From IMG/VR virus record IMGVR_UViG_3300028888_000002: 64,000 nt of DNA. One strand, 5' to 3'. Shown piece after piece: positions 1 through 64,000 of the stretch; within the stretch, counting starts at the first letter, position 1; each line of letters opens with the position of its first letter. The position numbers were made by a program, and so were the translations under genes. This DNA comes from a virus (taxonomy: Duplodnaviria > Caudoviricetes). The notes beneath the pieces were generated by a model. It did no database searches. It was given only the letters and a program-made list of their open reading frames with translations, and was not told the origin of the DNA.

Positions 1-1
1 A

Positions 2-112
2 CGTGAGCAGCCTGCACCGCAGACCTTTAAGGTCCTGGAAGCAAAGGCACCCGCCCGTGCAGCCGAAGACAACGACGGGTCCTTGATTGGTTACATTCTC
101 GGCAGCAGGTAG
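2..112 (+). CDS. 3' end of a gene starting upstream of the window
   Basis: Open frame from base 2 (REQPAPQTFKVLEAKAPARAAEDNDGSLIGYILGSR) to TAG at 110-112; phage-like codon use. Confidence 0.6.
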   Translation, partial: REQPAPQTFKVLEAKAPARAAEDNDGSLIGYILGSR

Positions 113-123
113 TGAGGTCACTT

Positions 124-381
124 ATGGGTAAACTGAAAATACGTGTTAAAGAGTCCAACGGCACTCTTTTGGACAGCTTTGACGATTTAGCGTCGCTTTT
201 GAAATCTGCGGGTTCTAACCTTACAGGTCAGTTTAGTTTGCGGGATTCCGTTTATAACATTCAAAACGGTGGAAAGACGCTAGACACTCCCAAAGCAGTT
301 AAGGCACAACTGCTTAAAAAGCGGGAGCATATTGAAGCTGCGTTTGATAAAGTGTTTAGTGCGTTGGACGCTTATCTGTAA
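124..381 (+). CDS. Putative internal head (cargo) protein, tag A
   Basis: GAGG RBS then ATG 124; N-terminus MGKLKIRVKE-S matches the shared tag. Confidence 0.7.
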   Translation: MGKLKIRVKESNGTLLDSFDDLASLLKSAGSNLTGQFSLRDSVYNIQNGGKTLDTPKAVKAQLLKKREHIEAAFDKVFSALDAYL

Positions 382-392
382 ACGGGGGCACT

Positions 393-1010
393 ATGGCATT
401 GCGAATTAAAATCCACGAAAGCAGGCAGGCAGAAGCACAGGGTCTTGTGTTCCTGCCCGAAGATTTGAAGTCCGAACTTGAATTTGAGCTGCCGACGCTT
501 TACACCGCCAAAGGTCTTGCAGTGTTCAAGGGTAAGGAAGAAGTTGAACCCGACGCAGCCTGGGACGTTGAAAATATGTCCTGGGACGTTGACGAAGCCA
601 CGGTGAGCGGTAACTATCTTATGGTGGCGTTGACCGACAATATCGGTGCCGATGCTGTCAAGTCCGTTATGGCTGAAGACTACAAGAAAGCCGTGCTTCC
701 CGAAGCCCTGGAACTTGTAGCCTACCTGGACGTTGAAGCCCTGCGTGAAGCCTTTGGCTCCCAGGTCGTTGACGCTACAAAGGGTAAGGATTGCGAACTC
801 AATTACTACCTGGGCGACATTAACGATATGCGTGACGTTCCTGGTGGAATTGATAACGCATACACCGACGATGGTGAAGTTAGCTGTATGGTCGGTGCGT
901 TCGGTTTCAGCGTGGCAGAAGCTATTAACGGTAGCGAAATCAAGGACACGCAGTCCTCGGACGAAGCCGTGAAGTTGGTTGAAGAACTGTATAACAAATA
1001 CAAGTCGTAG
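393..1010 (+). CDS. Acidic putative internal head (cargo) protein, tag A
   Basis: N-terminus MALRIKIHE-S; D/E-rich body; GGGGG RBS. Confidence 0.75.
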   Translation: MALRIKIHESRQAEAQGLVFLPEDLKSELEFELPTLYTAKGLAVFKGKEEVEPDAAWDVENMSWDVDEATVSGNYLMVALTDNIGADAVKSVMAEDYKKAVLPEALELVAYLDVEALREAFGSQVVDATKGKDCELNYYLGDINDMRDVPGGIDNAYTDDGEVSCMVGAFGFSVAEAINGSEIKDTQSSDEAVKLVEELYNKYKS

Positions 1011-1051
1011 TTCAAAATTACTATACTTGTAAAAAAAAATGGAGTTGCAAT

Positions 1052-1750
1052 ATGGCATTCACCTGTTCTATGCAGAAGAAAATTGAGTCGTTCAAAAAGA
1101 ACGAATCCGCAGCGGGTCGTAAATTCTACGACGAATTTATTGAACCCCGTGCCCGTGAAATTCTTGAAGAATACGACGTGAACGAAGCCCAGGGCGGTAT
1201 GTGCGATTATTGGTATAACATCGGTGACGGTGTTGAAGATATGGAGCGTGACGACCGTAGTGGCTTTTTCTCTTATAACGACGGTGGCGTTCAAAAGACC
1301 TGGATGACTACTCCGTTTATGCTTGCGGGCGGTGGCTATCTTGACCCGAAGACGGAACCCGAATATGACCGCCTCCGTAAGAACTGCGAAGACGACTATC
1401 GTGAAGAATGCGAAAAGAACGGGGTTGAGTGCGATTTCAGTTCCGAAGAATACTACGAATTTGAAGACGCTTGGTCCTCGGAAGGTCTTGAAATTTTCGC
1501 TTATGCGGAAATTATGCTTTACAGCCGTAATTCCGACCGTGACGAATATACGCTTATTGCCCGTATCAGTCGTAGTTTTGACTACACCTACGGTCGTAAC
1601 CCGCAGGACGATTTGAACATTGAAATGGATTTGACTTCGGAACAGTTCACGAAGGAAAATGCAGACAAGTTCTTCGCTGCCGTGGAAGAGGCTTTTGCCA
1701 ACTATTCGTTTAGCCAGGGCGACAAGGAAATTAACGTCAAGGCAGATTAA
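1052..1750 (+). CDS. Acidic putative internal head (cargo) protein, tag B
   Basis: N-terminus MAFTCSMQKKIESFKKNE-S; GGAG RBS; very D/E-rich. Confidence 0.75.
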   Translation: MAFTCSMQKKIESFKKNESAAGRKFYDEFIEPRAREILEEYDVNEAQGGMCDYWYNIGDGVEDMERDDRSGFFSYNDGGVQKTWMTTPFMLAGGGYLDPKTEPEYDRLRKNCEDDYREECEKNGVECDFSSEEYYEFEDAWSSEGLEIFAYAEIMLYSRNSDRDEYTLIARISRSFDYTYGRNPQDDLNIEMDLTSEQFTKENADKFFAAVEEAFANYSFSQGDKEINVKAD

Positions 1751-1774
1751 GTCTGCAAAGGAAAGGTAAACACT

Positions 1775-2926
1775 ATGGCACTTAAACAGATTACTGCCAA
1801 AGATTTTAAGGATGCCGTTAGCAGTCTTACAAACGGCTACACCTGTTGGCATAAGTTACTCGGTCGCACCGACGCAGGCACGGAATTAGTTTTCGTGATT
1901 GGTTGGTCCGACGCAGGTTACGACGAAGACGACGCAAAGCAAAACGGATATGCCGATGGTAGATATACTATTTGCTCCAAGATTGCGTGTCAGTCCCGAT
2001 ATAACGGTAGTCAATCCGACTACGACGGTGACTTTGAAATGCCGTATGACAAGGAAACAGGCGACGTTTGGGACACTGACACTATGGTGTCTAACAACGA
2101 ATCCGATTGGGAAACCGACGCAGCTACTTACAACAAGGACGCACAGGCTATTTGGGACACCTACTGTGTCCCCGATGAAGACGGTTTCACTGCGTTAGAC
2201 GCTTTGTTTGAGTCCAAGAAATCGTCCGAAGCAAAGAAGCATACCTGTTCTATGCAGAAGAAAAAGGAAAGCCTTGCAAAGAAGACTGAAATGGTTCGTC
2301 CCGAAGACCCCGACGAACTTAAAGTTGGAAAATACACGGCAGACGTTTTGACCGCAGACGGTGATTTTATCTTGTCATTGCCCGCTTTCTATGACGACGT
2401 TGCTGAAACTGTCAAGGCTGCAAAGGACTACTTGCAGGAAGAATCCGATTATGTTAAGGACACAGGTCTTGTTCCTAGCAAAATCCACGTAACTACGGTT
2501 GTTGCTAAACGTGGTTGGAATATGCCACAGTTCGTTAAGGACGTTGACTTGAACGCTACCGAAGCGAAGAAGCCTGTTTGCTCTATGCAGAAGAAAAAGG
2601 AAAGCCTTTCTGCGAAGAAGTCCAAGAAGTGCGAAGGCTTGATGGACGACTTGCCGTATGACGCACCCGTAGCCATTGAAAGTCTGTGTGCCGAAATTAT
2701 GAGCCACACCGACGCATTTACCATTGAAGACGCAGACGTGGCTGAAATGTGCGGTAAGTGGTATATTCGTGATTACGCAAATGGTTCTACCGCAGCACAT
2801 AACGAAGACGAATTTGTTGACGAAGTTCTTGCAGGTCTTTCGGGCAGTCCCGTGGACGGCTCCCCGTTCGGTGCAGCCGAAGCCGAAGGATATGCTAGGA
2901 AGATTTACAACGAAGTCGTTGCTTAA
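1775..2926 (+). CDS. Three-module putative cargo polyprotein with two internal tag B copies
   Basis: Linkers FESKKSSEAKKHTCSMQKKKESLAKKTE and EAKKPVCSMQKKKESLSAKKSKKCE separate acidic domains. Confidence 0.75.
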   Translation: MALKQITAKDFKDAVSSLTNGYTCWHKLLGRTDAGTELVFVIGWSDAGYDEDDAKQNGYADGRYTICSKIACQSRYNGSQSDYDGDFEMPYDKETGDVWDTDTMVSNNESDWETDAATYNKDAQAIWDTYCVPDEDGFTALDALFESKKSSEAKKHTCSMQKKKESLAKKTEMVRPEDPDELKVGKYTADVLTADGDFILSLPAFYDDVAETVKAAKDYLQEESDYVKDTGLVPSKIHVTTVVAKRGWNMPQFVKDVDLNATEAKKPVCSMQKKKESLSAKKSKKCEGLMDDLPYDAPVAIESLCAEIMSHTDAFTIEDADVAEMCGKWYIRDYANGSTAAHNEDEFVDEVLAGLSGSPVDGSPFGAAEAEGYARKIYNEVVA

Positions 2927-2952
2927 AGAAATCCTACGACAAAATTATCAAG

Positions 2953-2979
2953 GTGCCCCGATTGTTCGGGGCACTTTTT
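2953..2979 (+). terminator. Rho-independent terminator
   Basis: GTGCCCCGA-ttgt-TCGGGGCAC followed by T tract. Confidence 0.8.
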
Positions 2980-3007
2980 GTATGCACGTTTTATTTCGCA
3001 CAAATTA

Positions 3008-3075
3008 AATATAATAGATTACCTAATTTATATAACAAATTACCTACAACATATAACTAGGTAACTTGTTATATT
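3008..3075. promoter_or_regulatory. Cluster of three TAGGTAA(T/C)(T/C)T(G/A)TTATAT boxes (two reverse, one forward) upstream of head genes
   Basis: Reverse copies about 3008-3025 and 3029-3046, forward copy 3058-3075; same motif as the early promoter spacer/-10. Confidence 0.65.
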
Positions 3076-3274
3076 TGACATTTTTTGTCATTTTATTTAT
3101 AACTTTTTTAAAATTGCACAAAAATTTTATTATATTCTGTTGTCAAGGGAGGGCATTTTCCCTGCCAATACTTGTCCGTAATTTTTATTGCAGACAAATT
3201 CCCTTGTAGGAGGGTGGCTTTCGCAGGCTACCTCTAACAAACTAAAAGATAACCCTATCAAGGAGAGCATTATT

Positions 3275-3772
3275 ATGCTTAAATTCCGTAAGAAACTCCG
3301 TGAAGACGACAATATCGTTGAAGTTGGCGACGTTAAGTTGGACGCTAAAGAATCCGAAGTCGTGTTCGCAGACAAAGACAAGGACATCCAGGTTGTCGTT
3401 TCCCCCGACCCCGAAAACGAAAACTCTGTGACCGTCGCAGTTCTTTCTAACTCCAACGACGACGTGGAAGACGAAGAAGTTCTCGGCTCCGCTTCCGTTG
3501 AAGGTAGTGAAGATAAAGGTGCTGAAGAATCCCGCAAGGCTGCTCGTCGTGAGGCATTCCGTAAGCGTCTTGAAGCCCGTCGTTCTGCAAAGAAGTCCCC
3601 CGCACCCGCCCGTAACGAGGCTCGTGTCCAGGCTTTCCGCAAGCGACTTGAAGCCCGTCGTGCTGCAAAGCAAGCAGAAGGTAAGACTTCTACTTCCACA
3701 GCCGATGCCCGTAAAAAGGCTATCGGTGAAGCAAGGGCAAAATTCCGTTCCAAGATTGGCAAGAAAGCCTAA
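3275..3772 (+). CDS. Probable prohead core/scaffolding protein
   Basis: Immediately upstream of MCP; AGGAG RBS before ATG 3275; acidic N half, basic repeated EAFRKRLEARR helices; N-terminus MLKFRKKLRE-D. Confidence 0.6.
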   Translation: MLKFRKKLREDDNIVEVGDVKLDAKESEVVFADKDKDIQVVVSPDPENENSVTVAVLSNSNDDVEDEEVLGSASVEGSEDKGAEESRKAARREAFRKRLEARRSAKKSPAPARNEARVQAFRKRLEARRAAKQAEGKTSTSTADARKKAIGEARAKFRSKIGKKA

Positions 3773-3790
3773 CCAAAAGGAGAAGACATT

Positions 3791-5440
3791 ATGAAGACTT
3801 CTGTTGAAGAAATGTCCAATCAGAAATACAACCGCCTCGTAGAAAGCTACGAAGCCCGTTACAGCAAGCAGTTTGAAGCACTTGCAAAGTCCCCGTCGTT
3901 CAAGGGCACCTTGTCCAAGAACGCTATGTTCAACCTCGGTCAGCAGATGGACAACTACAAGCGTTACGAAAGTTTCGTGAACGAAAATTCCTCGGCTTCT
4001 AGCCTGGGTGTGTTGCCCCGTGTTGCTCTTGACCTTATTTCCGCTACCTACGCACTTTCTATCGCTCCGCAGCTTGCAAGTGTGCAGACGCTTGAAGAAT
4101 CCCAGGGTCTTATCTACTTCAAGAAGACCTTTACCCACGGCTATCCGCTGACTGCACAGGAAGGACTTCAGCAGCTCCCCGAAGACCGTTGGATGGGTGC
4201 CGACGGCAAGTTTGAAGGCGACAAGACCTTTGCGGGTGCTTGGAAGAAGTGGCTTGACACCCGTGGTCGTCCCGCTGACAGTGGCGAAGGTGACTTGGAT
4301 GCTGCTACTCTCGCTGCCAAGAACTTTGACGCTGTGACTTTCACCGCCCTCAAGGGTTGGCAGGCTTCCCCGACTGCATATATGTCCGAACGTCAGTTCG
4401 CTATTGCAGCCGACGGCAAGGCTACCATTAAGTATGGTGTTGGCAATCTTCGTTGGAACACCCCGATTAACGTCCGTCTTGTTGACAAGAACGGCAACAT
4501 TGAAGACATTGTTGGTGTCTGTGGTGGTCCTGGTCAGCTCCCGACCTTCTACGGTAAGTTGTCTGTTACCGCTGCTGCTGTTGGTCCCGACCTTGTTCTT
4601 ACCATTCCGACAGGCTACCAGGGTGGCGTGACTTATGACGTTGACTTTGAAAAGGCTCCCGACGTTCCTGCTATTGAATACGCTCTTGACAACAAGGTTG
4701 TCAGTGCCGAAATCATTGGCTTGAAGGAAATGATGGGCACGTTCAAGTCTTTCCAATTCAACAAGCGTTTTGGTAAGGCTGCGTCCGACGAAGTTCTTGC
4801 TGACCTTACGGGTCATATGGCTATGGCTGAAAGCGAAAAGATTCTTGCAGCCTACGTCCGTTGTGCTAACAAGTGGAAGCCGATTACCTGGAATCTTAAC
4901 AAGACCGCAGGTATCAGCGAATTTGAACACCGTCAGTCTTTCCTGTATGCTATCCAGGCTGCTTCTGCTGCTATCGGTAGCCGTGCAGGTAAGGGTCACG
5001 CCAACAAGATTGTCGCAGGTTACGTCGCTTGTCAGTATATTGCGTCCCTCCCTGGTTTCCGTCTTGCTCCGCAGACGAACCTTGTTGGTCCGCACGTCTA
5101 TGGCACTCTTGAAAACGAAGGCATTACTGTTATTCGCTCCAACACTATCGTGGCTCCGAACGAAGTTATCTGTGCTTACAGCTCCGACAACAGCCCGTTT
5201 GAAGCACCTGTCGTGTGTGCAACGTATATGCCTGTGTTCTTGACCGACACTATGCCTGTCGCAGACAATCCGTTCCAAACGCAGCGAGCAATCGCTTCCT
5301 GGAAGGCGATTGAACCTGTCGTGGCTGAATTTGTGCAGCGTATCGTTATCACGAAGGATGCCGAAGCACCTGCCGACGTGAACGTGTTCCTTACTACCAC
5401 CCCGAACGGTGGCAGCGGTAGCGGTTCTAGCAACGGCTAA
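3791..5440 (+). CDS. Major capsid protein, T4 gp23-like
   Basis: 549 aa; segment LISATYALSIAPQLASVQTLEESQGLIYFKK parallels the gp23 MVRR..NLIA.DI.GVQPM..PTG.VF region; C-terminal ATYMPV..DNPFQ..AIAS; likely propeptide ending FVNE; strong codon bias; terminator follows. Confidence 0.85.
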   Translation: MKTSVEEMSNQKYNRLVESYEARYSKQFEALAKSPSFKGTLSKNAMFNLGQQMDNYKRYESFVNENSSASSLGVLPRVALDLISATYALSIAPQLASVQTLEESQGLIYFKKTFTHGYPLTAQEGLQQLPEDRWMGADGKFEGDKTFAGAWKKWLDTRGRPADSGEGDLDAATLAAKNFDAVTFTALKGWQASPTAYMSERQFAIAADGKATIKYGVGNLRWNTPINVRLVDKNGNIEDIVGVCGGPGQLPTFYGKLSVTAAAVGPDLVLTIPTGYQGGVTYDVDFEKAPDVPAIEYALDNKVVSAEIIGLKEMMGTFKSFQFNKRFGKAASDEVLADLTGHMAMAESEKILAAYVRCANKWKPITWNLNKTAGISEFEHRQSFLYAIQAASAAIGSRAGKGHANKIVAGYVACQYIASLPGFRLAPQTNLVGPHVYGTLENEGITVIRSNTIVAPNEVICAYSSDNSPFEAPVVCATYMPVFLTDTMPVADNPFQTQRAIASWKAIEPVVAEFVQRIVITKDAEAPADVNVFLTTTPNGGSGSGSSNG

Positions 5441-5465
5441 TTGCTTAACTCCCTGTTGAGTGAAG

Positions 5466-5496
5466 ACACCCCTGCGTAAAGCGGGGGTGTTTTTTT
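5466..5496 (+). terminator. Rho-independent terminator after MCP
   Basis: ACACCCCTGC-gtaaa-GCGGGGGTGT plus T tract. Confidence 0.85.
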
Positions 5497-5569
5497 ATAG
5501 GGGGGTTGTCCGAAGTTGAAAAAATTTTATTATTTTTATTGACGATAAACTTCAAATGGGGTAATGCTT

Positions 5570-5701
5570 ATGGCAGAAGAAACCACCGCACCCGATTCTT
5601 ATTCTTACCTGGCTTACATTTTGGCTATGTATGCCGACGAAGAACAGCGTGACGAAACCCTGTGGACGGGAAACTTCACGGGCGATGTTCTTCCGTTCTA
5701 G
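5570..5701 (+). CDS. 43-aa small protein (absent from ORF track)
   Basis: MAEETTAPDSYSYLAYILAMYADEEQRDETLWTGNFTGDVLPF; GGGG RBS; phage-like codons. Confidence 0.55.
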   Translation: MAEETTAPDSYSYLAYILAMYADEEQRDETLWTGNFTGDVLPF

Positions 5702-5735
5702 CGTATAACAATTTTTCCAAACAAGGGACACCCGT

Positions 5736-6686
5736 ATGTCTAACAAGAAATTCAAGATTACCGTTAAAGAAAGCAAGAAGTCCGAGGGTCTTCCCCCGAA
5801 GCGTTTGGGCAGCAAGCGTCAATATCGTTCCCGTGCGGACCTTATTAACAAGATGAAGCAACTCGGAGCCGTGGAAATCACGACTAGCAAGCAGTTCAAC
5901 GACATTAAGAACTCGCAGTGGCTCCATACCGCAGGTTACGCCCTTGACACCAACGGCAACCTTGTGGCACAGTCCTACTACGGTGACAAGGACGGCAAGT
6001 GGTATTACACTTCCACCCGCAACTTTGATAGCGACTACCTTCCCGAAAGCAAGCAGCACGAAAACCGCACAAAGGAAGAAGAAGTCACTAATATCTTTAA
6101 GGGTATGAAAGAATGGGCTACCAAGTGGTCCAACTCCGACAAGGACCGCAAGACCATTGCAGACAATCTTGACCTTGAAGCAGTCCAGGAAAATATGTCC
6201 GATATTGTTGAAATTTTGGACAATAACTTTGAATGGGACGGTTACGGGTTTAAGTTCGTTGTGGTTGGCGATTACGAAGACGACGACACCCGTGACGAAG
6301 CCGAAGCAAATCAGTGGAACAGTTGCTATGGCGTTTGTGAAGAAATTGCAGACCTTATAGGCATTCCCAATGAAGGTCACGTTATTGGTGAAATGAATAC
6401 CTATTTTTGGGAAGACATTGAAGCGGTTTGGCGTGACGACGAAAGCAAGAAATCCGAAAGCCTTTCGCTCAAACAGAAAGAACTTAAAGATATGGCACGT
6501 TACGGTGAAGCCGAAGACATTACTACCATATCCGACGCAGAAGCAAAGGAACTTCGCAAGAAGGGCATTGAAACGGTGGGTGTTAGCCGTGGGACCTACG
6601 GAATGAACGGTGCCTTGCTCCGTGACAAGGACGGCAAGAAATACGTGATTACCGCCCGCAGCTCTAACCTGTTCTACTTTGTATAG
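5736..6686 (+). CDS. Three-module putative cargo polyprotein, tag A
   Basis: MSNKKFKITVKE-SKKSE-G; internal linkers LPESKQHE and DDESKKSES; modules 1 and 3 resemble each other. Confidence 0.8.
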   Translation: MSNKKFKITVKESKKSEGLPPKRLGSKRQYRSRADLINKMKQLGAVEITTSKQFNDIKNSQWLHTAGYALDTNGNLVAQSYYGDKDGKWYYTSTRNFDSDYLPESKQHENRTKEEEVTNIFKGMKEWATKWSNSDKDRKTIADNLDLEAVQENMSDIVEILDNNFEWDGYGFKFVVVGDYEDDDTRDEAEANQWNSCYGVCEEIADLIGIPNEGHVIGEMNTYFWEDIEAVWRDDESKKSESLSLKQKELKDMARYGEAEDITTISDAEAKELRKKGIETVGVSRGTYGMNGALLRDKDGKKYVITARSSNLFYFV

Positions 6687-7616
6687 AATTTTTTAAATAA
6701 AGGAAAAACTCTTATGACTAAAACATTCACCTGCTCTATGCAGAAAAAGAAAGAAAGTTTTGCGAAGAAGTCCGAAGCAGCCGAAATCAAGGACAAGCAG
6801 TATTACCTTGATATGTTTGACAAGGCATACAAGGAATGCGTCCAACTTGACATTGACAATGGCGGTAATGGCGAGGGTTGGGCAGATTACTTTACCGACA
6901 CAAAAAATTATGGGGATTTCACTCAAAAAGAAGCCGACGAAATTGTTGGCTATTATATGGAGTTCCACCCCGAAGCCGATGAGGAACCCGATAGACCTTA
7001 CAGGGATTGGTTGGATAATACGAGGGGTCTTGAACTTACTCCGTTGGACAAGGAAATCACCCGTATCTTGAAAGCCCTGTATGCCCCTAATGAATCCACG
7101 AAGTCCGAAGGCGTTGAAGCCTTGAAAGACAAGGTTGTGTCCGACGGCACCTTGAAGCCCGAAGACCTTATTCCGAAGTTCCTTAATGCCTTGAAGCACG
7201 ACGAAACTGCTCACTCCAAGTTCTTGAAGGACTATCCCGAAATCCTTGAAATTCAGTCCTGGGACGACGTGGACGACGAAACGAAGTCTATGCTTGTGGA
7301 CGAACTTACCGACGCACTTAACGGTATTGCACCCGACGGATATTTCTTTGGTGCGTCCGATGGCGACGGAGCCTGCTTCGGCTTTTGGAAGGTTGACCCC
7401 GACGAAAGCAAGAAGTCCGAGGGTGCGAATGCCCTACCAACTAAAGAAGAAATGAAACGTGTGGTTGACGGTTTAAAAAAAGGCTATGTCCACCCAAAGT
7501 GTTGCTGTCCGATAAAAACTCCAAAAAATGGCTAAAAACAGCATTTAACCCACAGACCCCATAAATTGCTATATTTGTATTGAAAAAATATAGTTTAATG
7601 GGTAGAACATAACTCA

Positions 7617-8594
7617 ATGGGTAATCTTATGAGCAATACAAGCAGCATGATATCTGTTCAGGATGTCTTGAAATGTCTTCACGAACACGGTGTACAAGGA
7701 AACTCCGCCAGGATGGAAGTGGTCAATATGCTAGACCATAAACGGGTAAATACCAACTACTGGTATTCGCCAGAATCAATAGTCAGGCAGTTGACCGATA
7801 CTATAAGGGATTATCTTACCGGCCTATGCGGCGAAGTATCCGAACCGAAGAAAGCTACGCTGAGCAAGCTGAAATTTGAACTGAACAAGGCGGAAGACCG
7901 AGTTGTAATTTATCTTGCTGATGAAGTCATTGGTCACATTTTCTGGTGCAACGATGAGTATAATCTGTGTTGGGAAGCTCACAACACCAAAAAACCAGAA
8001 CAACAGTTTGACACTTGGAAATTTTCCGGCCACTTTGAACTTGATACATTGATGGAGAAAATCACCACTGTTGTTGAGGCAATATCCAATGGAGATTGTA
8101 AGGTAATGCCAGTGGGTGAAACCGATGAATATGACATCAATAGCCGTGAAGCGTATGATGCCGCCATTGCCAAGATAAAGGCACATGTCGATGATGAAGT
8201 TGGGCGTGGTGAATATGATATCGTTTCATTAGTAGAGGAAGAAAAACAGTATTATAAAGCGTCACTTGCATACATCAAGTACCTGGAAGAAACCCTTGCC
8301 AATACACAATCTCTCGTGATTGCGTACGGTGAGAAGATTACTGAACAGAAAGATTCCCTGCTCAATATGTGCGCCAGACTAGGCAAGATGGGCTACTTGG
8401 CTTACCATAATATCCAGTCGAAGATGACCGAAGTGTTTGGTGACGAAGAAGGAGCACAACGGGCCGCCATCAAGAAGGAACAGTGGAAGAATGTCGAACG
8501 CAAGTGCAAGGAGACGGTTGAACGGAACAACCGTCCGATTGAACTGACGGTCGGCGACAAGCATGTCAGTCCAAAGGATTTAGGTTGGTACTGA
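7617..8594 (+). CDS. IS passenger gene, unknown function (coiled-coil C half)
   Basis: 325-aa ORF inside the TIRs, convergent with the transposase; contains palindromes the phage avoids; exact start uncertain. Confidence 0.75.
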   Translation: MGNLMSNTSSMISVQDVLKCLHEHGVQGNSARMEVVNMLDHKRVNTNYWYSPESIVRQLTDTIRDYLTGLCGEVSEPKKATLSKLKFELNKAEDRVVIYLADEVIGHIFWCNDEYNLCWEAHNTKKPEQQFDTWKFSGHFELDTLMEKITTVVEAISNGDCKVMPVGETDEYDINSREAYDAAIAKIKAHVDDEVGRGEYDIVSLVEEEKQYYKASLAYIKYLEETLANTQSLVIAYGEKITEQKDSLLNMCARLGKMGYLAYHNIQSKMTEVFGDEEGAQRAAIKKEQWKNVERKCKETVERNNRPIELTVGDKHVSPKDLGWY

Positions 8595-8595
8595 T

Positions 8596-9651
8596 TTATG
8601 CCGCCAACGGCAGAGGAATAGGCGGACGGAACATATAAGTCCACTTTGAACCATCGTAGATGGCCTCAGCATTATGGCGTTCCCATACAGATTCCTTGAA
8701 GTTGAAATCACCATCGGCGTAGTTGCGAAGATTATGCCATACCAAGTAGTTGTTGAGATACTTGGTAGCAACTCCGTGGAAGCGTTCCATGAATGTCTTT
8801 AGTTGACTATGATAGCCGTTGATGTGCTGGATTCCCAGCGTGCCACTGACACGCTGGGTAGATTTTAACTGCAATAGGTTGATGCCTTCCCGTTCCGCAA
8901 ACCCTACATACGCATTGTGCTTGTCGGTGCATAGAACCGCATCCGGTGAGATACGACCGGCGAACACGCTGGAAATGCTCCGCACCGATGCACGACCCAA
9001 GTTCGCAATCTGTGCGATGGACTTGCCGTCACGGTTGACCGCACACGGCACACATACCTTTTCCAATGAAATACCACGCTTTTTGGAGCGTTCGCCTCTC
9101 ATGTGAGGCTCACGGGGCATACTGAAGAACTGGCTCCGACTATGGTTACCCTTGAATGAAATACGGAAGAAGGTCTCGTCCGCTTCCACGATGCCATCCA
9201 GTTTCACCTTGGACTGCATTTCTTGCAGAGCATCCAGAATCTTGTGGCGGAGGAAGAAGGCGGCGTTCTTGGAAATACGGCACTCATAAGCCGTTGCCCT
9301 GACCGTCATACCGTGCATCATACAATGCACATAGCGGAGATAGGTGTCAAGCGGCAGCTTGGCTCCATGGAAGATGGTGCGGGTCGCATAGGTGAATGAC
9401 TTACCGCAACCCTTGCATTGAAACCGCTGGTGCCCGGTCTTGGTCTTGCCGTTCTTCTTGACATCCACTAGACCACAATGCGGACAGCACACGCCATTGT
9501 GGAAGCGGTACTTACCAAGGAACTCTTCCATCGTGGATGAGTCGATGATTTCGGTCATCTGCGGAGGCATGCCGAGCATCTGCATGAAGCGCATCTTGTC
9601 CGATTTGGACAAGGTGTTGTACATCTGGTAAACAAGATTTACTTCGGACAT
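8596..9651 (-). CDS. tnp: IS1595-family transposase
   Basis: Zn ribbon CPHCG..CKGC, HTH region, LDGIVEADETFF, LCTDKHNAY, IQHINGYHSQLK (N in place of the last E), RFHGVATKYLNNYL; AGGAGG RBS before ATG 9651. Confidence 0.93.
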   Translation of the reverse strand: MSEVNLVYQMYNTLSKSDKMRFMQMLGMPPQMTEIIDSSTMEEFLGKYRFHNGVCCPHCGLVDVKKNGKTKTGHQRFQCKGCGKSFTYATRTIFHGAKLPLDTYLRYVHCMMHGMTVRATAYECRISKNAAFFLRHKILDALQEMQSKVKLDGIVEADETFFRISFKGNHSRSQFFSMPREPHMRGERSKKRGISLEKVCVPCAVNRDGKSIAQIANLGRASVRSISSVFAGRISPDAVLCTDKHNAYVGFAEREGINLLQLKSTQRVSGTLGIQHINGYHSQLKTFMERFHGVATKYLNNYLVWHNLRNYADGDFNFKESVWERHNAEAIYDGSKWTYMFRPPIPLPLAA

Positions 9652-10421
9652 AAGACCTCCTTCTATAATGGAAATATAGCAAAACAGGAGTGTCATTTTA
9701 TGTCAATAGCAAACCCCTATGTAAAGCTTGGATTACATAGGGGTGAAATGGCAAAATTGGACTAATTTCAGCGATTTTTCAGACCAGCAACACTTTGGGT
9801 GGACATAGCCTTAAAAAAAGACAAGGCTTTCTCTCGTCGTTATTCCGTTGATGATAGCGTTTTGTATGGTGCTATTGATTCGGAGTGGTCGCCTGTTATG
9901 TCTATCAAGGATAAAAAGACAGGTAAGACTTACGCTACTATCTTGTTTGACGGGGATGGTAAAATTCGTATTAACGGATTTCCGTCTTCCCCGATTGAGG
10001 GGGATAGTTCCGATATAGATTGGATTTTGGAAGTTTTGCGTAATAAGAAGCCGTCCGAATCCAAAAAGTCCGAAGGCGTTGGTGGCAAAATCAAAATGGG
10101 CATTGACTACAATATGTTTATGCGTATGTGTGCGTCCGCAGCCTATCTTGACGAAAACGAAGACTATTGGGACGCTCTTTGGGAATACTATTCCGAAATG
10201 GGCGAAATTGAAGACGCTTGTGAGTTCTTTGATAACTTGTTCCAATACACGTCCTGGTGCGACGAAGACGAAGTGTATGACGAATACCTGGACGATTCGT
10301 ATAAGGACGGCACAAAGAGCAAGGCTGAATGTATTGAAGCTGCCGTTGACGCAGGCGACCTTGACGTTTTTAAGACGGACAAGGGCTATCTTGTAATTCA
10401 GTAACAACCCGTGAAATGCAG

Positions 10422-10448
10422 AAGCACCCCTTAATTGGGGTGCTTTTT
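10422..10448 (+). terminator. Rho-independent terminator
   Basis: AAGCACCCC-ttaatt-GGGGTGCTT plus T tract. Confidence 0.8.
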
Positions 10449-10496
10449 CGCATACGGCATTAACTAGACAGCCACGATTTTATTTATATTTCGGAT

Positions 10497-11216
10497 ATGC
10501 TTGAACCCGATAATCAAAAAGTTTATTTCATAGAGAACGACGACTTGTCTAAACTCTATCCCGACGCAGAAGACGCACAGGACAAAGCCCTGGGCGTTCT
10601 TGAAGGTGAGCAGTCCTTTATTATCGTGGACGGTGAACAGCTCCCCATAGGCTACGATAGCGAAAAGGACGCTATCCTGGTGGAAGACAGCAGCGTTTCC
10701 GATAGCGTGATTAAAAAGGCTCGCAAGCTGCTTGACCTGTTCGTGAAGAATGAACTGTTCGGGACCCGTGAAATTGAAAATGAAAACGGGTTTATGCCCG
10801 ACGACGATTACCCTATGTCCGTGAATGTCACGGACGGTAATTCGTATCGCACGGTTTCTTATTACCCGTCTATGCAGCAAATGGCGAATGCACAGGTCCA
10901 TTTGTGGACGGGAAGCGGGTATAGCACCCACGTATTCTATGTGAACGTCCATAATGGCGACCGCAACCCCGAAGAAGCCCTGGAAACGGCTGTGGTCCTT
11001 GCCGAAAAGATTGACAAGTCCGTATTGTTAGACGTTGCCGAAACCGAACAGGCTATGGCAGACGACGGTCATTACGACAAGGATAGCGGTGAGGGCGACG
11101 CTGTTTTTGAAGAAACATACATTTACGTTGACGCTACAATGTTGGGGGCTACGCAGCCTTACTACGTGTATGCAGAAAACTTCGGAGTGTTGCCCAATAA
11201 GGGCGAACTCGCATAA
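10497..11216 (+). CDS. Acidic hypothetical protein in the head/cargo cluster
   Basis: 239-aa ORF, D/E-rich, no obvious tag. Confidence 0.7.
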   Translation: MLEPDNQKVYFIENDDLSKLYPDAEDAQDKALGVLEGEQSFIIVDGEQLPIGYDSEKDAILVEDSSVSDSVIKKARKLLDLFVKNELFGTREIENENGFMPDDDYPMSVNVTDGNSYRTVSYYPSMQQMANAQVHLWTGSGYSTHVFYVNVHNGDRNPEEALETAVVLAEKIDKSVLLDVAETEQAMADDGHYDKDSGEGDAVFEETYIYVDATMLGATQPYYVYAENFGVLPNKGELA

Positions 11217-11230
11217 ATGTGAGGCAGACT

Positions 11231-12049
11231 ATGGCTAAAATGAAAATCAAGGTCCACGAAAGAAATTCCGATAATGACCCGCAGCGTTTCTACGATAAAT
11301 TGAACCCTGTTGAAAAGAGCCGTTTTGACGGGCTTGCCGACACGGTTGAAGCCCTGGTTGGTGTGTTTGATGAAAACGGGAAACTGTCTAAACCGCAGCA
11401 AGACCAACTCAAGGAAGCCAGGGACACAATTTACGTGTTTGGCTATGCAGCCAGGGGCTATGTAAGTCTTGCCGACGAAGTTCTTGCCAACTATGGCGTG
11501 GAACCTTTGCTTGACCCGAACGAACCTGTCTTTGGCGAATCCAAAAAGAACGAAGACACCGACGACGCAGCCGAAGCACTCGCAAAGGAACTAGGGGTTT
11601 CTGTTGACAAGGTTTCGGATAGCTCCCAGGACTATGACTATTATGAACCCGATTACACGTATGACGTTGAATTGACGAACGGCAAGACTGCTACTTACCT
11701 TGTGTATGATAATCAGCAGTCTGCTATTGACGCTGCTGCGGACGATTTGGGTGAACGTTTCCACGATGACAGTAGCATACTTGGGGCAGCTATTGAATAC
11801 TTCGGCTTCGGGACGCTTTCCGATTATTTGAACGGATATGACGACGACGAAATGGCTGAACTTGAAAGTCTTTGTGACGACGTGAGTTCCGAAGAATTTG
11901 CACGTATGTTGCAGCAGAAGGGCGGTGTGGATTACCGTGGGTTTGCTGAATACAACATAGGCGAACTTGGGGCTGCTTGGCACCTTGCCGATTATGACAA
12001 CAAAGAAGTTGAACTTGAAAACGGTATGCTCGCATATCGTGTAGATTAA
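11231..12049 (+). CDS. Two-module putative cargo polyprotein, tag A
   Basis: MAKMKIKVHE-R; linker FGESKKNED; acidic second domain ending HLADYDNKEVELENGMLAYRVD. Confidence 0.78.
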   Translation: MAKMKIKVHERNSDNDPQRFYDKLNPVEKSRFDGLADTVEALVGVFDENGKLSKPQQDQLKEARDTIYVFGYAARGYVSLADEVLANYGVEPLLDPNEPVFGESKKNEDTDDAAEALAKELGVSVDKVSDSSQDYDYYEPDYTYDVELTNGKTATYLVYDNQQSAIDAAADDLGERFHDDSSILGAAIEYFGFGTLSDYLNGYDDDEMAELESLCDDVSSEEFARMLQQKGGVDYRGFAEYNIGELGAAWHLADYDNKEVELENGMLAYRVD

Positions 12050-12061
12050 GGGAGTAAGTAT

Positions 12062-13567
12062 ATGTCTTTGAAAATCAAAACACACAAGTTTGAAAGCCGT
12101 GTAGCCCCCGCTGCACAGCGTCGTCCGTTTGGTCGTATGGCTGAATCCAAAAAGTCCGAAGCTACAAGTTTCGGTGCGGGTATGTCTAAACGCACGGACC
12201 TGTCCAAAATGCGTAATTTGGGTGAAGTCATAGACGTTCTTGAAGAACACAAGAAACTTATGGAAAACAAGGCAAAGGATTTGTCGCAAAGCAAGGAAGA
12301 CTTGCAGGCTGCGATTAAGTCCCTTAACGAATTTTCCAAACACGTCCTGTTCTTGAAGCAGCAGTCCGTAAAGGGTATCAAGGACGCACTCACGTTCAAC
12401 AAGTCCCCCGAAGTCAAGGCTGCTGCCGATATTGAAAAGCACTTGAAGAATGCTCTTAAAATCCTTTACTCCGATTATGAGAACATTCCCGATGTTACTC
12501 AACTGCTGACAGTTGTTGACAGTCGTTATGCTACCCGTGGTGACAAGGTTGTGACCGCCTGGGTTGACAATGCGACCCGTGCTATTGAAGTGGACGCAAA
12601 GACGATTAAGGACAGCATCGCTGCGGGCGATATGTCCGAAGACGACGTTGTGAAACTTGTGACGGTTACTTACGCTACCCACGGTGTCAAGAACAAGGAC
12701 ACCGTTGAAAAGGTAACGCCCGTCCTTGAACGTATGAACGCTTTGCTTGCTTCGGCTCCGAAGATTGAAGAAGCGGTCATTGACCCGAAGGAATTTAAGG
12801 AACTCCGTGACCTTGTGGAACAGATTGTTAAGGAAGCGTCCGAACCGACGCTTACTGTCAAGACTGCTATCACTACGCTTTCAAAGGGCGAACTCGCAAC
12901 CGTCCCGTCCGAAGCGTTTGTGTCCGAGGGTCTGCTTGACAAACTCAAAGACCTTGTGGCTTCTCTCAAGGACAAGATTTCGTCCCTGTGGAACTCGTTT
13001 ACTTCCCTGTTCTTCAACCTGGAAGACGAAGCCCTTGAATCGGCTGAAACGTTTGCCGAAGTTGAAGAAGGCTTTGCCATTATGGGCATTGTCGTTGAAT
13101 CCTACGTCGCAAAGAGTGTTCCGCTCGGCAAGCAGTTTGAAGTCCTTACGAAGTCCGTGCTTCACTGCTGCGATAAACTTGTCAAGGACGCTTCCCTTGC
13201 GGGCGAATTTGACGACGAAGTGATTTACGCAGAAGAAGCCGTCAATAATGCCGTTGAGTCGTTCCAGGCTCTCGGTGAAGCCTGCAAGACTTTGAAGAAC
13301 GCATTGTCGTATCACAAAAACGAAGACAATATGAACGTTATCGGTATTCTTGCGGACGCTATCACGCAGATTGTGAACGACGACAATGGCAGTGCCGATA
13401 CGGAAGGTGGCGACGACTCCGAAGACGACGAAAATCCTGTAATCCGTGACGTTGAAAAGGAATATAGCCCCGCAGGTGGCGAGGGCGGTGAAGAAGGTCC
13501 CGAAGCGAACGGTGGCGAGAACGAAGCCCCGAACCCCGCTGAAATGGGCGAACCCGAAACGTTCTAG
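12062..13567 (+). CDS. Large helical putative head-internal protein, tag A
   Basis: MSLKIKTHKFE-S, MAESKKSEA linker, SEGLLDKLKD motif, acidic low-complexity tail. Confidence 0.75.
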   Translation: MSLKIKTHKFESRVAPAAQRRPFGRMAESKKSEATSFGAGMSKRTDLSKMRNLGEVIDVLEEHKKLMENKAKDLSQSKEDLQAAIKSLNEFSKHVLFLKQQSVKGIKDALTFNKSPEVKAAADIEKHLKNALKILYSDYENIPDVTQLLTVVDSRYATRGDKVVTAWVDNATRAIEVDAKTIKDSIAAGDMSEDDVVKLVTVTYATHGVKNKDTVEKVTPVLERMNALLASAPKIEEAVIDPKEFKELRDLVEQIVKEASEPTLTVKTAITTLSKGELATVPSEAFVSEGLLDKLKDLVASLKDKISSLWNSFTSLFFNLEDEALESAETFAEVEEGFAIMGIVVESYVAKSVPLGKQFEVLTKSVLHCCDKLVKDASLAGEFDDEVIYAEEAVNNAVESFQALGEACKTLKNALSYHKNEDNMNVIGILADAITQIVNDDNGSADTEGGDDSEDDENPVIRDVEKEYSPAGGEGGEEGPEANGGENEAPNPAEMGEPETF

Positions 13568-13593
13568 TCAACGCCTGGTCCGCTGAAAAGTAT

Positions 13594-13628
13594 AGTTGCC
13601 GAGGAATACTCGGCAACTTTCATTTTTG
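13594..13628 (+). terminator. Rho-independent terminator
   Basis: AGTTGCCGAG-gaata-CTCGGCAACT plus T-rich tail. Confidence 0.75.
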
Positions 13629-13684
13629 ACGCTGCGTGACTATATTTCATATAGGACAACCACGGCATACAAAAAGGAAACTGT

Positions 13685-13849
13685 ATGACGCTAGACGAAA
13701 AAGTAAAAGAACTGTATGACACGCTGAAGCCGATATGCAAGGAAAAGAAATTGAACCTTGCGTGGGAAGTCCATAAGGCGTTGAAGAAATTCCGCAGCGA
13801 ACACCCCGACCTTGACGAACAGTGGTCCATTGAAGCCTTGAAGTGCTGA
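13685..13849 (+). CDS. 54-aa small protein (absent from ORF track)
   Basis: AAAGGA RBS; MTLDEKVKELYDTLKPICKEKKLNLAWEVHKALKKFRSEHPDLDEQWSIEALKC. Confidence 0.65.
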   Translation: MTLDEKVKELYDTLKPICKEKKLNLAWEVHKALKKFRSEHPDLDEQWSIEALKC

Positions 13850-13870
13850 CCGTTTTTGACAGACACTTTG

Positions 13871-13929
13871 TAGGTATTCTGTTATATTCATTGGGTAACT
13901 TGTTATATTACTAGGTAATTTGTTATATT
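13871..13929 (+). promoter_or_regulatory. Three tandem GGTA-N2/3-TGTTATATT boxes at about 20-21 bp period upstream of the tail genes
   Basis: Copies at 13871-13888, 13893-13909, 13912-13929. Confidence 0.65.
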
Positions 13930-14041
13930 TATTTTGTATAAAATAAATCTTTCCCCATTAACTGAAATTCTGCGGTAATGCTCCGCAGAATTTTTATTAT
14001 TTTTAGAATGTTGCAACAATAACATTAGGAGTATTCCTCAA

Positions 14042-15205
14042 ATGAATTTTACCGAAAATGCAAAGACTAAATTTTGGGCTGACCTTTCCGCAGGTGTAAA
14101 GTCCACTTTTGGACATTCTCTCGGTGAAGCGTTCCACATTGACCAATACAAAAGTGGTCGCTTCTCGTTTACCGAATCCGTGACGGGCGGTCCTGGTGCT
14201 GTCACACGGCTTATGGACTCTTTAAAGGCTTCCTCGCCTGTCATTGAGTCGGTTCGTATGACACCGATTTCCAACGGCTACAACGCTACATACAACGTGT
14301 CGGTTGAATTTAACCCCGTCAAGGCTGAATCCGTTTACAGCGACGGCAAGGACAACGTTAAGACTTTTGAAAAGGACGGCAAGACCTACGTCGTCGGTAG
14401 CGACGGAAACGCTATTCCTGTTGACGACCCCGACAAGTTTATGGATAATGTAAACAAGACCACGGGTTCTAGTTACAAGAAAAAGTCCGAAGACGCAGAC
14501 CAGGTGGATATGGACGGGTTCCCGATTGAACTTGACTCCGTTATCGCTCTCGCAAACGAAGCCCTTGACGGCACGGGCGTTACTATCGCCAACGAAGGCG
14601 GTAAGCTGCTTGTCCGTGGTGCGTCCGAACTTGTGAAGCCGACCCAGGAATTTGTCCCCGAACCGTATTACGGTGCCGACTCTATTGACGGTGGCTACGA
14701 CGAAGAAACGGGCGACCTGGCTCTTACCATTCCCGAATATCCGACGGAATACGAAATTGAACAGCTCCGTTCGTTCCTTATTTCTGCCGTCAACTGTATT
14801 ATGGACCACGCCCTGTGCAAGACTGCCGATTGCTCCGACGACGATTGGTGCAACGCTATGGCAGAAGCCGAACCGTGCGAAAGCTACGTTCACAAGTATG
14901 GCTACCTGGGCGAAGCATTTGTCGGTAATGACAAGAAGCAGGTTGCTATCCTGGTGAAGTCGCTCTTGCAGGAAAATCGCCTGGAAGACGCAAAGAAAGT
15001 CGCCACGAAGCATATGGGTGCTGAAATGGCAGAAGGCTTCACCCGCAAGTATGCACCCGAAAAGGTGGAAGAAAAACATCAAGCGGTCATTACAGACGAA
15101 ATGGCTCTGCTTGACAGAATGCACGAATCCGCTATGAACCGTGCCCCCGAAAAGGTGGTGGAAATGGATTCCCTCGTCGCCAAAAATTTAACACAGGAGA
15201 AGTAA
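14042..15205 (+). CDS. Probable virion/prohead-associated protein
   Basis: AGGAG RBS; directly before sheath; many ES/EA dipeptides, KKKSEDA linker-like site. Confidence 0.65.
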   Translation: MNFTENAKTKFWADLSAGVKSTFGHSLGEAFHIDQYKSGRFSFTESVTGGPGAVTRLMDSLKASSPVIESVRMTPISNGYNATYNVSVEFNPVKAESVYSDGKDNVKTFEKDGKTYVVGSDGNAIPVDDPDKFMDNVNKTTGSSYKKKSEDADQVDMDGFPIELDSVIALANEALDGTGVTIANEGGKLLVRGASELVKPTQEFVPEPYYGADSIDGGYDEETGDLALTIPEYPTEYEIEQLRSFLISAVNCIMDHALCKTADCSDDDWCNAMAEAEPCESYVHKYGYLGEAFVGNDKKQVAILVKSLLQENRLEDAKKVATKHMGAEMAEGFTRKYAPEKVEEKHQAVITDEMALLDRMHESAMNRAPEKVVEMDSLVAKNLTQEK

Positions 15206-15208
15206 ACT

Positions 15209-17473
15209 ATGCCGATAAATGATAGTGCAGGTGTAGGTGTTTACCTTATTGACAAGTCGCAGCGTTCTTCTGTCGCTATCGGTTTCCGTTCTGCGGGTGC
15301 CATTGAAGCAGACAGGGGACTGTGTAACAAGCCAACCTTGATTTCTAGCGAAGACGACTACGTTAAGGCGTTTGGCACTCCGTCTATGGAGCGTCACGGT
15401 CTTGCTGCTATGGAAGCATATTTGCTCGCACAGCGTAAGGTCCCGCAGGTTCTCGTCCGTGCAAAGGACCCGACAATGCTCCCGTCGGACACCCCGTTCG
15501 GAGCTATGAAGTTTACCGTGGAAGACGGCAAGTTGGTCGTGAACACGATGCTTCCCGCTATTGCGATTGCTTCCCCAGGCGAGGGTATGGACAATGAATC
15601 CTACCTTTACTTTAAGGGCGAAGGCGATTACTGCTCCAAAGAACGCAAGAACGTTGTCGTTCGTTTGAGCCAACCTGTCACGCAGTCTGCTTACGCAAAG
15701 GAAGGTCGTTCCGTCCGTGTGCAGTTGTTTGACTTCAACGGTTCCAACCATATTGACGAAGACGTTCCCGCAGAACTCGCATTCAACCCCGACGTTGCTA
15801 ACTTGATTTCTGCTACGGGCGATTTCAAGTTGGACGGCTTCCTGGTTGGTTCCGCTGCGGGCAGTGACGCAGGTGCTTCGGGCGAACACCCCGTAAAGAT
15901 TACCGCTTTCGTGAACGGTCGTGTTTACAATATGCCCGAATTTGATTATTCGTCTTTGTTTGACGGTTCCGATTGGGGTATGTTTGATAAGTTCGCCCAG
16001 GCTGCGAAGGGTGCTACCTACGCAGACGGTGAGCCTGTCATTGAAGAAGATTGGGACACCCCGCTTGTTTATACCCCTGGTGTGGGTGTGGAAGGTTCGG
16101 GTTCCGACGAAAACGAAAAGTATGGCGTGTATTACCTGTATTCGGGTAAGGACGGTGGACCGCAGAAACTCAACTGCTTCGGTCTGTCCATTTCCCTTAC
16201 GGCTACCGTGGAACTCCCGATTGCCGAAGACCCGACTTCTACCCGTAAACTCGCCCCTGGCTTCTATGGCTATCCGTGCGGTAGCGTGACGGTTGCGAAG
16301 AAGGGTGACGGTTACGTTGCGAAGTTCAACATTAGCACGAACCTTTACCTCAAGAACCGCAGCACCTATATGTTTATGGGTGAGCAAAATGAGTATTGGG
16401 CTTCCTACTACAAGACCTACTGCGTGAATGACTTCGTGGTGTCTATGTCTTACGACGACTTTGATTCCAACTACGTGTCTATGCAGATGGACGCTGTAAT
16501 GGGCGGTTCCAAATACCTTGTTCCGAAGTCTAGCCAAATCTTTGGCGACTACACCATTGATTACGGACACGACGACATTACGAACAAGCTGCACTACTTT
16601 GAGGGTATGATTAAGGCTAACACCATTCCTATGCAGAACAAGTCCTACGCTTACTCGCAGGCACTTCAAGTTTTGCTTGGGGACAACCTTACCCGTTGGC
16701 GTTGTTTGGCTACCCCGAACCTGGGTGACGTTATGAACCCTGCGGATTACATTTCCGCTATCACGTCGTCTAACGAAGCAACTCTCGGCTTGTCTAACAT
16801 TGGTCGTGCTGCTGCTACGGACGTGTTCGGAAATCTTACGGGTCGTCACGGCAACCGCTTTATTGCCGACTACTGTCAGTATGCTTACCGCACTCTTGCG
16901 GGCAAGCGGACCGCAGTCACTATGGCTTGCCTTGTCGCAGACTTGCTCAACAGCCATTACAACGACGGTATTGAAGCACGTCCCCCGTTTGGTTACAACT
17001 ACGGTCAAATCGCTTGCTTGTCCTTGTCGCAGCAGTTTAGCGGACCCGAACGCAATATGCTTGCAAGACAGCTCAAGATTAACCCTGTTGTTGAAGACGG
17101 TGGTTACTACATTTGGGAAGAACGCACGTCGCAGCTTACCGACACGTCCTTGTCCGACGTTCATTGTATCATTTCGTTCCTGTGGATGAAGTTCGCTATC
17201 TATGACGCTATGAAGTCTTTTGTGGCTGAATACAACGACCAATCTACGGTGGACCGTGGTCTTGCAGTTCTCGGTCAGTTGAACCAAAACTTCATTGACA
17301 AGAACTACATTGAAGAAGGCATTGTAAGTGCCGACAAGAACGTTATCGGTGACGAAGTGCTTCGCTTTGACTACGCAATCCGCTTCAAGGGCGTTGCCCG
17401 TTTCGTGGACGTTTATATCACCGCATACAGTCAAACGCAGACTTTGGCTGTGTCGCTCGCACAGGAGGCTTAA
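15209..17473 (+). CDS. Contractile tail sheath protein
   Basis: N-terminal AGVGVYLIDKS, KPTLISSEDDYVKAFGTP; C-terminal LKINPVV..YIWEERT..FVAEYND sheath domain. Confidence 0.88.
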   Translation: MPINDSAGVGVYLIDKSQRSSVAIGFRSAGAIEADRGLCNKPTLISSEDDYVKAFGTPSMERHGLAAMEAYLLAQRKVPQVLVRAKDPTMLPSDTPFGAMKFTVEDGKLVVNTMLPAIAIASPGEGMDNESYLYFKGEGDYCSKERKNVVVRLSQPVTQSAYAKEGRSVRVQLFDFNGSNHIDEDVPAELAFNPDVANLISATGDFKLDGFLVGSAAGSDAGASGEHPVKITAFVNGRVYNMPEFDYSSLFDGSDWGMFDKFAQAAKGATYADGEPVIEEDWDTPLVYTPGVGVEGSGSDENEKYGVYYLYSGKDGGPQKLNCFGLSISLTATVELPIAEDPTSTRKLAPGFYGYPCGSVTVAKKGDGYVAKFNISTNLYLKNRSTYMFMGEQNEYWASYYKTYCVNDFVVSMSYDDFDSNYVSMQMDAVMGGSKYLVPKSSQIFGDYTIDYGHDDITNKLHYFEGMIKANTIPMQNKSYAYSQALQVLLGDNLTRWRCLATPNLGDVMNPADYISAITSSNEATLGLSNIGRAAATDVFGNLTGRHGNRFIADYCQYAYRTLAGKRTAVTMACLVADLLNSHYNDGIEARPPFGYNYGQIACLSLSQQFSGPERNMLARQLKINPVVEDGGYYIWEERTSQLTDTSLSDVHCIISFLWMKFAIYDAMKSFVAEYNDQSTVDRGLAVLGQLNQNFIDKNYIEEGIVSADKNVIGDEVLRFDYAIRFKGVARFVDVYITAYSQTQTLAVSLAQEA

Positions 17474-17476
17474 TCT

Positions 17477-18079
17477 ATGCCACAGAATATCAAGATTAAC
17501 GAACTGCTTGGCGATGACTTCAAAGAGTATAACTACGCAGTTACGTCTAATTGGCGTATTGACTTTTCGGGCAGTAATGAGTTCAAGAAACTGCTTGAAG
17601 GTGCCCCTGGTGACGACGGGCACCCTGCGGTGTTGAAGCAACTGTCTTTTGCGTGTCATTCGGATTTTCAGTTTGAAGCCGACGTTGAATACGCAGAAGC
17701 CGAAATCAAGGGCATTCACATTTCGCAGGCTGCTTGGCAGGACCGCTTCATTGACTCGCTGCCGATTGACGTGTATGAAAATATGGACCACCGTGTTTTC
17801 AAGGCTCTCGTCCAGGCTGCTAACAAGACTGCGGGCTACTTTAAGCACCGTGATATTGCTGCGAAGACGGAATACACCTTTGACGGTATCACGCTTACCG
17901 CTTTGGGCAACACCGTTGACGGTTCCGAACCGTCTAACGCAATCGTGTATCACTTGAAGGGTGTGCAGATTAAAAAGGTGCAGTCCCCGAACTACACCTC
18001 CGACGCTGCCGAAATCGGCTCCGTGCAACTTGAACTCAAGGCACACGGTTGGACGATTGGCGACGACGGCACGACCTAA
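17477..18079 (+). CDS. Tail tube protein
   Basis: 200 aa directly after the sheath; beta-rich, tube-like C-terminus (YHLKGVQIKKV..SVQLEL). Confidence 0.7.
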   Translation: MPQNIKINELLGDDFKEYNYAVTSNWRIDFSGSNEFKKLLEGAPGDDGHPAVLKQLSFACHSDFQFEADVEYAEAEIKGIHISQAAWQDRFIDSLPIDVYENMDHRVFKALVQAANKTAGYFKHRDIAAKTEYTFDGITLTALGNTVDGSEPSNAIVYHLKGVQIKKVQSPNYTSDAAEIGSVQLELKAHGWTIGDDGTT

Positions 18080-18100
18080 TCGCCCCGTGTAATTGTTGCA

Positions 18101-18136
18101 AAATGCCCCGCTCATTTCGTATGGGTGGGGCATTTT
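18101..18136 (+). terminator. Rho-independent terminator
   Basis: AAATGCCCCGCTCAT-ttcgt-ATGGGTGGGGCATTTT. Confidence 0.7.
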
Positions 18137-18163
18137 CTATACAGAATAATGTATATTTAGGCT

Positions 18164-18586
18164 ATGGCATTTAACGTAAGAAACGGGCTGTCAATCCAAT
18201 CAGCGATTGATACGACATTTTTAGACACGGCACATTTTGACGCAGAATGTGAGTTCCCCCGTGGTTTTGACGAACTGAATAAGTTGGCAATATCTACGGT
18301 TGGGGGTCTTCGCCCGTTCATTCTTGAAGACGGTCAGTTAAAGACCCAGGAATTTACCGTTGAAGCCTACGTGTCTAATAAACAAGATATGCTGCTGCGT
18401 TCGCTTTATACGGCAACCGTCCACCCTGGCTACATAGATTTACGGTTGCCCATAACGCTAATGTGGGGTCACGAAGACAACCCTATGCAGCTAAAATGCT
18501 ATCTTGCTAAATATGAACCACCCGAATCGGTGTCCTACAAGGACGCTGAAATCCTGGACGTAAAACTTACGCTACGGGCAATTTAA
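18164..18586 (+). CDS. Probable tube-fold tail/baseplate protein
   Basis: Position between tube and hub genes; beta-strand pattern similar to the tube. Confidence 0.5.
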   Translation: MAFNVRNGLSIQSAIDTTFLDTAHFDAECEFPRGFDELNKLAISTVGGLRPFILEDGQLKTQEFTVEAYVSNKQDMLLRSLYTATVHPGYIDLRLPITLMWGHEDNPMQLKCYLAKYEPPESVSYKDAEILDVKLTLRAI

Positions 18587-18601
18587 CAACCGAGGTAACA
18601 A

Positions 18602-19348
18602 ATGCTAATTCCTGTAAACTCCCTGCCGTCCAACTTCAAGCCTTACAAATTCAAGTCTTTCAAAATGAAAGCTATGAGTTTGCAGCAGGCGATTGACTTG
18701 GGCAAGAACCCGTCTTTGAAAGACATTGTGAAACTCTTGCAGACGCTTGTGGGCGACGAAATTGACGCAAGCGTTCTTGTCCCTGTGGACGTGAAGTATC
18801 TTGTAGCTATGCTTGCGTTCCACGCTTACCCGAAGCAGAAGTGGGACCTTGAACTTACTTGTCCGCACTGTAAGGAAAAACATAAAAGGGCTATCACTAT
18901 GAGCGATTTCCCGCCTGTTCCTAGCCTTGCAGCGGACGACCCCTACCCGCTCACCATTGACGACGGGAAGCACGTTTGGGAATTGGGCTATGCGTCCGTT
19001 GACGCTTGGGAAGAAATGGTTAGTAAGTTGGGTATCACAAAGGACACCGACCTGGACGATTTGGACCCCGCACAGTATATTGACATTGTGGCTCCGTATA
19101 TCCTGTCTGTTGACGGCAAGAATGAACGGACCCGTGAAACGCTTTTGGAAATTGACGACTTCGGCATTTTGAACCTTATGCTTGAAGCTATCAAAACCTA
19201 CTTCCTGGATGACACGCAGGCTGAATTTGAATGCCCGAAGTGCAAGAAAAAGTATAGTGTGTCGTTGAGTGCGGTTGAGGTCACTCAATACACCCCGTTT
19301 CTTGACAAGACAGCGGTTAGCAAGTATAAGACTAATTTTAGGCTTTGA
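18602..19348 (+). CDS. Baseplate hub/tail assembly chaperone, T4 gp26-like
   Basis: Two Cys pairs (CPHC, CPKC), LVPVDVKYL motif, upstream of the tape measure; ends KYKTNFRL at CTT-TGA-C. Confidence 0.65.
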   Translation: MLIPVNSLPSNFKPYKFKSFKMKAMSLQQAIDLGKNPSLKDIVKLLQTLVGDEIDASVLVPVDVKYLVAMLAFHAYPKQKWDLELTCPHCKEKHKRAITMSDFPPVPSLAADDPYPLTIDDGKHVWELGYASVDAWEEMVSKLGITKDTDLDDLDPAQYIDIVAPYILSVDGKNERTRETLLEIDDFGILNLMLEAIKTYFLDDTQAEFECPKCKKKYSVSLSAVEVTQYTPFLDKTAVSKYKTNFRL

Positions 19349-19460
19349 CCTTGATATGAACAAGTCCGTAGCCGAAGTGGAAGACTACTTACGGGCTAGG
19401 GAAGAAATGCTTGAAAAGGAAAAGAAGCAGGCGAAAGAAAAGAAACCTATGAGGCGGTAA
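19344..19460 (+). CDS. Probable +1 frameshift extension (gp51-like charged helix) of the chaperone
   Basis: +1 frame after CTT-TGA-C reads DLDMNKSVAEVEDYLRAREEMLEKEKKQAKEKKPMRR and stops 5 nt before the tape measure. Confidence 0.5.
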   Translation, partial: FDLDMNKSVAEVEDYLRAREEMLEKEKKQAKEKKPMRR

Positions 19461-19465
19461 CTGTT

Positions 19466-21451
19466 ATGGCGACCTTGTTTGAAAAAATGGTGGAGTTGAA
19501 AGAAAAGCGGGAAAGCCTTTCTAATCAAGGTGGACCGTTCGCTAAAACTTTGGATAAAACCATAGCGGGTATGAAGACAGTTGCTTCTGCCGTGGATAGG
19601 TTGCAGCTTGCCGTAAAGGACCAAATCGCTGCTAATGCCCTGGCAAAGAAGACAGGCGAAGCTACGGACGTTCAACAGTCTATCCGTGATTTCTTACAAA
19701 GGAAAATCGCAGAAGACGATATTGAACGGGAACGCCACAAGCGTATGATGGATATGGCTGAAAGCCTTGTCCCGAAAGTAAACGACGAACAACTGAAAGC
19801 GTTCCGCTTGCAGCAGTTGGTTGCCCGTGAGCATAAGAAGACGCTTGAAGCTACCGTTGAAATTGAGAAGAAGAAATACGACCTGCAAAAGAAATCTGCC
19901 GAAGAAATGCAGAAGCGTCGTATCAAGGCGATAGAAGCGGAACGTGCCGAAGCTAATTTTGCCATTAAGGACAAATACGGGACGATTGAATCCGCTATCG
20001 CAGGTCTAGGTAATTCGGGCGGGGACTCTCTCGGCAAGTTCCTTGTGGCGGGTCTAGGTCGCTACGTCAAGGAACGTAAAGAAACCCCGATTGAGGAAGC
20101 TACCAAAGAAAAATACGACGCTCTTGTAAATCAGCAGAACCGTATTGCCGAGGGCAAAAAGGCTTTGGCTGACAAGGAATTTGGCGTAAAGCAGGCAGAC
20201 ATTACCGAAGACTTCGCTATCCGTGCTGCAAGGCAGGGAATAGCGGACCCTGGTTCCGCAGCCAGGTTGTATGCAGAACGGGCACAGAACGTCAAGGCTA
20301 TCGCAGGGGAGGGCGAGAACCTTGAGAAACAGTTGATTTCGGGTAAGCCGAAGTTCAATGCCCCTGGAATTGAAAAGGCTGTGCGTGAAGTAGCCCAGGC
20401 TGTGAACAAGCCGAAGGAAGTATTGCCCGCAGAAGCCCCGACGCTTACACGCAGGGGTATTGAAGCAAACGTGGAACAGGCTACGGCTCCGCAAGCCGAG
20501 GTCACGAAGCCCGCACCGAAAGCCGAAGTGACGAAGCCTGCCGAACCTGCACCCAGGGTCGTTCCCGAAGAACGCCCCGAAATTGCGTCCACGCTTAAAT
20601 CGGGAATACCGAAGAAGGCTCCCGAAGCTAAACCTGCTCCGAAGAACGCCAGGTTTACGAAAGCCCCTAGACAAAGTTCGTCGTTGCTTACGCCCGTCGT
20701 AAGACGTAACGCAGCACCGCAGGCTACCGTGACTAATCCCGCTTCTACGGGTGTGTTCGGCAGCAAATCGGGTGCAGTGAACTTTAGCGGTATCGGCAAG
20801 TCGTTGGGCGGTATCGTTTCAAAGTTGGGGACTATCGCCACGTCCGCTGTAAAGTTCCTGGGTCCCTGGGCGTTGGTAGCTAATGCCATTATGTCTTTTG
20901 ACAGGCTTGTTCCCGTGGTGAGCGGGTTGGCAAGTTCTGTTATGGATATGACAAAGCTAATAATGCCCTTGATAGTGTCGTCCATAATTGAATCGGGGGC
21001 ACAGATACTAGGTGGCATTAACGGCTTGATTGAGCTGTTTGACCACAGCCGTCTGTTCGGTCGTGGTTGGTATAAGGACAACGAAGTTCAATCTATGATT
21101 TCGGAAAAGTCCGCAGCGGTTGAAAAGGACAAGGAAATGCAGCGTAAGACCAGGCGTGAAGTCACGAACGGTCCAGGCTTCGTAGATACTACGTCCGCAT
21201 ATACCCGTGGTGTCCGTGCTACCGTTACCCGCAGGGAAACCGCTCTCACGTCCCCGACCGAAGCCAACGCTATTATGGAGCAGTCCAGGGCTGCACAGGC
21301 ACCCGCACAGCCCGATTACCAGGTTGCCGATTGGCGTAATCAGCGTGAACAGAATGAAGCCCTGCGTGACGCTGTTAGGGAGTCTGCAAAGAACCCTGGC
21401 ACTACTCCGATTATGGTTGCTAACCCTGCTATGGCTCCGTGGTTTGCCTAA
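19466..21451 (+). CDS. Tape-measure-like protein
   Basis: Ala/Lys/Glu helical N half, Pro/Ala repeat (AEVTKPA x2), hydrophobic segment near C-terminus; canonical position. Confidence 0.65.
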   Translation: MATLFEKMVELKEKRESLSNQGGPFAKTLDKTIAGMKTVASAVDRLQLAVKDQIAANALAKKTGEATDVQQSIRDFLQRKIAEDDIERERHKRMMDMAESLVPKVNDEQLKAFRLQQLVAREHKKTLEATVEIEKKKYDLQKKSAEEMQKRRIKAIEAERAEANFAIKDKYGTIESAIAGLGNSGGDSLGKFLVAGLGRYVKERKETPIEEATKEKYDALVNQQNRIAEGKKALADKEFGVKQADITEDFAIRAARQGIADPGSAARLYAERAQNVKAIAGEGENLEKQLISGKPKFNAPGIEKAVREVAQAVNKPKEVLPAEAPTLTRRGIEANVEQATAPQAEVTKPAPKAEVTKPAEPAPRVVPEERPEIASTLKSGIPKKAPEAKPAPKNARFTKAPRQSSSLLTPVVRRNAAPQATVTNPASTGVFGSKSGAVNFSGIGKSLGGIVSKLGTIATSAVKFLGPWALVANAIMSFDRLVPVVSGLASSVMDMTKLIMPLIVSSIIESGAQILGGINGLIELFDHSRLFGRGWYKDNEVQSMISEKSAAVEKDKEMQRKTRREVTNGPGFVDTTSAYTRGVRATVTRRETALTSPTEANAIMEQSRAAQAPAQPDYQVADWRNQREQNEALRDAVRESAKNPGTTPIMVANPAMAPWFA

Positions 21452-21463
21452 TGAGGTTGTGTA

Positions 21464-22387
21464 ATGGAACAGACTATTGAATCACAGGAATTTCGTAGGC
21501 TCGCCCGTGCGAACTGCTATCGCTACGGGTGCCTCTATATTTACTCCGACAAGTATGTTTCACTTGACGAACACAACTTCCCGAACTACCAATGCAGGGA
21601 AGGCACGGGTTCTATTGAGAAGTTTCTTACCTTGATACAAAGCCTGGGTGCGAACGCAGGCGGTAACGACCCGAAAAGCAAGCTATCAAAACCGCTGCCA
21701 GGTGTTCAATGGCAGGGCGACAGGTTGGAGCTGTCTATCAGCCTTGACGGTGTAATGTATTTCACGGACTACCGTGACTATACCACGGTTAAGAAAAACC
21801 TGCGTTCCGAAATGTTGGCACAGGGTTGGAAGCAGTTTACTTCTAGCAGCCAACTCTTGAATATGAGTTTGGCTTCCTACAAGCCCGCCCGTGGTGGCGA
21901 CGACGCTCTTTACAACGACGACCCTATGGACGCTGCGGGAATGGCTATGATGACTTCGGCTATGCAGCACACGTCCGCACAGGCACAGATTACCGTCGGC
22001 TATGCCACAGGCAACAAAGAAATGTATGCCGAGGGCAAGGCACGTTCGGGGGCTTCTATGTCGGGTCAGTCCGCAGGCGTTCCCGTTATCGGTGGGGCTA
22101 TCGGCATTGGTGCGAATATGCAGGCGGGTTTGGAAGCTATGGGTTCCAATATGAACAGCGGTGTGGCGGGCAAGTGGATGACCGCAGGGCACCCCGTAGA
22201 ACTTATTATTGAGGGGCAGGTCGCCCGTCAAAGCGTGAACGGGGTCCTCACGTCCGCAAAGTTCACGGAAAAGGATTACGTGGTGGACGACACGTCGGGC
22301 GGTAATGTCTATCCTACCGCTATGGACGTGAGCATTACCATTACGAATATGTATGGCTCTTTGTATAACACTTCTTCTAGCGGGTAA
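21464..22387 (+). CDS. Probable baseplate/tube initiator protein
   Basis: After the tape measure; C-terminal VLTSAKFTE..YPTAMDVSITI beta motif. Confidence 0.5.
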   Translation: MEQTIESQEFRRLARANCYRYGCLYIYSDKYVSLDEHNFPNYQCREGTGSIEKFLTLIQSLGANAGGNDPKSKLSKPLPGVQWQGDRLELSISLDGVMYFTDYRDYTTVKKNLRSEMLAQGWKQFTSSSQLLNMSLASYKPARGGDDALYNDDPMDAAGMAMMTSAMQHTSAQAQITVGYATGNKEMYAEGKARSGASMSGQSAGVPVIGGAIGIGANMQAGLEAMGSNMNSGVAGKWMTAGHPVELIIEGQVARQSVNGVLTSAKFTEKDYVVDDTSGGNVYPTAMDVSITITNMYGSLYNTSSSG

Positions 22388-22392
22388 CGTGT

Positions 22393-22659
22393 ATGGCAGA
22401 TTCTAAAACGATTGAACGGTTCCTGGATAACAACAGCGGAATGAACCCTCAGTGCGTTATGGGTTACGTCGTGGTGGCTGACTTGAAGACACGCTACCGT
22501 CCCGACAAGTTGTTCCCCAGGGACCAATATATGAAGTGGGATATGATTTATAACGGCATAGACACCCCGCACCGTTTGGCTAGGGGTGCTGCCGTCGCAC
22601 CTATTGACAGGACGTGGCTTGCCACGGAATTGAACGAACAAAAGGATTTCAAGATATAA
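22393..22659 (+). CDS. Small baseplate protein (LysM/gp53-like by position)
   Basis: RPDKL..WDMIYNGI.TP..LARG pattern. Confidence 0.45.
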   Translation: MADSKTIERFLDNNSGMNPQCVMGYVVVADLKTRYRPDKLFPRDQYMKWDMIYNGIDTPHRLARGAAVAPIDRTWLATELNEQKDFKI

Positions 22660-23462
22660 TGATTGGTTGCGACCTCGGAAACATTGACGAAGTTATAGTC
22701 CGCAGGGCTTTGTCGGGCTATACCTTTGCGGAATTTGCCGTCCCTATGGCTTCTTACTCCGATTCCCCGAAGTTCACGCTTACGATTGAAGACGTGAAAC
22801 AGGAATACAAGGTGGCGGGCAGCGAAGTGTATATGCACGTTGGCGAGAAGACCCAGGTCAAGATTTCTGCCCTGCTAGGTTCCCAGGAAAAGTGGATGCA
22901 GTCTTCACCTATGTCCGTTGAAAGTGCCGAAGCTGCCGAAATCCTAAAAGGTCTAGGTATTGCCGACGGACCTAAAATCCCGATTACGTTCTTGAACCTG
23001 TTTTTGAATAACGGGCAGTTGGCTATCCTGCTTGCGAATATGTCCCCGAAATTTGCATTCGTGGACTTTGAAAAGGAAAAGGTCGTTTACTATTCCGACC
23101 TGTATAAGCAGAAGCCCGTCCAGGTCCAGGTCCCGTTCCGTCGCCTTTACGGGCGTTCCCCGATTGCGGGGTTTATCGGTTGGGAAGAAACGGTCACGGG
23201 TTCCTATCCCGACGACGCACAGACTATTCTGCCGTTCGGACAGTTCACGAATACGGACCAGGCTGTTATGAGTAACGTGGTGAACAACTGCAACGAAATT
23301 GCAAAGCTGTTTAGCGATATGCAGATTTTCACATACTCGCAGCTTTTGGAAATCGGGTCCACGGTAGTTAGTTCCTTGACTTATGACAAGAAAGTAATCG
23401 TTGCGTCCGAAGAACATTACGACAAGAACAGCAACGTTTCGGCAGTCTATTACTGTATGTAA
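22659..23462 (+). CDS. Probable baseplate hub protein
   Basis: TAATG overlap start at 22659; last gene of the tail block. Confidence 0.5.
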   Translation: MIGCDLGNIDEVIVRRALSGYTFAEFAVPMASYSDSPKFTLTIEDVKQEYKVAGSEVYMHVGEKTQVKISALLGSQEKWMQSSPMSVESAEAAEILKGLGIADGPKIPITFLNLFLNNGQLAILLANMSPKFAFVDFEKEKVVYYSDLYKQKPVQVQVPFRRLYGRSPIAGFIGWEETVTGSYPDDAQTILPFGQFTNTDQAVMSNVVNNCNEIAKLFSDMQIFTYSQLLEIGSTVVSSLTYDKKVIVASEEHYDKNSNVSAVYYCM

Positions 23463-23495
23463 GAAAAATATAACATTTATTTTTGAGAATACCTG

Positions 23496-23524
23496 TTGAC
23501 AGATAGCAGGTAATTTGTTATATT
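23496..23524 (+). promoter_or_regulatory. Early promoter P1
   Basis: TTGACA-17 nt-TATATT, spacer contains CAGGTAATTTGT. Confidence 0.85.
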
Positions 23525-23570
23525 ATAGGCGTAAAGGATAGACAACCACTTCCAAACCGAGGATAAATAA

Positions 23571-23903
23571 ATGGCAAATGTAAAACTCACCTATCGTAGC
23601 AATGGCAAGAAACGCAAAGAATGGTTCGCCAAGTGTGAGGGTAATAAAGAGGGCGTGTTTATCACTGCTACTTATAGTCCGTTCTATGAAGTATGGGGCT
23701 TTGAAGCATACACTTACAAAATTCTCAAAGAGGGCGGTGCCAAGAAGATTGATTTCTGCCTTGTTAATGTGGATGGCGTTGCCATTGACGATATTAAGTT
23801 GAAGGTTTCTCTTGACGACCGTGACAGCGTGTTAGCTATGGCTCAAAAGGTCGCTACCGCAGTTTATGAAAAGAGCGTTTACTTTAACAAGAAAACCGCA
23901 TAA
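23571..23903 (+). CDS. Hypothetical protein
   Basis: CCGAGGA RBS after P1. Confidence 0.75.
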   Translation: MANVKLTYRSNGKKRKEWFAKCEGNKEGVFITATYSPFYEVWGFEAYTYKILKEGGAKKIDFCLVNVDGVAIDDIKLKVSLDDRDSVLAMAQKVATAVYEKSVYFNKKTA

Positions 23904-23918
23904 CCGAGGAAAATCATT

Positions 23919-24233
23919 ATGGCAAGATATACTACATTCTCTTTTACCGTGGACGACCTGTTTAACGGTTTGAACAACTCCGACAACTTCACGTCCGTCC
24001 AGGTTCGGACCAGGGATTACAGCGACGGGTATAACCGCATTATGGCTGCTGCAAAGGCACAGTTCGCAGAGGGGACTACGCTTCGCTATGACGTGACGGA
24101 AGGCTGCGTTGATGATTCCAGGTTCGTAATGGACGGTTCCCGTTATACGGTCGTGCAGAGCAAGGACTTTTTCAAACGCCCGCTTCCTGCTACCCTTGAA
24201 GAATACCGAAACGCAGACAAGGACGACGGCTAG
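23919..24233 (+). CDS. Hypothetical protein
   Basis: CCGAGGA RBS. Confidence 0.75.
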   Translation: MARYTTFSFTVDDLFNGLNNSDNFTSVQVRTRDYSDGYNRIMAAAKAQFAEGTTLRYDVTEGCVDDSRFVMDGSRYTVVQSKDFFKRPLPATLEEYRNADKDDG

Positions 24234-24380
24234 TAATGGCTTAATCACAGTCTGCACAGTTTATTCACAGTTGTTAATATACTATATTTGAAATAGGGTG
24301 CCCCAAATGTTCTATTGGGTTTAACGTGTTACCTCTTGTTAATGGGGCACCCCAAAATTTTTTACTAGGAGTGACCGCCT

Positions 24381-25121
24381 ATGTCTTTGAAGATACGACT
24401 TCACGAATCAAGCGTGACCCGCATTATGTCACACTTGAAGAACTACGACTGCGGGACCATTACTGCGTTCCGTGGAACCTGTGCAAACGCTACGGACAAC
24501 ACCCTGGATTCCGTCAAGGAATACGAGGGTAAGTCTATCCCGCTTTCTGTAAAGAAGCAGTGGAACCGTGACTTGAAAGCAGCCCTGCTCAAGTTGGGCT
24601 ACGGTGTGACCGCTATCAAGGGTCGCTACCGTGAAGACGGTTGGGACACCGCTTCGGATGAAGAATCGTTCTTTGTCGTGAACCTTACCGACGACCCCGA
24701 CTTTATCAAGAATATGGCTCGCCTGGGCGAAGCCTACAACCAGGATAGCATCTTGATTAAGGAAAAGGGCAGCGACAACGCCTACCTGTTGGGAACCAAC
24801 ACTAGCGAGGGTGACTTTGACCCCGCCCTGGGCGAAACGCAGGACATTGGTAAGCTGCACGTAAATATCCCGTTGGACTACCTGGGTGCTTCGTCCGTTA
24901 TCGGTAACAAGGCATTCATTTTCAAGGGTGACGACGATGGCAAGAACGAAGCCAACGGCAATCCGTTTTCGCTTGACACGTTCTTTGCTTATGGCAATTA
25001 CAGTAAGAGCGGTATTGCCCAACGTGCGAAGCCCGTGTTGGAAGCCCTGGGTCTGCCGACAAGTCGCCCGATAGCTGCATATAAGCAGGCGTTGGACGCT
25101 TCCCTGTCTTTCAATAAGTAG
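24381..25121 (+). CDS. DUF3293-like protein with tag A (putative cargo)
   Basis: MSLKIRLHE-SS; GTITAFR..NRDLKAAL..GY..IKGRYRE..EESFFV..GEAYNQDSIL motifs. Confidence 0.7.
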   Translation: MSLKIRLHESSVTRIMSHLKNYDCGTITAFRGTCANATDNTLDSVKEYEGKSIPLSVKKQWNRDLKAALLKLGYGVTAIKGRYREDGWDTASDEESFFVVNLTDDPDFIKNMARLGEAYNQDSILIKEKGSDNAYLLGTNTSEGDFDPALGETQDIGKLHVNIPLDYLGASSVIGNKAFIFKGDDDGKNEANGNPFSLDTFFAYGNYSKSGIAQRAKPVLEALGLPTSRPIAAYKQALDASLSFNK

Positions 25122-25139
25122 CCTAGCGACTATATGATT

Positions 25140-25206
25140 ATCGGGCACTCCCGCATTTGTATCGTTCAAAGTGTATAATGCCCCCTTTGGGAGTGCCCGA
25201 TTTTTT
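25140..25206 (+). terminator. Large-loop hairpin terminator
   Basis: ATCGGGCACTCCC / GGGAGTGCCCGAT then T tract. Confidence 0.6.
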
Positions 25207-25225
25207 ACTAAACCGAGGAAAAACG

Positions 25226-25618
25226 ATGGCTCATAAAAACGCCCCGAAAGTTACCCCCGCTTCTGCGGAAATGAAATACGCTGCCGACATTACAAAGAAA
25301 GCGAAAGAATACGCCCCTATGTTCAAGGAAGCGTTCCCGACAGAATCCGCTTTGCTTATTGCCCTTGACAATGCCGTGAGGTTCCTGTCAACGTCCTATT
25401 TGGCTTTGAACGGCAACGTGACCGCAGATTACTTCTGCCTGCACAGCCCGCTTGCGAACTATCCCGACCAACTGCTTTCCTTGATGGTCCTGTTCGTGGA
25501 CTGCGGTGTGTTTGTTCCGACGGACGAAAACCACTTGACGTTCTCACTTGCCTGTGCGAACACCTGGAAGTTCGTAGGTTTTCAAGCGGACGCACCGCAG
25601 GGGGAAGTCAGTAAGTGA
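25226..25618 (+). CDS. Hypothetical protein
   Basis: CCGAGGA RBS before ATG 25226. Confidence 0.7.
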   Translation: MAHKNAPKVTPASAEMKYAADITKKAKEYAPMFKEAFPTESALLIALDNAVRFLSTSYLALNGNVTADYFCLHSPLANYPDQLLSLMVLFVDCGVFVPTDENHLTFSLACANTWKFVGFQADAPQGEVSK

Positions 25619-25794
25619 GCCGTCATAAGAAATACCCTGTAAGCACTCACGAAGATTCCGATATGGTGACAGTCCCGAAATGGGAATACGACACCCTGCG
25701 TGAAATCGCCAAACTTCACACAGACCTGTTGGAGCGGGTCCGTGTAAAGCTGCCCACGGTCTATACCGATTTCAAGAAAGCCCACGGGGAATAA
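25615..25794 (+). CDS. 59-aa hypothetical protein (absent from ORF track)
   Basis: GTGA overlap with the previous stop; GGGGA RBS. Confidence 0.55.
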   Translation: MSRHKKYPVSTHEDSDMVTVPKWEYDTLREIAKLHTDLLERVRVKLPTVYTDFKKAHGE

Positions 25795-25822
25795 CAAAAT
25801 TCAAAAATTTTTAGATTACCTG

Positions 25823-25851
25823 TTGACACACAGCAGGTAATTTGTTATATT
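25823..25851 (+). promoter_or_regulatory. Early promoter P2
   Basis: TTGACA-17-TATATT. Confidence 0.85.
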
Positions 25852-25895
25852 TACAGCGTAAAGAAACGACAACCACTTTAACCGAGGATAGTTCT

Positions 25896-26339
25896 ATGCA
25901 GAACGAAGTTGAAAGTATGAACAAGAAATCAAAGAAGTCGCCCGCAGTGCATTCTATTGAATCCTATGCGGGAAAGTGGGTCCGTATTAAGGACGGAAAT
26001 TTTAGGGCACACAGGCTTCCACACAAAAAGACGGGGCGTTCCGAAGTAGGAATACGCTACCTGTATCGTGGAGTGTTTATTGAATGCGGGGGCTACTTTC
26101 AGCCCGACCATTCTGTTGTATGGTATGGCATAGACGAAGACGGCACGTGTGCATTCGCACACTGCTTTGACCTTTATTCCTGCAAGAAGTTCATTGACGA
26201 CGACCTTGCGGACCTTGAAAAGAAAGGTCGTAAGTTTTCGTATAGCGACGAAGCCTTTGCCAAAATGCAAAGCCTGTTCACGCTTTTGGGCGGGACCATT
26301 GACTTGAAAGAATTTTATATCAAGTATAGGAACAAGTAA
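25896..26339 (+). CDS. Hypothetical protein
   Basis: Start moved to ATG 25896 after CCGAGGA. Confidence 0.7.
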   Translation: MQNEVESMNKKSKKSPAVHSIESYAGKWVRIKDGNFRAHRLPHKKTGRSEVGIRYLYRGVFIECGGYFQPDHSVVWYGIDEDGTCAFAHCFDLYSCKKFIDDDLADLEKKGRKFSYSDEAFAKMQSLFTLLGGTIDLKEFYIKYRNK

Positions 26340-27143
26340 ATGAAAAACCGAATAATCTTGATTACGGGTCGTATCGGCAGCGGTAAGTCTGCCGTGGCTT
26401 CTATGCTCCGCAAGCGTCACCACTGCGAAGTGAGCGTTGACGAATTTTCAAAGTGGTTCCTTGATGCGGACTGCACGAAAAAGAAGTTGGCGAAGCTGTT
26501 TCCTGGTGAAGTCCTGCATTCCGACGGGAACGTGAACCGTGCATTCCTGCAAGAGAATTTCTTTAAGGACAAGTTCGCTCCGCAGCGAAAGAAGTTTGAA
26601 ATGTTCGTGTTCAACGCATTTCGTCAATTCTTGCCGAAGTATTTGGGGAAGACTTGCGAGGACGTTCCCGTGTTCATTGAAGTCCACGAATCGGAACGTG
26701 TCGTGCAGTTGTTCAAGACGCTCCCGAACTATTCCCGAAAGATTGTAGTCCGTGCAAACAAGGACTTGCGTTACGAACGTGTGCAGCAGCGTAGCGGGCT
26801 TACCGTTGAACAGATTGCCGAACGTGACAACTTGCAGCAGGACTGCCCGATTGAAAAGGGCGACGTGGTTATATCCAATGAGGGTTCCCTTGAAACCCTT
26901 GAAAAGCAGGTGCTTGTCGCCCTGCGGGACCTGTTGGATATTACCGACAAGGAACGGGAAGCCGTGTTCGCAAGCAACCTGTCTATGTTTGCCCTGGACG
27001 TAAAGAGCCGTGTCCACTGCTACCTGTATAATACGTTCTGTGGCGGGTGCGTTCATTGTCCGCTTCCGTGCCCTCTGTATGACGAAAAGGACAGCAAGCA
27101 AAAATTGTGTGAAAATTTTAAATTATCTATTGACAAGGGCTAG
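26340..27143 (+). CDS. coaE: Dephospho-CoA kinase with Cys-rich C-terminal extension
   Basis: ITGRIGSGKS P-loop, G.VNRAFL, lid R.ERVQQRSGLT.EQI.ER..LQ, DVVISNEGSLE.LEKQV. Confidence 0.8.
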   Translation: MKNRIILITGRIGSGKSAVASMLRKRHHCEVSVDEFSKWFLDADCTKKKLAKLFPGEVLHSDGNVNRAFLQENFFKDKFAPQRKKFEMFVFNAFRQFLPKYLGKTCEDVPVFIEVHESERVVQLFKTLPNYSRKIVVRANKDLRYERVQQRSGLTVEQIAERDNLQQDCPIEKGDVVISNEGSLETLEKQVLVALRDLLDITDKEREAVFASNLSMFALDVKSRVHCYLYNTFCGGCVHCPLPCPLYDEKDSKQKLCENFKLSIDKG

Positions 27144-27158
27144 GTAATTAGTTATATT
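27130..27158 (+). promoter_or_regulatory. Early promoter P3
   Basis: TTGACA-17-TATATT. Confidence 0.85.
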
Positions 27159-27193
27159 GTAGGCAACCACAAACTTAAACCGAGGATAATCAA

Positions 27194-27427
27194 ATGAAAA
27201 AAGTTATCGTTTACAAGTGCCACGACCGTCACACCGACGACGTAATCAAGATTTACGAATACACCCCCGAAAATCTTGTAGCAGTCAAGAACAAGGTAAT
27301 CAAGGATTGGAACAGCCCTAGTTCCCCAGGCACCGAACTTTGTTACGACGGTTGGGACTTTGAATACGGTTGGGGCGAAGACTACTATTCGTCCTACAAG
27401 GTCGTTGACGTTTTGCAGGCTGTCTAG
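27194..27427 (+). CDS. Hypothetical protein
   Basis: CCGAGGA RBS. Confidence 0.7.
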   Translation: MKKVIVYKCHDRHTDDVIKIYEYTPENLVAVKNKVIKDWNSPSSPGTELCYDGWDFEYGWGEDYYSSYKVVDVLQAV

Positions 27428-27456
27428 CCGTCACACTCCCGACAAAGGAAATCGCT

Positions 27457-27762
27457 ATGAAGAAAATCGCATTGGCGGTTCTTACCGCTACCGTGTTCTC
27501 TAACGCCCAAATGAGTATGCTTTCCTATATGGAAGCGTCCGATGCGAGCGACAACGCCCGTGCAGCAAAGCAGGCAGCAGCCGAAAGCCAACGTGCCGTG
27601 GAAGGTGTTAAGGGTGATGTTAAAATGCTCGCCCGAAAGGTTGTGCTGTTGACGGATTCCCTGCATACGCTTCACGTCAAGTTGGACTCCATTGAAGCAC
27701 AGAACAAAGAAATCCTGGAAATCTTGAAGACTTCTAAAATCATTAAAACCAAAAACCGCTAA
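27457..27762 (+). CDS. Secreted coiled-coil protein
   Basis: Signal peptide MKKIALAVLTATVFSNA; heptad repeats. Confidence 0.65.
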   Translation: MKKIALAVLTATVFSNAQMSMLSYMEASDASDNARAAKQAAAESQRAVEGVKGDVKMLARKVVLLTDSLHTLHVKLDSIEAQNKEILEILKTSKIIKTKNR

Positions 27763-27782
27763 CAACAAAGGAAAACCAAACA

Positions 27783-28337
27783 ATGAAAAATCCGTTCTTA
27801 ATCGCTATTGCCGTTCTCGTTATGTGCGGTGCTATCGCCCTTGCCTGCGTCTTTGGGGTTCAAGGTTCACAGAACTCTGCTATTGCAAAGGAACAGGTTG
27901 TTGAGAGTGCTGAAAGCGACCTCAACGCAGAATATAACCGCAGAAACGGTTTGCTCCGAAACCTGGCAGAAGCCGTGAAGTCCTACGACAAGCACGAAGC
28001 CGAAGTGCTTGTGCAGTTGTCCGAAGCCCGCACCCCAAAGGAGGGCGACGGGAATGTAAACGCTTCGCTTTATTTGAAGGGTGTCGTTGAGCGATACCCG
28101 CAGTTGAGAAGCATAGAAAACTATGACCGCTATATGAGTGAGCTTGCGATGACCGAAAATCGCATTGACAGTCACCGCACCTACTATAATGCAGGCGTTA
28201 AGGATTACAAGCGATACGTCCGCAGCTTCCCGACCCGCCTGTTCCTGGATTGGGTTGGCTACGAAGAAAAGGACTATGGCTACTTGAAGTTTGAACACGC
28301 CCCTGTTGACGCTCCGACGGGATTGCTGAAGGACTAA
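27783..28337 (+). CDS. lemA: LemA family protein
   Basis: N-terminal TM; YNRR..L.NL.E.VK.Y..HE; VVERYPQL; EL..TENRI..R..YN..V..Y...VR.FP. Confidence 0.88.
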   Translation: MKNPFLIAIAVLVMCGAIALACVFGVQGSQNSAIAKEQVVESAESDLNAEYNRRNGLLRNLAEAVKSYDKHEAEVLVQLSEARTPKEGDGNVNASLYLKGVVERYPQLRSIENYDRYMSELAMTENRIDSHRTYYNAGVKDYKRYVRSFPTRLFLDWVGYEEKDYGYLKFEHAPVDAPTGLLKD

Positions 28338-28340
28338 TCT

Positions 28341-29171
28341 ATGGCATATTCTTACTACAACCGTGAACCCGAAGTGGAAGTTACGAAGCGTGAAATCTTT
28401 GTATCTATCCTGTTCGCACTGTTCGCCTTTATCGGTGGCGTTTGTATCGCAGGCTCCATACGGAGCTGCGAAGACGACGCAAACGTGAAGTATTACCAGG
28501 CTGTAAAGGTAGCGGACAGCACACAGTTCAACTATGCGTTCAAGACGAACGAAGGGCACACGCTTGCCTACGGGACTGTTACTGCCGTTGGTTACGTGAC
28601 GGACGACGGTATCGGAAACTATATGACGATTACCAGGGTCCTGGAAGAATACCGACAGCACACCAGGACGGTTTGCACGGGTGAGGGTAAGAACCGCAGT
28701 TGCCATACTGAAACGTATTGGACCTGGGACGATATTGGACGCAAACGATTTGCGGTCAACCAGGTCAATTTCCTGGGCAGGAATTTCTATTACGGGGCGT
28801 TCCCCGAACTGCCTGGGGAAAACTATATCACGACAATTAGCTTGCCGTCCCGTGGCTTCTTTTCAAACAAGCAGCGATACGTCTATTACGGACGCAGCCT
28901 GTCCTACACGGGCACGGTGTATGCCAACATTGACAACCATAGCTTGAACGACGCAAAGTTCTTGAACGGTGTCGGGCTTGACGAAGCCGTGGACGCATTG
29001 ATACACAAGTGGGGTGTTCCTATCTTTTGGGTGGGCTTTGCTGTCGTGTGTATCGGACTAATTATCGGGTTCGTTGCGTTGCCAAACGAATGGCTCTACG
29101 GCAAGTATTGGCGTGAGCGTAGTCGCAGGAAAAAGGAAGCCGACGACTTTTGGAACAACTTTGGGCGATAG
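28341..29171 (+). CDS. Two-TM membrane protein adjacent to LemA
   Basis: Hydrophobic helices near both ends; EEYRQHTRTV..TETYWTWD motif. Confidence 0.75.
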   Translation: MAYSYYNREPEVEVTKREIFVSILFALFAFIGGVCIAGSIRSCEDDANVKYYQAVKVADSTQFNYAFKTNEGHTLAYGTVTAVGYVTDDGIGNYMTITRVLEEYRQHTRTVCTGEGKNRSCHTETYWTWDDIGRKRFAVNQVNFLGRNFYYGAFPELPGENYITTISLPSRGFFSNKQRYVYYGRSLSYTGTVYANIDNHSLNDAKFLNGVGLDEAVDALIHKWGVPIFWVGFAVVCIGLIIGFVALPNEWLYGKYWRERSRRKKEADDFWNNFGR

Positions 29172-29179
29172 GGGTATCT

Positions 29180-30607
29180 ATGACACTTGAACAGCAATTT
29201 AAGTCCGTAACTGAAAAGAACCTGGGACGTATCGCAGAACTTAATGACAAGGTTTCTGCGAACTTGAAACAGGCGAATTACTATGCTAACGTATTGAGGC
29301 GTTCCCAACAGTCGTTGTCCACTGCGAAATCAAAGGTGTTTAAGGACAAGGTAAAACTTGCCGAAAAGTATATCAAGGACGTTATCGGTAAGACCAAAGT
29401 TCCGACGACCTGGAATGCGAAGCGTGTCAAGGAACTGCGACGTGTCCTGGCTTCGGGTTCGGAAAGGACCGTAGCGGACCGTTGCAAGAAATTGGCTGCG
29501 TTGCGTGAGTTGCAGTTGTATATTGATACGTTCCCGCTTGCGGACCGTGTGGCTGACCTTGTGCGTAAGTGGACGGGTTGCAGCGACGTGGAAGTTTGCA
29601 GCCCTGGCAATTACGACCAAACTTTGAAGATTAAGGGACACACAGTCCTGGAAGTGCATTCCCGTAGCCGTGAAATCTATCGTAACGGCACCCGTAAAAT
29701 ATCGGGGTCTAACATACTCTTATACCCGACGGTTACGTTCATTGATTACGAAGATTACGACGCAGAAATAACGGACCATTGGGAAATGTATTGCCGAAAA
29801 GCCCTGTTGGACCCGAAGTTCCTTGTTGGCTTTGAGGAATACGAAAAGTGGTGTGGCAACGGAATGCCCGTTGTTGAATATGCTGACTGTATTCGGGAGT
29901 ATGGCAAGTTTGACGGCAACGTTGAACGTTACAGCAGCAGACTGCAATATGACTTTTCGGACGAAGCGTTGGCTGCTGCTATAATCATTAACAGCGTGTG
30001 GATGCTCCCAATCGGTATGTGCCTGGACGCTGCGGGGCGTATGCCCCCGAAGTTCGGGTCTATCCTGGAGGAAGATTTGCATAGCAGGTTTAGCCACTTG
30101 TTTGACGAAGACAATACGACAGGCGGGGGCGTAGCAAAGCTAGACTTGATTAACCGTGAAGTCCTGTGCAAGTCCGACGCTGACGCACAAATGGCGTTTG
30201 ACCCCGACACTTGCGAAATGGTTCACCAGGCGTTGACCTGGCAGCATATTCCTGTGGGCGACGTTACTATCCGTGACATTCACGATTACGTTGCAGGACG
30301 TGTTCCGTGGGTAAAGCCTTATGGCTCCCAGGTCCTTACCGTGGACGCTACGACGGATATTGTCAAGACTGCGAAGGAACAGGGCAGCGACCTCTTTATT
30401 TACCCGCTCCGTGTAGGAACGGATATTACAGACGTGCAGCGTAAGGAAAAGGGCAAGTATGAAATCACGGTAGCCTACAAGATACCGCCTAACGAAGTTC
30501 TACACGAATGCTGCCGATACGGGTTTAACATTAACAAGAAGTTGTTTAAACTGTATGAACGGCAACACGAACGCTGTGGGATATTCCTGTCTTTTGAAAA
30601 GGATTAA
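29180..30607 (+). CDS. Hypothetical protein, coiled-coil N-terminus
   Basis: Long ORF; GGGG RBS before ATG 29180. Confidence 0.75.
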   Translation: MTLEQQFKSVTEKNLGRIAELNDKVSANLKQANYYANVLRRSQQSLSTAKSKVFKDKVKLAEKYIKDVIGKTKVPTTWNAKRVKELRRVLASGSERTVADRCKKLAALRELQLYIDTFPLADRVADLVRKWTGCSDVEVCSPGNYDQTLKIKGHTVLEVHSRSREIYRNGTRKISGSNILLYPTVTFIDYEDYDAEITDHWEMYCRKALLDPKFLVGFEEYEKWCGNGMPVVEYADCIREYGKFDGNVERYSSRLQYDFSDEALAAAIIINSVWMLPIGMCLDAAGRMPPKFGSILEEDLHSRFSHLFDEDNTTGGGVAKLDLINREVLCKSDADAQMAFDPDTCEMVHQALTWQHIPVGDVTIRDIHDYVAGRVPWVKPYGSQVLTVDATTDIVKTAKEQGSDLFIYPLRVGTDITDVQRKEKGKYEITVAYKIPPNEVLHECCRYGFNINKKLFKLYERQHERCGIFLSFEKD

Positions 30608-30654
30608 AGTGCTGCTAGTTCAAAACCGTATTCGGAACAACAGGAGGTTATTGT

Positions 30655-30936
30655 ATGAAAGTAAAGCACAAAAAGAAAACTTATAAGCGTCACGCTTGGG
30701 TAAGGACCACCGATGGGAAAATAGATTACTTCGCATTTGAGAACGGGTTTCACAACGGACCCCGTTGTAAGCGGTGTTCTTACTCATTTTGCGAGCATTG
30801 CAACAGTGACGGGTGGAACGATAGCCCCTGCGTCGTGGAAGAATGGCTGTGTCCGAAGTGCCGTCAAAAATTGTGGCGACACGAACACCCCAACTTCTGC
30901 CCTAATTGCGGGGAAGCGTTGGTATGGTCGGAATAA
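30655..30936 (+). CDS. Cys-rich Zn-finger protein
   Basis: Four CxxC pairs; AGGAGG RBS. Confidence 0.7.
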   Translation: MKVKHKKKTYKRHAWVRTTDGKIDYFAFENGFHNGPRCKRCSYSFCEHCNSDGWNDSPCVVEEWLCPKCRQKLWRHEHPNFCPNCGEALVWSE

Positions 30937-30984
30937 AGGGATTTGCGGGTATTTGAAAAAGATTAAAAATTTTACAAAGACCTA

Positions 30985-31013
30985 TTGACAGAAGTTAGGT
31001 AATTAGTTATATT
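30985..31013 (+). promoter_or_regulatory. Early promoter P4
   Basis: TTGACA-17-TATATT. Confidence 0.85.
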
Positions 31014-31057
31014 ATGGGCATAAGAAACAACCACACACTAACACCGAGGTTCTAATT

Positions 31058-31435
31058 ATGCCCGATACTTTTATAATTGCTGAATTGAACAAATACACGT
31101 TGGAGTTCGCAGCTATTCTGCAAAAAGCCCTGTATGCGGGCGGTTTCCGTTATGTAGTGGAAGTTGTCCCGCCAAAGGCTCCGACTATCCCGTGCGGTAG
31201 CATTTCGGCAGAATTGCATATCGTGGAAATCAATAGTGGCGAAAACCGTGCTACGCTTTGGACTAATTCCCGTAGCAGTGGCATCAGCGTGTCTGCCCGT
31301 TATCACGACGGTTCAAAGTTCGGAAAAGATTTTTTCTACGAACGTGAAGTTCGTTATTTTCAACCCTGCTACGAGGAAACCGCTGACAAGATTGCCACGA
31401 AGTTCAACGCTCTTGTAGCCCAGGATAACAAGTAA
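31058..31435 (+). CDS. Hypothetical protein
   Basis: CCGAGG RBS. Confidence 0.7.
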   Translation: MPDTFIIAELNKYTLEFAAILQKALYAGGFRYVVEVVPPKAPTIPCGSISAELHIVEINSGENRATLWTNSRSSGISVSARYHDGSKFGKDFFYEREVRYFQPCYEETADKIATKFNALVAQDNK

Positions 31436-31444
31436 GGACGGTAT

Positions 31445-32302
31445 ATGGTTGACGAAAGAATAATCACTTCAATCTGCAAGTTCGGGGGCTACGTGTTCAA
31501 GCCTGTAACCCCTAAAGCCCTTCGTGAAAACAATGTATTCCAGGTGGACGTGAAGTTCCCTGGGATTACTCCCGAAGATAATGACCCGCTGTATATCCTG
31601 GGGTTCTGTGCAAACAGGGTCTTCAAGAAATACGAAACGGACGCAACGCTTCCCTCACGCTTGCAGCCGATTGACGATTTCACCGTGGGCTTCCCGTATG
31701 ATTCAATTATGCCTATGTCGTTCGTGTCTATCTATGGGAACGGGGCATATACGGGAATGACCCGTCGCCCGATTACGGGTAATGTCTTCCCTGCACAGCA
31801 TTGGAACACTGACACGACACGGGTGCTTGAAGCATTGATAAAGGTCGCAGGTGTGCAGTATCGCTTTGAACCGTTTGTGGACCGCAAGACTGTCATTCGC
31901 TGCCTGGAACAGTTTTCGCTTATGCAGTGCTTCCCGAAGCCCGAACAGCCCGTGTATGAACCCATAGAGAAGCCCCAGGAAACGCCCGTGGAAGCCCCCG
32001 TTGAAGCTGACCAGGGAAACATACACCTTTCCCGTGAAGAGGTCCTGGAACTGCTCAAAAACGAAAGGGAGTGCGTAATCCGTGCCGACAAGTGCGACAG
32101 GGATTGTGCGAAGTGTCCGCTTGTCCGTGACACTAAACGGTTGATTGCTATGTATGACGCTGTAATCAAGTATTACAGTTATCACGTAACGCAGAACCAA
32201 AAGGGAAAGTATGTCCGTATGGCTGACGGGACACGCAAGTGGTTCACGAACGAAAAGGCTGCGGAACTTCTCAAATTGCCGTTGCAGCAGAGGGTCGTAT
32301 GA
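31445..32302 (+). CDS. Hypothetical protein with Cys-rich C-terminal domain
   Basis: ECV..CDRDCAKCPL. Confidence 0.7.
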   Translation: MVDERIITSICKFGGYVFKPVTPKALRENNVFQVDVKFPGITPEDNDPLYILGFCANRVFKKYETDATLPSRLQPIDDFTVGFPYDSIMPMSFVSIYGNGAYTGMTRRPITGNVFPAQHWNTDTTRVLEALIKVAGVQYRFEPFVDRKTVIRCLEQFSLMQCFPKPEQPVYEPIEKPQETPVEAPVEADQGNIHLSREEVLELLKNERECVIRADKCDRDCAKCPLVRDTKRLIAMYDAVIKYYSYHVTQNQKGKYVRMADGTRKWFTNEKAAELLKLPLQQRVV

Positions 32303-32862
32303 TACGGAAGGTAGTTTTGCCGAACGTAGCCTGTATCTTGCTGTCCGTTGGCTACGTGGTATTTATGCTTACGGTGTTGGTTCCTCAAATGGACGTAAAG
32401 CATAGCAACGGTGACGCTTTTGTTGTTTTACTCGGATTGCTCTTTAGTATCTATGGTGTGTGTATATCCGTAGAACGTATCGTGAACGCTTACAATGAGA
32501 AATGGGAGCGGGAACGGAACCACTACCTAGCTGTCAAGAATACGTTTGCTTTATTCAATGAGCATTATTGGAACCCCGATTGGAACCTGCGGGATTTGCA
32601 GTATAGCTTGAAAGAAGCGAAGCGTTTGGGCATTGACAAGGAACTGCCGACGGACCGTGACTGCCGTATCTATCTGTATGGGCACGACCCCGAAGAAAAC
32701 CGACCGCCTAGACCGAAGTTCAATTCAAAGCATACTATGATTGAAGTGGACGGAAAGTGGCACGACATACCCGACAAGTTCTACGGCAGGTTGATGGACG
32801 AAGCGACCGTGGACCAAATCGTAAGCGAAGTTCGTAGTAACGCAGGGGGCTGCTGTGGCTGA
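32299..32862 (+). CDS. Membrane protein
   Basis: ATGA overlap; two hydrophobic helices. Confidence 0.65.
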   Translation: MIRKVVLPNVACILLSVGYVVFMLTVLVPQMDVKHSNGDAFVVLLGLLFSIYGVCISVERIVNAYNEKWERERNHYLAVKNTFALFNEHYWNPDWNLRDLQYSLKEAKRLGIDKELPTDRDCRIYLYGHDPEENRPPRPKFNSKHTMIEVDGKWHDIPDKFYGRLMDEATVDQIVSEVRSNAGGCCG

Positions 32863-33121
32863 CAAGGGAATGACTTTCAGTGAAATGGAACAGCGTTTGT
32901 TCGGAGCCGTCGCAGCGGGTGTCCCTGCAAGGGATTTCATTGACGATACGCTTGACAGCGACATTCTGTTCGGTGAACGCTACGGGGGTTCTTCAAAAAA
33001 ACTTGAAGACTGTGCAAAAGAGTTGGGCAAGTTGATTGGACCTAGCCCCGACAAGCAGGACGCTGTGGCTTCTACCTGCTTTGTCCTGGATTCACTTTCA
33101 GCTTTGGAGAAACACAAATGA
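32855..33121 (+). CDS. Hypothetical protein
   Basis: Overlapping operon gene. Confidence 0.6.
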   Translation: MADKGMTFSEMEQRLFGAVAAGVPARDFIDDTLDSDILFGERYGGSSKKLEDCAKELGKLIGPSPDKQDAVASTCFVLDSLSALEKHK

Positions 33122-33366
33122 AACCCGAAATCATTAAACGTCAATTTGAAGATATTCTCATTGTTGAACTAGACGTTAGTCGCAGGGACATTGAAGAACA
33201 GGTTTCCCTGGCTTATTTGGGTGCCACCTCCCTGGATATTCTTGCTGTAATAACCAGGGTTGAAGACAAGTTCGGCATTGAAATCAGCGATTGCGAAAAG
33301 GCTTCGCTGCGGACCGTCAAGGACTACCTGGACTTCATTAACAAGAAAACCGCTGACAGGGTATAG
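33118..33366 (+). CDS. acpP: Acyl carrier protein
   Basis: 82 aa; LGATSLD (phosphopantetheine Ser kept, DSL changed to TSL), VEDKFGIEISD, LRTVKD.LDFI. Confidence 0.85.
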   Translation: MKPEIIKRQFEDILIVELDVSRRDIEEQVSLAYLGATSLDILAVITRVEDKFGIEISDCEKASLRTVKDYLDFINKKTADRV

Positions 33367-33371
33367 CGACT

Positions 33372-33596
33372 ATGGCACGTAAGTTTACAGAGGGGTATCA
33401 CCTGGACCCTAAAAAGCGTTACAAGGATTCCTACGACGGTCGTGTGCAGACAGGTTCCGAATGGCTCAAAGAGTTCGCAGAAATCGTGGAATACGACCGC
33501 ACCGATTGGGGTATCTTCACGACTACTGTTGAAGAATACGAAGAACTCTATACTATGAACAATGGCGAATACGACCACGCATTGACAGAGGTGTAA
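33372..33596 (+). CDS. Hypothetical protein
   Basis: Operon gene. Confidence 0.65.
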   Translation: MARKFTEGYHLDPKKRYKDSYDGRVQTGSEWLKEFAEIVEYDRTDWGIFTTTVEEYEELYTMNNGEYDHALTEV

Positions 33597-33597
33597 C

Positions 33598-34296
33598 GTG
33601 ACTCAACGGCAAAAAGAAATAAATGTGTTAAAGTCTATCGGTTTTTCCGAACAGACTGCTGCTGCCCTGCTGTTTATTGCAGAACGTTTCGGGGGCGGGG
33701 AACCTGCCGAACCGCAGAAACTTGTAGGCTATGTCACTACGATTTGCGATGGCAGAATGCCGTTGAACGAACGGACCGTGTTAGCACATATCGGACTTTA
33801 TGTCTTGCAGCCCGTGGCTATCCGTGAGCTGTTGGATATGTGCCCGACGTTCGCCCGTGAGTTCAAGCCGTCCCAGGAAAAGTTCAATCTGCCCGAAAGG
33901 GATTACGCCTATATCCTGGCTACGGGATATGACACCTGGATTAGCGAAGAAAAGGGTGCCGTGGTTTATTGCCCGTCGGACTATGATGGTTACAGGGGCG
34001 GTAGAGGTTGGCAGTTCCACGGGACCAGGGGAGTTATGTTTATCTTTATGGACCCCTATTACGGATTGGGTCCGAAAGACGACACGGGTAGGCAGGGGCT
34101 TTGCTTCTCTTGTTCCTACGACGCTATGCGTGAAGTAAACTCTTACGTGGGTATAAGCCACAGGTTCCAACCTGGGACGAACCTGGGAGAGTTCGCCAAT
34201 ATGCTTATGACCGAATTTGCCCCATACAACATAAACCACGCCAAACGTGGAAACTCTTATTTCCTTGAAAACGGGAGGACCCTTTATGGACGATAA
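33598..34296 (+). CDS. Hypothetical protein
   Basis: GAGG RBS, GTG start. Confidence 0.7.
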   Translation: MTQRQKEINVLKSIGFSEQTAAALLFIAERFGGGEPAEPQKLVGYVTTICDGRMPLNERTVLAHIGLYVLQPVAIRELLDMCPTFAREFKPSQEKFNLPERDYAYILATGYDTWISEEKGAVVYCPSDYDGYRGGRGWQFHGTRGVMFIFMDPYYGLGPKDDTGRQGLCFSCSYDAMREVNSYVGISHRFQPGTNLGEFANMLMTEFAPYNINHAKRGNSYFLENGRTLYGR

Positions 34297-34834
34297 CGGA
34301 TTCAATCTTACCGACACCCTGCAATACACCCCTAACAGGGCGTGTCACGAAATCAAATTCCACAACAGGCTAGGGTGTCCAATCAATATCCGCTTTACGA
34401 AATATGACGTGACGGTTGTTGGCGATTACGGCTGTTGGGTGTTCAAGGGCACTATCGTGAACTGCTACAAGTTTTTCCGTGGCGACCATACGAATCCTGG
34501 CTATTGGGAAGAAAAGTTGGAGGCAGCTCCCCGACACCATTATGACCGCACCGTTGACGCAGACGAACTGCGTAAGACGCTGCTTGAAGAATACCCCGAA
34601 GTAATCAAGGAAGAAGACCTTGAATACCTTGAAAGCGACCGTGACACGCTTGAATCCTGGTATGATACCGTAATGGATTTGAACAGCGAAAAGGGTTGGG
34701 ACCTGGAAACCGAAGACCTTTACGGGGCAATTCAATCCTGTATCGTGGAAGACCAACTCTATCTGCGTGTGTGCGAACTTGTGCAGTTCGCAGCGAACTA
34801 TCTAGGAACCCAGGGGGTGAACGATGATTGTTAG
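34286..34834 (+). CDS. Conserved phage hypothetical protein
   Basis: GGAGG RBS; VTVVGDYGCWVF..NPGYWEEKL motif. Confidence 0.7.
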   Translation: MDDNGFNLTDTLQYTPNRACHEIKFHNRLGCPINIRFTKYDVTVVGDYGCWVFKGTIVNCYKFFRGDHTNPGYWEEKLEAAPRHHYDRTVDADELRKTLLEEYPEVIKEEDLEYLESDRDTLESWYDTVMDLNSEKGWDLETEDLYGAIQSCIVEDQLYLRVCELVQFAANYLGTQGVNDDC

Positions 34835-35123
34835 GGTGGTGACGTTCCTTGACGAAATGGGCTACCGCCTGGACGTGGCGGGCGTTCTTACCGAAGTCAA
34901 GCAGGAATACAATTCAAACAAGCACGGGCTTAAACCCGCAGGCAATCCGTTCAAGGACACGGTTACTGTCGGCAATACGGTTGTTAGGTTGGACGATATT
35001 GAAACCCTGCAAATCGCAGGCGACGAAAACGATTACACCTTTAGCGAAGACAACATAAACCGTGTGTCACGCATACAGGACATTTTACTTTCTAAACTAA
35101 TGGGGAAATCTTATGGTTGGTGA
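34824..35123 (+). CDS. Hypothetical protein
   Basis: Operon gene. Confidence 0.65.
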   Translation: MIVRVVTFLDEMGYRLDVAGVLTEVKQEYNSNKHGLKPAGNPFKDTVTVGNTVVRLDDIETLQIAGDENDYTFSEDNINRVSRIQDILLSKLMGKSYGW

Positions 35124-35574
35124 CGAACTGAAAGAACCGCAAAATTCCTATGGAATGAACGTATATGACCTTATGAACTATCACGGGCTATCCACGTCCG
35201 CTAAATTGGTTGAACAGGTCGTGGAAGCGTTGCAGCGTGAAATCCGCAAGTTGAAAAAGGACAAAGCGGACCTGTGCAAGATGTGGGGGATTGTCCCTGG
35301 CACGAAACGCAGGAAGGCTATGCAGGTCCGTATTGTCAAGGAAGAACACCTGCTGCTTGACGGAAAGTTGAGTGTCCACTACGTCCCCGAATACAAGGGG
35401 TGGTTCTTTTGGAACAGGTTCGTGGAATACGATTGCGATTCCTGTTGCACCCAAGCGTCGTTTAAAACCCACGAAGAAGCCCAGGCGTTTCTTGACAATG
35501 CCGTGCGTATGCGTGGCAGGGATTTGACGACGGTAGTTGCCGTGGACGAAGCCGAACGAACGGGCAAGTCCTAG
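35113..35574 (+). CDS. Hypothetical protein; N-terminal domain shared with 49669..50250
   Basis: DEL..P.NS.GMNV.D.M..HG. Confidence 0.7.
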   Translation: MVGDELKEPQNSYGMNVYDLMNYHGLSTSAKLVEQVVEALQREIRKLKKDKADLCKMWGIVPGTKRRKAMQVRIVKEEHLLLDGKLSVHYVPEYKGWFFWNRFVEYDCDSCCTQASFKTHEEAQAFLDNAVRMRGRDLTTVVAVDEAERTGKS

Positions 35575-35614
35575 CGGGACCTTGAAAAAAATTCAAAAAT
35601 TTTCAAATTACCTG

Positions 35615-35643
35615 TTGACAACACGCAGGTAATTTGTTATATT
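35615..35643 (+). promoter_or_regulatory. Early promoter P5
   Basis: TTGACA-17-TATATT; 10-bp perfect inverted repeat around the -35. Confidence 0.88.
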
Positions 35644-35684
35644 CTATACAGAAACCACGACAACCATTTACCGAGGATAGCACC

Positions 35685-36797
35685 TTGTCAAAGCATAAGA
35701 ACAAGCCGAAGAAAATCAATAAGCCCGTTGAAGAGGCGGTGAACCCTATCGTGTTCAACTGCAACGCCCTTTCCGACAAGTTCCTGGAAGACTGCTATTC
35801 GTCGGCAGTGGCTAATATCGGTGACAGCACCGACGGTATGCGTGGATGGTGGGAAGACAATATGGTGCGTCCTATCCGTGACACGAAATCTGCCACACGC
35901 CTGCGTCGCCTTAAAGTCTTGCCGTTCACCGTCCACGCCTACGAAGAACGCCTGGGTGTCAAGGTGGATATGAACCCGCCTGTAAAGGGCTATCAGCGTT
36001 ACGTGAGTAACGGGGGCATTAACGAATTTCTGTGCAACGCCTACATTAAGACTAGCCCGACCTGCAAGGTCCGCAAGGTGTCCGAACGTGCTATGAAGTT
36101 CCTGCTTTCCCTGGGTGCCCCTGCCGACGAACTGCGTAAGGAATACCGTGAATATCTTTACAACACGGCAGCACAGCAGCCTACTGAATTTGTTTCGGAC
36201 TGCATAAACGGGAAGTTCTATGAGGAACTTTTGGAACTCCCGATTAACGGTCACACCGACTATATCTACCTGGTAGCTTCTACGGAAATGTGCCATATCC
36301 TGCACCGTCGTGACCCGAAGGTGGGCGAGAATGAATACTTCAACATTCCGCTGCACCCGTCCGTCCGTGACAGTGCCTTGCGTGGTGCCACGTTTGAATA
36401 TGACGAACAGTATGATAATTGGTCCACGGGTAACGTGTTTGACGTGGAAGCCCTGCTTACGAACCTGTGGATTGCTGAATCGCTCCGCACCTGCGAAATC
36501 TGTTCGGAACCCGACTACTCCCGCCACGCTTCGGACCGCCCTGTTATCCTGGCGGGCAAGAAGCCGTTGAAGCATTCCCAGGCTTACCGCTATATCCACA
36601 TTACAGACGAAACCTGGAAGAAGTATGAAAGTGCTTCGCAGTGCGTCCGTGAACAAAAGAACTTCAACGTGGCTAGTTGGTATGTTCGGGCACATTACGC
36701 CCGTATGCACGGCAAGACCGTTCTTGTCAAGGCACACTACGCATACCGTCGCAAGGGCGTAGTCACAGAAAATAACGCAGTGGACTATATCGTTTAG
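35685..36797 (+). CDS. Hypothetical protein with C-terminal W.VR.H..R motif
   Basis: TTG start after CCGAGGA; WYVRAHYAR..VLVKAHY. Confidence 0.75.
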   Translation: MSKHKNKPKKINKPVEEAVNPIVFNCNALSDKFLEDCYSSAVANIGDSTDGMRGWWEDNMVRPIRDTKSATRLRRLKVLPFTVHAYEERLGVKVDMNPPVKGYQRYVSNGGINEFLCNAYIKTSPTCKVRKVSERAMKFLLSLGAPADELRKEYREYLYNTAAQQPTEFVSDCINGKFYEELLELPINGHTDYIYLVASTEMCHILHRRDPKVGENEYFNIPLHPSVRDSALRGATFEYDEQYDNWSTGNVFDVEALLTNLWIAESLRTCEICSEPDYSRHASDRPVILAGKKPLKHSQAYRYIHITDETWKKYESASQCVREQKNFNVASWYVRAHYARMHGKTVLVKAHYAYRRKGVVTENNAVDYIV

Positions 36798-36817
36798 GTT
36801 TTTAATCCGAGGTATCT

Positions 36818-37117
36818 ATGAAAGACAACCGCTTTATGGTAGCACACAGTATGCTGACCAATACTATTTACGCAGGGACCACGAACAAGGACGGGACCCT
36901 GTGGGTGTCAAAGTCCGAAGTTACACAGCAGGCGATTGAAGCCGTGCGTGACTATTGTGTGCAGGACCTAACCGATACTTATTACAGGGAAACAAAAGGT
37001 AATCCCGATTACCCGAAGCCTACAACGAAGTCCTACGAATGGAAGCGTAAGGACGGGGCTATCGTGACTTTGAGCGTATCGGTAAAGTTCCCTAACAAAG
37101 AAAACAAAGCCGAATAA
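36818..37117 (+). CDS. Conserved phage hypothetical protein
   Basis: CCGAGG RBS; S.LTNTIYAG motif. Confidence 0.7.
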   Translation: MKDNRFMVAHSMLTNTIYAGTTNKDGTLWVSKSEVTQQAIEAVRDYCVQDLTDTYYRETKGNPDYPKPTTKSYEWKRKDGAIVTLSVSVKFPNKENKAE

Positions 37118-37131
37118 CCTGGAGGACCCCT

Positions 37132-37581
37132 ATGGACATTCAGCAACTTCAAGAAATCCAAAAGTCATACCGCAGCAAGAAAGTATTGGGTGAACAGGCA
37201 CAGAAGACCCTTGATGCTTGCAAGCGTGGAATGACCGACGATGCCTACGCATTCAGCGAGGGCTTGACGAAATACCTTAACGAAAACTTCAAGCGTAAGT
37301 GGATTAGGTGGAAAAACCCGCTTAACCCCGAAACGGAATTTTTCAAGTTCGCTATCTGCTTTGAGCAAAGAGGGCGTAACGTGTCCGTTCTGTGTTCGCA
37401 GGAATTGGACGTGTCCTACAAGGGCGACGTTCCCAGGGTAAAGCATTTCCGTTATTCGGAATGCTTCCCGATGACTATGGACTGCAAGGACTGTTCCCTT
37501 ACGGATTTCAGCACGGAACCCGTGGACGAAAAAAAGATTAACGCATTCATTAAACTTGCAAAGCAAGTTTCGGAGGAATAA
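37132..37581 (+). CDS. Hypothetical protein
   Basis: GGAGG RBS. Confidence 0.7.
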   Translation: MDIQQLQEIQKSYRSKKVLGEQAQKTLDACKRGMTDDAYAFSEGLTKYLNENFKRKWIRWKNPLNPETEFFKFAICFEQRGRNVSVLCSQELDVSYKGDVPRVKHFRYSECFPMTMDCKDCSLTDFSTEPVDEKKINAFIKLAKQVSEE

Positions 37582-37583
37582 CT

Positions 37584-38015
37584 ATGAGCAAGTTCAACGA
37601 TATTGCAAACAAGCTCCCGAAGACCTACACGTTCGGTCGTGACAAGTGGTTTACTGTGACGGACGTTTTGAACCTTGTCACTGAATTGCAGAACGCCCAC
37701 GAAGAAGAAATCCAGGAAATCCAGGCAGCACACAAGCACACGCTTGACCGCATTAACTATGAACGCCTGGAGCAGTCAAAGACCCTGGTTACGATTGCGG
37801 AACGCTCCCGCTCCGTCCTGGATAGCTTGGTGAACTTCGTTGACCCCCGTCGGGAAATCCAGGAACTCTTGAAGAAGCATAGCGTCACGGAAGCCGAAAG
37901 CGTGAAGCGTCTTGCTGCGAGCGGTGCCCTTGACGGGGTGTTCACCCGTGACGAACTTCAACGTATCTATGCAGAATGCGACGGTATCGCCCAGGAAAAC
38001 AGGGGGATTGTATGA
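37584..38015 (+). CDS. Hypothetical coiled-coil protein
   Basis: GGAGG RBS. Confidence 0.7.
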   Translation: MSKFNDIANKLPKTYTFGRDKWFTVTDVLNLVTELQNAHEEEIQEIQAAHKHTLDRINYERLEQSKTLVTIAERSRSVLDSLVNFVDPRREIQELLKKHSVTEAESVKRLAASGALDGVFTRDELQRIYAECDGIAQENRGIV

Positions 38016-38278
38016 GCGGGCAGCGGACCAAAGTTGACGACGTTCTTGACGTAGTTGCCCGTTACAATGAAATGTGCGTCACGTTGCAGAAAGTGATTTA
38101 CGACCGTGACGCTATGTCCGTTGACTGCCCCGCAATTTCCCAGGTAATCCCGAACGTGAACCCCTACGACCCGTCACAGAACACGTTGACCCTGGGTTAC
38201 TTCCCGCACCGTGGTTCACGCACGGAACGCTTTGTCACTATCCACCGTGACGAACTAGAAAAACTTTTCAACCACTAA
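38012..38278 (+). CDS. Hypothetical protein
   Basis: ATGA overlap. Confidence 0.65.
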   Translation: MSGQRTKVDDVLDVVARYNEMCVTLQKVIYDRDAMSVDCPAISQVIPNVNPYDPSQNTLTLGYFPHRGSRTERFVTIHRDELEKLFNH

Positions 38279-38295
38279 CCAAAGAGGAATGCACA

Positions 38296-38631
38296 ATGAA
38301 ACCCGAAATCATTATTGTAGATGGCACCGATTTTACGTCGGGAACCAACCGCTTCTATGGAATCCAGGCTACCGTGAGGAAGTTCCTGTTCTTTAAGAAG
38401 AAAGTTATCGCCTTGAACCCGTTCTGCTACAACACCCCGAAGAAAGCACTTGCAGCAGTTATGGGGCGTTTGACCCACGAAGAACGCAATAAGGCTACAT
38501 ACCAGGCGTTCATACAGACCGTTGAAGTTTACGGGTGGTGCAACGGGAAGCCCCTCGCAAAGTATGGCGAGCCGTCCTGGTGGAAAAAGTGGGACTTCGC
38601 CACGCTTGCAGAAAAAGCAAAGAATTGGTAA
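38296..38631 (+). CDS. Hypothetical protein
   Basis: GAGGA RBS. Confidence 0.7.
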   Translation: MKPEIIIVDGTDFTSGTNRFYGIQATVRKFLFFKKKVIALNPFCYNTPKKALAAVMGRLTHEERNKATYQAFIQTVEVYGWCNGKPLAKYGEPSWWKKWDFATLAEKAKNW

Positions 38632-38648
38632 AATTTTTAAGTTACCTA

Positions 38649-38677
38649 TTGACAGCTACCTGGTAATTTGTTATATT
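38649..38677 (+). promoter_or_regulatory. Early promoter P6
   Basis: TTGACA-17-TATATT. Confidence 0.85.
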
Positions 38678-38708
38678 CATAACGGAACAAACCACAACCG
38701 AGGATATT

Positions 38709-39191
38709 ATGAACGTAAAACTGTTCAAGAAAATCTGCGAAGAAGAAGGCTTTATTTTCCACGGTGCCATTGTCGGCATTGTGGAATACTCCGTAGCGAA
38801 CCCCGTGTTCCCACAGTTCCTTATGAAAGCTGTGGAACTTTCGTGTGAATATGACGACGACGGGGAGCCTACCGACGAACCCTGCATTGACATTTTCATT
38901 TCGGATGCGTTCTTCCCGTTCTGCAAGGGCTTCAATCGCCACGTCCACTTAAAGGGTCACTACTGCACCGAAGCAAACCTGCGGGACCATTTGAAGCGTG
39001 TCCAGGAAGCCTACAAGCAAATCAAGGAAAACCTCAAGGTGCAGACTACCTTGACCGTGGACCAATTCTGCGATATGCTCCGTGACACGGACGTTAGCAT
39101 TCACATTGACAGTCGCAAGGCTATGACGAAGACGAAGATTACGCTTGACAAGCCTGTTGCAGAATTTTTAAAGGGGTTTAAGAACAAATGA
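38709..39191 (+). CDS. Hypothetical protein
   Basis: CCGAGGA RBS. Confidence 0.7.
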   Translation: MNVKLFKKICEEEGFIFHGAIVGIVEYSVANPVFPQFLMKAVELSCEYDDDGEPTDEPCIDIFISDAFFPFCKGFNRHVHLKGHYCTEANLRDHLKRVQEAYKQIKENLKVQTTLTVDQFCDMLRDTDVSIHIDSRKAMTKTKITLDKPVAEFLKGFKNK

Positions 39192-39703
39192 CTTTCAGCA
39201 AAGACGAATTACAGGACTTGCGTGAATATGTGAGCGACGGGGGTATTGAAGACCTGGTGACTATCGCACCCGACCACATTACGGTCGTGTCCGAAGATTT
39301 TCCCGACCGCTTCGTTGCGACCGTTGGGCTTATGACCTGCACGAAGGGTTACGGCTTCGTCTTGATGGTTGAAGACTGTCGCCCCAGGGAAGACGACCTG
39401 GGATTTCCCTACGGCTTGCCCGTGCGTGTATCGCTTCCCGATGACAAGTGGTCCCTGCGTGAAGTTGTCCGACACGCCCTGGATTTGCTTACGGACGTGG
39501 CAGACACGGCTAAAAGCCTGCGTCTTGCCATCAAGGGCTTGCAGGAATTTGAGAAGCACTGCACCACGCTTAACGCCCAACTGAATAAGGTAAATGCAGC
39601 ACAACTGTTTATCCCGCACCAACTCGCCAGGGTTGCTGCGAGGGTGGCTGCGAAAGACCCCGCCCTGGTTGAACTTGCTCTAAAAGGAGGCTCCAATGCT
39701 TGA
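39188..39703 (+). CDS. Hypothetical protein
   Basis: ATGA overlap. Confidence 0.7.
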   Translation: MTFSKDELQDLREYVSDGGIEDLVTIAPDHITVVSEDFPDRFVATVGLMTCTKGYGFVLMVEDCRPREDDLGFPYGLPVRVSLPDDKWSLREVVRHALDLLTDVADTAKSLRLAIKGLQEFEKHCTTLNAQLNKVNAAQLFIPHQLARVAARVAAKDPALVELALKGGSNA

Positions 39704-40130
39704 TACCGAATACGAAGACAAGCCGATTAAGACAGCCGAAGATTGGATAGAATACATTAAGCGTTACAAGCAGCGTAACGGCAGCAAGCTACCCGTAGCT
39801 ATTGCCGTCCCGACAAAAGATTTCCTGGCTCTTGTGAACGACTTCAAGCAGGTGTGCAACTCCAATAATAGCCGTCGTGCAAAAATCGCTTCCCTTGAAA
39901 GCAAGCTGTATCACGACGTATGGAACTTTGCCGTGTGCAAGGCGAAGCGTTGTGCGAAGTCCGAGGGCTGTCGCTGCTATTGCAGGCTCCGCTATTCCTG
40001 TAAGCACAGCGAATGGGCTTACCGCAGGGGTAACGTTCCGACGGAAGATTTCTTTGAAAAGTTTAAGGGACCGACAAACCACCACGGGGACTATTGGACC
40101 CGCAGACAGGAGGAACCCGCCAATGATTAA
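39696..40130 (+). CDS. Cys-rich hypothetical protein
   Basis: AGGAGG RBS. Confidence 0.7.
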   Translation: MLDTEYEDKPIKTAEDWIEYIKRYKQRNGSKLPVAIAVPTKDFLALVNDFKQVCNSNNSRRAKIASLESKLYHDVWNFAVCKAKRCAKSEGCRCYCRLRYSCKHSEWAYRRGNVPTEDFFEKFKGPTNHHGDYWTRRQEEPAND

Positions 40131-40308
40131 AGACGAACCGTTAAAGTTTTTTAAGCCCGCCAACGGTGTTGCGACTATCCGCATTATCGGGGATTTGGTT
40201 AAGGATTGCCCGATGTATAACTTTTGGAAATCCGACGACCACGGGTGCCTTGACCGCAAGCAGAAACTTGCGAATGCCGAACCCGTTGAATGCGAAGTAT
40301 TGGAATAG
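40123..40308 (+). CDS. Small hypothetical protein
   Basis: AGGAGG RBS before ATG 40123. Confidence 0.55.
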   Translation: MIKDEPLKFFKPANGVATIRIIGDLVKDCPMYNFWKSDDHGCLDRKQKLANAEPVECEVLE

Positions 40309-40319
40309 GGAACTAATTT

Positions 40320-40940
40320 ATGAACAGACCGATTTACAAGAACGACGCTTCGGGTTCCTACGAAGTCACTAACATTCTGTTTTACTCGCCCGAAAAGTAT
40401 TCAGTTTGGAACCTCGCTAACCTGGCGAACTACATATACGACCTGCATTTTTCTCACGGGTGCGTTGGCGGGTATTGCCGTTTTACGTTCTACAACGCTA
40501 CCGACTTTATCCTGGACGAACTGTATCTAGGCAAGACGGCAGTTATGCAGGTTGTCTTGTCTAACGGTAAGGTTGACGAATACAACTTGTCGCTGCACCA
40601 TAATCGCACGTATAGGACGACCGACGGTAAGCTATCCTTTACTGCTTTGGAATGCAGCTATTCGCCAAAGGACCCGAAGACGAAATCCTCTATGCCGAAA
40701 GTCCCTACCGTCCTGCTTACCGCAGACGAATGTAGCAGGACGTATAAGGTCCTGGAAGACATTACCGTTCCTGTGGACGCAGAAAAGGCTATGCAGCCCG
40801 TTACAAAGAAGTTGTCAACGTTGGATTTCGCTATGGCGTATGCGAAGTCCGCACTGCAAGCCTATACGTGGGCAAAGGTTGAAGTCGCCCCGATTGACGA
40901 ACCGCTTTTCAAATACGCTGTAACGATTTCTAAAAAGTGA
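40320..40940 (+). CDS. Hypothetical protein
   Basis: Operon gene. Confidence 0.7.
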   Translation: MNRPIYKNDASGSYEVTNILFYSPEKYSVWNLANLANYIYDLHFSHGCVGGYCRFTFYNATDFILDELYLGKTAVMQVVLSNGKVDEYNLSLHHNRTYRTTDGKLSFTALECSYSPKDPKTKSSMPKVPTVLLTADECSRTYKVLEDITVPVDAEKAMQPVTKKLSTLDFAMAYAKSALQAYTWAKVEVAPIDEPLFKYAVTISKK

Positions 40941-40947
40941 GGACTGT

Positions 40948-41211
40948 ATGGCATTCCCGAAAGGATATGGATTTTACGGCTCTTGTGCGTTTTGCCCCTG
41001 TAACAAGGATTGCGACCAGGGTAGGCACTGCAAGATTTTTACGAAAGTCAATCCCGACAAGTTAAACAAGCCCCGAACTCCGCATTATGTTGTAAGGACC
41101 GACAAGGAAAACTACACGGCAGGGGACCTGCTCTTGCGGGGCATCGTGTGGACTATGCGTTTTGCTGTCGGTGCCTTGATTGCTTACTTTATTTATGACA
41201 GAACAAAGTAG
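40948..41211 (+). CDS. Cys-rich protein with C-terminal TM
   Basis: GAGGA RBS; hydrophobic C-terminus. Confidence 0.65.
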   Translation: MAFPKGYGFYGSCAFCPCNKDCDQGRHCKIFTKVNPDKLNKPRTPHYVVRTDKENYTAGDLLLRGIVWTMRFAVGALIAYFIYDRTK

Positions 41212-41219
41212 AGGATTTT

Positions 41220-41699
41220 ATGGACGAACTTGAAAAAGAAACCGAGGGTATGGGGGCGAAGAACGTCCCCGAAGTAGGGATAGTTTACCACGTATTTGAC
41301 GACGGCAAGATTACGCTTATGCGTCATTTCCTGGTGAAGTGCAAGGAAGTAATCCCGTTTAAGAAACTTTCAACGGACCCGAACTACAAGAAACTCTACG
41401 AAAGTTGGCAGGAAGCCGTAAAGGAAATTGATTGGGTATTCAGCCCCGAAACCGATTACGTCGCCTGGTGTGAACTGTTTGACGAAGACACGAACGAAGT
41501 TGTCCCGAACGAAGAACCGCTTTATTACGCACGGACAAAGTATTGGGAGTGGTTCGGCTTCGGGACTATGCTTGACGACGGTGTTCTTGACGTGGACCGT
41601 AAAGTGTGGGAGCAGTTCTACATTGATTCACACAACCCCGAACTCTTTGGATATTCCGAATACGAATTGCACGAAATTGACATTCTTAACAAATTCTAA
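41220..41699 (+). CDS. Acidic hypothetical protein
   Basis: GAGGA RBS; YHVFDDGKI motif. Confidence 0.7.
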   Translation: MDELEKETEGMGAKNVPEVGIVYHVFDDGKITLMRHFLVKCKEVIPFKKLSTDPNYKKLYESWQEAVKEIDWVFSPETDYVAWCELFDEDTNEVVPNEEPLYYARTKYWEWFGFGTMLDDGVLDVDRKVWEQFYIDSHNPELFGYSEYELHEIDILNKF

Positions 41700-41710
41700 T
41701 GGAGCCTGCT

Positions 41711-42139
41711 ATGAAGATTGAACAGCTCAAAGACCTAGTAAATAAGAAGCCTACGTTTATACGCTCCCGTAAGGTTACGGAACTGCCCGACGGGGTGACG
41801 CAGCGTGACACCTACCTGTTGGCTACTGCCGTCAAGGACGGTGTTCACAGCGACGGCTATCACGATTGGAACTACGTTGAAGTCCAATACGCTGTTATGG
41901 TGGAACTGACCTATTTCAAGGCAAAGGATTGGGACTCTGCCGAAACTGTCGGACGGAAAGTTGACTTCAATTCCACGACGGATATTGTCAACACGCTTGC
42001 GGGCGTTGTTGTGGAAGCACCCCCGAAGAAAGAAGTGCAGGCGATTACGGCATTGGTAAAGAAGCGTGTCCTTGATGCGAAAGCTAAAGCCGATACCTGG
42101 TGCAAGATTATGGGTGAATCCCCGTTGGGCTTGATTTAA
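41711..42139 (+). CDS. Hypothetical protein
   Basis: GGAG RBS before ATG 41711. Confidence 0.7.
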   Translation: MKIEQLKDLVNKKPTFIRSRKVTELPDGVTQRDTYLLATAVKDGVHSDGYHDWNYVEVQYAVMVELTYFKAKDWDSAETVGRKVDFNSTTDIVNTLAGVVVEAPPKKEVQAITALVKKRVLDAKAKADTWCKIMGESPLGLI

Positions 42140-42148
42140 GGGGGCGTT

Positions 42149-42730
42149 ATGGTTCGTAAAGAAGATTGGAACAAGAGCGGGGATATTCCCAAAGAATCCA
42201 GGCTGCTCGCAATTATCAAGAGCGACAAGAACCCCGAAGGGTTCTATGCAGCCGTAATCCGAACGGGCAAGGGTGTATGGTCGGAGCCTGCTTTCGCACG
42301 TATTGAGGGCACCCAGGATTTCGTCCAGGGGATTGATATTCTTTGGTGGCAGACGGTTGAAATGCCGTTTGGTATGGAAGACGACCGAATGTCCTGGGAC
42401 TACGTTGTTCGTTATGCTCCGAACATAAAGGACTACCCGCACGAACGCTACACTGTCGCACAGGACGACGACCACAATGCTGCTATCTACGGCTGTATGT
42501 GGCGTGTAACGTCCCCGCACGATAAAGACAGGACTGCGGATATTTACGTCTGCACGACGAATAATCCGAAGTATCGTGAAACGCTGTTTCTTTATGAACG
42601 GTTCCGCAAGATGCGTGTGTTCACGGATATTTGGCAGCGTGTGTTAGTTGACAGGGTAGGCTATGCCAAATGTAGCGGGGATTGTATGGACCTGTCCCTG
42701 GTGGATTTCCTGGGGGCAAAGGACGTATAA
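42149..42730 (+). CDS. Hypothetical protein
   Basis: GGGGG RBS. Confidence 0.7.
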   Translation: MVRKEDWNKSGDIPKESRLLAIIKSDKNPEGFYAAVIRTGKGVWSEPAFARIEGTQDFVQGIDILWWQTVEMPFGMEDDRMSWDYVVRYAPNIKDYPHERYTVAQDDDHNAAIYGCMWRVTSPHDKDRTADIYVCTTNNPKYRETLFLYERFRKMRVFTDIWQRVLVDRVGYAKCSGDCMDLSLVDFLGAKDV

Positions 42731-42851
42731 TCCGAAATCTTACGGATATTGTCCCCGATTTTGCAGAAATCCTGCAAAATCCGCACTTATAATCGGGAAA
42801 CAGCCTGGTTTAGCGGACGCAGGGTTTCTGTAAATTTTTTCAAAATACCTA

Positions 42852-42880
42852 TTGACAATACGTTGGTATTTAGTTATATT
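42852..42880 (+). promoter_or_regulatory. Early promoter P7
   Basis: TTGACA-17-TATATT. Confidence 0.85.
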
Positions 42881-42925
42881 TAGGGTGTAAAGAAAAGACA
42901 ACCACCTTAAACGAGGATAGCCAAA

Positions 42926-43171
42926 ATGAGAAACTTTGAACGCAACGTGACCTGGGAAGCAGCCGTTAATTTCGTGACGACTTTTCTTGGATTTTCTATC
43001 TACGACTTGAATTGGGTCCACAGACCCGAACGCTCCGACACCCTCTACGACGGTTGGTCCGTTGTCGTTTGGGGCAAGCGTGGCAAGGGCACGTCCGTTG
43101 TTATCAAGGACACCACCGTTGACACGGGAACTATCACGCTCAATATCACTAACGGCTATCTTGTTCTTTAA
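42926..43171 (+). CDS. Hypothetical protein
   Basis: CGAGGA RBS. Confidence 0.7.
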   Translation: MRNFERNVTWEAAVNFVTTFLGFSIYDLNWVHRPERSDTLYDGWSVVVWGKRGKGTSVVIKDTTVDTGTITLNITNGYLVL

Positions 43172-43183
43172 GGGGGACGCTCT

Positions 43184-43756
43184 ATGATTAAGTTTGTAAA
43201 GACTGACAGGGGCAATCGCACCATTCTTTTGGAAATTACCAACCTTACCACAGCACAACGTTTTGAAGTGGACAACGCTCTTTGCAAGGGCGACAGCGAT
43301 TCTTATGACTGCGGTCCGTTCACTATGGTTTGCTGTGGGGAATTTGTGAAATTTGACGATATGGTGGTGGCTGTGGAAGCCTTGCAGAAGAAGTTTGCTT
43401 GCGTGGATATTACCTATTCCGTAAAGGACAACGAAGGGGTTTCTACTACCACTACATTTTCGGAAGTTGAAGTTCCGCTTTGCGAAGAAGCACAGATATG
43501 TTTCTATCAACGCCCGACAGCAAGGTTTAACGCTGACATTTGGACGGACCCGATTTATGGCGGGACGCAGTTCACTATGGATTCCATTGACGACTATGGT
43601 TGGTCTGCATCCACAGACAAGTTGCTAGACCCCGAAGTTGTCAAGCAGGCTATGATTGATTACATTAACCAGGTCCCCGCAGACGGAGCATCCGAAGAAA
43701 ATTGGAAGGCTTTCTTTTGCGACAAAATGGGGCTTGAATTTGACACGCTTTGCTAA
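43184..43756 (+). CDS. Hypothetical protein
   Basis: GGGGG RBS. Confidence 0.7.
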   Translation: MIKFVKTDRGNRTILLEITNLTTAQRFEVDNALCKGDSDSYDCGPFTMVCCGEFVKFDDMVVAVEALQKKFACVDITYSVKDNEGVSTTTTFSEVEVPLCEEAQICFYQRPTARFNADIWTDPIYGGTQFTMDSIDDYGWSASTDKLLDPEVVKQAMIDYINQVPADGASEENWKAFFCDKMGLEFDTLC

Positions 43757-43771
43757 CGGGGATAACGTTCT

Positions 43772-44122
43772 ATGCGGACTATGGGTAAGTTTGAAGCAAA
43801 GTCAATCGCCTGCGAAAACGGTTGGGAAGAAACTTTGGGGTTGTCCCTGTGCAACCCCGCCTACAGTGTAAAGGTGCCCACGGGTGAACTTGTCGTGTAT
43901 TTGAATATCGGGTATGAGCTGTCCTTTGATAATTCCGTGGACGACGATGCAACCCTGGAATTGCAGCATTGGAAGCCTAGCACGGCACACCCGCCTGTAT
44001 CTTGCCGTAAATGCAATTTTAGATATATGACCGAAACCCGTTTCAAGGAATGGCTTGAAGCCAACGCCAGGGAACTTATTGAAGTTGGTCTTGAACATAG
44101 TAAAAATGGAACACTACCTTAA
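43772..44122 (+). CDS. Hypothetical protein
   Basis: Operon gene. Confidence 0.65.
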   Translation: MRTMGKFEAKSIACENGWEETLGLSLCNPAYSVKVPTGELVVYLNIGYELSFDNSVDDDATLELQHWKPSTAHPPVSCRKCNFRYMTETRFKEWLEANARELIEVGLEHSKNGTLP

Positions 44123-44134
44123 AGGAAAACAGCT

Positions 44135-44398
44135 ATGAAACATATCTGTGTAGGAATGAAGTTTCCCCTGGTCGGTCTTGTCCTTAAAGACAAGACCTCG
44201 TTTGCAGGGGTCCCCGTTGGTTTTAGAAGCGACGAGGGACACTTCTATTTGGTTTACCCGTTTGCTGAAGTGAACCTGGACGACGTTGTTGAAATTGTCA
44301 CCTATGACCATCGTGGGGAACCGCACAAGGTCCCCGTGAACTGCGGGGTCGGGGCACAAATTATGCTGTGGCGTTTGAACCAGGAATTTACCGAATGA
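44135..44398 (+). CDS. Hypothetical protein
   Basis: AAGGA RBS. Confidence 0.65.
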   Translation: MKHICVGMKFPLVGLVLKDKTSFAGVPVGFRSDEGHFYLVYPFAEVNLDDVVEIVTYDHRGEPHKVPVNCGVGAQIMLWRLNQEFTE

Positions 44399-44733
44399 CC
44401 GAACAGTGGGAAAATCAAAACGACTACGACGTTTACGATTCGTATAGCGAAGCCCTGGCAGAAATGTCTAGCGGTAATTACGACGGCTACCGCATTCCCC
44501 GTGTCCTGCTGCTGAAAGACGGCAGGCAGGTTATGGGTAGCCCCCTGTGGGACGCTCCAAATCCCTGGGACGAATCCGAAGTGGAATTGGAAGGCTTTGA
44601 TTTGGCGGGTGACAAGTTCGCTGCGATTGAAGACATTGACAAGTGGCGACTTCCTACACGGACAGAACGTGAACTTTGGGTCCAACACAAGGACCCGTTT
44701 GAAGGAACAAAACAATGCGACAATTCAAAGTAA
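44395..44733 (+). CDS. Acidic hypothetical protein
   Basis: ATGA overlap at 44395. Confidence 0.65.
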   Translation: MTEQWENQNDYDVYDSYSEALAEMSSGNYDGYRIPRVLLLKDGRQVMGSPLWDAPNPWDESEVELEGFDLAGDKFAAIEDIDKWRLPTRTERELWVQHKDPFEGTKQCDNSK

Positions 44734-45143
44734 GAAGTGCCCTGGTTTCTATTAGTGAAGCCTTCCCGTCCGACCGTAACGGTGAAACCGTTAGGGGTCA
44801 CGACATTTTCATTCCTGGGACGTTTAGTTCCTTGAATGAACTTTGGTATGCTTTGGCACAGGCTATCGGTTCCCGATACGTCCAGGGTGCCAATGCGTTC
44901 GCAGTGAGCCATATCACGGACGACGGGTTCCTTTTGGAATATCAGCGTCTTGTGGACCACAACGAAAAGGAACCGTCCGAAGAACGTAGGGCGAAGTGGG
45001 ACAACGGGGAAGCATTCCTGTTCAACGCCCGCTACCTCATAGAAATTTCTTGCCTGGAAGTTACAAGCCTGGGGGCTGCTACCATTGGCAAGCTGTTGGG
45101 GAAGTCCGTTCCCGAAAGCGAGGGTGACAGTGCTGAAGATTAG
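44715..45143 (+). CDS. Untagged paralog of the cargo domain in 59104..59565 and in the C-terminal module of 50766..51623
   Basis: KWDNGEAFLFNARYLIEISC versus AWKRGEKTLWNAHYKVGIRC. Confidence 0.7.
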   Translation: MRQFKVRSALVSISEAFPSDRNGETVRGHDIFIPGTFSSLNELWYALAQAIGSRYVQGANAFAVSHITDDGFLLEYQRLVDHNEKEPSEERRAKWDNGEAFLFNARYLIEISCLEVTSLGAATIGKLLGKSVPESEGDSAED

Positions 45144-45348
45144 AAAAGCCTACGTGTGGCTGCTCTCTATCCTGCTGCTCCCCGTGGCTGCGGTCTATAT
45201 TGTCCTGCGGTGTATGTCCAGGGGGTTGGCGTTGCTTACTGCGTTCGTGTTTGAAAGGCTAGGACCGAAGCCCCGCCAGGGCGAGAAGTTGGCTAATCCT
45301 ATCGTAAAGTTCCTGGAAGACGTTTACGAAAATGAACCCTGTCAGTGA
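45130..45348 (+). CDS. Small membrane protein
   Basis: Hydrophobic YVWLLSILLLPVAAVYIVL; start uncertain. Confidence 0.55.
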   Translation: MLKIRKAYVWLLSILLLPVAAVYIVLRCMSRGLALLTAFVFERLGPKPRQGEKLANPIVKFLEDVYENEPCQ

Positions 45349-45704
45349 GGTGCCCTGTGCCTGGATTACAGTTGAAGACTACTTACAAGACGCTCCGTTT
45401 CAAGCTGCCGTTAATCCTTAAAGCGGACCTTGCCGACGGCTCCCGTATCGTCGGCAAGCTCATTTATATCGGCAAGGACGAACGTGACGAATTTATGCAG
45501 ACAATCCACGAACAGTGGATGTGCGAAAACCCGACGAGGGGTCTAGTGACAGTTGCCGTGCTTTCGGACGTGTTGGGCGAAATCCGCTTTGACGCTACGT
45601 TCATTTCGGGATTGTCCGTGAATGGCGAAGTCGTGGACGGTATCAAGGCGGGCAACCCGCTTGCGGTCCTGTGTGCGATTGTTGACAGGTCGGAGCAGGT
45701 TTGA
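45345..45704 (+). CDS. Hypothetical protein
   Basis: GTGA overlap. Confidence 0.6.
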   Translation: MRCPVPGLQLKTTYKTLRFKLPLILKADLADGSRIVGKLIYIGKDERDEFMQTIHEQWMCENPTRGLVTVAVLSDVLGEIRFDATFISGLSVNGEVVDGIKAGNPLAVLCAIVDRSEQV

Positions 45705-46063
45705 AGACGGGCTACTTCGCAAAGCTGCGGACCTACACGAATGCGGGGCTAGTTCCCGTGTCAATAGCCCGTGTTACGCCTAAATGGTATAACGGGCTAG
45801 TCTATCAAAGATTGTCGCCTACGCCCGCTATTCTGCACGAATACAGGGCGGGTCCGTTGCGGGGCGACACGGATAGGTTCACGGCAGTGTTCCGCAGGTG
45901 TGTCCTTTCGCACCTTGACAGGGACGCAGTGCTTCGGGAGTTGGAACGGTTGACGGGTGTAAGCTGTGACGATATAATCCTGCTCTGCTATGAGAAGCCC
46001 ACGGATTTTTGCCACAGGCATTTAGTTGCCGAATGGCTAGGCGACTGCGAGGAATGTGTATGA
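45701..46063 (+). CDS. DUF488-family protein
   Basis: MKTGYFA..VSIAR..P..LLCYEKP..FCHRHLVAEWL. Confidence 0.8.
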   Translation: MKTGYFAKLRTYTNAGLVPVSIARVTPKWYNGLVYQRLSPTPAILHEYRAGPLRGDTDRFTAVFRRCVLSHLDRDAVLRELERLTGVSCDDIILLCYEKPTDFCHRHLVAEWLGDCEECV

Positions 46064-46248
46064 TTGATAGACAGAAACGGGGCAGGCTTATGGCTACCGC
46101 CCGACAAAATTTACAGAATGCGTTTGAAGCGGTCAAGGAAGTTTCCGATATGTATGGGGGCGAGAATGCGGACCTGGTTGACCTGTATATGCGAATAGGT
46201 TGTCTGCATAACGAAATCGCAAACTTCGGGATTATCAAATTGCCATAG
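46060..46248 (+). CDS. Small hypothetical protein
   Basis: ATGA overlap, GAGGA RBS. Confidence 0.55.
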   Translation: MIDRQKRGRLMATARQNLQNAFEAVKEVSDMYGGENADLVDLYMRIGCLHNEIANFGIIKLP

Positions 46249-46253
46249 ACTCC

Positions 46254-46282
46254 AAAGCCCCTGCCGATTGGCGGGGGCTTTT
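46254..46282. terminator. Bidirectional terminator between convergent genes
   Basis: AAAGCCCCTGCC-gatt-GGCGGGGGCTTTT. Confidence 0.75.
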
Positions 46283-46303
46283 ACGATACAATGTCGTGGA
46301 TTG

Positions 46304-46702
46304 TTAGTCTTCGGAATTAAGGTCGGCTTCGGTAACGTAGCCCTGCTTGACGCACCATTCAATGAAGTCGTCCTTGCTGTCAATGGCTTCTTCCAGGTAT
46401 TCGTGCAGGTCGCTTTCCTGGAGGGAAATCATATTGCCGTAGCCGTTCATATAGAAGTATTCGTCGTTGGGGTTGAACGAATCCTGTTCAAAGCGGTAGC
46501 GACCACCATAGAACGCACGTTGGACGATATTAAGTGCGTCGTCGCCACAGGCAATCTTGATGCCCTCGTCGTCCAGGGTAAGCACCTGGTCGTCGGGCTG
46601 TTCTTCCTGGAGGTATTCCTGCCCGTATTCGTCAATAAGGGATTGATAAACGTCGTCGTTTTCTTCGGATGCGACGGCTGCGATAAGTTCCTTGTTTTCC
46701 AT
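46304..46702 (-). CDS. Highly acidic protein, FNPNDEYF.NGYGN family
   Basis: AAAGGA RBS before ATG 46702; own promoter; very D/E-rich. Confidence 0.8.
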   Translation of the reverse strand: MENKELIAAVASEENDDVYQSLIDEYGQEYLQEEQPDDQVLTLDDEGIKIACGDDALNIVQRAFYGGRYRFEQDSFNPNDEYFYMNGYGNMISLQESDLHEYLEEAIDSKDDFIEWCVKQGYVTEADLNSED

Positions 46703-46753
46703 AATGGTTCCTTTTGTTGTGGTCGTGCGACCTGGGTTAAACGTTCTACCGTA

Positions 46754-46782
46754 AATATACAATTATCTTCCCCAGGTGTCAA
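46754..46782 (-). promoter_or_regulatory. Divergent early-type promoter for the acidic gene
   Basis: Reverse-strand TTGACA-17-TATATT. Confidence 0.8.
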
Positions 46783-46838
46783 CACCTATTATTAAAATAA
46801 TTGCAGAAAATAAATCAAACAAATTTTTAATCTACCTA

Positions 46839-46867
46839 TTGACAGCAACCTGGTAATTTGTTATATT
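46839..46867 (+). promoter_or_regulatory. Early promoter P8
   Basis: TTGACA-17-TATATT. Confidence 0.85.
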
Positions 46868-46895
46868 TCGGTATAGACCACAAGCCGAGGATTTA

Positions 46896-47168
46896 ATGAC
46901 CTACACCGAAATGTTTGACTGCTTGAAAGCCAGGGGCTTCACCCTGGACTTTGACCCGACGGCAGACCCCGTAGGTTTCAGCAACGTCCGTGTCTATTGG
47001 AAGGATATTTCGTTCGGGACTATGTATTTCCATAACGCTATGTTATACACTGAAAAGGACCATACGTGGGTTTCTCAATTCAGTTATGGTTGGACCACGA
47101 ACCCGAACGACTTTAAGGAATTTATGGAAGCGTTTATCAAGAGCTGCGAGGAAAAGAATGAAGCGTGA
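46896..47168 (+). CDS. Hypothetical protein
   Basis: CCGAGGA RBS. Confidence 0.7.
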   Translation: MTYTEMFDCLKARGFTLDFDPTADPVGFSNVRVYWKDISFGTMYFHNAMLYTEKDHTWVSQFSYGWTTNPNDFKEFMEAFIKSCEEKNEA

Positions 47169-47595
47169 CGAACAGTTTATGTCTTACGAAGAACTTTACG
47201 AAGCCTACCAAACCTGCTACGACTGTATGCGTGTTTGGGAAAACAACTTCAACGACCTTAAAAAGAAGTTCACCCGCCTGGAACAGTTCAATGCAGAACT
47301 CAAGCAGAACATATCCAATGGCGACGTGAATTGCCTGGTCTATTTGGACAAGTGCCAGGAACTTGAAAACGAAATCGCAGACTTGCGTGAAGCCTTGTCC
47401 GCTTACCAACGAAACGAAAAGTTGGATATTCGGGATAACCGCAGGCTCCGCAAGAATCTGTTGCTTACCCTGGCTAGTTACGCCAACTACAAGGGAAATG
47501 CTATGTTGGGGTCTGTCGTGTCCGACACGTTGAAACGTGCTGCCCGCAAGCACAGACAGGCTGCATTGTTCCGCAGAATGGCGGGGGAGGTCTAG
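47158..47595 (+). CDS. Coiled-coil hypothetical protein
   Basis: GAGGA RBS before ATG 47158. Confidence 0.65.
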   Translation: MKRDEQFMSYEELYEAYQTCYDCMRVWENNFNDLKKKFTRLEQFNAELKQNISNGDVNCLVYLDKCQELENEIADLREALSAYQRNEKLDIRDNRRLRKNLLLTLASYANYKGNAMLGSVVSDTLKRAARKHRQAALFRRMAGEV

Positions 47596-47598
47596 GCT

Positions 47599-47814
47599 AT
47601 GGCATTGAAAGGACTTGAACACCCCGAAGAAGTGTTTGGGCGACGTAGTGGTGTCACGTTCCGCTGTGGGGCGTGTGGCTGCGGGTTCTTCCAGGAAATG
47701 CGGTATATCCGTTTCTACGACAAGGGTAGCGGTGTTTACCGCTACGTTATTCAAACCGAATGCCCCAACTGCAAGGGCGTAGTCGCTGCCACGTCCGATG
47801 GGTGCCTGGGGTAG
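47599..47814 (+). CDS. Zn-ribbon protein
   Basis: CGAC..CPNC. Confidence 0.65.
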   Translation: MALKGLEHPEEVFGRRSGVTFRCGACGCGFFQEMRYIRFYDKGSGVYRYVIQTECPNCKGVVAATSDGCLG

Positions 47815-47817
47815 ATT

Positions 47818-48438
47818 ATGGCTGCTACGTTAGATAAAATATCGCCCGAAGTTATGGACGAACTGCGGTCCACCCACGAACAGATTAAGGCGTATAAAGC
47901 GAAGATAAACGAACTTACGGAACGTATGGACGAACTTGTTCCGAAGCACGACCTTGCCTACTGCCGTGAGTTGGGCTGCAAGCATACCTATCAGTGCAAG
48001 GACTTCTGTCACTGCCACAGTTGGTGCATACGCTCAAAGTGGGCACACGGGGCGTGGCGTGACTGCTACGAAAAGAACACGCCCGTGTTCAAGCCCCGTG
48101 TTGAATATCCGACCCTGGGTTGGAAGCAGGTGACTACTTGCGGTATGAAGTGGGACGGGGTATGGCACAGCTTTACGAAAGTAATCAAGGAAACCGAAAA
48201 GACGCTTGTCCTTGAAAGAAACGAACAGCTATTGAAAAGCACCATTTTCACCATTGAGGACGTGACCTATATTAAGAGCCGTAGCGGGACGACCTATATG
48301 TGTGCGGACGACCCCGATACCCTGGATATGCAGGTGATTCTGTTAAAGGTCGCTAACTCCGAACGTAACGAACGCACGAAGCATTTAATCACCCCCGAAA
48401 CCCCGTTGCCCACAGAAGTGGACGGAATAGAACTTTAA
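47818..48438 (+). CDS. Cys-rich hypothetical protein
   Basis: Operon gene. Confidence 0.7.
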   Translation: MAATLDKISPEVMDELRSTHEQIKAYKAKINELTERMDELVPKHDLAYCRELGCKHTYQCKDFCHCHSWCIRSKWAHGAWRDCYEKNTPVFKPRVEYPTLGWKQVTTCGMKWDGVWHSFTKVIKETEKTLVLERNEQLLKSTIFTIEDVTYIKSRSGTTYMCADDPDTLDMQVILLKVANSERNERTKHLITPETPLPTEVDGIEL

Positions 48439-48456
48439 CCATAAGGAACACGACCA

Positions 48457-48816
48457 ATGAAAACCTGTGAAGACTCTCTCTATGTGAAGTCAAAGACCCC
48501 ACGCCACAAGGACCGCTATTGGGTATTTGACCTGGCAACTATCAATACCCTGCACCACGGCTTTGAAACGGGCAAGGACGGCAAGCCTATCCCGTTCGTG
48601 GATTTGCCCGACGCACAGTCCAGGGCACGTTTCTACGATACGGAATGTGTCTTTGCTATCTATCGCAAGAACACGAACAAGTTCTACGTCTTGACGCACA
48701 GACAGGTGGTCCAGGCGATTATGGCTCCCGACGAAGTGTCCGATATGCTGAAAAGGATAACTAACACCGTGGACGGGGATAAGTGGTGTCCGTGTCCCGA
48801 CGGTTACGACGATTAA
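48457..48816 (+). CDS. Hypothetical protein
   Basis: AAGGA RBS. Confidence 0.7.
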   Translation: MKTCEDSLYVKSKTPRHKDRYWVFDLATINTLHHGFETGKDGKPIPFVDLPDAQSRARFYDTECVFAIYRKNTNKFYVLTHRQVVQAIMAPDEVSDMLKRITNTVDGDKWCPCPDGYDD

Positions 48817-48834
48817 CCACAAAGGAACAGGACT

Positions 48835-49047
48835 ATGGCAATATGCGAATTTTGCGGGAAAGAAGTCCCCGAAGAAGATACCTACCTTTACGAAATGACC
48901 TGCCCGAACGGTGCGGTGTATTCCCACGACATTTGTCCCGACTGTGCGTCTGCGATTGTCGGGACTGTAAACAAGGTCCGCAGCGAACGCAGCCGTAAAG
49001 TGAGCCAGGAACACTTGTATGATGATATTCCTGGCGAGGTTCTTTAA
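48835..49047 (+). CDS. Zn-finger protein
   Basis: CEFC..CPDC. Confidence 0.65.
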   Translation: MAICEFCGKEVPEEDTYLYEMTCPNGAVYSHDICPDCASAIVGTVNKVRSERSRKVSQEHLYDDIPGEVL

Positions 49048-49062
49048 GCAAAGGAAAACCCT

Positions 49063-49341
49063 ATGAATACAGCAATCTGCATTACAGCAATTATCGTCGC
49101 AGGCATTGTGGCTATTGTCGCATTGTCGCAGTATCACCTTCGTAAGACCACCTGCAAGCACAAGTGGAAAATCATTGATTCGGACGTTAAGGAATTTTAT
49201 AGGGAACGTCCATCATTGAATTACAGCAGTCGCTACAACTTGAAAATCTACACGCTCCAATGTGACCACTGCGGGGAAGTCCGTATGGTTACGGACGAGG
49301 AACTTACGGAGCGTTTCCGCAATAAACTGTCTAACGGCTAG
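49063..49341 (+). CDS. Membrane-anchored Zn-ribbon protein
   Basis: N-terminal TM, CKH..CDHC. Confidence 0.7.
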   Translation: MNTAICITAIIVAGIVAIVALSQYHLRKTTCKHKWKIIDSDVKEFYRERPSLNYSSRYNLKIYTLQCDHCGEVRMVTDEELTERFRNKLSNG

Positions 49342-49344
49342 GAT

Positions 49345-49665
49345 ATGGATATGGCTACACAGATACCCGATATTGCTTTGGAAATTACTTTGTCGTGGTT
49401 GGCACGGTTCAACCGCCACGAATTTTTTACGAAGGAACTTTACAAGAAACTGCCTGCTTACAAGAAAAGCGGTATTAGGCGGGACAAGACCGAAATCCAG
49501 GTGGCGTTTATCTGCAAGGCGTTGCAGGACAGGGGCATTTACACGACACCCTGCGGTATAGCCTGGTGCCACGTATGGGACGACTCCGAAACCGTGACTG
49601 AATACCTGGAACGCTATCAGCCTATCTTTGACGGCTACGTGGCGTGGTGTGCGAAGCAGAGGTAG
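49345..49665 (+). CDS. Hypothetical protein
   Basis: Operon gene. Confidence 0.65.
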   Translation: MDMATQIPDIALEITLSWLARFNRHEFFTKELYKKLPAYKKSGIRRDKTEIQVAFICKALQDRGIYTTPCGIAWCHVWDDSETVTEYLERYQPIFDGYVAWCAKQR

Positions 49666-49668
49666 CGT

Positions 49669-50250
49669 ATGTCCGAAGACGAACTTTACAGACCGCTCAA
49701 CAGCCAGGGAATGAATGTCTTTGACATTATGGAGTTCCACGGAATGACAGGTCCCGTGAAAATTGTCAAGGACGTGTTGGCTGCGAAGAATGCCGAAATC
49801 GCACGGTTGCAGGAACGCAACGGGCATATTGACGACGGCAGGGTGAAACTGTTGGAAGCCCACGCCAGGACCTTGCAGGACACCGTGAACAGCCTGCAAG
49901 CCGACCTGGAACAAGCCCGCATTTTTATCAAGGCTTTGGACGTTACGAAGTTGGTTGCGGAACGTGACAGCCTATCCAGGCAGAATGAAGAACTAATCGC
50001 AGAAGTTGAAGACTACAAAGAGAAGTATTGCAAGTGGCACAATTTTACGCAGGACATTTGCACAGTGTTCGGGGACTCAACCTACACCTACGTGGCTATG
50101 GAGGGTTGGTTGAAGAAAATGTGCGATGCCGACGTTTTGGACCGCTACCTGGCTTTGGCTGACGACGTATGCAAACGCCTGTTGAAAGTCAAGCCCCACG
50201 AATGGGAAGACCCTGTTTGCAAAAAGAGCAAGAGCCTGTGTAGCTTTTGA
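49669..50250 (+). CDS. Coiled-coil protein; N-terminal domain shared with 35113..35574
   Basis: DELYRPLNSQGMNVFDIMEFHG. Confidence 0.7.
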   Translation: MSEDELYRPLNSQGMNVFDIMEFHGMTGPVKIVKDVLAAKNAEIARLQERNGHIDDGRVKLLEAHARTLQDTVNSLQADLEQARIFIKALDVTKLVAERDSLSRQNEELIAEVEDYKEKYCKWHNFTQDICTVFGDSTYTYVAMEGWLKKMCDADVLDRYLALADDVCKRLLKVKPHEWEDPVCKKSKSLCSF

Positions 50251-50369
50251 CGAAAAATAAACTATATTTGTAGTTAAGTGTTTAAGCCTGCGGGTGACTT
50301 CGTTATGTAGGCACCCTTGTCCACCTGCCTAGCGGACATACCCCGTATAGCACACTACCTTACGCAACG

Positions 50370-50402
50370 CCCCTGCGGACTAACACACCGCAGGGGTATT
50401 TT
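50370..50402 (+). terminator. Rho-independent terminator
   Basis: CCCCTGCGG-actaacaca-CCGCAGGGG plus TATTTT. Confidence 0.65.
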
Positions 50403-50422
50403 AATTATTTTACAATTTGCTA

Positions 50423-50451
50423 TTGACAGCTATCGGGTAATTTGTTATATT
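50423..50451 (+). promoter_or_regulatory. Early promoter P9
   Basis: TTGACA-17-TATATT. Confidence 0.85.
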
Positions 50452-50485
50452 TGGGGTAGAAACCACTTAAACCGAGGATAGCTGA

Positions 50486-50680
50486 ATGAACCCACACGAA
50501 CACGCCTTTGAATTTTGCCTGTATATCCAACAGTGCGGACGTGCTGTCGCTGCCCGAAACTTCACCGTCAAGGGCGACGACATTGAAGACGCTGCCGACA
50601 ATGCCGTGGCAAAGGGTATGCGTATCTGTAAGCGTGAGAAATGGAACTACGGGGGCGTGGAATGTTGGGGTATGGTGTGA
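50486..50680 (+). CDS. Small hypothetical protein
   Basis: CCGAGGA RBS. Confidence 0.7.
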   Translation: MNPHEHAFEFCLYIQQCGRAVAARNFTVKGDDIEDAADNAVAKGMRICKREKWNYGGVECWGMV

Positions 50681-50765
50681 CCGCCCCTATCCGCACTTAC
50701 GGAAAATAATCTATATTTCCTGTTGAATAATTTAACCCACGTTGCCGTGGTATTAGGAGTTTAAT

Positions 50766-51623
50766 ATGAAACTAGGCGATGTTTACAAATCGTATGACCT
50801 TGTGCGTGAACGTGCTGCACGGGTGAAGAAAGCCACGGGGCTTGATTGGGAAATCGGTGGTGGCTCCCAGGTAAACCTTTGGGTTACGCTTAATGGCGGG
50901 GACACCCTGTCCGAACAGGCACAGGATGGTATCTGTGCGTCCCTGGTAAAAGTATTTGACAAGGCTGCTCCGAAAGGACTGACGGCTGCGTTGGCAAAAC
51001 AGGGCACTTGGGATAAGGCAAAGATTGGGGCAAGCAACAATCAAGTGTGGTGTGACTTCCCGAATAAGGTTATGAGCCAAATATCCGTGGAAGACTTTGT
51101 TGAACTTTGCGATGCTCTTATGCAGCAGGGTAGTGCTGAAATACAGAAAGTGGCGGGTAAGCCGTCCGAATCCCGTAAGCCTAATTGCTCTATGCAGAAG
51201 AAGAAAGAAAGCCTGCTCAAAAAGACCGAAACGGTTTGGGACGGGGAAGTGCTGACCTTTTCGTTTGACGGTGTGAACGTTATGGTTCACGAATGGTCCG
51301 AAGAAGGCGAGGGTCGCTACGTCCAGGAATACACTATGGACGTTCGTGGTTCGTTCAATGACCTTACGGGTGTTATCAATTTGATTGCTGACAAGGCTAT
51401 CTATGACGACGCTTACAAGAACCCCGATAATTGGACCGTCCTTGACGTTAGCAATGGTTCTGTGACGCTCTCTGCTGCAACTACGCAGGACGAAAACGGT
51501 GACAGCGACCCCGACGGAAACTTTATTGCGGACTTTACCGTAGTTGTGAACTGCACTCTTACGAAGCCTGCACACCAAACTGAAATACACAATGCGTTGT
51601 CCGACGCTAAAATTCAGCTTTAA
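50766..51623 (+). CDS. Two-module putative cargo polyprotein with internal tag B
   Basis: Linker KPSESRKPNCSMQKKKESLLKKTE; AGGAG RBS. Confidence 0.78.
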   Translation: MKLGDVYKSYDLVRERAARVKKATGLDWEIGGGSQVNLWVTLNGGDTLSEQAQDGICASLVKVFDKAAPKGLTAALAKQGTWDKAKIGASNNQVWCDFPNKVMSQISVEDFVELCDALMQQGSAEIQKVAGKPSESRKPNCSMQKKKESLLKKTETVWDGEVLTFSFDGVNVMVHEWSEEGEGRYVQEYTMDVRGSFNDLTGVINLIADKAIYDDAYKNPDNWTVLDVSNGSVTLSAATTQDENGDSDPDGNFIADFTVVVNCTLTKPAHQTEIHNALSDAKIQL

Positions 51624-51643
51624 CGTTTAACCCAGGAATGCGT

Positions 51644-53038
51644 ATGTCTAAATTGACTATCAAGAACAACCCCGTCCAGGAAGCAACTGAACCCGCTGCC
51701 TTTGGCAAGGCTTACCAAGATTTCGTCAATCGTTGTTGGACGGACCATAAGCCTAACTATTCCGTAAACGCAATCAACTTCCTCCTGGACTGTGCCCACA
51801 TTGCCAACGGCACTAGCGTAAAGGGCTTGCCACAGCAGGGCTTCAAACTGACCAAAGCGGGCAACGTGGATATTGTTGGGGACTGCCTGCACTTGTGCTA
51901 TAACGAAGTCAATGGCAAGAAAGCTGTTGATATTTGGCTTAATCCCCATACGCAGAAAGCCCTCGTTGACCTTTACGGCTTCAACCCCGAAGACCCGTAT
52001 AATTCCACGCATAAAGAATTTTCTGCCCGTGACTACACGTCCGATGACTTCTGCGAATTTATTGAGAATTTGCCGAACTACAAGGGCGAATCCAAAACGG
52101 CTGAATCCCGTAAGTTGACTATCCGTGTTCACGAAGCCAAAGAAACCCTCCAGGACCGCTTCGGTTCGTTCCAGGATTTCCAGGATTACTGCAACGGTAA
52201 GGTCCACGATAAACTTGTGGAGCTTCTAGGCGAAGAACAGGGCGACACCTGCTTCCGTGAAATTACTCAACCCGAACTGACCTACAAGGACAAGCGGGGT
52301 CATAAACTCGTCCATAAGAACGACAACCCTACCCATCTTAATGTTCTGCAAGAATGGTGGAAGCAGAATTTTGCTGCCGACGACCTGGACGGCTGCTGCG
52401 ATTCTCTTGCCGATGGCTATGCACAGGACCCGAAACCTATTCGTATCGTTACTCCCCGCAGGGGCAAGGACGTTACGGACAAATGGAAACTCCAACGTGA
52501 ATCCAAAAAGTCCGAAGCTGCCGACGAACAGGTGGAACACGGTGAGGAATGCCACTTGTTCATTGAAGACGACCCGAACTACCAGGTATCGTTCCGCAGC
52601 GATAACGGTCACGTTTACACGTTCTACGTGCGAGCCGACGACCCGCAGGACGCTCTTGACAGGGCATATCACGAATTTGGCGTGAACTACAATATGTCTA
52701 TCAAGGGCGAAGCCCACAGTGAAAGTGACATTCCGCAGGGCGAGGAAGCAGTTGAAGTGGGAACAAAGTATGCCCCGAAGGTGAACGTCGCTGTTGACCC
52801 GTGGGACGGCAAGGGCGTTCGTGTCCTTTATATCCCCGAAATCTATTTGTCCTATATCGTAAACGGGGACCCTAGCGGTATGGAAGAAGAAGACATAGCC
52901 GACTGCGACAAGTTCGTGGACCGCTATGTTAAGAAGGGATATGATATGGCTTCTGTGTTCCCCGTATGCGGACCGCAGGGCGAATGGTGGGACCAAAACG
53001 TTCAAGGCGACGTGCTTTGTTCCACTACGGTTGACTAA
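51644..53038 (+). CDS. Multi-module putative cargo polyprotein (tag A-like start, internal tag A)
   Basis: MSKLTIKNNPVQE-A; KGESKTAESRKLTIRVHE-A; QRESKKSEA; last module IPE.YLSYIVNGD.SG.EEEDI. Confidence 0.78.
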   Translation: MSKLTIKNNPVQEATEPAAFGKAYQDFVNRCWTDHKPNYSVNAINFLLDCAHIANGTSVKGLPQQGFKLTKAGNVDIVGDCLHLCYNEVNGKKAVDIWLNPHTQKALVDLYGFNPEDPYNSTHKEFSARDYTSDDFCEFIENLPNYKGESKTAESRKLTIRVHEAKETLQDRFGSFQDFQDYCNGKVHDKLVELLGEEQGDTCFREITQPELTYKDKRGHKLVHKNDNPTHLNVLQEWWKQNFAADDLDGCCDSLADGYAQDPKPIRIVTPRRGKDVTDKWKLQRESKKSEAADEQVEHGEECHLFIEDDPNYQVSFRSDNGHVYTFYVRADDPQDALDRAYHEFGVNYNMSIKGEAHSESDIPQGEEAVEVGTKYAPKVNVAVDPWDGKGVRVLYIPEIYLSYIVNGDPSGMEEEDIADCDKFVDRYVKKGYDMASVFPVCGPQGEWWDQNVQGDVLCSTTVD

Positions 53039-53062
53039 TAATCCTTGTAACCTATATCCTCA

Positions 53063-53087
53063 AGCCCCGACCACCCGTCGGGGCTTT
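53063..53087 (+). terminator. Rho-independent terminator
   Basis: AGCCCCGAC-cacc-cGTCGGGGCT plus TT. Confidence 0.65.
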
Positions 53088-53118
53088 GTCATACATACAA
53101 AAATTTTCAAAATACCTA

Positions 53119-53147
53119 TTGACAAGAGCCAGGTAATTTGTTATATT
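53119..53147 (+). promoter_or_regulatory. Early promoter P10
   Basis: TTGACA-17-TATATT. Confidence 0.85.
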
Positions 53148-53182
53148 TGTCATAGACAACCACAACAGGCGAGGATAACTCA

Positions 53183-53728
53183 ATGAAATTTACGAAGACC
53201 GCATTCCGTTCCGCTTTCAAGGCGAACAACCAAACCCTTATTTGGAAACTTGCCTTTCTCAAATTGGGTCACACCCCCACGAAGTCCGAAGTGTATGAAC
53301 TCATTATGGACGTGGTGAACCCGATACTGAAAAAGGGTATCGCCTGGGCTATCGCCTATACGTCCTACCGCAAGACCCGCATTAACGGGTTCAACACTAT
53401 CGCCTGGAACAACCGTGGTGCCTACCGTCAGTATGACGTTCACTACTACCGTGCAAAAGCCCTGGAAATGCTCCGCAGGCTCCACACCGAACCGCTCACC
53501 TCCCATACGAAGATTGCCAACTTCGGGCATACGCAGCTTTATTTCTGCTCCCCGACATACGGTCACGCAGATTACAATAAGGTATGCACCTGCCCGCTCA
53601 ACGGTCCCCTGGCTACCGACAAGGACGGGAATCGCTACGACCCGCAGGCTGCGTGGTGCGGTAAGGTCCTTGACCTGTCTAACCGTATCTACAACAAGAA
53701 AAGGGCTGCTTGCAGCAGTGCCGTCTAG
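53183..53728 (+). CDS. Basic hypothetical protein
   Basis: CGAGGA RBS. Confidence 0.72.
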   Translation: MKFTKTAFRSAFKANNQTLIWKLAFLKLGHTPTKSEVYELIMDVVNPILKKGIAWAIAYTSYRKTRINGFNTIAWNNRGAYRQYDVHYYRAKALEMLRRLHTEPLTSHTKIANFGHTQLYFCSPTYGHADYNKVCTCPLNGPLATDKDGNRYDPQAAWCGKVLDLSNRIYNKKRAACSSAV

Positions 53729-53742
53729 TAAAGGAATACCCT

Positions 53743-54090
53743 ATGTGCAAATTCTGTGAAAACACGTCCGTCTTCATTGTGGACCCGTCCTACTTTGACG
53801 ACCTGGAAGACAACCCGAACCAACGCCCCGACGAAAAGCAGCAGATTACGGGATGCTACCCGCTCATAAAGGACGGGGACCCTGGACCGCTGTTCAATCC
53901 CCCGCTAGGGACAATGCTCCGTCGTATGGGCAGCAGCGACGAAGACGGCAGACCCCTGGAAGAAGAGGACCGTGTTGTTTGGTTGGACGGCAACAAACTC
54001 TATGCAGAAACTAGCCGTCGTGAGTATGGCGAACGCTGCGTTGAAATCAAGTTTTGCCCTATGTGTGGCAAGGAACTCAAGAAGGTATGA
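53743..54090 (+). CDS. MC.FC...FCPMCG Zn-binding protein
   Basis: AAGGA RBS; terminal Cys pairs. Confidence 0.72.
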   Translation: MCKFCENTSVFIVDPSYFDDLEDNPNQRPDEKQQITGCYPLIKDGDPGPLFNPPLGTMLRRMGSSDEDGRPLEEEDRVVWLDGNKLYAETSRREYGERCVEIKFCPMCGKELKKV

Positions 54091-54093
54091 CCT

Positions 54094-54354
54094 ATGACCG
54101 ATAAATTTCAAAGAGTATCTACACTTAAAGAAGCGAAAGCCCTGGGTTGCTTAATTCAAAGATTCTACCTGGACCGCAAGCCCGACAAGAAGGGTCGTCT
54201 GCGTTACGTGTATCACTTCTGCACTGAAAAAGGAACACTCCTGGGAATATCAAAAATCGTCACGCAGAAAGCCTCGTCACTTATTTGGCGTAACGACCGT
54301 GCATACTATCTAGGGACCGACGGGAAGCTGCACGGGATTGTCCGTAGCCGTTAA
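54094..54354 (+). CDS. Hypothetical protein
   Basis: Operon gene. Confidence 0.65.
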   Translation: MTDKFQRVSTLKEAKALGCLIQRFYLDRKPDKKGRLRYVYHFCTEKGTLLGISKIVTQKASSLIWRNDRAYYLGTDGKLHGIVRSR

Positions 54355-54406
54355 AACCAGGTTCTTTTCGCAGCCCCTTATATTCACACTTATTCACAAG
54401 GTTACT

Positions 54407-54841
54407 ATGAAACTCACTACAAAGAAATTCTCAAAGGAAACGATTAAGAAATACACCGTCCAAAGCAAGTTACCGCTGTCAAGCCTACAGACTTTGGAAT
54501 GGAACCCGAACCTTAACAAGACGCAGCGTAAGGCTGTCGTGAAAGAAGTCAAGCGTTTGTTGGCAGGCTCCGTCGTGTATTTTAGCGAAGCCCTGCTCCC
54601 CGACAAGACCACAGGCGTTGCCTACCTTACGCCCTTTAACGTATTTTGGCAGGGTAACAGCCTGTGCGTTTCGGGTGAGTTTATCTTTATCCATAAGGAC
54701 AAAGCTGTGCTGTCCATATTCAAGACCTGCGAAACTAACTATGTCATTCCCGAAATCGTGGTCCACACGGTTACTTACCAGGACTTCACCGATATGCTAG
54801 GGAAGCGTTACAAGCAACTCACACCGAAGGCAAAGTTCTAA
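54407..54841 (+). CDS. Hypothetical protein
   Basis: Start moved to ATG 54407. Confidence 0.65.
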   Translation: MKLTTKKFSKETIKKYTVQSKLPLSSLQTLEWNPNLNKTQRKAVVKEVKRLLAGSVVYFSEALLPDKTTGVAYLTPFNVFWQGNSLCVSGEFIFIHKDKAVLSIFKTCETNYVIPEIVVHTVTYQDFTDMLGKRYKQLTPKAKF

Positions 54842-55584
54842 TGGCTAAACGCACCTGGACCGACGAAGAAATTGCCCTGCTCGCACAGCACAAGGTCCCG
54901 CAGGGACGTTCCCTTAAAGCTGCCCGCATTAAGGCGTGGGAGCTGCATATACCGTTCCGTCCGAACGACCCCAACGCAGAACCTACGGTCCCGCCACGGA
55001 ACCCGATACAGGTCCCGACCTGGACCGACGACGACCTGGCTATGCTTCAAGAAAAGGTGCTGCCCCCGAACAGAACCTTGAGTGCTGCATACAGCAAGGC
55101 TAACCGTATGCACGTCCCGTTCAACCGAATCCGAAAGCAGAAGACCCCGCAGAAAGAACGTCTGCTTCTAAAAGGAAAACCCCCTATGCCGAAAGACCCA
55201 ACACGCACTTTTGTAATCAAGTATTACGACGTAACCCGACACGCATTTTGTTACCTGTCCCGAATGTGGTCGCCCGAATGCCCCGACGACCACGCTTCCG
55301 AATATGACCGCAGACCCGAACAGGCTTGCAGGTTCACGTCCGAAGAAGCCCAACACGCTCACGATATACTGCGACAGGAACTTTGCGACAGGAACAGGGC
55401 AACGGACGAAGAACACTTCAATTCCCGTCGCCAATTCTTCTGCAAACTCTATATTGAAGACATTGGTCCAATGGAAGTCCTGGAAGGCGAATCCCAGGCA
55501 TTCTTGGAATGGGTCAAGCGACACCACTCCGAAACGCTCAATAGCCTGCTAACAGATTACCTGCGGTGGAAACAATCCAACTGA
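54841..55584 (+). CDS. Putative DNA-binding protein with two Myb/SANT-like repeats
   Basis: WTDEEIALL..GRSLKAA..KA and WTDDDLAML..NRTLSAA..KA. Confidence 0.65.
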   Translation: MAKRTWTDEEIALLAQHKVPQGRSLKAARIKAWELHIPFRPNDPNAEPTVPPRNPIQVPTWTDDDLAMLQEKVLPPNRTLSAAYSKANRMHVPFNRIRKQKTPQKERLLLKGKPPMPKDPTRTFVIKYYDVTRHAFCYLSRMWSPECPDDHASEYDRRPEQACRFTSEEAQHAHDILRQELCDRNRATDEEHFNSRRQFFCKLYIEDIGPMEVLEGESQAFLEWVKRHHSETLNSLLTDYLRWKQSN

Positions 55585-55606
55585 CACCCACAAAAGGAAA
55601 CTACCT

Positions 55607-55813
55607 ATGTGCGAATTTTGCAAGCCGACTGAAAAGATAAACCAAAAGCCCATAATCACAATAGCGGATGCAGCCGAACAGGAACCGTGTTGCAGTCGCT
55701 ACGGGTATATCGTCACGAACGAAGGTCTGCTGTTCGTTCTTCACGGGGAACACGTAATGTCGGTATTACCCGCCAAGTTCTGCCCAATGTGCGGGGAAAA
55801 ACTAGGGGTGTGA
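55607..55813 (+). CDS. MC.FC...FCPMCG Zn-binding protein
   Basis: Paralog of 53743..54090. Confidence 0.7.
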   Translation: MCEFCKPTEKINQKPIITIADAAEQEPCCSRYGYIVTNEGLLFVLHGEHVMSVLPAKFCPMCGEKLGV

Positions 55814-55838
55814 TAAAATCCAAAGAAGGAAACAAACT

Positions 55839-56210
55839 ATGAGCGAAAACCATTGGAAATCCTTTAATCAATCCCTGCCCGAAGACGGAATACCTATTCG
55901 GGTAAAGGAATCTCCCGCCAAAACGCCTATCCTTATGATACGGCACGGGAAAACCCTAAAATACCAAGTCCAACCCAACGACCCCTGGCAGGGCGTGGGC
56001 GTGTTCACGGAATATGTCTTCTCGCACTGTGTATGGTGCTACGACTCCCAATACACGCCCGAACCCCTACGGGACAACAACCCGCCCATATTCCCGCAGG
56101 AACACTTCCTAAAATGGGTCACAATCCACCGTCCGCAGACGTATAACGAACTGCTCCGTGAATACCACGACTTCTGCAAGGACAACCCCAAAAAGGCTGA
56201 CACGTTATAA
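55839..56210 (+). CDS. Hypothetical protein
   Basis: AAGGA RBS. Confidence 0.65.
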   Translation: MSENHWKSFNQSLPEDGIPIRVKESPAKTPILMIRHGKTLKYQVQPNDPWQGVGVFTEYVFSHCVWCYDSQYTPEPLRDNNPPIFPQEHFLKWVTIHRPQTYNELLREYHDFCKDNPKKADTL

Positions 56211-56226
56211 AAGGAAACACACACTT

Positions 56227-56643
56227 ATGATTTGTGAAAGTATCTGCACCCCGTCAAACATTAACAAGGTCCTTGTCTGTGGCTCCCGCTCAATCACGGA
56301 CACGCCCTGGGTCTATTCCCAAATTGAGAAATATACCCAGGAACTAATCCGCTCAAACCCGACGAACCTTAACAACCCTGTCCTTATAGAAGGCGAAGCC
56401 CGTGGGGTGGACTCCATAGCGAAGGATTATGCCCTGGAGCATAATTGGTCCGTTGAACCCTATCCCGCAGAATGGGACAAATACGGGAAATCCGCAGGAT
56501 ATATCCGAAACGACACTATGGTGAAAGAAGCCGACTTCGTGCTTGTCCTGTGGGACGGTCAGTCCCGTGGGACCAAACACGACATTGACCTGTGCCGTCG
56601 CTACAACAAACCTTACGTCCTGGTAATCTACAAACGCAAGTAA
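56227..56643 (+). CDS. SLOG-superfamily (YspA/DUF2493-like) protein
   Basis: VLVCGSR, IEGEARGVD, PAEWDKYGKSAGYIRN, WDGQSRGT. Confidence 0.85.
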   Translation: MICESICTPSNINKVLVCGSRSITDTPWVYSQIEKYTQELIRSNPTNLNNPVLIEGEARGVDSIAKDYALEHNWSVEPYPAEWDKYGKSAGYIRNDTMVKEADFVLVLWDGQSRGTKHDIDLCRRYNKPYVLVIYKRK

Positions 56644-56658
56644 AGGAACAACACACCT

Positions 56659-56883
56659 ATGAAATGCAATCCAAGTAAAATCCCGTTTCTTCAACCTGTT
56701 TACAGGTCGCATCATTGTCCTAATGGAAATCACAACTACTATGTTATACACTTTTACTACGCCCCCGTAAAACATCTAATCAAGTATGTCAAATGCCTAG
56801 ACTGTGGGTTCCATATGCCATATTCTAGCTTTGAAAGAACGCTTGGAAAGAATATGCCCTACCGTCTGTCCACAGCCTTATAA
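56659..56883 (+). CDS. Small Cys/His protein
   Basis: AAGGA RBS. Confidence 0.6.
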   Translation: MKCNPSKIPFLQPVYRSHHCPNGNHNYYVIHFYYAPVKHLIKYVKCLDCGFHMPYSSFERTLGKNMPYRLSTAL

Positions 56884-56913
56884 CTTGCACTCCAAAAGGA
56901 AACACACACACCT

Positions 56914-57300
56914 ATGAACGAAAAGACCAAACAATCCCTGGACACAGCCAAAGCCGAAAACGGCTCTCTCATTTCCAAAAAGGACTTCGTGGAAGTAATC
57001 AAGGACGTGTTCTCGCCCAAAGACCCGCTCCCGAAATCCGAACCCGCCCCCGAAGAATTTGACAACCCTTACCTCGGCTACGAAATCCGACAGGATGCCC
57101 GAAAGCGTTTTGACGCTAACCCGTTTAGGGTCCTGCTCCAATGGTTCGGTGCCGACGAAGAAAACGGCTACGTCGTCCTGTTCAACCACCTGTTCGGGAA
57201 CGGTGGCACCGCAAAGGACTTGAAAGACATTCTCAAGAAAGTCCACAAGGAACAGGAATACTTCCTGGTGGGCTTACCCGACGGCACCCCGCAATTCTAA
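56914..57300 (+). CDS. Hypothetical protein
   Basis: AAGGA RBS. Confidence 0.7.
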   Translation: MNEKTKQSLDTAKAENGSLISKKDFVEVIKDVFSPKDPLPKSEPAPEEFDNPYLGYEIRQDARKRFDANPFRVLLQWFGADEENGYVVLFNHLFGNGGTAKDLKDILKKVHKEQEYFLVGLPDGTPQF

Positions 57301-57318
57301 AAAGGACAACCCCCGCCT

Positions 57319-57609
57319 ATGCCCCTGTTTATTTCCAAGCAAGCCGAACGGGACTACTACACGCTCTGTCGCACGATGGACCTGGCACAGTTCAAGAACG
57401 ACCGCCCCCTTATTGATTGGTGCGAGCGGTTCCTCGCACTGTTCCGTCCCGTCCGTGAAATCCGAACATCCCTGCTGCTCCCGCACCACCGCAAATTGGA
57501 CTTTGAAGACCTAATCCCGAAACAGCCCCCGCTAATCACGAACGCTGCGTGGCTGCTCCCCGAAGACTTCAAGAAAAAGTATTGGAAGACCTACCCAACC
57601 AAACGCTAG
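57319..57609 (+). CDS. Hypothetical protein
   Basis: AAGGA RBS. Confidence 0.65.
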   Translation: MPLFISKQAERDYYTLCRTMDLAQFKNDRPLIDWCERFLALFRPVREIRTSLLLPHHRKLDFEDLIPKQPPLITNAAWLLPEDFKKKYWKTYPTKR

Positions 57610-57639
57610 TAATTGCCCAATAAAGGAAACAAATTACCT

Positions 57640-57975
57640 ATGAAACTATTTTACAGTATGACTAGAGGTCCCTTTCTTATGGTATCTTCTTTTGTTGCAA
57701 AAAGTAATAACGAAGACGTTGCTCTTAAAGAGTTATTAGACGCAGTTCCCAAGATGCCCAAAGTGGAATGCACAGATAACTGTATTCACCGTGTCGTTGC
57801 ACATAGCAACAACAATGACGAAAAACCTAGCGATGCCGAATTAAAATGGCTTATGGTCGTTTCTCCACGTTGGGATGTTGAATGGGTTGATACCGCAATT
57901 TATTATCACTTATACGGGCGTGTCCGTAGGATTAAAACTAGCGAGGGTCTGTATGAATGGAAATTAGGCGACTAG
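57640..57975 (+). CDS. Hypothetical protein, AT-richer than its neighbours
   Basis: AAGGA RBS before ATG 57640. Confidence 0.65.
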   Translation: MKLFYSMTRGPFLMVSSFVAKSNNEDVALKELLDAVPKMPKVECTDNCIHRVVAHSNNNDEKPSDAELKWLMVVSPRWDVEWVDTAIYYHLYGRVRRIKTSEGLYEWKLGD

Positions 57976-58063
57976 AGCCTATGCTTTAACAATCACAGAA
58001 TCTACTAAATCAAGGAAACAAATTACCTATGACCGACACAGCCAAACGCTAGAGGAACCCCCT

Positions 58064-58309
58064 ATGTCACCCGAAACCGCAATCCCCTTAATCGCTATCG
58101 TCTGCGTAATCCTGGCGTTCGCCCTATACAGCCGTGAGCTGCACAGGCAAATCGCCCGCCAAAAATACATACGCTGCATTTACAGGTTCAAGGTCTATGC
58201 ACTGCTCACGTCCCTGCGTGACGACGTGTATTCAAAGACCTACTCCCGCTATTGCAGGCGTATGGAAAAATGGCTCTCGCTCGCCAAACAATACCGCTCC
58301 AAAATGTAA
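58064..58309 (+). CDS. Small membrane protein
   Basis: N-terminal TM. Confidence 0.65.
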   Translation: MSPETAIPLIAIVCVILAFALYSRELHRQIARQKYIRCIYRFKVYALLTSLRDDVYSKTYSRYCRRMEKWLSLAKQYRSKM

Positions 58310-58368
58310 CCGAAAGGGCGTTTCCGTCCCGCAACCCCTAACACCCGTAAAAATTTTATGAATACCTG

Positions 58369-58397
58369 TTGACAATACGCAGGTATTTTCTTATATT
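58369..58397 (+). promoter_or_regulatory. Early promoter P11
   Basis: TTGACA-17-TATATT; AATACCTG/CAGGTATT inverted repeat. Confidence 0.85.
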
Positions 58398-58434
58398 ATG
58401 CCCAGGAACACAGCCACAGCCGAGGAAACACCCT

Positions 58435-58635
58435 ATGAAAACACCGTATTGGCAAATTACCGTTGACACCCCACGCTACGGACACTCTAACAGCGTCCTT
58501 GAACACGACCCCGACAAGGCGAAGGCTGCTTTCTTTGAGCAGGCGAAGTCCCTAATCGCAGGACAGACCGCCTACCTATACAGTGTGGACGAATGCGGTT
58601 TCGTCCGTCCCGAATACACCGTCACCCGAAAATAA
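58435..58635 (+). CDS. Small hypothetical protein
   Basis: CCGAGGA RBS. Confidence 0.68.
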   Translation: MKTPYWQITVDTPRYGHSNSVLEHDPDKAKAAFFEQAKSLIAGQTAYLYSVDECGFVRPEYTVTRK

Positions 58636-58687
58636 CCTATATTTACTACCGTATATTCCCCAACTATTTCCAAAGAGGAAACACCCT

Positions 58688-59074
58688 ATGCCCTACAAAT
58701 TCAAAATCAAGACCCACGAAGCCCGATACAACAGCGATGCCGACCTGTTTGACCAACTCTACGCCCAAAGCCAGGAACTCCGCAAATGGCGTAAAGGCGA
58801 ACTCCCGTTCAAGAAAGCCACGGGTGCCATTATCAAGGCTCTCTCACGTCGCATCGGTCCCCGAACCGCACACACCGCTTTCAAGAGCCGTGGCGTGAAA
58901 GACAGCTACGACTACCTTATGGCTAACTGTATGGCTGAATACGCTGCCGTCGCCTGCCTGGACAAAGGCGAAGACTTCATCAAGTCTTTCCTGGACGACA
59001 AGTCCCAAACACTCCCGAACGACGTGTGGGACAAGGCTGCAAAGCAGTGGATTGACGACGCAAAGGACCTGTAA
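58688..59074 (+). CDS. Putative cargo protein, tag A
   Basis: MPYKFKIKTHE-A after GAGGA RBS. Confidence 0.75.
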   Translation: MPYKFKIKTHEARYNSDADLFDQLYAQSQELRKWRKGELPFKKATGAIIKALSRRIGPRTAHTAFKSRGVKDSYDYLMANCMAEYAAVACLDKGEDFIKSFLDDKSQTLPNDVWDKAAKQWIDDAKDL

Positions 59075-59103
59075 TACATTCAACACAAAAGGAACCCAAA
59101 CCT

Positions 59104-59565
59104 ATGTCTAGCAAACTCAAAATCAAACTCCACGAAGATAACGGGTCCTACACGCATAACGTCTTCACCATCTTTTCCGTGAGCGTGGACGTTCACCAGG
59201 CTTACCCCGACAAGGGCGAAAGTCCGAAGGCTTCCAACGGTCGCCACTTCAAGGAACTCGTTGACAAGCAATACGACAGCATTTCACAAGCCATTACTGC
59301 CGTGGATTCTACGCATATCTTCGCCCGCCCCGATTGGACCGCCACAGAATACCGCTTCGGCATTCTTCGCCTGGAAGCCGTAGTCCTCGTCGGGAAGCGT
59401 AACGAACCCGTCTATGGCGAAGACGTGGAAGCCTGGAAGCGTGGCGAAAAAACCCTGTGGAACGCCCATTACAAAGTGGGTATTCGCTGCGAACAGTCCA
59501 CGACGCTGCCCGATGCCGAACTCACGTCCGAACTTGACGATATGGCTATTGAACACAGCTTCTAA
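59104..59565 (+). CDS. Putative cargo protein, tag A
   Basis: MSSKLKIKLHE-D; body paralogous to 44715..45143. Confidence 0.75.
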   Translation: MSSKLKIKLHEDNGSYTHNVFTIFSVSVDVHQAYPDKGESPKASNGRHFKELVDKQYDSISQAITAVDSTHIFARPDWTATEYRFGILRLEAVVLVGKRNEPVYGEDVEAWKRGEKTLWNAHYKVGIRCEQSTTLPDAELTSELDDMAIEHSF

Positions 59566-59664
59566 TCCCCCATATACAGCAGTCATTACCCGAAGCCCCC
59601 GCCACAAGTCCAGGCAGGGGCTTCTGTCATACAACCCCCGAACAAAAAACTTTGCAGGCTGCTA

Positions 59665-59693
59665 TTGACAATTACTAGATAATTTGTTATATT
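59665..59693 (+). promoter_or_regulatory. Early promoter P12
   Basis: TTGACA-17-TATATT. Confidence 0.82.
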
Positions 59694-59731
59694 ACAGGTA
59701 TCAACCACCCCATAAACCGAGGATATACCCT

Positions 59732-60031
59732 ATGAAACAAAACCCCGTTGACACCCGCATTCTGCACGAAAAGGCACTGAAAACCGCTAGTGCCCTCAAA
59801 TACGTCGTAGTCCCCCTGGCGGGCAACACCCCACGCCCCGCCACTTTCATTCAACCCACCGACGACGCTGCCGACATAGCATTCGGACCCACACCCTGCG
59901 TCTATACCCTGCCGACCGCCTGCGAACTCGTCCGAAACTTGAAAGCGTCTAGGGGGTTGAACTGCTCTTACATTACGGAAGTGCAGTTCCACGAACTCGC
60001 CTTGAAATCCCTCGCCACATACACGGAGTAA
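59732..60031 (+). CDS. Hypothetical protein
   Basis: CCGAGGA RBS before ATG 59732. Confidence 0.68.
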   Translation: MKQNPVDTRILHEKALKTASALKYVVVPLAGNTPRPATFIQPTDDAADIAFGPTPCVYTLPTACELVRNLKASRGLNCSYITEVQFHELALKSLATYTE

Positions 60032-60038
60032 ACCTAAA

Positions 60039-60269
60039 ATGACACAATCCACGCTCCCCGCCACTTTCCGAACACAGACAATCACCCTTATCCCCATAGA
60101 ATACTTCCACGTCCGCTGCGACGGGCGTTACCTCGTCCTGTTCAACGGCTACATACACGAAGCCCGTTACACCCATTCCGAAACAGCGTTCCGTCTGCTC
60201 AAGGACCCCGACAGCCCTATACCGCCCTACAAGATTACAGCCTACGCTTTCCTGGGAACAGACACCTAA
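60039..60269 (+). CDS. Hypothetical protein
   Basis: GGAG RBS. Confidence 0.62.
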   Translation: MTQSTLPATFRTQTITLIPIEYFHVRCDGRYLVLFNGYIHEARYTHSETAFRLLKDPDSPIPPYKITAYAFLGTDT

Positions 60270-60960
60270 TCGCCCCGCCACGCCCCCAGGAACAGGCTCA
60301 CAGGCTCACAACAGCCCCCTAGCCTATCAATCCTACCAGGTAACAGATTACCTGCCCACAAGCCCCGCCACGAACACAGGCAGGGGCTTCGTCATACAAA
60401 CACACCGCAGGCACAAAACGCACGGACACAAAAACGCCACACAAACAAAAATCCCCAAAATCCCATAAACCTACAACAACACCAATACAGGCAACACACG
60501 TATAGCCGATACCAATACACACCTATACGCTCTATACCATATACGTGCCACTCACGCATTAGCCCGCACATTCCCCCTATATCACCTATACACACCTGCG
60601 TAACTCCCTATATGTCCCTGGCTCACTGTTCCCTGGCTCCACATTCTACCCTAGCTGCTCGCCTGTGCCCCTACACGGAAGCCCGTCCGCTACCCCTGGT
60701 CCGTCACCTTTCTATGACAACTGTCACCCTTTTACGACACGCCCCCTGGCTCTTATACGGCTCTTACGGACCCGCTTACAGTCACGATACACGCCCGCAG
60801 GAAGGCTCATAGCCCCCGCTTACAGAGGGGCGGGTGGGGCAATTATGTCAATTAGTAGAACTATATCAATTATATCAATTAGCATAATCCAAAAGAATAA
60901 TCTATATTGTTGGCGTAAGGTAAAGTGTTATATAGACCTAAAAACCCCCGCCCCCGAAGC
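60270..60960. other. Non-coding, G-poor tract ending in an AT-rich core (candidate origin or genome-end region)
   Basis: No credible ORF; C/A-rich + strand; TCAATTA x3 at about 60848-60881; G-rich and C-rich flanks. Confidence 0.45.
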
Positions 60961-61062
60961 CCTGCTGTCGGAGCGGACAAGTTAAGCACCCCTGTTCGGG
61001 TGAGTCCATACAACTTAACGTGTATGGCATAGGACCCGTGCATACAAATGAACTGACAAGAT

Positions 61063-61371
61063 ATGACAAATCAAATTAGCACCACTGACCTGCTCGCACT
61101 CGCACTTGTGCGTAGCGGGCTGCACACGCTCCCGCTAGAAAGCATACACCGCTACGGCTTACGGCTTGTCACGAAGTTGGGACAGGACACGGGCGAACGT
61201 TGGACGCTTCTGTGGGGACGAAGATACCTGGAAGCCGTGACCGCCCTGTTCGTGCAGGTGGACGACGAAGTAGCCGAACTGCAAGTGGACACGGATTCCC
61301 TGGGCAAAGCGTTGGACGGGATAGACGGAAAGGTGATTAGTGCAGCGGAGGAATTGGAATGGGTGGAATGA
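61063..61371 (+). CDS. Hypothetical protein
   Basis: 102-aa ORF with plausible composition. Confidence 0.6.
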   Translation: MTNQISTTDLLALALVRSGLHTLPLESIHRYGLRLVTKLGQDTGERWTLLWGRRYLEAVTALFVQVDDEVAELQVDTDSLGKALDGIDGKVISAAEELEWVE

Positions 61372-61544
61372 TTACGATAGCGTTCGTGGCTGCTTTCCTA
61401 TATGCGGGGAAGCGACTTTTCAGCGTCAAGGATTGGGGCGAGCAGCCCAGGACCCGCACACGCATAAACGGTGTGGACGTTGGGGCGTATAGGCGTTTCC
61501 ACGAACGCCACTGCGGACCTGCGACGAACGTCCCGATGGATTAG
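61368..61544 (+). CDS. Small membrane protein
   Basis: ATGA overlap; N-terminal hydrophobic stretch. Confidence 0.55.
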   Translation: MITIAFVAAFLYAGKRLFSVKDWGEQPRTRTRINGVDVGAYRRFHERHCGPATNVPMD

Positions 61545-61697
61545 CCTATCTGCGAGAGTAGAAAAGGTTCCTGGTGCCGTCTGTAATCGCAGGCGACACT
61601 TGCATCGCCCGCATTTCTTTGCGGGACTGACTTGCTACGGCAAGCCTGGGCACCCCTGCTAGTGGGGGTGCCCGAATTGTATGCGTGGAGCCAGGGG
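61545..61697 (+). ncRNA. Candidate multibranched structured RNA
   Basis: Closing stem 61569-79/61687-97; UACG and GAGA tetraloops; G.U pairs work only on the + strand. Confidence 0.45.
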
Positions 61698-61700
61698 ACG

Positions 61701-61726
61701 AAAAAACCGACCGAGGGTTCGGTCGG
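61701..61726 (-). terminator. Rho-independent terminator (minus strand)
   Basis: CCGACCGA-accc-TCGGTCGG followed by TTTTTT on the - strand. Confidence 0.7.
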
Positions 61727-61852
61727 GAAGCGTGGTGAAATAGCTATCTTTTACGAAGTAAAAGATAGCTATTTCACCCTCCCCTGGCAAGGGGTCCCTT
61801 TGTTACTTTTTTCTTACATTTCTTATCGTAGCTTCGCAGCTACAATAAGAAA

Positions 61853-62072
61853 GGCACCCCAGGACTTATGGCGAATCCTGGGGTGCCCCTGGGCGAACGT
61901 GATTAGCTACTCACGACCGCCCGTGTGTTTGAACGCATCGCTGCGTCCCTGCTCTACACCGCCACTTGTGTGACAGCGGACCCGCCCTACGCTGCGGAAG
62001 GCTATTTCAGCGTCACCGCATTCCTGCGGGAGTGGCTCGCCTAGTTTACGTTTATGCCGTCGCATACCGTCA
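61853..62072 (-). ncRNA. Candidate structured ncRNA with its own early-type promoter
   Basis: Promoter 62079-62107; closing stem 62035-44/61889-98; GGAA and GCGA tetraloop hairpins; 12-bp hairpin 61853-61887. Confidence 0.55.
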
Positions 62073-62078
62073 GCACCA

Positions 62079-62107
62079 ATAGTAACAAATTACCTGGCTC
62101 CCGTCAA
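62079..62107 (-). promoter_or_regulatory. Early-type promoter (minus strand)
   Basis: TTGACG-ggagccaggtaatttgt-TACTAT; same spacer motif as P1-P12. Confidence 0.72.
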
Positions 62108-62390
62108 GGCGAAAGCGGGTCCGTGTTCTCAAATTCTAACTTGTATGCACTAATCACGCTTTGTCGGTAATTTCTTACTTTGTATAGGTATCTTGTTATA
62201 TAGAACCAAAAGGGTCGTTTTTCGCCTATAGCGGGAAACGCAAATTCGCAATCGCTCCCCGATTTGTTAGCTTGTCCGTGTTCTCAAAAAATACGCCCCG
62301 CATACGGAAAGCCCCGCAGGACCAATCCCACGGGGCTTGTAAGAAGGAGAAAATAGGGCGGGGCAAACGACCGCCCGCTATCCAATATAG

Positions 62391-62594
62391 CTAAAATCCC
62401 CACGCCCAACGGGTCCACACTATACCGAACCAACCCGTATAGAGTATCACTCCGAGCATAGAGAAGAACCACAGCAGCTTTACCAGGCACCCGCATTCCA
62501 GGGTCCTGTCGCCCACGCTGTCTAGCCAAAAGCCGAACACTATCACGGCAGCAGCCAATATACGGTATTCCAGGGCGGGGCAACCGTCCCACAT
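62391..62594 (-). CDS. Small membrane protein
   Basis: GGAGG RBS; two hydrophobic helices. Confidence 0.55.
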   Translation of the reverse strand: MWDGCPALEYRILAAAVIVFGFWLDSVGDRTLECGCLVKLLWFFSMLGVILYTGWFGIVWTRWAWGF

Positions 62595-62595
62595 A

Positions 62596-62784
62596 CTAGC
62601 ACCCTCCCCCACACCACTGCGACAGGAACCATACGAAATACCCTGCACCTGCGAGCATCACGCAGGCATACAGGGCGAACCACCACCCGCCCTTGTCCAT
62701 AACCTTTTGGTCGTAGCCCGTCCTGGACAGCCAAAAGAGCATAGGAACGTCCATACAGAACAACACAAGCTGCCATTCTTCCAT
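62596..62784 (-). CDS. Small membrane protein
   Basis: AGGAGG RBS; two hydrophobic helices. Confidence 0.6.
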   Translation of the reverse strand: MEEWQLVLFCMDVPMLFWLSRTGYDQKVMDKGGWWFALYACVMLAGAGYFVWFLSQWCGGGC

Positions 62785-62785
62785 A

Positions 62786-62938
62786 TCAAGCCTCCTTTCG
62801 CTTGTCGTTCTCACGCTTCCCAGGGAATGCGTCTAGCCCGTAGTGGAACTTGTAATAAAGGTCCATTCCGCACTTCGGGCACACGCAGTCGTAGCTGTGC
62901 AGGTCTTTGTAGTCGCACTTCTCATTTAGACACTTCAT
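62786..62938 (-). CDS. Small Zn-ribbon protein
   Basis: MKCLNEKC..CPKCG. Confidence 0.55.
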   Translation of the reverse strand: MKCLNEKCDYKDLHSYDCVCPKCGMDLYYKFHYGLDAFPGKRENDKRKEA

Positions 62939-63128
62939 TGTCGCCCCCACGCTTACGCAGTATTCGGCAAAGCATTTCGTTGTCGCCCCGCAGTCTGTCG
63001 TTCTCACGTTCCAGGTCCCGCAGCTTCCAACGGTAGTTCCTGTAGGCATACAGGTAGCCCAGGGCGAACAGCAGGATTACGGAGCAGCCATATTGCCAAT
63101 TATCAAAAAGCAGGTCCCACAGCGTCAT
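62922..63128 (-). CDS. TM plus coiled-coil small protein
   Basis: AGGAGG RBS. Confidence 0.62.
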   Translation of the reverse strand: MTLWDLLFDNWQYGCSVILLFALGYLYAYRNYRWKLRDLERENDRLRGDNEMLCRILRKRGGDNEVSK

Positions 63129-63373
63129 TCGGCAGCTACCTCCTTGACTAGCTCAAAACGGTATTCCTGGTCCGCATTCGGGTATTTCGCCCTGTCAACT
63201 TTGGAAGCGAACATATCGTAGGGACGCACGTAAAATTCGTGGTCCCCGTAGCACTGCTTATACACCACCAGGCGTTCCCCCGTTTCGGAGTGCGTGGCGA
63301 TGCACAGGACGAAGTATAGCTTCCCCTTGAAGTGTCGGTAGTATCGGTTTGTCAGTATCGTTCTTTCGGGCAT
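63125..63373 (-). CDS. DUF1653-family protein
   Basis: YRHFKGKLY.V..IATHSETGE.LVVY..YVRPYDMF.SKVD..KYP..Q.YRFE. Confidence 0.88.
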   Translation of the reverse strand: MPERTILTNRYYRHFKGKLYFVLCIATHSETGERLVVYKQCYGDHEFYVRPYDMFASKVDRAKYPNADQEYRFELVKEVAAE

Positions 63374-63549
63374 AGTTCCTCCAGGCTTACAGGTTCAAAT
63401 TTCATTACGGGTTTCTCTAATCCGAACGCACGGGCGAGCAGGTCAGCCATCACCAGGCTTGTCTTACCCACTAGCGGATAGCCACTTTCGGGCGGGGGCG
63501 TGTTCGGAGCGTAGCGAACAGGCGTTTTTCGGGTGTCAATCTTTGTCAT
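63352..63549 (-). CDS. Small hypothetical protein
   Basis: AGGA RBS. Confidence 0.55.
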   Translation of the reverse strand: MTKIDTRKTPVRYAPNTPPPESGYPLVGKTSLVMADLLARAFGLEKPVMKFEPVSLEELCPKERY

Positions 63550-63750
63550 ATTCCTGGTAATTCCTTATATTCATAGTTTGTGTGTAAAATCGGTAGGTAG
63601 AGTTTTTAATTTGTATGCAAGGGCAGGCGGGGCGGGGGGCGTTGTTCGCCTGCCATAAATATAACAAAATATCTAATACAATACCACGCCCCCCGTTAGA
63701 AAAATCCGCAGCGTATCGGAAGTGGATATAACACTTTACCTGGTGCAGTG

Positions 63751-63999
63751 CTACTTGAACCCGCAGATACGTTTTATAAGGGACTTGCAGTCGTCTGTGC
63801 AGGCGTAGTAGCAGCAACCCCCTACCAGGTTGGGATTAGAGCCGTGGTTTTCCATAAGCCCCTTTGTGACAAGCCCCTCGCATACCACGCCATCGTTTGA
63901 CGTGGGTTGGGTGCAGAAGTGGTTACGGAAGGCGACCTTTCCGTAATCGTAGCCTAGCGTATGTTTGATAATGTCAATTTCGGCTAGGGATAGTTGAAT
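63751..63999 (-). CDS. 3' part of a gene starting beyond the window
   Basis: IQLSLAEIDIIKHTLGYDYGKVAFRNHFC...LVTKGLM...RICGFK, stop at 63751-63753. Confidence 0.6.
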   Translation of the reverse strand: MQLSLAEIDIIKHTLGYDYGKVAFRNHFCTQPTSNDGVVCEGLVTKGLMENHGSNPNLVGGCCYYACTDDCKSLIKRICGFK

Positions 64000-64000
64000 G

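What the first reader, a model, noticed from the sequence alone, without database searches (positions are those of the whole stretch)
124..59565. Shared N-terminal tag (tag A, K-[LFM]-K-I-K-x-H-E) on at least 9 unrelated proteins: a candidate capsid-targeting signal
Seen: MGKLKIRVKE-S (124), MALRIKIHE-S (393), MSNKKFKITVKE-S (5736), MAKMKIKVHE-R (11231), MSLKIKTHKFE-S (12062), MSLKIRLHE-S (24381), MSKLTIKNNPVQE-A plus internal SRKLTIRVHE-A (51644), MPYKFKIKTHE-A (58688), MSSKLKIKLHE-D (59104); the scaffold starts with the looser MLKFRKKLRE-D. The bodies share no similarity, only this basic beta-strand ending in Glu. Established: T4 internal proteins carry a 10-residue N-terminal capsid-targeting sequence removed after Glu by the gp21 prohead protease, and the processed proteins are injected with the DNA (IPI* blocks GmrSD). 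Inference: tag A is this lineage's own packaging address for a large injected payload.
Basis: partly seen in the sequence, partly recalled or inferred. Interest (0 to 1): 0.9.

Follow-up and report, generated by a model that had tools for sequence, protein, structure and literature searches.

The report
Capsid-address-like leader tag, rumen jumbo phage
An uncultured 215-kb phage from ruminant guts puts the same ten-residue leader (M-x-K-L/M-K-I-K-V-H-E) on about 7% of its otherwise unrelated proteins. The leader looks like this lineage's own version of the tag phage T4 uses to load proteins into its head and then cut off, but no virion data exist to prove it.

Summary
All nine N-termini, the internal copy and the scaffold start read as stated. 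In two complete relatives the tag sits at protein starts in every strong match. Codon variation shows that selection acts on the peptide. The bodies are unrelated.

The phage is an uncultured ruminant-gut jumbo myovirus with a T4 Gp23-type capsid protein. The window opens inside the 3' end of a T4 gp21-type (S77) prohead protease gene, directly upstream of the first tagged gene.

The tag is 8-13 residues (mode 10) and always ends in Glu, with V/L/I at P3. That matches the geometry of the T4 capsid-targeting sequence and gp21 site.

Comparative evidence shows a modular, cleavable leader:
- The same body carries tag A in one phage and tag B in another.
- Stand-alone tagged modules are internal modules of polyproteins in relatives, with the junction exactly at the tag's Glu.
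- One cassette locus swaps tagged genes between relatives.
- One cargo has the T3 SAM-lyase fold.

Best reading (about 0.6): a lineage-specific capsid-targeting propeptide removed by the prohead protease. Encapsidation, cleavage and injection are all untested. It is a new variant of a known kind, and this scan has noted similar expanded tags in other jumbo phages.

The parts
2..109 (+). Last 36 codons of the prohead protease gene (S77 / T4 gp21 type). The rest lies upstream of the window.
   Evidence: Frame-2 translation REQPAPQTFKVLEAK...YILGSR* matches the C-terminus of L001:4621-5658. That protein hits PHROG 207 head maturation protease at E=1.6e-21 and Pfam Peptidase_S77 at E=2.5e-4, below the cut-off. 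A 54-member family profile hits T4 gp21 (PDB 5JBL) at E=1.2e-7, and 41 of 54 members hit PF03420.
124..381 (+). Tagged protein, 85 aa. Tag = 124-153 (MGKLKIRVKE).
393..1010 (+). Tagged protein, 205 aa. Tag = 393-419 (MALRIKIHE). Conserved head-module protein.
   Evidence: Tagged orthologs exist in L001, L002, L009 and L014.
1052..1750 (+). Tag B protein (MAFTCSMQKKIES...), 232 aa. Its ortholog in G001 carries tag A.
   Evidence: tblastn: the G001 151072 protein (MSKMKIRVHE|SSGSAGAKFYDSF) is 61% identical to window 1109-1747.
1775..2926 (+). 383-aa three-module protein with two internal tag B copies and an ESKK linker.
3275..3772 (+). Scaffold candidate, 165 aa. It starts MLKFRKKLRE|D, then has an acidic beta-rich half, then basic AFRKRLEARR repeats.
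   Evidence: Position directly before the MCP; composition and repeats. In the relative L007 it starts MVKTIKSRKLRED. Its function is inferred.
3791..5440 (+). Major capsid protein, T4 Gp23 family.
   Evidence: Pfam PF07068 at E=2.2e-10, above the cut-off. PHROG 138 at E=1.2e-8.
5736..6686 (+). Tagged multi-module protein, 316 aa. Tag = 5736-5771 (MSNKKFKITVKE).
   Evidence: Its body is the C-terminal part of a 1265-aa polyprotein in G001, with junction ...IKANDE|SKQTEGLPPKKLG against MSNKKFKITVKE|SKKSEGLPPKRLG here. Its first module also ends a 579-aa protein in G002.
11231..12049 (+). Tagged two-module protein, 272 aa. Tag = 11231-11260 (MAKMKIKVHE).
   Evidence: Its first module is an internal module of a 669-aa polyprotein in G002, with junction ...NNEAKQCE|DVQYYYDRLNP.
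12062..13567 (+). Tagged protein, 501 aa. Tag = 12062-12094 (MSLKIKTHKFE), a gapped variant. Conserved across the clade.
   Evidence: Orthologs at 29-82% identity keep a tag-like start: MSKMTIKNHTTES, MRITNHNIAEK.
24381..25121 (+). Tagged SAM-lyase-like protein, 246 aa. Tag = 24381-24407 (MSLKIRLHE).
   Evidence: Pfam PF23780 S-AdoMet_lyase at E=3.7e-12. AF2 model has pLDDT 79, with residues 1-9 below 50. Top Foldseek hits are T3 SAM lyase 7OCK/8BB1, probability 1.0, TM 0.61-0.67 by target.
51644..53038 (+). Tagged three-module protein, 464 aa. N-terminal tag = 51644-51682 (MSKLTIKNNPVQE). Internal tag A copy = 52109-52135 (RKLTIRVHE).
   Evidence: The G001 ortholog of module 1 is a separate gene starting MSKLTIKSRSVTE.
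58688..59074 (+). Tagged protein, 128 aa. Tag = 58688-58720 (MPYKFKIKTHE).
59104..59565 (+). Tagged protein, 153 aa. Tag = 59104-59136 (MSSKLKIKLHE).
   Evidence: A weak untagged homolog exists in G001 at 194537-194923.

Best explanation
Tag A is a lineage-specific capsid-targeting propeptide. It is a short, basic, amphipathic N-terminal strand (consensus M-[SGA]-[KN]-[LM]-[KT]-I-[KR]-[VL]-H-E). It is proposed to dock newly made proteins onto the assembling prohead core; which core component is the receptor is unknown. The phage's T4 gp21-type (S77) prohead protease would then remove it by cutting after the invariant Glu.

The mature proteins are mostly acidic. They would stay inside the head with the DNA, and at least some would leave with it at infection, for example the SAM-lyase-like enzyme.

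Shown here: the motif, its N-terminal exclusivity and peptide-level selection; the T4-type MCP and protease; and the modular behaviour of the tag and the E|S boundary. Inferred: the docking, the cleavage, residence in the virion and the ejection.
For: 1. Machinery. The MCP is Gp23 family. The window starts in the 3' end of a protease gene. That protease family matches PHROG 207 at E=1.6e-21 and T4 gp21 (5JBL) at E=1.2e-7 by profile. 41 of 54 family members hit Peptidase_S77, and the family-invariant H87 and S141 align with gp21 positions 85 and 140.

2. Geometry. Across 39 tags in three genomes the length is 8-13 residues (mode 10). P1 is Glu in 39/39; P3 is V/L/I in 34 and T in 4; P1' is mostly S or A. 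In T4 the CTS is 10-19 residues. There, residues 8 and 10 govern gp21 processing and earlier residues govern targeting (PMC9026906).

3. Free N-terminus. About 40 tags sit at protein starts and 1 is internal.

4. Modularity.
- The G001 151072 body carries tag A, while its 61%-identical window ortholog (1052) carries tag B.
- The bodies of window 5736 and 11231 are internal or C-terminal modules of polyproteins in G001 and G002. Tag A replaces everything upstream of the same E|S(K) junction that separates the polyprotein modules.
- SAM-lyase-like homologs at 39-45% identity keep the tag. A 62%-identical homolog in a different phage type starts MNESS.

5. Location.
- Four to five tagged genes sit between the protease and the scaffold/MCP.
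- An eight-gene tagged cluster in G001 (100.2-109 kb) follows a promoter that lacks a -35 box, like those before the MCP and sheath genes.
- That cluster is a cassette locus. Its flanks are syntenic with G002, but six small tagged genes are replaced there by three other tagged genes. This resembles the polymorphic T4 IP locus (PMC3012670).

6. The tag lies outside the fold. Residues 1-9 of the SAM-lyase-like model have pLDDT below 50, and helix 1 starts at residue 11.

7. Across 47 homologs of that protein from diverse contigs, a variable 2-35-residue extension ends in [L/I]-x-E|S in 39 of 47. This is the T4 gp21 logo.
Against: - There are no proteomic, structural or expression data for any tagged protein.
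- The tag has no sequence similarity to the T4 CTS (MKTYQEFIAE).
- P2 His (27/39), P5 Ile (35/39) and the flanking lysines are far more conserved than a gp21 site needs. That argues for a binding role but does not say to what.
- Window genes 24381, 51644, 58688 and 59104 lie at the distal ends of operons with TTGACA-containing promoters. If those operons are early, the proteins are made before proheads exist.
- The bodies are acidic (median pI 4.6). By my recollection T4 IPII and IPIII are basic, so this differs from T4.
- In the SAM-lyase-like family the E-S is conserved even where only 2-4 residues precede it. There the Glu may be structural rather than a cleavage site.
- The protease N-domain could not be modelled with a shallow alignment.
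Confidence: 0.6

Rival explanations
1. Processing handle only. The tag is a recognition and cleavage site for the prohead protease (or another Glu-specific protease) but carries no address. The proteins reach the prohead through their bodies, or they are core/scaffold-type proteins that are chopped up and expelled rather than kept and injected.
For: The tag's Glu coincides with the E|S(K)K boundary that separates modules in polyproteins. The protease itself has ISE|SKKKE right after its catalytic domain. Several tagged proteins sit where T4 has the degraded core proteins gp67 and gp68; that position rests on my knowledge of the T4 gene order.
Against: A 10-residue piece that is only cut off has no purpose on a stand-alone protein. 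P4-P7 (K-I-K-L/M) are as conserved as P1 and P3. Tag A is almost never internal, whereas the plain linkers and tag B often are. Modules acquire a tag whenever they become stand-alone genes: three of three cases.
Confidence: 0.17
2. Uncleaved docking strand for some other common partner. The basic beta-strand would plug unrelated proteins into one hub that is not the capsid interior, for example a capsid-surface or tail site, a chaperone, a phage compartment or a host target.
For: The alternating basic/hydrophobic pattern suits beta-strand augmentation. Four window genes are in sigma70-type operons away from structural genes. Other follow-ups in this scan ended with non-capsid readings for some shared N-terminal tags (AI notes, not evidence).
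Against: The terminal Glu is invariant, P3 is hydrophobic, and the exact E|S junction is shared with polyprotein linkers. Tagged genes are enriched between the protease and MCP genes. The lineage has an S77 protease.
Confidence: 0.12
3. Expression element. The conserved start is an mRNA or translation-initiation feature (an AAA-rich downstream box, or a site for a regulatory RNA or protein) rather than a functional peptide.
For: Lys AAA/AAG codons after the start are generally known to favour initiation. First-stage notes on this genome propose sRNAs antisense to start regions (unchecked).
Against: Synonymous and K/R codon changes (AAA vs CGT, CTG/TTG/CTC, GTT/GTC/GTG, GAA/GAG) keep the peptide while the RNA differs. 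Upstream leaders are not shared. The internal copy at 52109 is in-frame within a protein.
Confidence: 0.03

Closest known systems
Capsid-targeting sequence (CTS) of phage T4 internal proteins IPI, IPII, IPIII and Alt, removed by prohead protease gp21 (Mullaney & Black 1996; reviews PMC9026906, PMC3012670)
   Same: - A short N-terminal leader of about 10 residues, shared by unrelated proteins and ending in Glu, with a hydrophobic residue at P3.
- A phage with a Gp23-type MCP and an S77 protease.
- Tagged genes in and near the head module and in a polymorphic cassette locus.
- Diverse, fast-changing cargo, including a likely anti-restriction enzyme.
   Different: - No sequence similarity: a basic K-I-K-V-H strand against the acidic/aromatic MKTYQEFIAE.
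- About 20 tagged genes per genome (roughly 7%) against a handful in T4.
- The cargo is acidic.
- A second interchangeable tag (B) exists, and the same modules also occur inside polyproteins with ESKKSE linkers.
- Nothing has been tested experimentally.
Propeptides of phiKZ / 201phi2-1 / SPN3US head and ejection proteins, cut by gp175/gp245-type proteases (PMC5694885, PMC10052503)
   Same: A jumbo phage in which many internal head proteins are processed after Glu. There are multiple cleavage sites per protein. Paralogs can share identical N-termini, as with SPN3US gp53 and gp54.
   Different: In those phages the motif is S/A/G-x-E and the propeptides are mostly longer than 100 residues. Here P3 is V/L/I and the leader is about 10 residues, which is closer to T4. 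No homology to their cargo was detected.
Cargo-loading peptides of encapsulins
   Same: A short linear peptide that addresses unrelated cargo to the inside of an HK97-fold shell.
   Different: By my knowledge (not tested here), encapsulin peptides are usually C-terminal, are not cleaved, and bind the shell protein directly.

Membership tests
T4-type CTS / internal-protein system | The same short N-terminal leader (10-19 aa) on proteins with unrelated bodies | tested here: met
   39 tags of 8-13 aa in three genomes. Bodies are unrelated by BLASTP.
T4-type CTS / internal-protein system | The leader ends in a gp21-type site: hydrophobic L/I at P3, any residue at P2, Glu at P1 | tested here: met
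   P1 is Glu in 39/39. P3 is V 22, L 9, I 3, T 4, K 1. This is a sequence-level test only.
T4-type CTS / internal-protein system | The phage encodes an S77 (gp21-like) prohead protease and a Gp23-family MCP | tested here: met
   MCP hits PF07068 above the cut-off. Protease: PHROG 207 at E=1.6e-21; profile against 5JBL at E=1.2e-7; 41/54 relatives hit PF03420. The lineage's own sequence is below Pfam's cut-off (23 bits against 27).
T4-type CTS / internal-protein system | Sequence homology of the leader to the T4 CTS (MKTYQEFIAE) | tested here: not met
   The consensus M-S-K-M-K-I-K-V-H-E shares only the initial Met, a basic residue near the start, and the final Glu.
T4-type CTS / internal-protein system | The leader is removed by the prohead protease during maturation | not testable with these tools
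   Indirect only: the tag's Glu coincides with polyprotein module junctions.
T4-type CTS / internal-protein system | The leader is sufficient to encapsidate a foreign protein; tagged proteins are in virions and are ejected | not testable with these tools
   The phage is uncultured and no virion proteome is available.
T4-type CTS / internal-protein system | Cargo genes are polymorphic between close relatives while the leader is kept | tested here: met
   G001 100-109 kb against G002 189-197.5 kb: flanks are syntenic and the tagged genes are replaced. Most tagged bodies of the window have no tagged homolog in G001 although the MCPs are 93% identical.
phiKZ/SPN3US-type propeptide system | S/A/G-x-E cleavage motif and long (>100 aa) propeptides | tested here: not met
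   P3 is V/L/I/T and the leader is about 10 aa. Motif definition taken from PMC5694885.
Phage SAM lyase (T3 SAMase / Svi3-3 family), for the cargo at 24381 | Family sequence profile and fold | tested here: met
   PF23780 at E=3.7e-12, above the cut-off. Foldseek top hits are 7OCK/8BB1 T3 SAM lyase at probability 1.0, and 6ZM9 also appears. Catalytic residues and activity were not examined.

The most novel reading that the evidence does not exclude
This ruminant-gut jumbo-phage clade runs a high-capacity, plug-and-play protein-delivery system. Two interchangeable leaders (tag A, tag B) and ESKKSE-type cleavable linkers let it load some twenty different, rapidly exchanged, mostly acidic proteins per genome into the head. 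Some are stand-alone cassettes and some are beads on polyproteins. Among them is a ready-made SAM lyase. The proteins are trimmed by an S77 protease and injected with the DNA as a pre-formed counter-defence arsenal. This would be far beyond the three internal proteins of T4.
Probability: 0.3. Interest if true: 0.8.

Novelty: new variant of a known kind. Interest (0 to 1): 0.62.

Why it matters
If the tag is a capsid address, roughly 7% of this phage's genes encode proteins that travel inside the particle. That is a much larger and more modular injected proteome than in T4. It would also give a simple sequence rule for listing the first-strike proteins of an uncultured phage clade that is widespread in sheep, cattle and goat guts.

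The tagged set is then a ready list of candidate anti-defence factors. The SAM-lyase-fold enzyme is the first recognisable one.

The tag itself, about 10 residues, would be a new handle for packaging foreign proteins into large capsids. The tag A/tag B swap and the polyprotein/cassette interconversion also show how such cargo repertoires evolve.

No paper describing this expansion turned up in the open-access literature searches I ran. Earlier AI notes of this scan report analogous expanded tags in other jumbo phages, so the phenomenon may be general.

Tried and rejected
- Complex prediction with scaffold (A3), the protease C-terminal domain (A1:190-345) and a 95-aa tagged protein as partner returned 'no answer' (score 0.00). 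This is neither support nor evidence against binding.
- AF2 of the protease with a five-sequence alignment gave pLDDT below 50 for the catalytic domain, so it is unusable for fold comparison. A five-sequence profile and single-sequence phmmer against PDB found nothing. Only the 54-sequence profile reached T4 gp21.
- A Peptidase_S77 search of whole relatives by six-frame scan missed the protease.
- No DNA-level relative exists among 50,697 deposited phage genomes. The nearest cultured MCPs are 25-29% identical (Rhizobium Kleczkowskaviridae, Acinetobacter Ab1). Their head module has a protease-scaffold fusion and no intervening genes between protease and MCP.
- I tried to show that the 539/579-aa protein upstream of the protease is the portal, which would have placed a tag A module on a capsid-interior protein in G002. 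There was no Pfam or PHROG hit, no Portal_T4 match in G001 or G002, and all 45 homologs are lineage-restricted, of variable length and unannotated. The claim was dropped.
- PHROG and Pfam scans gave nothing above the curated cut-offs for most tagged bodies. The ESM Atlas gave nothing for the 501-aa protein.
- An IMG/VR scan for DNA encoding MKIKVHE found the motif behind M-x-K/N only in this clade. The other 11 hits are unrelated ORFs or short frames that merely contain MKIKVHE.
- In the contig of a distant SAM-lyase-like homolog (L029), no other protein in the stretch examined shares its N-terminal extension. I therefore make no claim that the extension is a tag there.
- Sequencing-run look-up: ruminant-gut DNA and RNA runs hold the MCP gene, but only as contigs, which cannot give expression timing.

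Full report
**What the window is.**
Nearly all long ORFs up to about 60 kb are on the + strand. The 549-aa protein at 3791-5440 belongs to the T4 Gp23 major-capsid family (Pfam PF07068 at E=2.2e-10, above the cut-off; PHROG 138). The 754-aa protein at 15209-17473 is a tail sheath (PHROG 23 at E=1.7e-16).

No deposited phage genome matches at the DNA level. The nearest cultured MCPs are 25-29% identical. IMG/VR holds close relatives, including two nearly complete 215-kb contigs: G001 (MCP 93% identical) and G002 (83%). Runs that hold the MCP gene are sheep, bovine, goat and pig gut metagenomes and metatranscriptomes. The window is therefore part of an uncultured ruminant-gut jumbo myovirus with a T4-type head.

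**The observation.**
So are the internal copy at 52109 and the scaffold start at 3275.

I fetched the whole of G001 and G002 and scanned all six frames.
- A degenerate regex gives 19 hits in G001. Seventeen of them lie 2-5 residues behind the start Met of a + strand ORF.
- A 10-column matrix built from window and G001 tags is bimodal. All hits of 19 bits or more (8 in the window, 18 in G001) are at N-termini except the known internal one. Reversed-sequence controls never exceed 13.2 bits.
- G002 did not contribute to the matrix. It gives 8 hits of 19 bits or more, again all N-terminal, plus weaker gapped variants.

Relatives with only 72% MCP identity still have MKITIHE|A, MLKIRVHE|R and MSKMTIKVRE|S.

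At the DNA level the codons differ: AAA/AAG/CGT/CGA, CTG/TTG/CTC, GTT/GTC/GTG, GAA/GAG. The upstream regions share only a Shine-Dalgarno sequence. Selection therefore acts on the peptide.

After trimming the tags, 28 tagged proteins of the window and G001 show only three ortholog pairs by BLASTP.

**Anatomy of the tag.**
Over 39 tags in three genomes:
- Length is 8-13 residues (19 of 10 residues, 12 of 11).
- P1 is Glu in 39/39.
- P2 is His in 27.
- P3 is V 22, L 9, I 3, T 4.
- P4 is K/R in 32.
- P5 is Ile in 35.
- P6 is K in 27 and T in 8.
- P7 is L/M/F/I in 38.
- P1' is S in 17 and A in 6.

It is thus a basic, alternating polar/hydrophobic strand that ends in [V/L]-H-E|S. The bodies are acidic: median pI 4.6, and 33 of 39 are below 6. 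In the AF2 model of the 24381 protein, residues 1-9 have pLDDT below 50 and the first helix begins at residue 11. The tag is therefore an appendage and not part of the fold.

**The protease.**
Window bases 2-109 encode the last 36 residues of a protein that is complete in the relatives (L001:4621-5658, 345 aa). The evidence that it is a T4 gp21-type prohead protease:
- It hits PHROG 207 'head maturation protease' at E=1.6e-21.
- It hits Pfam Peptidase_S77 at E=2.5e-4, below the curated cut-off.
- An exhaustive HMMER search found 1810 relatives.
- A profile of 54 of them matches T4 gp21 (PDB 5JBL) at E=1.2e-7. 41 of the 54 hit PF03420 individually.
- The family-invariant H87 and S141 align with positions 85 and 140 of gp21 (chain residues 104 and 159, which are Ala in the crystallised chain). 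From memory, those are the catalytic His and Ser, mutated in the inactive crystal form. I could not verify that.

So the lineage has a T4-type prohead protease, and its gene is immediately followed by the first tagged gene. The protease chain itself has ...VISE|SKKKE... right after the catalytic domain. This recalls the C-terminal autoprocessing of gp21 and SPN3US gp245.

**What is established for T4.**
From reviews PMC9026906, PMC3012670 and PMC5694885:
- Internal proteins carry 10-19-residue N-terminal propeptides that give affinity for the prohead core.
- The first 10 residues of IPIII suffice to package foreign proteins.
- Residues 4 and 7 matter for targeting; residues 8 and 10 (P3 and P1) matter for gp21 processing.
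- Asp at position 10 blocks cleavage but not targeting.
- The IP genes are polymorphic among T-even phages, with only the CTS conserved.

Tag A reproduces the length, the P3/P1 geometry and the N-terminal position. It does not reproduce the sequence.

**Comparative evidence that tag A is a modular, cleavable leader.**
1. *Tag swap.* The G001 protein at 151072 (MSKMKIRVHE|SSGSAGAKFYDSF...) is 61% identical to window 1052-1750. The window protein starts with the other recurrent leader, tag B (MAFTCSMQKKIE|SFKKNE|SAAGRKFYDEF...).
2. *Cassette versus polyprotein.*
 - The body of window 5736 (MSNKKFKITVKE|SKKSEGLPPKRLG...) is the C-terminal part of a 1265-aa G001 protein with six NESKKSE-type linkers. 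The junction there reads ...IKANDE|SKQTEGLPPKKLG.
 - The first module of 5736 also ends a 579-aa protein in G002 (...DASE|SCKSEALPPKQWG).
 - The first module of window 11231 is an internal module of a 669-aa G002 protein (...NNEAKQCE|DVQYYYDRLNP).
 - In all three cases the stand-alone version has a tag, and the tag's Glu falls on the module boundary.
3. *Gain and loss.*
 - SAM-lyase-like homologs at 39-45% identity keep the tag (MPLTIRLHE|S, MSLKIKVHE|S).
 - A 62%-identical homolog in a contig of a different phage type starts MNESS.
 - A weak G001 homolog of window 59104 lacks the tag.
4. *Cassette locus.* G001 has eight consecutive tagged genes at 100.2-109 kb. In G002 the flanks and two large genes are syntenic, but six small tagged genes are replaced by three different tagged genes.
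5. *Position in the protein.* Tag A is almost exclusively N-terminal (about 40 to 1). Tag B is N-terminal in about 9-11 and internal in about 5-7 of 16 copies, and the ESKK linkers are internal. This fits a signal that needs a free N-terminus.

**Location and expression.**
Between the protease and the scaffold/MCP there are two tag A genes and one tag B gene in the window. G001 has three tag A genes there, plus one just upstream of the protease. G002 has four.

The phage has two promoter types that share an extended -10, GGTAWTTTGTTATATT.
- One type has TTGACA, a flanking inverted repeat and a conserved leader.
- The other type lacks the -35. It stands before the scaffold/MCP (3066), before the sheath operon (13900 and 13920, in tandem), and before the G001 tagged cluster (100166).

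This ties that cluster to the structural genes. It is a pattern and not a measurement. By contrast, window genes 24381, 51644, 58688 and 59104 are the last genes of operons that start at TTGACA-type promoters (23515, 50442, 58388). I count this as evidence against simple late co-expression for them.

**The cargo.**
Most bodies have no family above a curated cut-off. The exception is 24381-25121:
- It hits Pfam S-AdoMet_lyase at E=3.7e-12.
- Its AF2 model has pLDDT 79.
- Its best structural matches are the T3 SAM lyase chains of 7OCK and 8BB1 (probability 1.0, TM 0.61-0.67 by target), followed by 6ZM9.

By my knowledge, T3 SAM lyase counters SAM-dependent restriction. An encapsidated copy would act before any phage gene is expressed. 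That is an inference.

One regularity is curious. In 47 homologs from diverse contigs, a variable 2-35-residue N-terminal extension ends in a conserved E-S, with L/I at P3 in 39 of 47. This is the T4 gp21 logo. It suggests the whole family may be made of protease-processed head proteins. The Glu could instead be structural, since it persists where only 2-4 residues precede it.

**Mechanism proposed.**
- *Step 1 (inferred).* The basic amphipathic leader binds a prohead-core component. The scaffold candidate, with its acidic beta-rich N-terminal half, is the obvious partner but is untested.
- *Step 2 (inferred; supported by the motif and by the module junctions).* The S77 protease cuts after the Glu, and also at ESKK-type linkers. 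This frees the mature acidic modules inside the shell.
- *Step 3 (inferred by analogy with T4 IPs).* Some modules leave with the DNA.

Confidence is about 0.6 for steps 1 and 2 together, and lower (about 0.4) for injection.

**Comparison and novelty.**
The system works like the T4 CTS/IP system and meets every sequence-level and context-level membership feature I could test, except homology of the leader itself. It does not fit the phiKZ/SPN3US pattern of S/A/G-x-E sites and long propeptides.

What is new is the distinct leader, its scale (about 20 genes, roughly 7% of a 215-kb genome), its interchangeability with a second tag, and the interconversion of cassettes and polyprotein modules.

My literature searches found no description of such expansions in metagenomic jumbo phages. 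Earlier AI notes of this scan report analogous expanded CTS-like tags in other jumbo phages. Within the scan the theme is therefore recurrent, and those notes are not independent evidence. My verdict is: a new variant of a known kind, observation solid, function plausible but untested.

Noticed in passing
window 8596-9696 (- strand): An IS1595-family transposase (DDE_Tnp_IS1595 at E=6.5e-11, plus a Zn ribbon) is inserted on the opposite strand inside the head/neck gene block. It is the only clear minus-strand gene in the first 60 kb.
   Followed up: partly
window 3066, 13900/13920, 23515, 25842, 27149, 31004, 35634, 38668, 42871, 46858, 50442, 53138, 58388, 59684: Two promoter classes share an extended -10, GGTAWTTTGTTATATT. 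Most have TTGACA flanked by an inverted repeat (TACCT...AGGTA) and a conserved leader (ACAACCAC...AACCGAGGATA). Those before the scaffold/MCP and the sheath lack the -35, and the sheath one is tandemly duplicated.
   Followed up: partly
window 1052, 2246, 2579, 6732, 51186; G001 and G002: A second leader, tag B (C-S-M-Q-K-K-[KI]-E-S), has 16 copies in the three genomes: about 9-11 N-terminal and 5-7 internal. It replaces tag A on an orthologous body.
   Followed up: partly
window 1775-2926, 5736-6686, 6714-7535, 9898-10404, 11231-12049, 51644-53038; L001:12174-15971: Small acidic modules are joined by (N/D/G)-E-S-K-K-S-E linkers. The same modules occur in different polyproteins, or as stand-alone tagged genes, in close relatives.
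   Followed up: partly
L014:3022-4716: A 564-aa ORF with a Cas12f1-like TNB domain (PF07282 at E=2.2e-14; TnpB/Cas12f-like) sits in the G002 head module just upstream of the protease gene. It is absent at that place in G001.
   Followed up: no
window 3275-3772; L001:9416-9979: The scaffold candidate carries repeated NEAR..AFRKRLEARRA units: two in the window phage, and three in L001, L004 and L014 (an extra one at the N-terminus). In L007 it starts MVKTIKSRKLRED, which resembles tag A.
   Followed up: partly
A4 (homologs of window 24381-25121): Across 47 SAM-lyase-like homologs from diverse contigs, a variable 2-35-aa N-terminal extension ends in [L/I]-x-E|S. Several extensions share an (I/L)xENWxxF(I/L)xE pattern reminiscent of the T4 CTS.
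   Followed up: partly
window 60000-64000: There are no long ORFs and no tRNAs, and GC is higher. C-rich tracts (CCCCCCGCCCCGCC) lie near 63.6 kb, and similar tracts lie near the end of the G001 contig (212.4 and 214.8 kb). This may be a genome terminus or packaging region.
   Followed up: no
L001:2651-4270 and homologs P0218-P0262: The 539-aa protein upstream of the protease has a conserved core of about 330 aa and very variable added modules (329-938 aa among 45 lineage-restricted homologs). It has no known family, and a T4-type portal could not be found in G001 or G002 by profile search.
   Followed up: partly

Follow-up and report, generated by a model that had tools for sequence, protein, structure and literature searches.

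Tag B units and the proteins that carry them

A six-frame search of the whole 64,000-nucleotide stretch of phage DNA analysed here (the window) found exactly five copies of C-S-M-Q-K-K, all on the plus strand, with Cys codons at 1064, 2246, 2579, 6732, and 51186. These copies, termed tag B, lie in four ORFs of the same strand, where the Cys is residue 5 of ORF 1052-1750, residues 158 and 269 of ORF 1775-2926, residue 7 of ORF 6714-7535, and residue 141 of ORF 50766-51623 (Table 1). From the amino-acid frequencies of the window, about 0.0007 chance copies are expected in all six frames. At the DNA level, a 15-nt core allowing ≤2 mismatches gave 6 matches compared to 0.09 expected, a number reached in 0 of 100 shuffles. 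The nine modules of the four carriers showed no significant mutual BLASTP similarity (best E = 0.004 over 26 residues). Together, these searches agree with an earlier note on this DNA, which had reported five copies at these Cys codons in four unrelated proteins.

Table 1. Coordinates of tag B copies, module-bearing proteins, and capsid protein features in the window.
Feature	Coordinates	Strand	Basis or remark
Tag B copy 1, N-terminal 18-residue unit of ORF 1052-1750	1052..1105	+	4 residues, C-S-M-Q-K-K-I-E, S-F-K-K-N-E
Cargo module of ORF 1052-1750, alpha/beta domain	1106..1750	+	AlphaFold2 pLDDT 84.8, pTM 0.80
Protein of three modules (N domain, middle, C) with tag B at both junctions	1775..2926	+	Relatives and model
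Tag B copy 2, internal	2231..2290	+	Preceding Glu at 2228-2230; ends K-K-T-E
Tag B copy 3, internal	2564..2635	+	Preceding Glu at 2561-2563; ends K-K-C-E
Major capsid protein, T4 gp23 family	3791..5440	+	Pfam PF07068, 40.9 bits vs cut-off 24.4; phrog_138
Candidate capsid maturation site E60 (K-R-Y-E)	3968-3970		Codon
Alternative candidate capsid maturation site E65 (V-N-E)	3983-3985		Codon
Head-module neighbour with tag-A-like leader	5736..6686	+	Two E-S-K-K-S-E linkers (5769-5786, 6441-6458)
Tag B copy 4, N-terminal 21-residue unit of ORF 6714-7535	6714..6776	+
Three modules joined by E-S-x-K-S-E linkers	6777..7535	+	Linkers at 7092-7109 and 7404-7421
Protein with tag-A-like leader and linker	12062..13567	+	Linker at 12143-12160; acceptor site of shuffled module in L002
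Two-module protein with internal tag B	50766..51623	+
Tag B copy 5, internal	51171..51230	+	Preceding Glu at 51168-51170; ends K-K-T-E
Linker E-S-K-T-A-E and internal tag-A-like leader, in ORF 51638-53038	52088..52135	+

The tag B unit consists of a specific core, x-x-C-S-M-x, with 2-7 mostly basic residues ahead of C-S-M-x, followed by two K-K-x-E sites that each have a small residue after them. In the window, a basic-basic-x-E site follows every one of the five copies, and E-A or E-S stands 6 residues ahead of the Cys in all three internal copies. The earlier description of tag B as both N-terminal and internal holds in the window and in relatives, and the flanking sites that it named (K-K-x-E after the tag, E-S or E-A before internal copies) were seen at all five window copies and all three internal ones, respectively, such that excision of the tag at these T4-type Glu sites would be possible. 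A second, clearly different leader core (tag A, K-I-K-V-H-E) is present side by side with tag B in every genome examined. As the note had also claimed, no window protein carries both tags, and none was found in three related genomes, in numbers too small to demonstrate exclusion. ORFs bearing two tags always have B plus B, in cases that are few and partly orthologous.

In the AlphaFold2 model of ORF 1052-1750, residues 1-18 are coil with pLDDT below 50, and the fold begins at residue 18-19. This module matched nothing in Pfam or PHROG, and Foldseek searches of PDB and BFVD gave no convincing fold match (E above 0.04); the best VIA Z of 7.2 was within background, and the ESM Atlas gave nothing usable. 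Fifteen homologs of the module were recovered, bearing tag B or tag A. In ORF 1775-2926, the N and C modules are conserved among relatives, whereas the middle modules differ. The flanking modules fold in the model, and residues 147-299 (except 218), which comprise both tags and the middle module, have pLDDT below 50. This poor middle reflects an alignment of only five rows, with almost no depth there, and the model does not reveal the conformation of the tags. In these predictions tag B lies outside folded domains, in apparently disordered segments that adjoin the modules, with the modelled domain beginning immediately past the second Glu. Contig L048 keeps the N domain (68% identity) and tag of ORF 50766-51623; tblastn found no match in L048 to the module downstream of the tag, which is apparently different there.

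Tag B genes flank the gp23-type capsid gene, in a head gene module in which a scaffold-like protein is encoded at 3188-3772. Some tag B genes also occur far from this module, at 50.8 kb in the window and at 5.9, 105, 187, and 202 kb in the related genome G001. A conserved K-[RK]-Y-E-S in the capsid protein is located where T4 gp23 is trimmed, and both candidate sites, E60 and E65, are kept in ten relatives, consistent with putative cleavage at one or the other. In G001, a predicted head maturation protease gene (148715-149752), of a kind not included in the window, lies 1.3 kb upstream (phrog_207, E = 1.6e-21). This protease scored 21 bits with Pfam S77 (PF03420), below the curated cut-off of 27, and an S77 six-frame search of two relatives returned nothing; the protease was seen only through PHROGs, and a PDB sequence search with the G001 protein gave no match. 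The sub-cut-off Pfam score and the distance of tag B genes from the head module are observations that run against a role of tag B as a head-targeting leader and joint.

Homology of the G001 protease to other phage proteases stops at residue ~185-189, which is its own E-S-K-K-K-E linker. A K-K-x-E-type unit ends tag B (twice), ends the protease catalytic domain, and occurs at the expected capsid maturation site. At P3, T4 gp21 favours aliphatic residues; tag A and the capsid V-N-E fit this rule better than the proposed tag B sites, which have Lys at that position, a further point against a leader-and-joint role of tag B.

Conservation of tag B in related phages

A motif search in related genomes, suggested in the earlier note, yielded about 35 further non-redundant copies in related ~215-kb phage contigs, split about evenly between N-terminal and internal positions. 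Among 2.9 million viral contigs scanned, only 38 stretches matched; the genuine ones were all in contigs of the same phage group, and most were also retrieved via the capsid protein. A metagenome pattern scan says little about the distribution of the tag, as 70 of the matches listed (80 loci, 72 motif matches) lacked the extended motif and 2 were genuine tag B. Megablast of 25 kb against GenBank phages gave no match to a close cultured relative, and the capsid proteins of the nearest cultured phages are at most 29% identical. The phages that use tag B form a small clade of uncultured ~215-kb gut phages whose capsid proteins are of T4 type.

Synonymous differences among the five window copies (TGT/TGC, AAG/AAA, and TCG/AGC/AGT for the second Ser) extend to the larger set, where the Cys codon is TGT in 17 copies and TGC in 19, the second Ser is encoded by AGC, AGT, TCT, TCG, and TCC, and Lys and Glu codons match background usage. 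This free codon variation argues that tag B is selected as a protein, in accord with the earlier note. Conservation at the nucleic-acid level would instead make the peptide incidental, with the ATG serving as an internal start or the repeat as a recombination or regulatory site. Several features fit this idea: the Met is invariant across copies, TCT encodes the first Ser in 29 of 36 copies compared to a background of 16%, copies 2 and 3 have 27 identical bases in common, and the joints between modules do serve as recombination seams (see below). However, neighbouring synonymous sites vary freely, both AGY and TCN codons are used for the second Ser, and all N-terminal copies (18 independent genes) retain an in-frame start 2-7 codons upstream. 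Moreover, the TCT bias follows from the almost complete avoidance of CATG and TCGA in the genome. An internal start or DNA-level element was therefore rejected, and we regard it as highly improbable.

The sequence C-S-M-Q-K-K, described previously as invariant, is so in the five window copies, but across relatives the Gln position is freely variable (Q 24, A 4, N 2, S 2, L 2, V 1, T 1), and when Cys was not required in the search it was kept in 34 of 37 copies, with Ser in two and Ala in one. A search that asked for no more than the downstream motif half gave 36 matches, of which 34 began C-S-M and one S-S-M. The Ser and Ala replacements undermine the proposal that an invariant Cys makes metal or disulfide contacts. 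Intramolecular thioesters are formed at C-x-x-Q motifs in complement C3 and alpha-2-macroglobulin; this explanation was rejected for tag B on the grounds of the variable Gln and the replaced Cys. A secretion signal or bacterial lipobox, in which [LVI]-[ASTVI]-[GAS]-C comes after a hydrophobic signal peptide, was likewise rejected, as there is no hydrophobic stretch, only 2-7 mostly basic residues precede the Cys, and half of the copies are internal.

Leader exchange and recombination seams

The same modules occur in relatives behind tag B, behind tag A (M-S-K-M-K-I-K-V-H-E-S type), behind a plain E-S-K-K-S-E linker, or with none of these. The G001 ortholog of the ORF 1052-1750 module (58% identity) bears tag A, and homology starts right after the tag unit; its L002 counterpart has a linker as leader. 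In G002, the module that follows internal copy 3 forms a gene of its own (L083:18014-18382, 77% identity), led by tag B at its N-terminus. The first module of ORF 6714-7535 stands behind tag A plus a linker in L002, and the middle module of this ORF has an N-terminal tag B in L004, a linker in G002, and nothing in G001 and G003. In the G001 ortholog of ORF 51638-53038, the 52088..52135 site holds an S-S-M form of tag B together with a different module. In several internal tag B copies the former start Met is still in frame. Break points were also precise: a cassette of an ORF 6714-7535 module with 94% DNA identity between the window and L002 starts at 6774, the last tag codon, and its limits fall exactly at K-K-x-E codons. 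In a 16-member protein family, the leader changed between A and B about three times (2-3 across bootstrap trees), and one swap separates sequences with branch lengths of about 0.03.

These repeated swaps on the same cargo imply that the two leaders are interchangeable rather than marks of distinct pathways, and they weigh against the second loading route or different docking partner proposed in the earlier note, since orthologs carry tag B, tag A, a linker, or nothing. A separate route, with the Cys used for a disulfide or metal, would account for the two distinct cores in every genome examined, the lack of ORFs with both tags, the uniform B-plus-B pairing, and the retention of Cys in most copies. 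Yet the swaps are recent as well as repeated, the copies with Ser or Ala for Cys are otherwise typical, and the apparent exclusion of tag A by tag B is not significant. We consider a separate route doubtful at best. In its bolder form, C-S-M would dock on a different prohead component, and the excised 12-14-residue peptide, which would be strongly basic and contain the Cys, would have its own job in the capsid, such as protease cofactor or DNA counter-ion. The adenovirus protease, on which the pVIc peptide acts, provides an analogy, and this form seems to us slightly less credible still.

Alternatively, tag B could be an extended protease site or linker that has no targeting role. On that view, C-S-M belongs to the protease recognition sequence, the copies at N-termini are remnants of cassette shuffling, and entry of the proteins into the prohead relies on something else. 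Plain linkers indeed have the same K-K-x-E unit as the second half of tag B, and tag B/linker hybrids exist (L003 6035). Internal copies make up half of the tag B set, far above the frequency for tag A, and proteins with plain linkers only, and no leader tag, also exist. Some modules are leaderless (G001 and G003), which means that a leader is not always needed. By contrast, the 18 independent genes with their conserved upstream starts keep tag B at the extreme N-terminus, plain linkers manage without C-S-M, which implies that the core holds extra information, and tag B replaces tag A, whose form is that of a T4-type targeting leader. An extended site without targeting function therefore appears unlikely, although it is the most plausible of the alternatives considered.

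Proposed role and comparison with known head propeptides

We favor the interpretation, with a probability of about 0.6, that tag B acts as a further leader and joint of capsid-targeting-like type, interchangeable with tag A and removed by the head protease. Tag B would be a short unstructured propeptide on proteins that probably become part of the prohead interior, and K-K-x-E plus a small residue would be the general cut site of the phage, present twice in each tag. Before it is cut, tag B would help to bring the module attached to it, or several modules in a row, into the core of the prohead during assembly. Cuts by a T4-type head protease after the Glu residues would then free each module and turn the tag into small basic peptides. 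Tag B probably does the job of tag A, each replacing the other on the same cargo, and the K-K-x-E codons common to both leaders act as seams for module and leader recombination. Cleavage at the tag B sites, the capsid-targeting role, and the virion location of the proteins are what we infer from these patterns. To our knowledge, a targeting signal that acts from an internal position has no tested precedent, and the strict conservation of C-S-M has no account in the leader-and-joint model.

The T4 capsid targeting sequence (CTS) is a model for phage head loading and delivery with DNA and is used as an engineering handle. The phage group described here seems to run a richer version, in which two unrelated leaders have one job, the leaders also serve to connect several cargo modules within a single protein, and cut-site codons are seams for module and leader exchange between phages. 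If confirmed, this arrangement would show how a fast-changing cargo set is kept compatible with one loading and release machine, and it would provide a second portable tag for packaging foreign proteins.

In T4, the CTS is a 10-20-residue propeptide that loads unrelated proteins, including the internal proteins IPI, IPII, and IPIII and Alt, and is removed after Glu by the prohead protease gp21 (PMC3012670, PMC5694885). Like the CTS, tag B is a short leader common to unrelated proteins of one phage (5 copies on 4 proteins) and ends in Glu at a putative head-protease-type site; the capsid protein of this group is gp23-type, its protease is putatively gp21-type, and cargo varies among relatives while the leader is conserved. 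In contrast to T4, this group has two distinct kinds of leader that replace one another on the same cargo, and tag B is found between modules as often as at the N-terminus, its presumed site having Lys at P3 instead of an aliphatic residue. Aligned in register, the tag B consensus and the T4 leader sequence have no residues in common. The likeness is one of function and architecture only. Tag A and tag B share genomes, gene clusters, cargo modules, and a K-K-x-E joint after the leader, whereas the tag B core (C-S-M-x-K-K-[KI]-E) differs from that of tag A. Tag B also has about twice the length, with two Glu sites.

Propeptides of the giant phages SPN3US, phiKZ, and 201phi2-1 are cut by gp245/gp175-type proteases at A/S/G-x-E (PMC10052503, PMC5694885). 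These propeptides are mostly 111-254 residues long and protein-specific, whereas tag B is portable and ~20 residues long, and neither leader exchange nor use as a joint between modules has been described for them (PMC10052503, PMC5694885). Features that the two systems probably share are trimming after Glu, the presence of several sites, conserved N-termini on diverged paralogs, and self-cutting of the C-terminal part of the protease; the end of the G001 protease catalytic domain at its own linker is reminiscent of the self-cleavage that removes the C-terminal part of the SPN3US protease (PMC5694885).

Conservation and codon use of tag B

A six-frame search of the window returned five copies of C-S-M-Q-K-K, each on the + strand (Cys codons 1064, 2246, 2579, 6732 and 51186), where about 0.0007 such hexapeptides are expected by chance in the six frames together at window amino-acid frequencies. 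At the DNA level, the core with two or fewer mismatches gave 6 matches compared to 0.09 expected. These are the same five copies in four proteins recognized in the earlier note, which had likewise described both N-terminal and internal use. The motif given there, C-S-M-Q-K-K-[KI]-E-S, is present but was drawn too short: conservation continues through S-[LF]-x-K-K-x-E, so that the full stretch reads C-S-M-Q-K-K-[KI]-E-S-[LF]-x-K-K-x-E, and the internal copies have E-[AS]-[KR]-K-x-x in front of them. The carrier proteins had also been called unrelated, and the nine modules (cargo segments) of the four proteins, with the tags cut out, indeed showed no significant similarity to one another.

Tag B proteins and tail genes in the window
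Feature	Coordinates	Strand	Remark
ORF 1052-1750	1052-1750	+	tag B near N-terminus, one copy
ORF 1775-2926	1775-2926	+	tag B internal, two copies
ORF 6714-7535	6714-7535	+	tag B near N-terminus, one copy
ORF 50766-51623	50766-51623	+	tag B internal, one copy
Tail sheath	15209-17473		downstream of capsid gene
T4-type baseplate protein	18602-19348		downstream of capsid gene

A motif search in related contigs recovered about 35 non-redundant copies, split evenly between N-terminal and internal positions, and their codons vary. Cys is encoded by TGT 17 times and by TGC 19 times, the second Ser by AGC, AGT, TCT, TCG and TCC, and Lys and Glu codons follow genome background usage. This synonymous variation bears out the proposed selection at the protein level and contradicts the notion that tag B is a nucleic-acid element, which we regard as highly improbable. 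The first Ser codon is TCT in 29 of 36 copies (background 16%). This bias arises because TCC or AGC in front of the Met codon ATG would generate CATG, and TCG there would generate TCGA, and 8 or 9 of the 4-bp palindromes are almost wholly avoided in these genomes (observed/expected for CATG, 8/126 in the window and 0/746 in G001, a near-complete 215.7-kb relative; for TCGA, 4/204 in the window). Other window values are GATC 0/103, CGCG 0/174, GCGC 2/153, CCGG 5/257, GGCC 4/182 and GTAC 6/191, and G001 (L035-L045) contains no AGCT, CATG, GATC, GCGC or GTAC in 215.7 kb. The avoided sets are not identical (AGCT, 120/254 in the window vs 0/608 in G001), which suggests adaptation to different host restriction systems.

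When only the downstream half of the motif was demanded, 34 of 36 matches had C-S-M and one had S-S-M; relaxing one core residue at a time added one S-S-M and one A-S-M copy. Ser-Met, Lys-Lys and Glu-Ser were kept without exception among the copies found. Judged from these sequences, the Cys appears to be strongly preferred, yet not essential, and the three replacements (two S-S-M, one A-S-M) speak against the obligatory disulfide or metal chemistry that had been attached to an invariant Cys. A C-x-x-Q thioester is ruled out by variation at the fourth core residue (Q, A, N, S, L, V or T). Tag B is rare. Across 2.9 million viral contigs, a pattern scan gave 38 stretches, and those that are genuine belong to contigs of this phage group, most of which were also retrieved via the capsid protein. 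In the metagenome pattern scan, the matches listed were mostly chance matches and are uninformative about tag B.

Composition of the tag B unit

In its downstream half (K-K-x-E-S-[LF]-x-K-K-x-E), tag B is made of the same unit as the general E-S-K-K-S-E linker, the plain joint between modules, of which the window has 8-9 copies and two near-complete relatives of about 215 kb have 18-25. The portion specific to tag B is x-x-C-S-M-x only. The linker unit also occurs at residue 186 of the predicted G001 protease, the point at which the match to other phage proteases and the S77 profile ends, and, as K-[RK]-Y-E-S, at residues 57-61 of the capsid protein, where it is kept in ten relatives, near the T4 gp23 trimming position.

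In the AlphaFold2 model of ORF 1052-1750 (pLDDT 84.8, pTM 0.80; 16-row alignment), residues 1-18 form a low-confidence coil and the folded part begins directly past the second Glu of tag B. The model of the three-module ORF 1775-2926 protein has N and C modules at fair confidence, and both tags fall in the low-confidence stretch between them, which also includes a module with almost no alignment depth. An ortholog of this protein (L003:5621-6328) ends at a stop codon a few residues past a tag B, with no module behind the tag, and is probably a deletion or recombination intermediate.

Exchange of leaders and modules

The mature part of ORF 1052-1750 (the protein minus its leader) is 58% identical to G001 151072-151743, a protein that begins with tag A, the other leader of this phage (M-S-K-M-K-I-K-V-H-E-S type). 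Of 15 homologs in a database of 5.8 billion proteins, nine begin with tag B and five with tag A, the G001 ortholog being an additional tag A case; in the related locus L002, the module is joined by a linker behind a different domain. On a maximum-likelihood tree built from the mature region, about three leader changes are required (2-3 across bootstrap trees), and one tag A sequence is nested within tag B sequences at branch lengths of about 0.03. In the window and G001, an internal tag B precedes the C module of ORF 1775-2926; in G002 that module forms a 122-residue gene of its own, with tag B at the N-terminus. For the middle module of ORF 6714-7535, the preceding element is a linker in the window and an N-terminal tag B in L004, and the module has no leader in G001 and G003. 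These comparisons, which we consider the decisive evidence, indicate that tag A, tag B, linker or no leader are interchangeable on the same cargo. A separate loading route, as proposed in the earlier note, is therefore unsupported, and the leader swaps make such a route, or a functional Cys peptide, quite improbable.

Modules also move. The first module of ORF 6714-7535 lies in a cassette of about 340 bp (window 6774-7110) with 94% DNA identity to L002:17933-18269, where it is inserted at the linker of the homolog of 12062-13567, a different gene. The cassette ends at exactly the K-K-x-E linker codons, which therefore act as recombination seams. The ORF 51638-53038 protein strings several modules together through two linkers and one internal tag A, and its C-terminal part gave a sub-threshold match to DUF6926 (26.5 bits; cut-off 27). 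It shares its N domain (68% identity) and linker with its G001 ortholog and then diverges, continuing with internal tag A and one module in the window and with S-S-M tag B and a different module in G001. In relatives, five internal tag B copies still have a Met 2-6 residues upstream, as would be seen if once-separate genes had fused in frame.

Head-gene setting and possible relation to capsid targeting

ORF 3791-5440 encodes a major capsid protein of the T4 gp23 family (PF07068, 40.9 bits, cut-off 24.4; also phrog_138). A search for a close cultured relative of the phage found none; IMG/VR yielded 15 related loci, among them two near-complete contigs (215.7 and 215.3 kb), and the window is collinear with G001 151-212 kb at about 70-80% DNA identity. 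G001 encodes a predicted head maturation protease (phrog_207, E = 1.6e-21; Pfam S77, 21 bits, below cut-off), and its ORF 1052-1750 ortholog follows 1.3 kb downstream. Three of the four window tag B proteins therefore lie either in the interval from the protease gene to the capsid gene or directly past the latter, where T4 carries prohead-core genes.

In T4, internal proteins are loaded onto the scaffolding core by the capsid targeting sequence, a propeptide of 10-20 residues that gp21 cuts off after Glu (PMC3012670, PMC5694885); in SPN3US, several cuts fall inside propeptides and the protease cuts itself at its C-terminus (PMC10052503, PMC5694885). Like the T4 sequence, tag B is a short leader ending in Glu on unrelated head-module proteins, the phage has a gp23-type shell, and the putative gp21-type protease of the group, seen in G001, bears the same site at its domain boundary. 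An unstructured, portable, Glu-ending leader on unrelated head-module proteins, together with this shell and protease, matches the logic of T4 capsid targeting. In our reading, tag B would be a second leader of this kind, putatively directing packaging, and would double as a cleavable joint within cargo proteins built of several modules. A purely cleavage-linker function without targeting accommodates the internal copies and the modules that lack a leader, but leaves the full core at the N-terminus of 18 genes unaccounted for, and we consider it unlikely, though deserving some weight. The leader reading itself does not account for the strict keeping of C-S-M or for the frequent internal use of tag B, unlike tag A. 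Tag B may add a second leader class, interchangeable with tag A and employed as an inter-module joint.

The protein at L042:10032-11027 (G001 150032-151027), encoded after the protease and ahead of the first tagged gene, gave a sub-threshold match to DUF4313 (PF14190, 25.6 bits; cut-off 27). Immediately upstream of the capsid gene, the highly charged, Arg/Lys/Glu/Ala-rich ORF 3188-3772, with repeated R-K-R-L-E-A-R-R segments, had no family match and looks like a scaffold protein by position and composition.

Follow-up and report, generated by a model that had tools for sequence, protein, structure and literature searches.

A shared E-S-K-K-S-E linker in modular head-region proteins of a rumen jumbo phage, probably recognized by the phage's own gp21-family protease

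The cleavage consensus of the T4 protease gp21 is Leu/Ile-x-Glu. The T4 proteins IPI, IPII, IPIII and Alt combine a capsid-targeting sequence with processing by gp21 (Mullaney and Black 1996, reviewed in PMC9026906, PMC5694885, PMC3012670), and the T4 cuts follow a Glu after a short motif (PMC9026906). Distant relatives of gp21 are phiKZ gp175 and SPN3US gp245 (MEROPS S80; PMC10052503, PMC5694885), whose cleavage motif is (S/A/G)-x-E (PMC10052503, PMC9026906). C-terminal self-cleavage just past the catalytic domain has been established experimentally for these two proteases and suggested for T4 gp21 (PMC10052503, PMC5694885). A further point of comparison is provided by the polyvalent proteins of phages and conjugative elements (Iyer et al. 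2017, PMC5512222), described in a paper from which the term "linker" is absent. The closest known counterpart of the locus described here is the T4 pairing of capsid-targeting sequence and gp21 processing.

The DNA analysed, hereafter the window, is a stretch of 64,000 nucleotides from an uncultured rumen phage with a 215-kb genome, and makes up the head-tail module of this divergent jumbo myovirus. The exact hexapeptide ESKKSE occurs six times in its plus-strand frames, each time within a long ORF (5769-5786, 6441-6458, 7404-7421, 10057-10074, 12143-12160 and 52499-52516), and is absent from the three minus-strand frames. Among the 111 plus-strand ORFs, the pentamers found at least three times are pieces of ESKKSE (ESKKS, SKKSE, KKSEA, KKSEG), pieces of a second motif, CSMQKKKES, itself present five times, and the unrelated DEVLA, present three times. 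In two near-complete 215-kb relatives the back-translated ESKKSE pattern gave 8 and 10 forward matches, with none on the reverse strand and none for a reversed-pattern control; the chance expectation is about 0.02 matches per genome by our own arithmetic from rough residue frequencies. Likewise, matches to the loose form KK[SNKCT]E[ASG] were confined to tagged or polyprotein genes among the 329 ORFs of one relative, G001. Each carrier is either an ORFan flanking the major capsid gene or a tagged gene at a greater distance; the sheath, baseplate and other genes are without the linker, and every carrier belongs to the head module or bears the shared tags. All sites listed in a first-pass annotation of this DNA were recovered in the genes to which it had assigned them.

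Two short N-terminal peptides are common to otherwise unrelated proteins: tag A, with the consensus M-x-K-I-K-V-H-E, and tag B, x-C-S-M-Q-K-K-K-E-S. Tag A (K-I-K-V-H-E type) was found at five N-termini in the window and nine in G001, and tag B (CSMQKK[KI]ES) five and seven times, respectively; the opposite strand of both holds neither tag, save for one minus-strand gene. The linker directly follows the N-terminal tag of about 11 residues in the 5736 gene and in the G001 gene at 160078, and lies further in in the 12062 gene. A domain spacer straight after such a tag would be pointless, and the tag-then-linker layout matches the targeting peptide and cut site of T4 (PMC9026906). The earlier proposal that one tag loads a polyprotein proved too simple, because internal modules, or beads, often retain a tag of their own (CSMQKKKES at 2246, 2579 and 51186; KLTIRVHE at 52112).

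The window begins with the 3' end of the prohead protease gene (2..103; all features given here are on the plus strand), corresponding to the last ~33 codons and matching residues 312-344 of the G001 protease P0001 at 79% identity (tblastn). The remainder lies upstream, and the annotation had placed the gene outside the window, which is correct for nearly all of it but not for this end. A small protein with an N-terminal tag A (112..381; KLKIRVKE at 130-153) occupies a position homologous to that of a tagged 91-aa gene that comes after the protease gene in G001. It is followed by a tagged head-module protein conserved in relatives (393..1010), with MALRIKIHE and then ESRQAE (417-434), and by a protein with an N-terminal tag B, CSMQKKIESFKKNE (1052..1750; tag at 1064-1105). 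The gene at 1775..2926 encodes a three-bead polyprotein with the linker ESKKSSE (2210-2230), an internal tag B, CSMQKKKESLAKKTE (2246-2290), and a second internal tag B starting at 2579. Its HSPs against relatives end at residue 144 and start at 146 and 269, and its third bead is a separate 131-aa gene with an N-terminal tag B in the relative L014 (2463-2858). A helical basic/acidic protein without a family match (3188..3772) is termed scaffold-like from its composition and its position directly upstream of the capsid gene only. The major capsid protein (3791..5440; phrog_138 major head protein, E 1.2e-8) has 66-93% identity in 15 viral contigs, and a faint PF07068 (Gp23) match is on record for the capsid genes of distant relatives. 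It is without a clear ESKKSE-type site; a weak candidate, SKQFE-A (residues 25-30), lies within an N-terminus that is conserved throughout.

Downstream of the capsid gene, a three-bead polyprotein (5736..6686) starts with a tag A, KFKITVKE (5748-5771), that merges into ESKKSE (5769-5786), and has further linkers at 6045-6062 (ESKQHE) and 6441-6458 (ESKKSE); its last bead is a constant 75-aa C-terminal module. The polyprotein at 6714..7535 consists of a tag B holding AKKSE, CSMQKKKESFAKKSE (6732-6776), a first bead, ESTKSE (7092-7109), the FGFW bead (7113-7424), ESKKSE (7404-7421) and a short tail. In the two-bead protein at 9799..10404, which carries ESKKSE at 10057-10074, a block of DNA homology with G001 begins at the linker (10056), and relatives have the C-terminal bead fused to other partners. 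A tag A protein (11219..12049; KMKIKVHE at 11237-11260) contains ESKKNE (11537-11554), and the match to L014 places the end of its N-terminal bead at residue 110. The conserved 501-aa head-module protein at 12062..13567 has a tag-A-like N-terminus, MSLKIKTHKFES, followed by ESKKSE (12143-12160) and a long helical body; DNA homology with G001 begins exactly at 12143, and in the relative L002 this linker is the insertion point of a bead from the 6714 gene. Far downstream, a two-bead protein (50766..51623) has SESRKPN just before an internal tag B, CSMQKKKESLLKKTE (51186-51230). It is followed by a three-bead polyprotein (51638..53038) with ESKTAE (52088-52105), directly followed by an internal tag A, KLTIRVHE (52112-52135), and ESKKSE (52499-52516). 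In G001 a tag B cassette follows the same linker.

The linkers had been described as falling between distinct blocks, and the fold model and the homology blocks of relatives agree with this. In the model of the 5736 protein, pLDDT falls below 50 only at residues 1-27, 96-109, 178-180 and 228-242, and the three linkers coincide with the sole long segments of this kind, supporting the view that the linkers separate modules predicted to fold independently. Several beads correspond to stand-alone small phage genes, as first suggested: the GTLKPEDLIP...FGFW block has 2337 representative homologues, the best mostly of 92-115 aa, the 75-aa C-terminal block of the 5736 gene matches a 68-aa phage protein, and the separate L014 gene noted above corresponds to bead three of the 1775 gene. 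The beads are autonomous, one and the same bead standing N-terminally, internally, C-terminally or alone. When relatives were compared for module swaps, the breakpoints lay at the linkers, with blocks of both DNA and protein homology starting and ending there. At least six modules are chained in one ORF of G001 (1265 aa), and half-linkers persist at protein starts (e.g. MKKSEA...). Pfam, PHROGs and PADLOC gave a significant domain in no bead, the carriers matched no PHROG or Pfam family save one PHROG of unknown function on the FGFW bead, and Foldseek gave no PDB relative of the folded beads at E ≤ 0.001 (best VIA Z for the FGFW bead, 4.7). Consequently, the label "effector" applied to these modules amounts to a guess, because a function was recognizable in none of them by these per-module searches.

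A T4 gp21-type protease had been postulated, and sequence, profile and structure matches show that the phage encodes one, with the linker at its own domain boundary. P0001 (G001 148715-149752) matches head maturation and prohead core proteases of cultured phages, several of them so annotated, with tblastn E values of 1e-28 to 3e-20. It aligns with positions 46-197 of 198 of Pfam Peptidase_S77 (PF03420) at E 2.5e-4, a match of 21 bits that falls under the 27-bit cut-off, and precomputed PF03420 matches exist on many of its homologues. The best PDB match of the family profile is the T4 gp21 structure 5jbl (E 3.1e-5), whose inactive crystal form is mutated at the positions aligned with the protease His and Ser. 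H87, S141 and D170 are invariant in an alignment of seven sequences including T4 gp21 and in 49 homologues, D170 being taken as the third catalytic residue from the SPN3US/T4 triad (PMC5694885). In G001 the protease gene precedes the capsid gene by 5.4 kb, with tagged genes and the scaffold-like gene between, and the run of protease, scaffold-like and capsid genes matches T4 21-22-23. The order in cultured relatives is terminase, a 525-aa gene or annotated portal, protease(-scaffold) and capsid; the 539-aa gene upstream of the G001 protease could, by position only, be the portal. In combination, similarity, catalytic residues and gene placement point to membership of Peptidase S77 (T4 gp21). 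In all close relatives ISESKK(K/N)E starts two residues past the last aligned residue of the catalytic domain, and its invariant Glu-Ser aligns with I-T-E-S of T4 gp21. As the linker is thus found also at the end of the protease catalytic domain, the capsid is probably the place into which the strings are packaged and where they are separated by cleavage.

We therefore favour, as the most likely and on balance probable explanation, that the phage's own gp21-family prohead protease recognizes ESKK(S/N)E and cuts there, and that the carriers are capsid-internal cargo. We infer the following course, and with it cleavage, the precise bond that is cut, loading into the capsid, delivery and any role as effectors. 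Late in infection, the proteins would be synthesized as chains of small modules, from one to at least six per protein, and N-terminal tags A or B would address them to the assembling prohead core, like the 10-residue capsid-targeting sequence of T4. In the prohead the protease would cut after the Glu of K-K-x-E, before A, S or G, and may also cut after the first Glu, removing the tags and releasing each bead; the freed beads would remain in the head with the DNA and presumably be delivered to the next cell. Because the same 18-nt linker bounds every bead, recombination at linkers would swap, insert, fuse or split cassettes without harm to their neighbours. Several points count against the cleavage reading: the Lys at P3, outside the published T4 and phiKZ/SPN3US rules; the retained internal tags, needless if one N-terminal tag loads the whole string; the capsid protein without a clear site; the possibility that part of the linker conservation is identity by descent; and the lack of a recognizable function in any bead.

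The nature of the site was further examined in 221 distinct internal junctions, in which E-[S/A]-K-K-x-E is followed by A, S or G and the flanking sequences vary (177 different contexts upstream, 151 downstream). The six motif positions carry 2.4-3.9 bits of information, the eight positions before them no more than 0.55 bits; the fifth position is only partly fixed (S in 159/221), A, S or G stands right after the second Glu in 74-77% of junctions, and no conservation extends beyond that residue. Such sharp edges fit recognition of the site in trans better than a spacer function. The annotation had proposed paired cut sites; the two are unequally supported by the junction statistics, which favour the bond after the second Glu (KKxE then A/S/G). 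The residue two before the first Glu is more often K, A, P, Q or S than aliphatic. P3 of the second Glu is Lys in 221/221 junctions, so that the linkers follow neither the T4 consensus Leu/Ile-x-Glu nor the phiKZ/SPN3US motif Ser/Ala/Gly-x-Glu; conformity to the T4 rule is limited to V-H-E of tag A and I-S-E of the protease itself. Consequently, a changed specificity must be assumed.

It is conceivable, though in our judgement unlikely, that the linker is an uncleaved, flexible, charged spacer whose main role is to provide 18-nt microhomology for cassette recombination, the chains working intact, packaged or not. The homology blocks break exactly at linkers, which are predicted to be disordered, and their codons are more uniform than genome usage: the second Ser is TCC in 35/37 copies vs 33% genome-wide, and 6/9 copies in one relative are the identical 18-mer. 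The conservation could therefore partly be identity by descent via recombination. Conversely, the Ser codon (AGC or TCC) and the Lys codon (AAA or AAG) vary among copies and at least 10 synonymous DNA versions encode one peptide, which argues for selection at the peptide level and not simply for a DNA repeat. A spacer would also rarely need six nearly fixed residues and a small residue after the last Glu, and the linkers behind the 11-residue tag and at the end of the protease catalytic domain join no two beads; the half-linkers at protein starts likewise speak against it. Reading of the hexapeptide by another factor, as a repeated address for the capsid core or for DNA binding, as a site of Ser or Lys modification, or by a host or second phage protease acting only after injection, appears less probable again. 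The sharp motif edges would be typical of any recognition site, the tags on internal beads suggest that one signal is needed per bead, and the K-K core is unlike known gp21-type sites; however, the surroundings of the genes revealed neither a second protease nor a kinase or other candidate reader, and like gp21-family sites the motif ends in Glu followed by a small residue. It also sits at the point of self-cleavage in the related SPN3US and phiKZ proteases (PMC10052503). Chance or low-complexity matches in Lys/Glu/Ser-rich proteins can be dismissed: although the carriers are rich in these residues, the strand bias and reversed-pattern control (8-10 forward matches per 215-kb genome against none) and the recurrence of the same six residues at 221 distinct junctions refute such an origin, and the motif is kept across phages with 66-93% capsid identity.

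The favoured reading, cleavage by the phage's own protease, can be set against the three known systems. Like the proteins described here, polyvalent proteins combine many unrelated modules in one polypeptide encoded beside virion genes, and they are predicted to be packaged, to be delivered together with the DNA and in some cases to be split into parts, as we propose. However, they are composed of recognizable enzyme and binding domains, whereas the present modules are ORFans in which Pfam, PHROGs, PADLOC and Foldseek gave none of the conflict-related domains (ART, MPTase, ParB, nucleases and others); and their processing has been ascribed to their own peptidase domains (zincin-like MPTase), whereas the beads have no built-in peptidase and the fixed linker matches a trans-acting head protease. 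The phiKZ/SPN3US protease cuts many head and ejection proteins after Glu within a three-residue motif, their propeptides holding several sites, and sheds its own C-terminal extension just past the catalytic domain, the position of ISESKKKE here. That processing discards long N-terminal propeptides, whereas several folded modules would be released here, and for it neither a standard linker nor shuffling bounded by linkers has been reported. Packaging and cutting are putative in the present system, in contrast to T4, and the carriers show no similarity to IPI, IPII, IPIII or Alt in PHROG and Pfam searches. Both nevertheless have unrelated small proteins with a common N-terminal peptide of ~10 residues ending in Glu, a gp21-family serine protease encoded between a portal-position gene and the scaffold and capsid genes, a putative cut after Glu and before a small residue, and diverse, fast-evolving cargo genes. 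Unlike T4, with its single-module cargo and Leu/Ile at P3, this phage uses two different tags that persist inside chains, and joins up to at least six modules per ORF through a fixed hexapeptide, E-S-K-K-S-E, with Lys at P3.

The 64-kb window corresponds to the head-tail module of a large and very divergent myovirus. PHROG matches located the major capsid protein (3791-5440, + strand; the PHROG for major head proteins), the tail sheath (15209-17473) and a baseplate hub (18602-19348), and nearly all other window genes had no family match in PHROGs and Pfam searches. With the capsid protein as query, 15 loci were retrieved from IMG/VR at 66-93% identity, two of them on genomes of 215,686 (G001) and 215,310 bases that CheckV rates as 99-100% complete. 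Synteny between G001 and the window extends over ~151-212 kb of G001, and whole-genome statements made here derive from the relatives G001 and G002, not from the window's own genome. A megablast search of window positions 5000-13000 against 50,697 phage records gave no near-identical match. Antisense open frames of 678 aa (3242-5278, - strand) and 981 aa (15188-18133, - strand) lie opposite the capsid and sheath genes and are probably by-products of codon bias; such long frames distort longest-ORF gene calling, and one masked the protease gene in G001. Near 52 kb the GC skew changes sign, going from positive to negative (window ~52000-64000), although most of the ORFs listed for that stretch still lie on the + strand. 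An IS1595-family transposase (8596-9696, - strand; ISXO2-like DDE domain, E 6.5e-11, and a zinc ribbon) sits antisense within the cargo gene cluster, between the genes starting at 7617 and 9799. G001 lacks it at the equivalent place, and a search for its terminal inverted repeats yielded none that was convincing, the best pair being 16 nt (7566/9667).

The first-pass annotation had described polyproteins in which small modules, or beads, are joined by the hexapeptide ESKKSE and its variants, and all the linker sites that it listed are present in the window at the genes named. Exact ESKKSE occurs in 6 copies, each in a long + strand ORF, and is absent from the three - strand frames; likewise, a back-translated ESKKSE pattern gave 8 and 10 forward matches in the two complete relatives, 0 in reverse and 0 for the control. 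Among the 111 + strand ORFs of the window, the only 5-mers seen at least three times are pieces of ESKKSE, pieces of CSMQKKKES (tag B, 5 copies) and the unrelated pentamer DEVLA (3 copies). Tag B has two kinds of position: residues 4-7 of a protein, or the interior, just past a linker. A second peptide, tag A (N-terminal, M-x-K-I-K-V-H-E type), is shared by numerous genes with no other relationship to one another; the window has 5 and G001 has 9, with 0 on the opposite strand.

Comparison with the relatives shows directly that the six-residue linker is a breakpoint of module exchange, and the swaps anticipated by the annotation were seen at both DNA and protein level. Blocks of DNA homology between the window and G001 begin at 5769, 6446, 10056 and 12143, all of which are linker positions. 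In the protein comparisons, 143 distinct internal HSP ends were counted, of which 90 were no more than 8 residues from a linker or tag; the share of sequence covered predicts 28 (binomial p 1e-29, which indicates direction only, the ends being non-independent). The clean case of cassette replacement is the 51638 protein, which has the same first bead and linker as its G001 orthologue (195534-196313): after ESKTAE the window protein continues with a tag A cassette (SRKLTIRVHE..., 52088-52135), whereas in the orthologue ESKTGE leads into a tag B cassette (SSMQKKKES...) with a bead that differs. In the related locus L002, the orthologue of the 12062 protein contains the first bead of the 6714 protein as an insertion exactly at the linker, where RRPFGRKAESRKNE is followed by EAEIKDKQ. 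Larger rearrangements follow the same joints: G001 has one 1265-residue ORF with six linkers where the window carries several shorter genes, and the length differences among homologues of 316, 412 and 546 residues result from insertion of whole beads between linkers. Half-linkers are found at gene ends (database homologues P0016, P0017, P0050 and P0058; L002 at ~15304), one ORF terminates straight after ESKKSEA, and some ORFs begin MKKSEANIEDL... with a bead that elsewhere begins MANIEDL.

The codons of the linker bear on what is being conserved. The first Ser codon is AGC or TCC and the Lys codons differ between copies, which argues for selection on the linker peptide itself. The second Ser codon, on the other hand, is TCC in 35 of 37 copies, compared with 33% genome-wide, and overall linker codon usage is less varied than genome usage predicts, even though at least 10 DNA versions exist. 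Together with the breakpoints, this uniformity supports the proposal that the 18-nt linker DNA serves as a recombination joint, and it implies that part of the linker conservation is identity by descent.

The segments between linkers appear to be autonomous. An AlphaFold2 model of the 5736 protein, built from an alignment of 58 homologues drawn from a collection of 5.8 billion proteins, drops below a pLDDT of 50 in residues 1-27, 96-109, 178-180 and 228-242 only. Its linkers, at residues 12-17, 104-109 and 236-241, lie within the three long low-pLDDT segments with folded beads between them, and no predicted domain spans a linker. Domains crossing the linkers were among the observations that the annotation had named as refuting, and this model does not show them. 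The suggestion that several modules also occur as stand-alone genes was borne out for three beads. The first, ending in FGFW (GTLKPEDLIP...FGFW; residues 134-237 of the 6714 protein, window 7113-7424), has 2337 representative homologues (E <= 0.001; representatives at 50% identity), and most of the best of these are 92-115 aa long with a C-terminus a few residues past FGFW. ESKK-type linkers are present in 38 of the 47 long matches but in only 1 of the 82 short ones. The family is very large and phage-only, its members usually being ~100 aa with an acidic tail at the end. The second is the third bead of the 1775 protein, which in the related locus L014 is a separate 131-aa gene with the N-terminus MAKFKCSMQKKKES; the internal tag of the window protein is consequently the former N-terminus of a fused gene. 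The third is the 75-residue C-terminal bead of the 5736 protein (SLSLKQKE...NLFYFV; window 6459-6686), which is constant, is confidently modelled (pLDDT ~90) and matches a 68-residue protein of an uncultured siphovirus (TM-score 0.93 by target, 42% identity). Among 55 database homologues this bead is always last and follows at least 25 unrelated upstream sequences, and the junction before it nearly always reads (E-S/A)-K-K-S-E then S. That it always stands at the end hints at a part in anchoring or loading, not at a cargo function.

Family and fold searches returned no recognisable function and no relative of solved structure for the beads. All carriers searched against PHROGs, Pfam and PADLOC yielded only one PHROG of unknown function (FGFW bead) and sub-threshold noise. 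Modelled alone, the FGFW bead is confident (mean pLDDT 91.6); it had no Foldseek PDB match at E <= 0.001 (best VIA Z 4.7), its Atlas matches were viral hypothetical clusters only, and the 5736 model likewise had no PDB fold match at E <= 0.001, although missing fold matches do not establish new folds. An effector role for the beads is conjectured from the analogy to T4 IPI and Alt (PMC3012670, PMC9026906).

The prohead protease gene had been placed outside the window, which holds for nearly all of it: the gene lies upstream, with only its last 33 residues encoded by window bases 2-103. In G001 the candidate (P0001, 345 aa, 148715-149752) has NRN-RLY-like and VSSR motifs; it was picked from the ORF list via the former and then backed by direct searches. 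A six-frame PF03420 search of G001 and G002 gave no match. Pfam Peptidase_S77 aligned with P0001 over nearly the full profile at E 2.5e-4, below the curated cut-off, and many of 70 database homologues carry a precomputed PF03420 match. Proteins of cultured phages matched at E 1e-28 to 3e-20, several of them annotated as head maturation protease or prohead core scaffolding and protease protein, and their genes lie between a gene in the portal position (annotated as portal in a Rhizobium phage) and the capsid gene. A PDB search with the single sequence found no match; the protease family profile retrieved the T4 gp21 structure 5jbl as its best match (E 3.1e-5), and His87, Ser141 and Asp170 are kept in the alignment with T4 gp21. 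On these homologies P0001 is assigned to the gp21 family of prohead proteases. Downstream follow small tagged genes, a scaffold-like gene and the capsid gene, a protease-scaffold-capsid order that mirrors T4 genes 21-22-23; in T4 these are preceded by gene 20 (portal) and genes 67 and 68 (core), and here a 539-aa gene upstream of the protease may, by position only, encode the portal.

The protease itself carries the motif. P0001 has I-S-E-S-K-K-K-E-A two residues past the last aligned residue of the catalytic domain, and ISESKK(K/N)E stands at the same place in the proteases of close relatives. Across 49 homologues the Glu is invariant and the next residue is Ser in at least 90%, this Glu-Ser aligns with I-T-E-S of T4 gp21, and more distant clades keep Glu-Ser with KK(K/N)E replaced. 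Since the motif joins no two cargo beads there, it is best read as a cut site. The related proteases of SPN3US and phiKZ trim themselves at a comparable position, removing the C-terminal extension, and a C-terminal self-cut has been suggested for T4 gp21 (PMC10052503, PMC5694885). Two relatives with a protease 58-64% identical (L033, L035) lack the cargo gene cluster and have the protease, scaffold and capsid genes in one compact block; their head modules contain no ESKKSE linkers and their protease has no KK(K/N)E after Glu-Ser. This joint absence agrees with co-occurrence of linker and protease motif, two loci being too few for covariation. One L033 gene starts MLRIKLIEKKNES, resembling a tag and half-linker.

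The likely position of the cut was sought in 221 distinct internal junctions, which have 177 different 8-mers upstream and 151 downstream. Each of the six motif positions carries 2.4-3.9 bits of information, with the fifth only partly fixed (S in 159 of 221), and none of the eight positions upstream exceeds 0.55 bits. The residue after the second Glu carries 1.3 bits (A/S/G in 74-77%), and those beyond it 0.2-0.4 bits. T4 gp21 cleavage follows a rule of Leu or Ile at P3. In the internal linkers the residue two before the first Glu is not aliphatic, so the T4 rule fits only tag A (V-H-E) and the protease I-S-E. The junction statistics and this misfit point to a bond after the second Glu, in K-K-x-E followed by A, S or G, as the most likely predicted scissile bond, with perhaps a second cut following the first Glu. 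Cleavage at K-K-x-E would mean a specificity with Lys at P3 and P4, unlike that of T4 and unlike the rule of Ser, Ala or Gly at P3 in phiKZ and SPN3US (PMC10052503, PMC9026906). Inspection of the capsid N-terminus revealed no clear ESKKSE-type site; SKQFE-A (residues 25-30) is a weak candidate only, because the whole N-terminus is conserved. A complex prediction of protease residues 1-186 with a 41-residue linker segment of the 5736 protein, run without controls, gave no answer (scores 0.00 and 0.00) and counts neither for nor against a cut there.

Modules, swaps and a gp21-family protease thus stand from the first-pass reading, while for bead function the searches came back empty. From the sequence comparisons we lean towards regarding the linker as a site for the phage's own prohead protease. 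A wider proposal, to which we give slightly less than an even chance, is a plug-and-play cargo system of tag and module cassettes, in which the 18-nt linker would be both protease cut site and recombination joint and the protease would be tied to the same code by its own site. With both roles in one linker, related phages could re-assort, fuse and split capsid-loaded, DNA-delivered proteins bead by bead.

Cutting of the linkers in the prohead would mean that this phage lineage produces its capsid cargo as polyproteins with one standard protease site, much as many eukaryotic RNA viruses produce their proteins. This would explain how a giant phage carries and quickly re-assorts dozens of small ORFan proteins, which would act as infection begins, when T4 IPI and Alt work. 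Tag and KKxE would then be a rule predicting the packaged proteome of uncultured phages from sequence, protease and linker would form a defined protease-substrate pair, and the arrangement would offer a natural design for placing several foreign proteins in one capsid. The role of the linker as exchange breakpoint bears on how new phage genes are assembled.

Among the papers of the library covered by the literature search, none contained ESKKSE or described tailed-phage cargo polyproteins with one standard protease site. The proposed mode of working is likened to that of T4, with its capsid-targeting sequence and gp21 processing. With phiKZ-like phages the common features are many substrates and protease self-trimming, the latter predicted here, and with the polyvalent proteins of Iyer et al. 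(PMC5512222) the common idea is that of multi-module packaged proteins, packaging again being predicted here. Four features set the present system apart from all three: its ORFan beads are joined by one fixed hexapeptide linker, the predicted site is basic at P4-P3, tags occur internally, and linker-bounded shuffling can be demonstrated.
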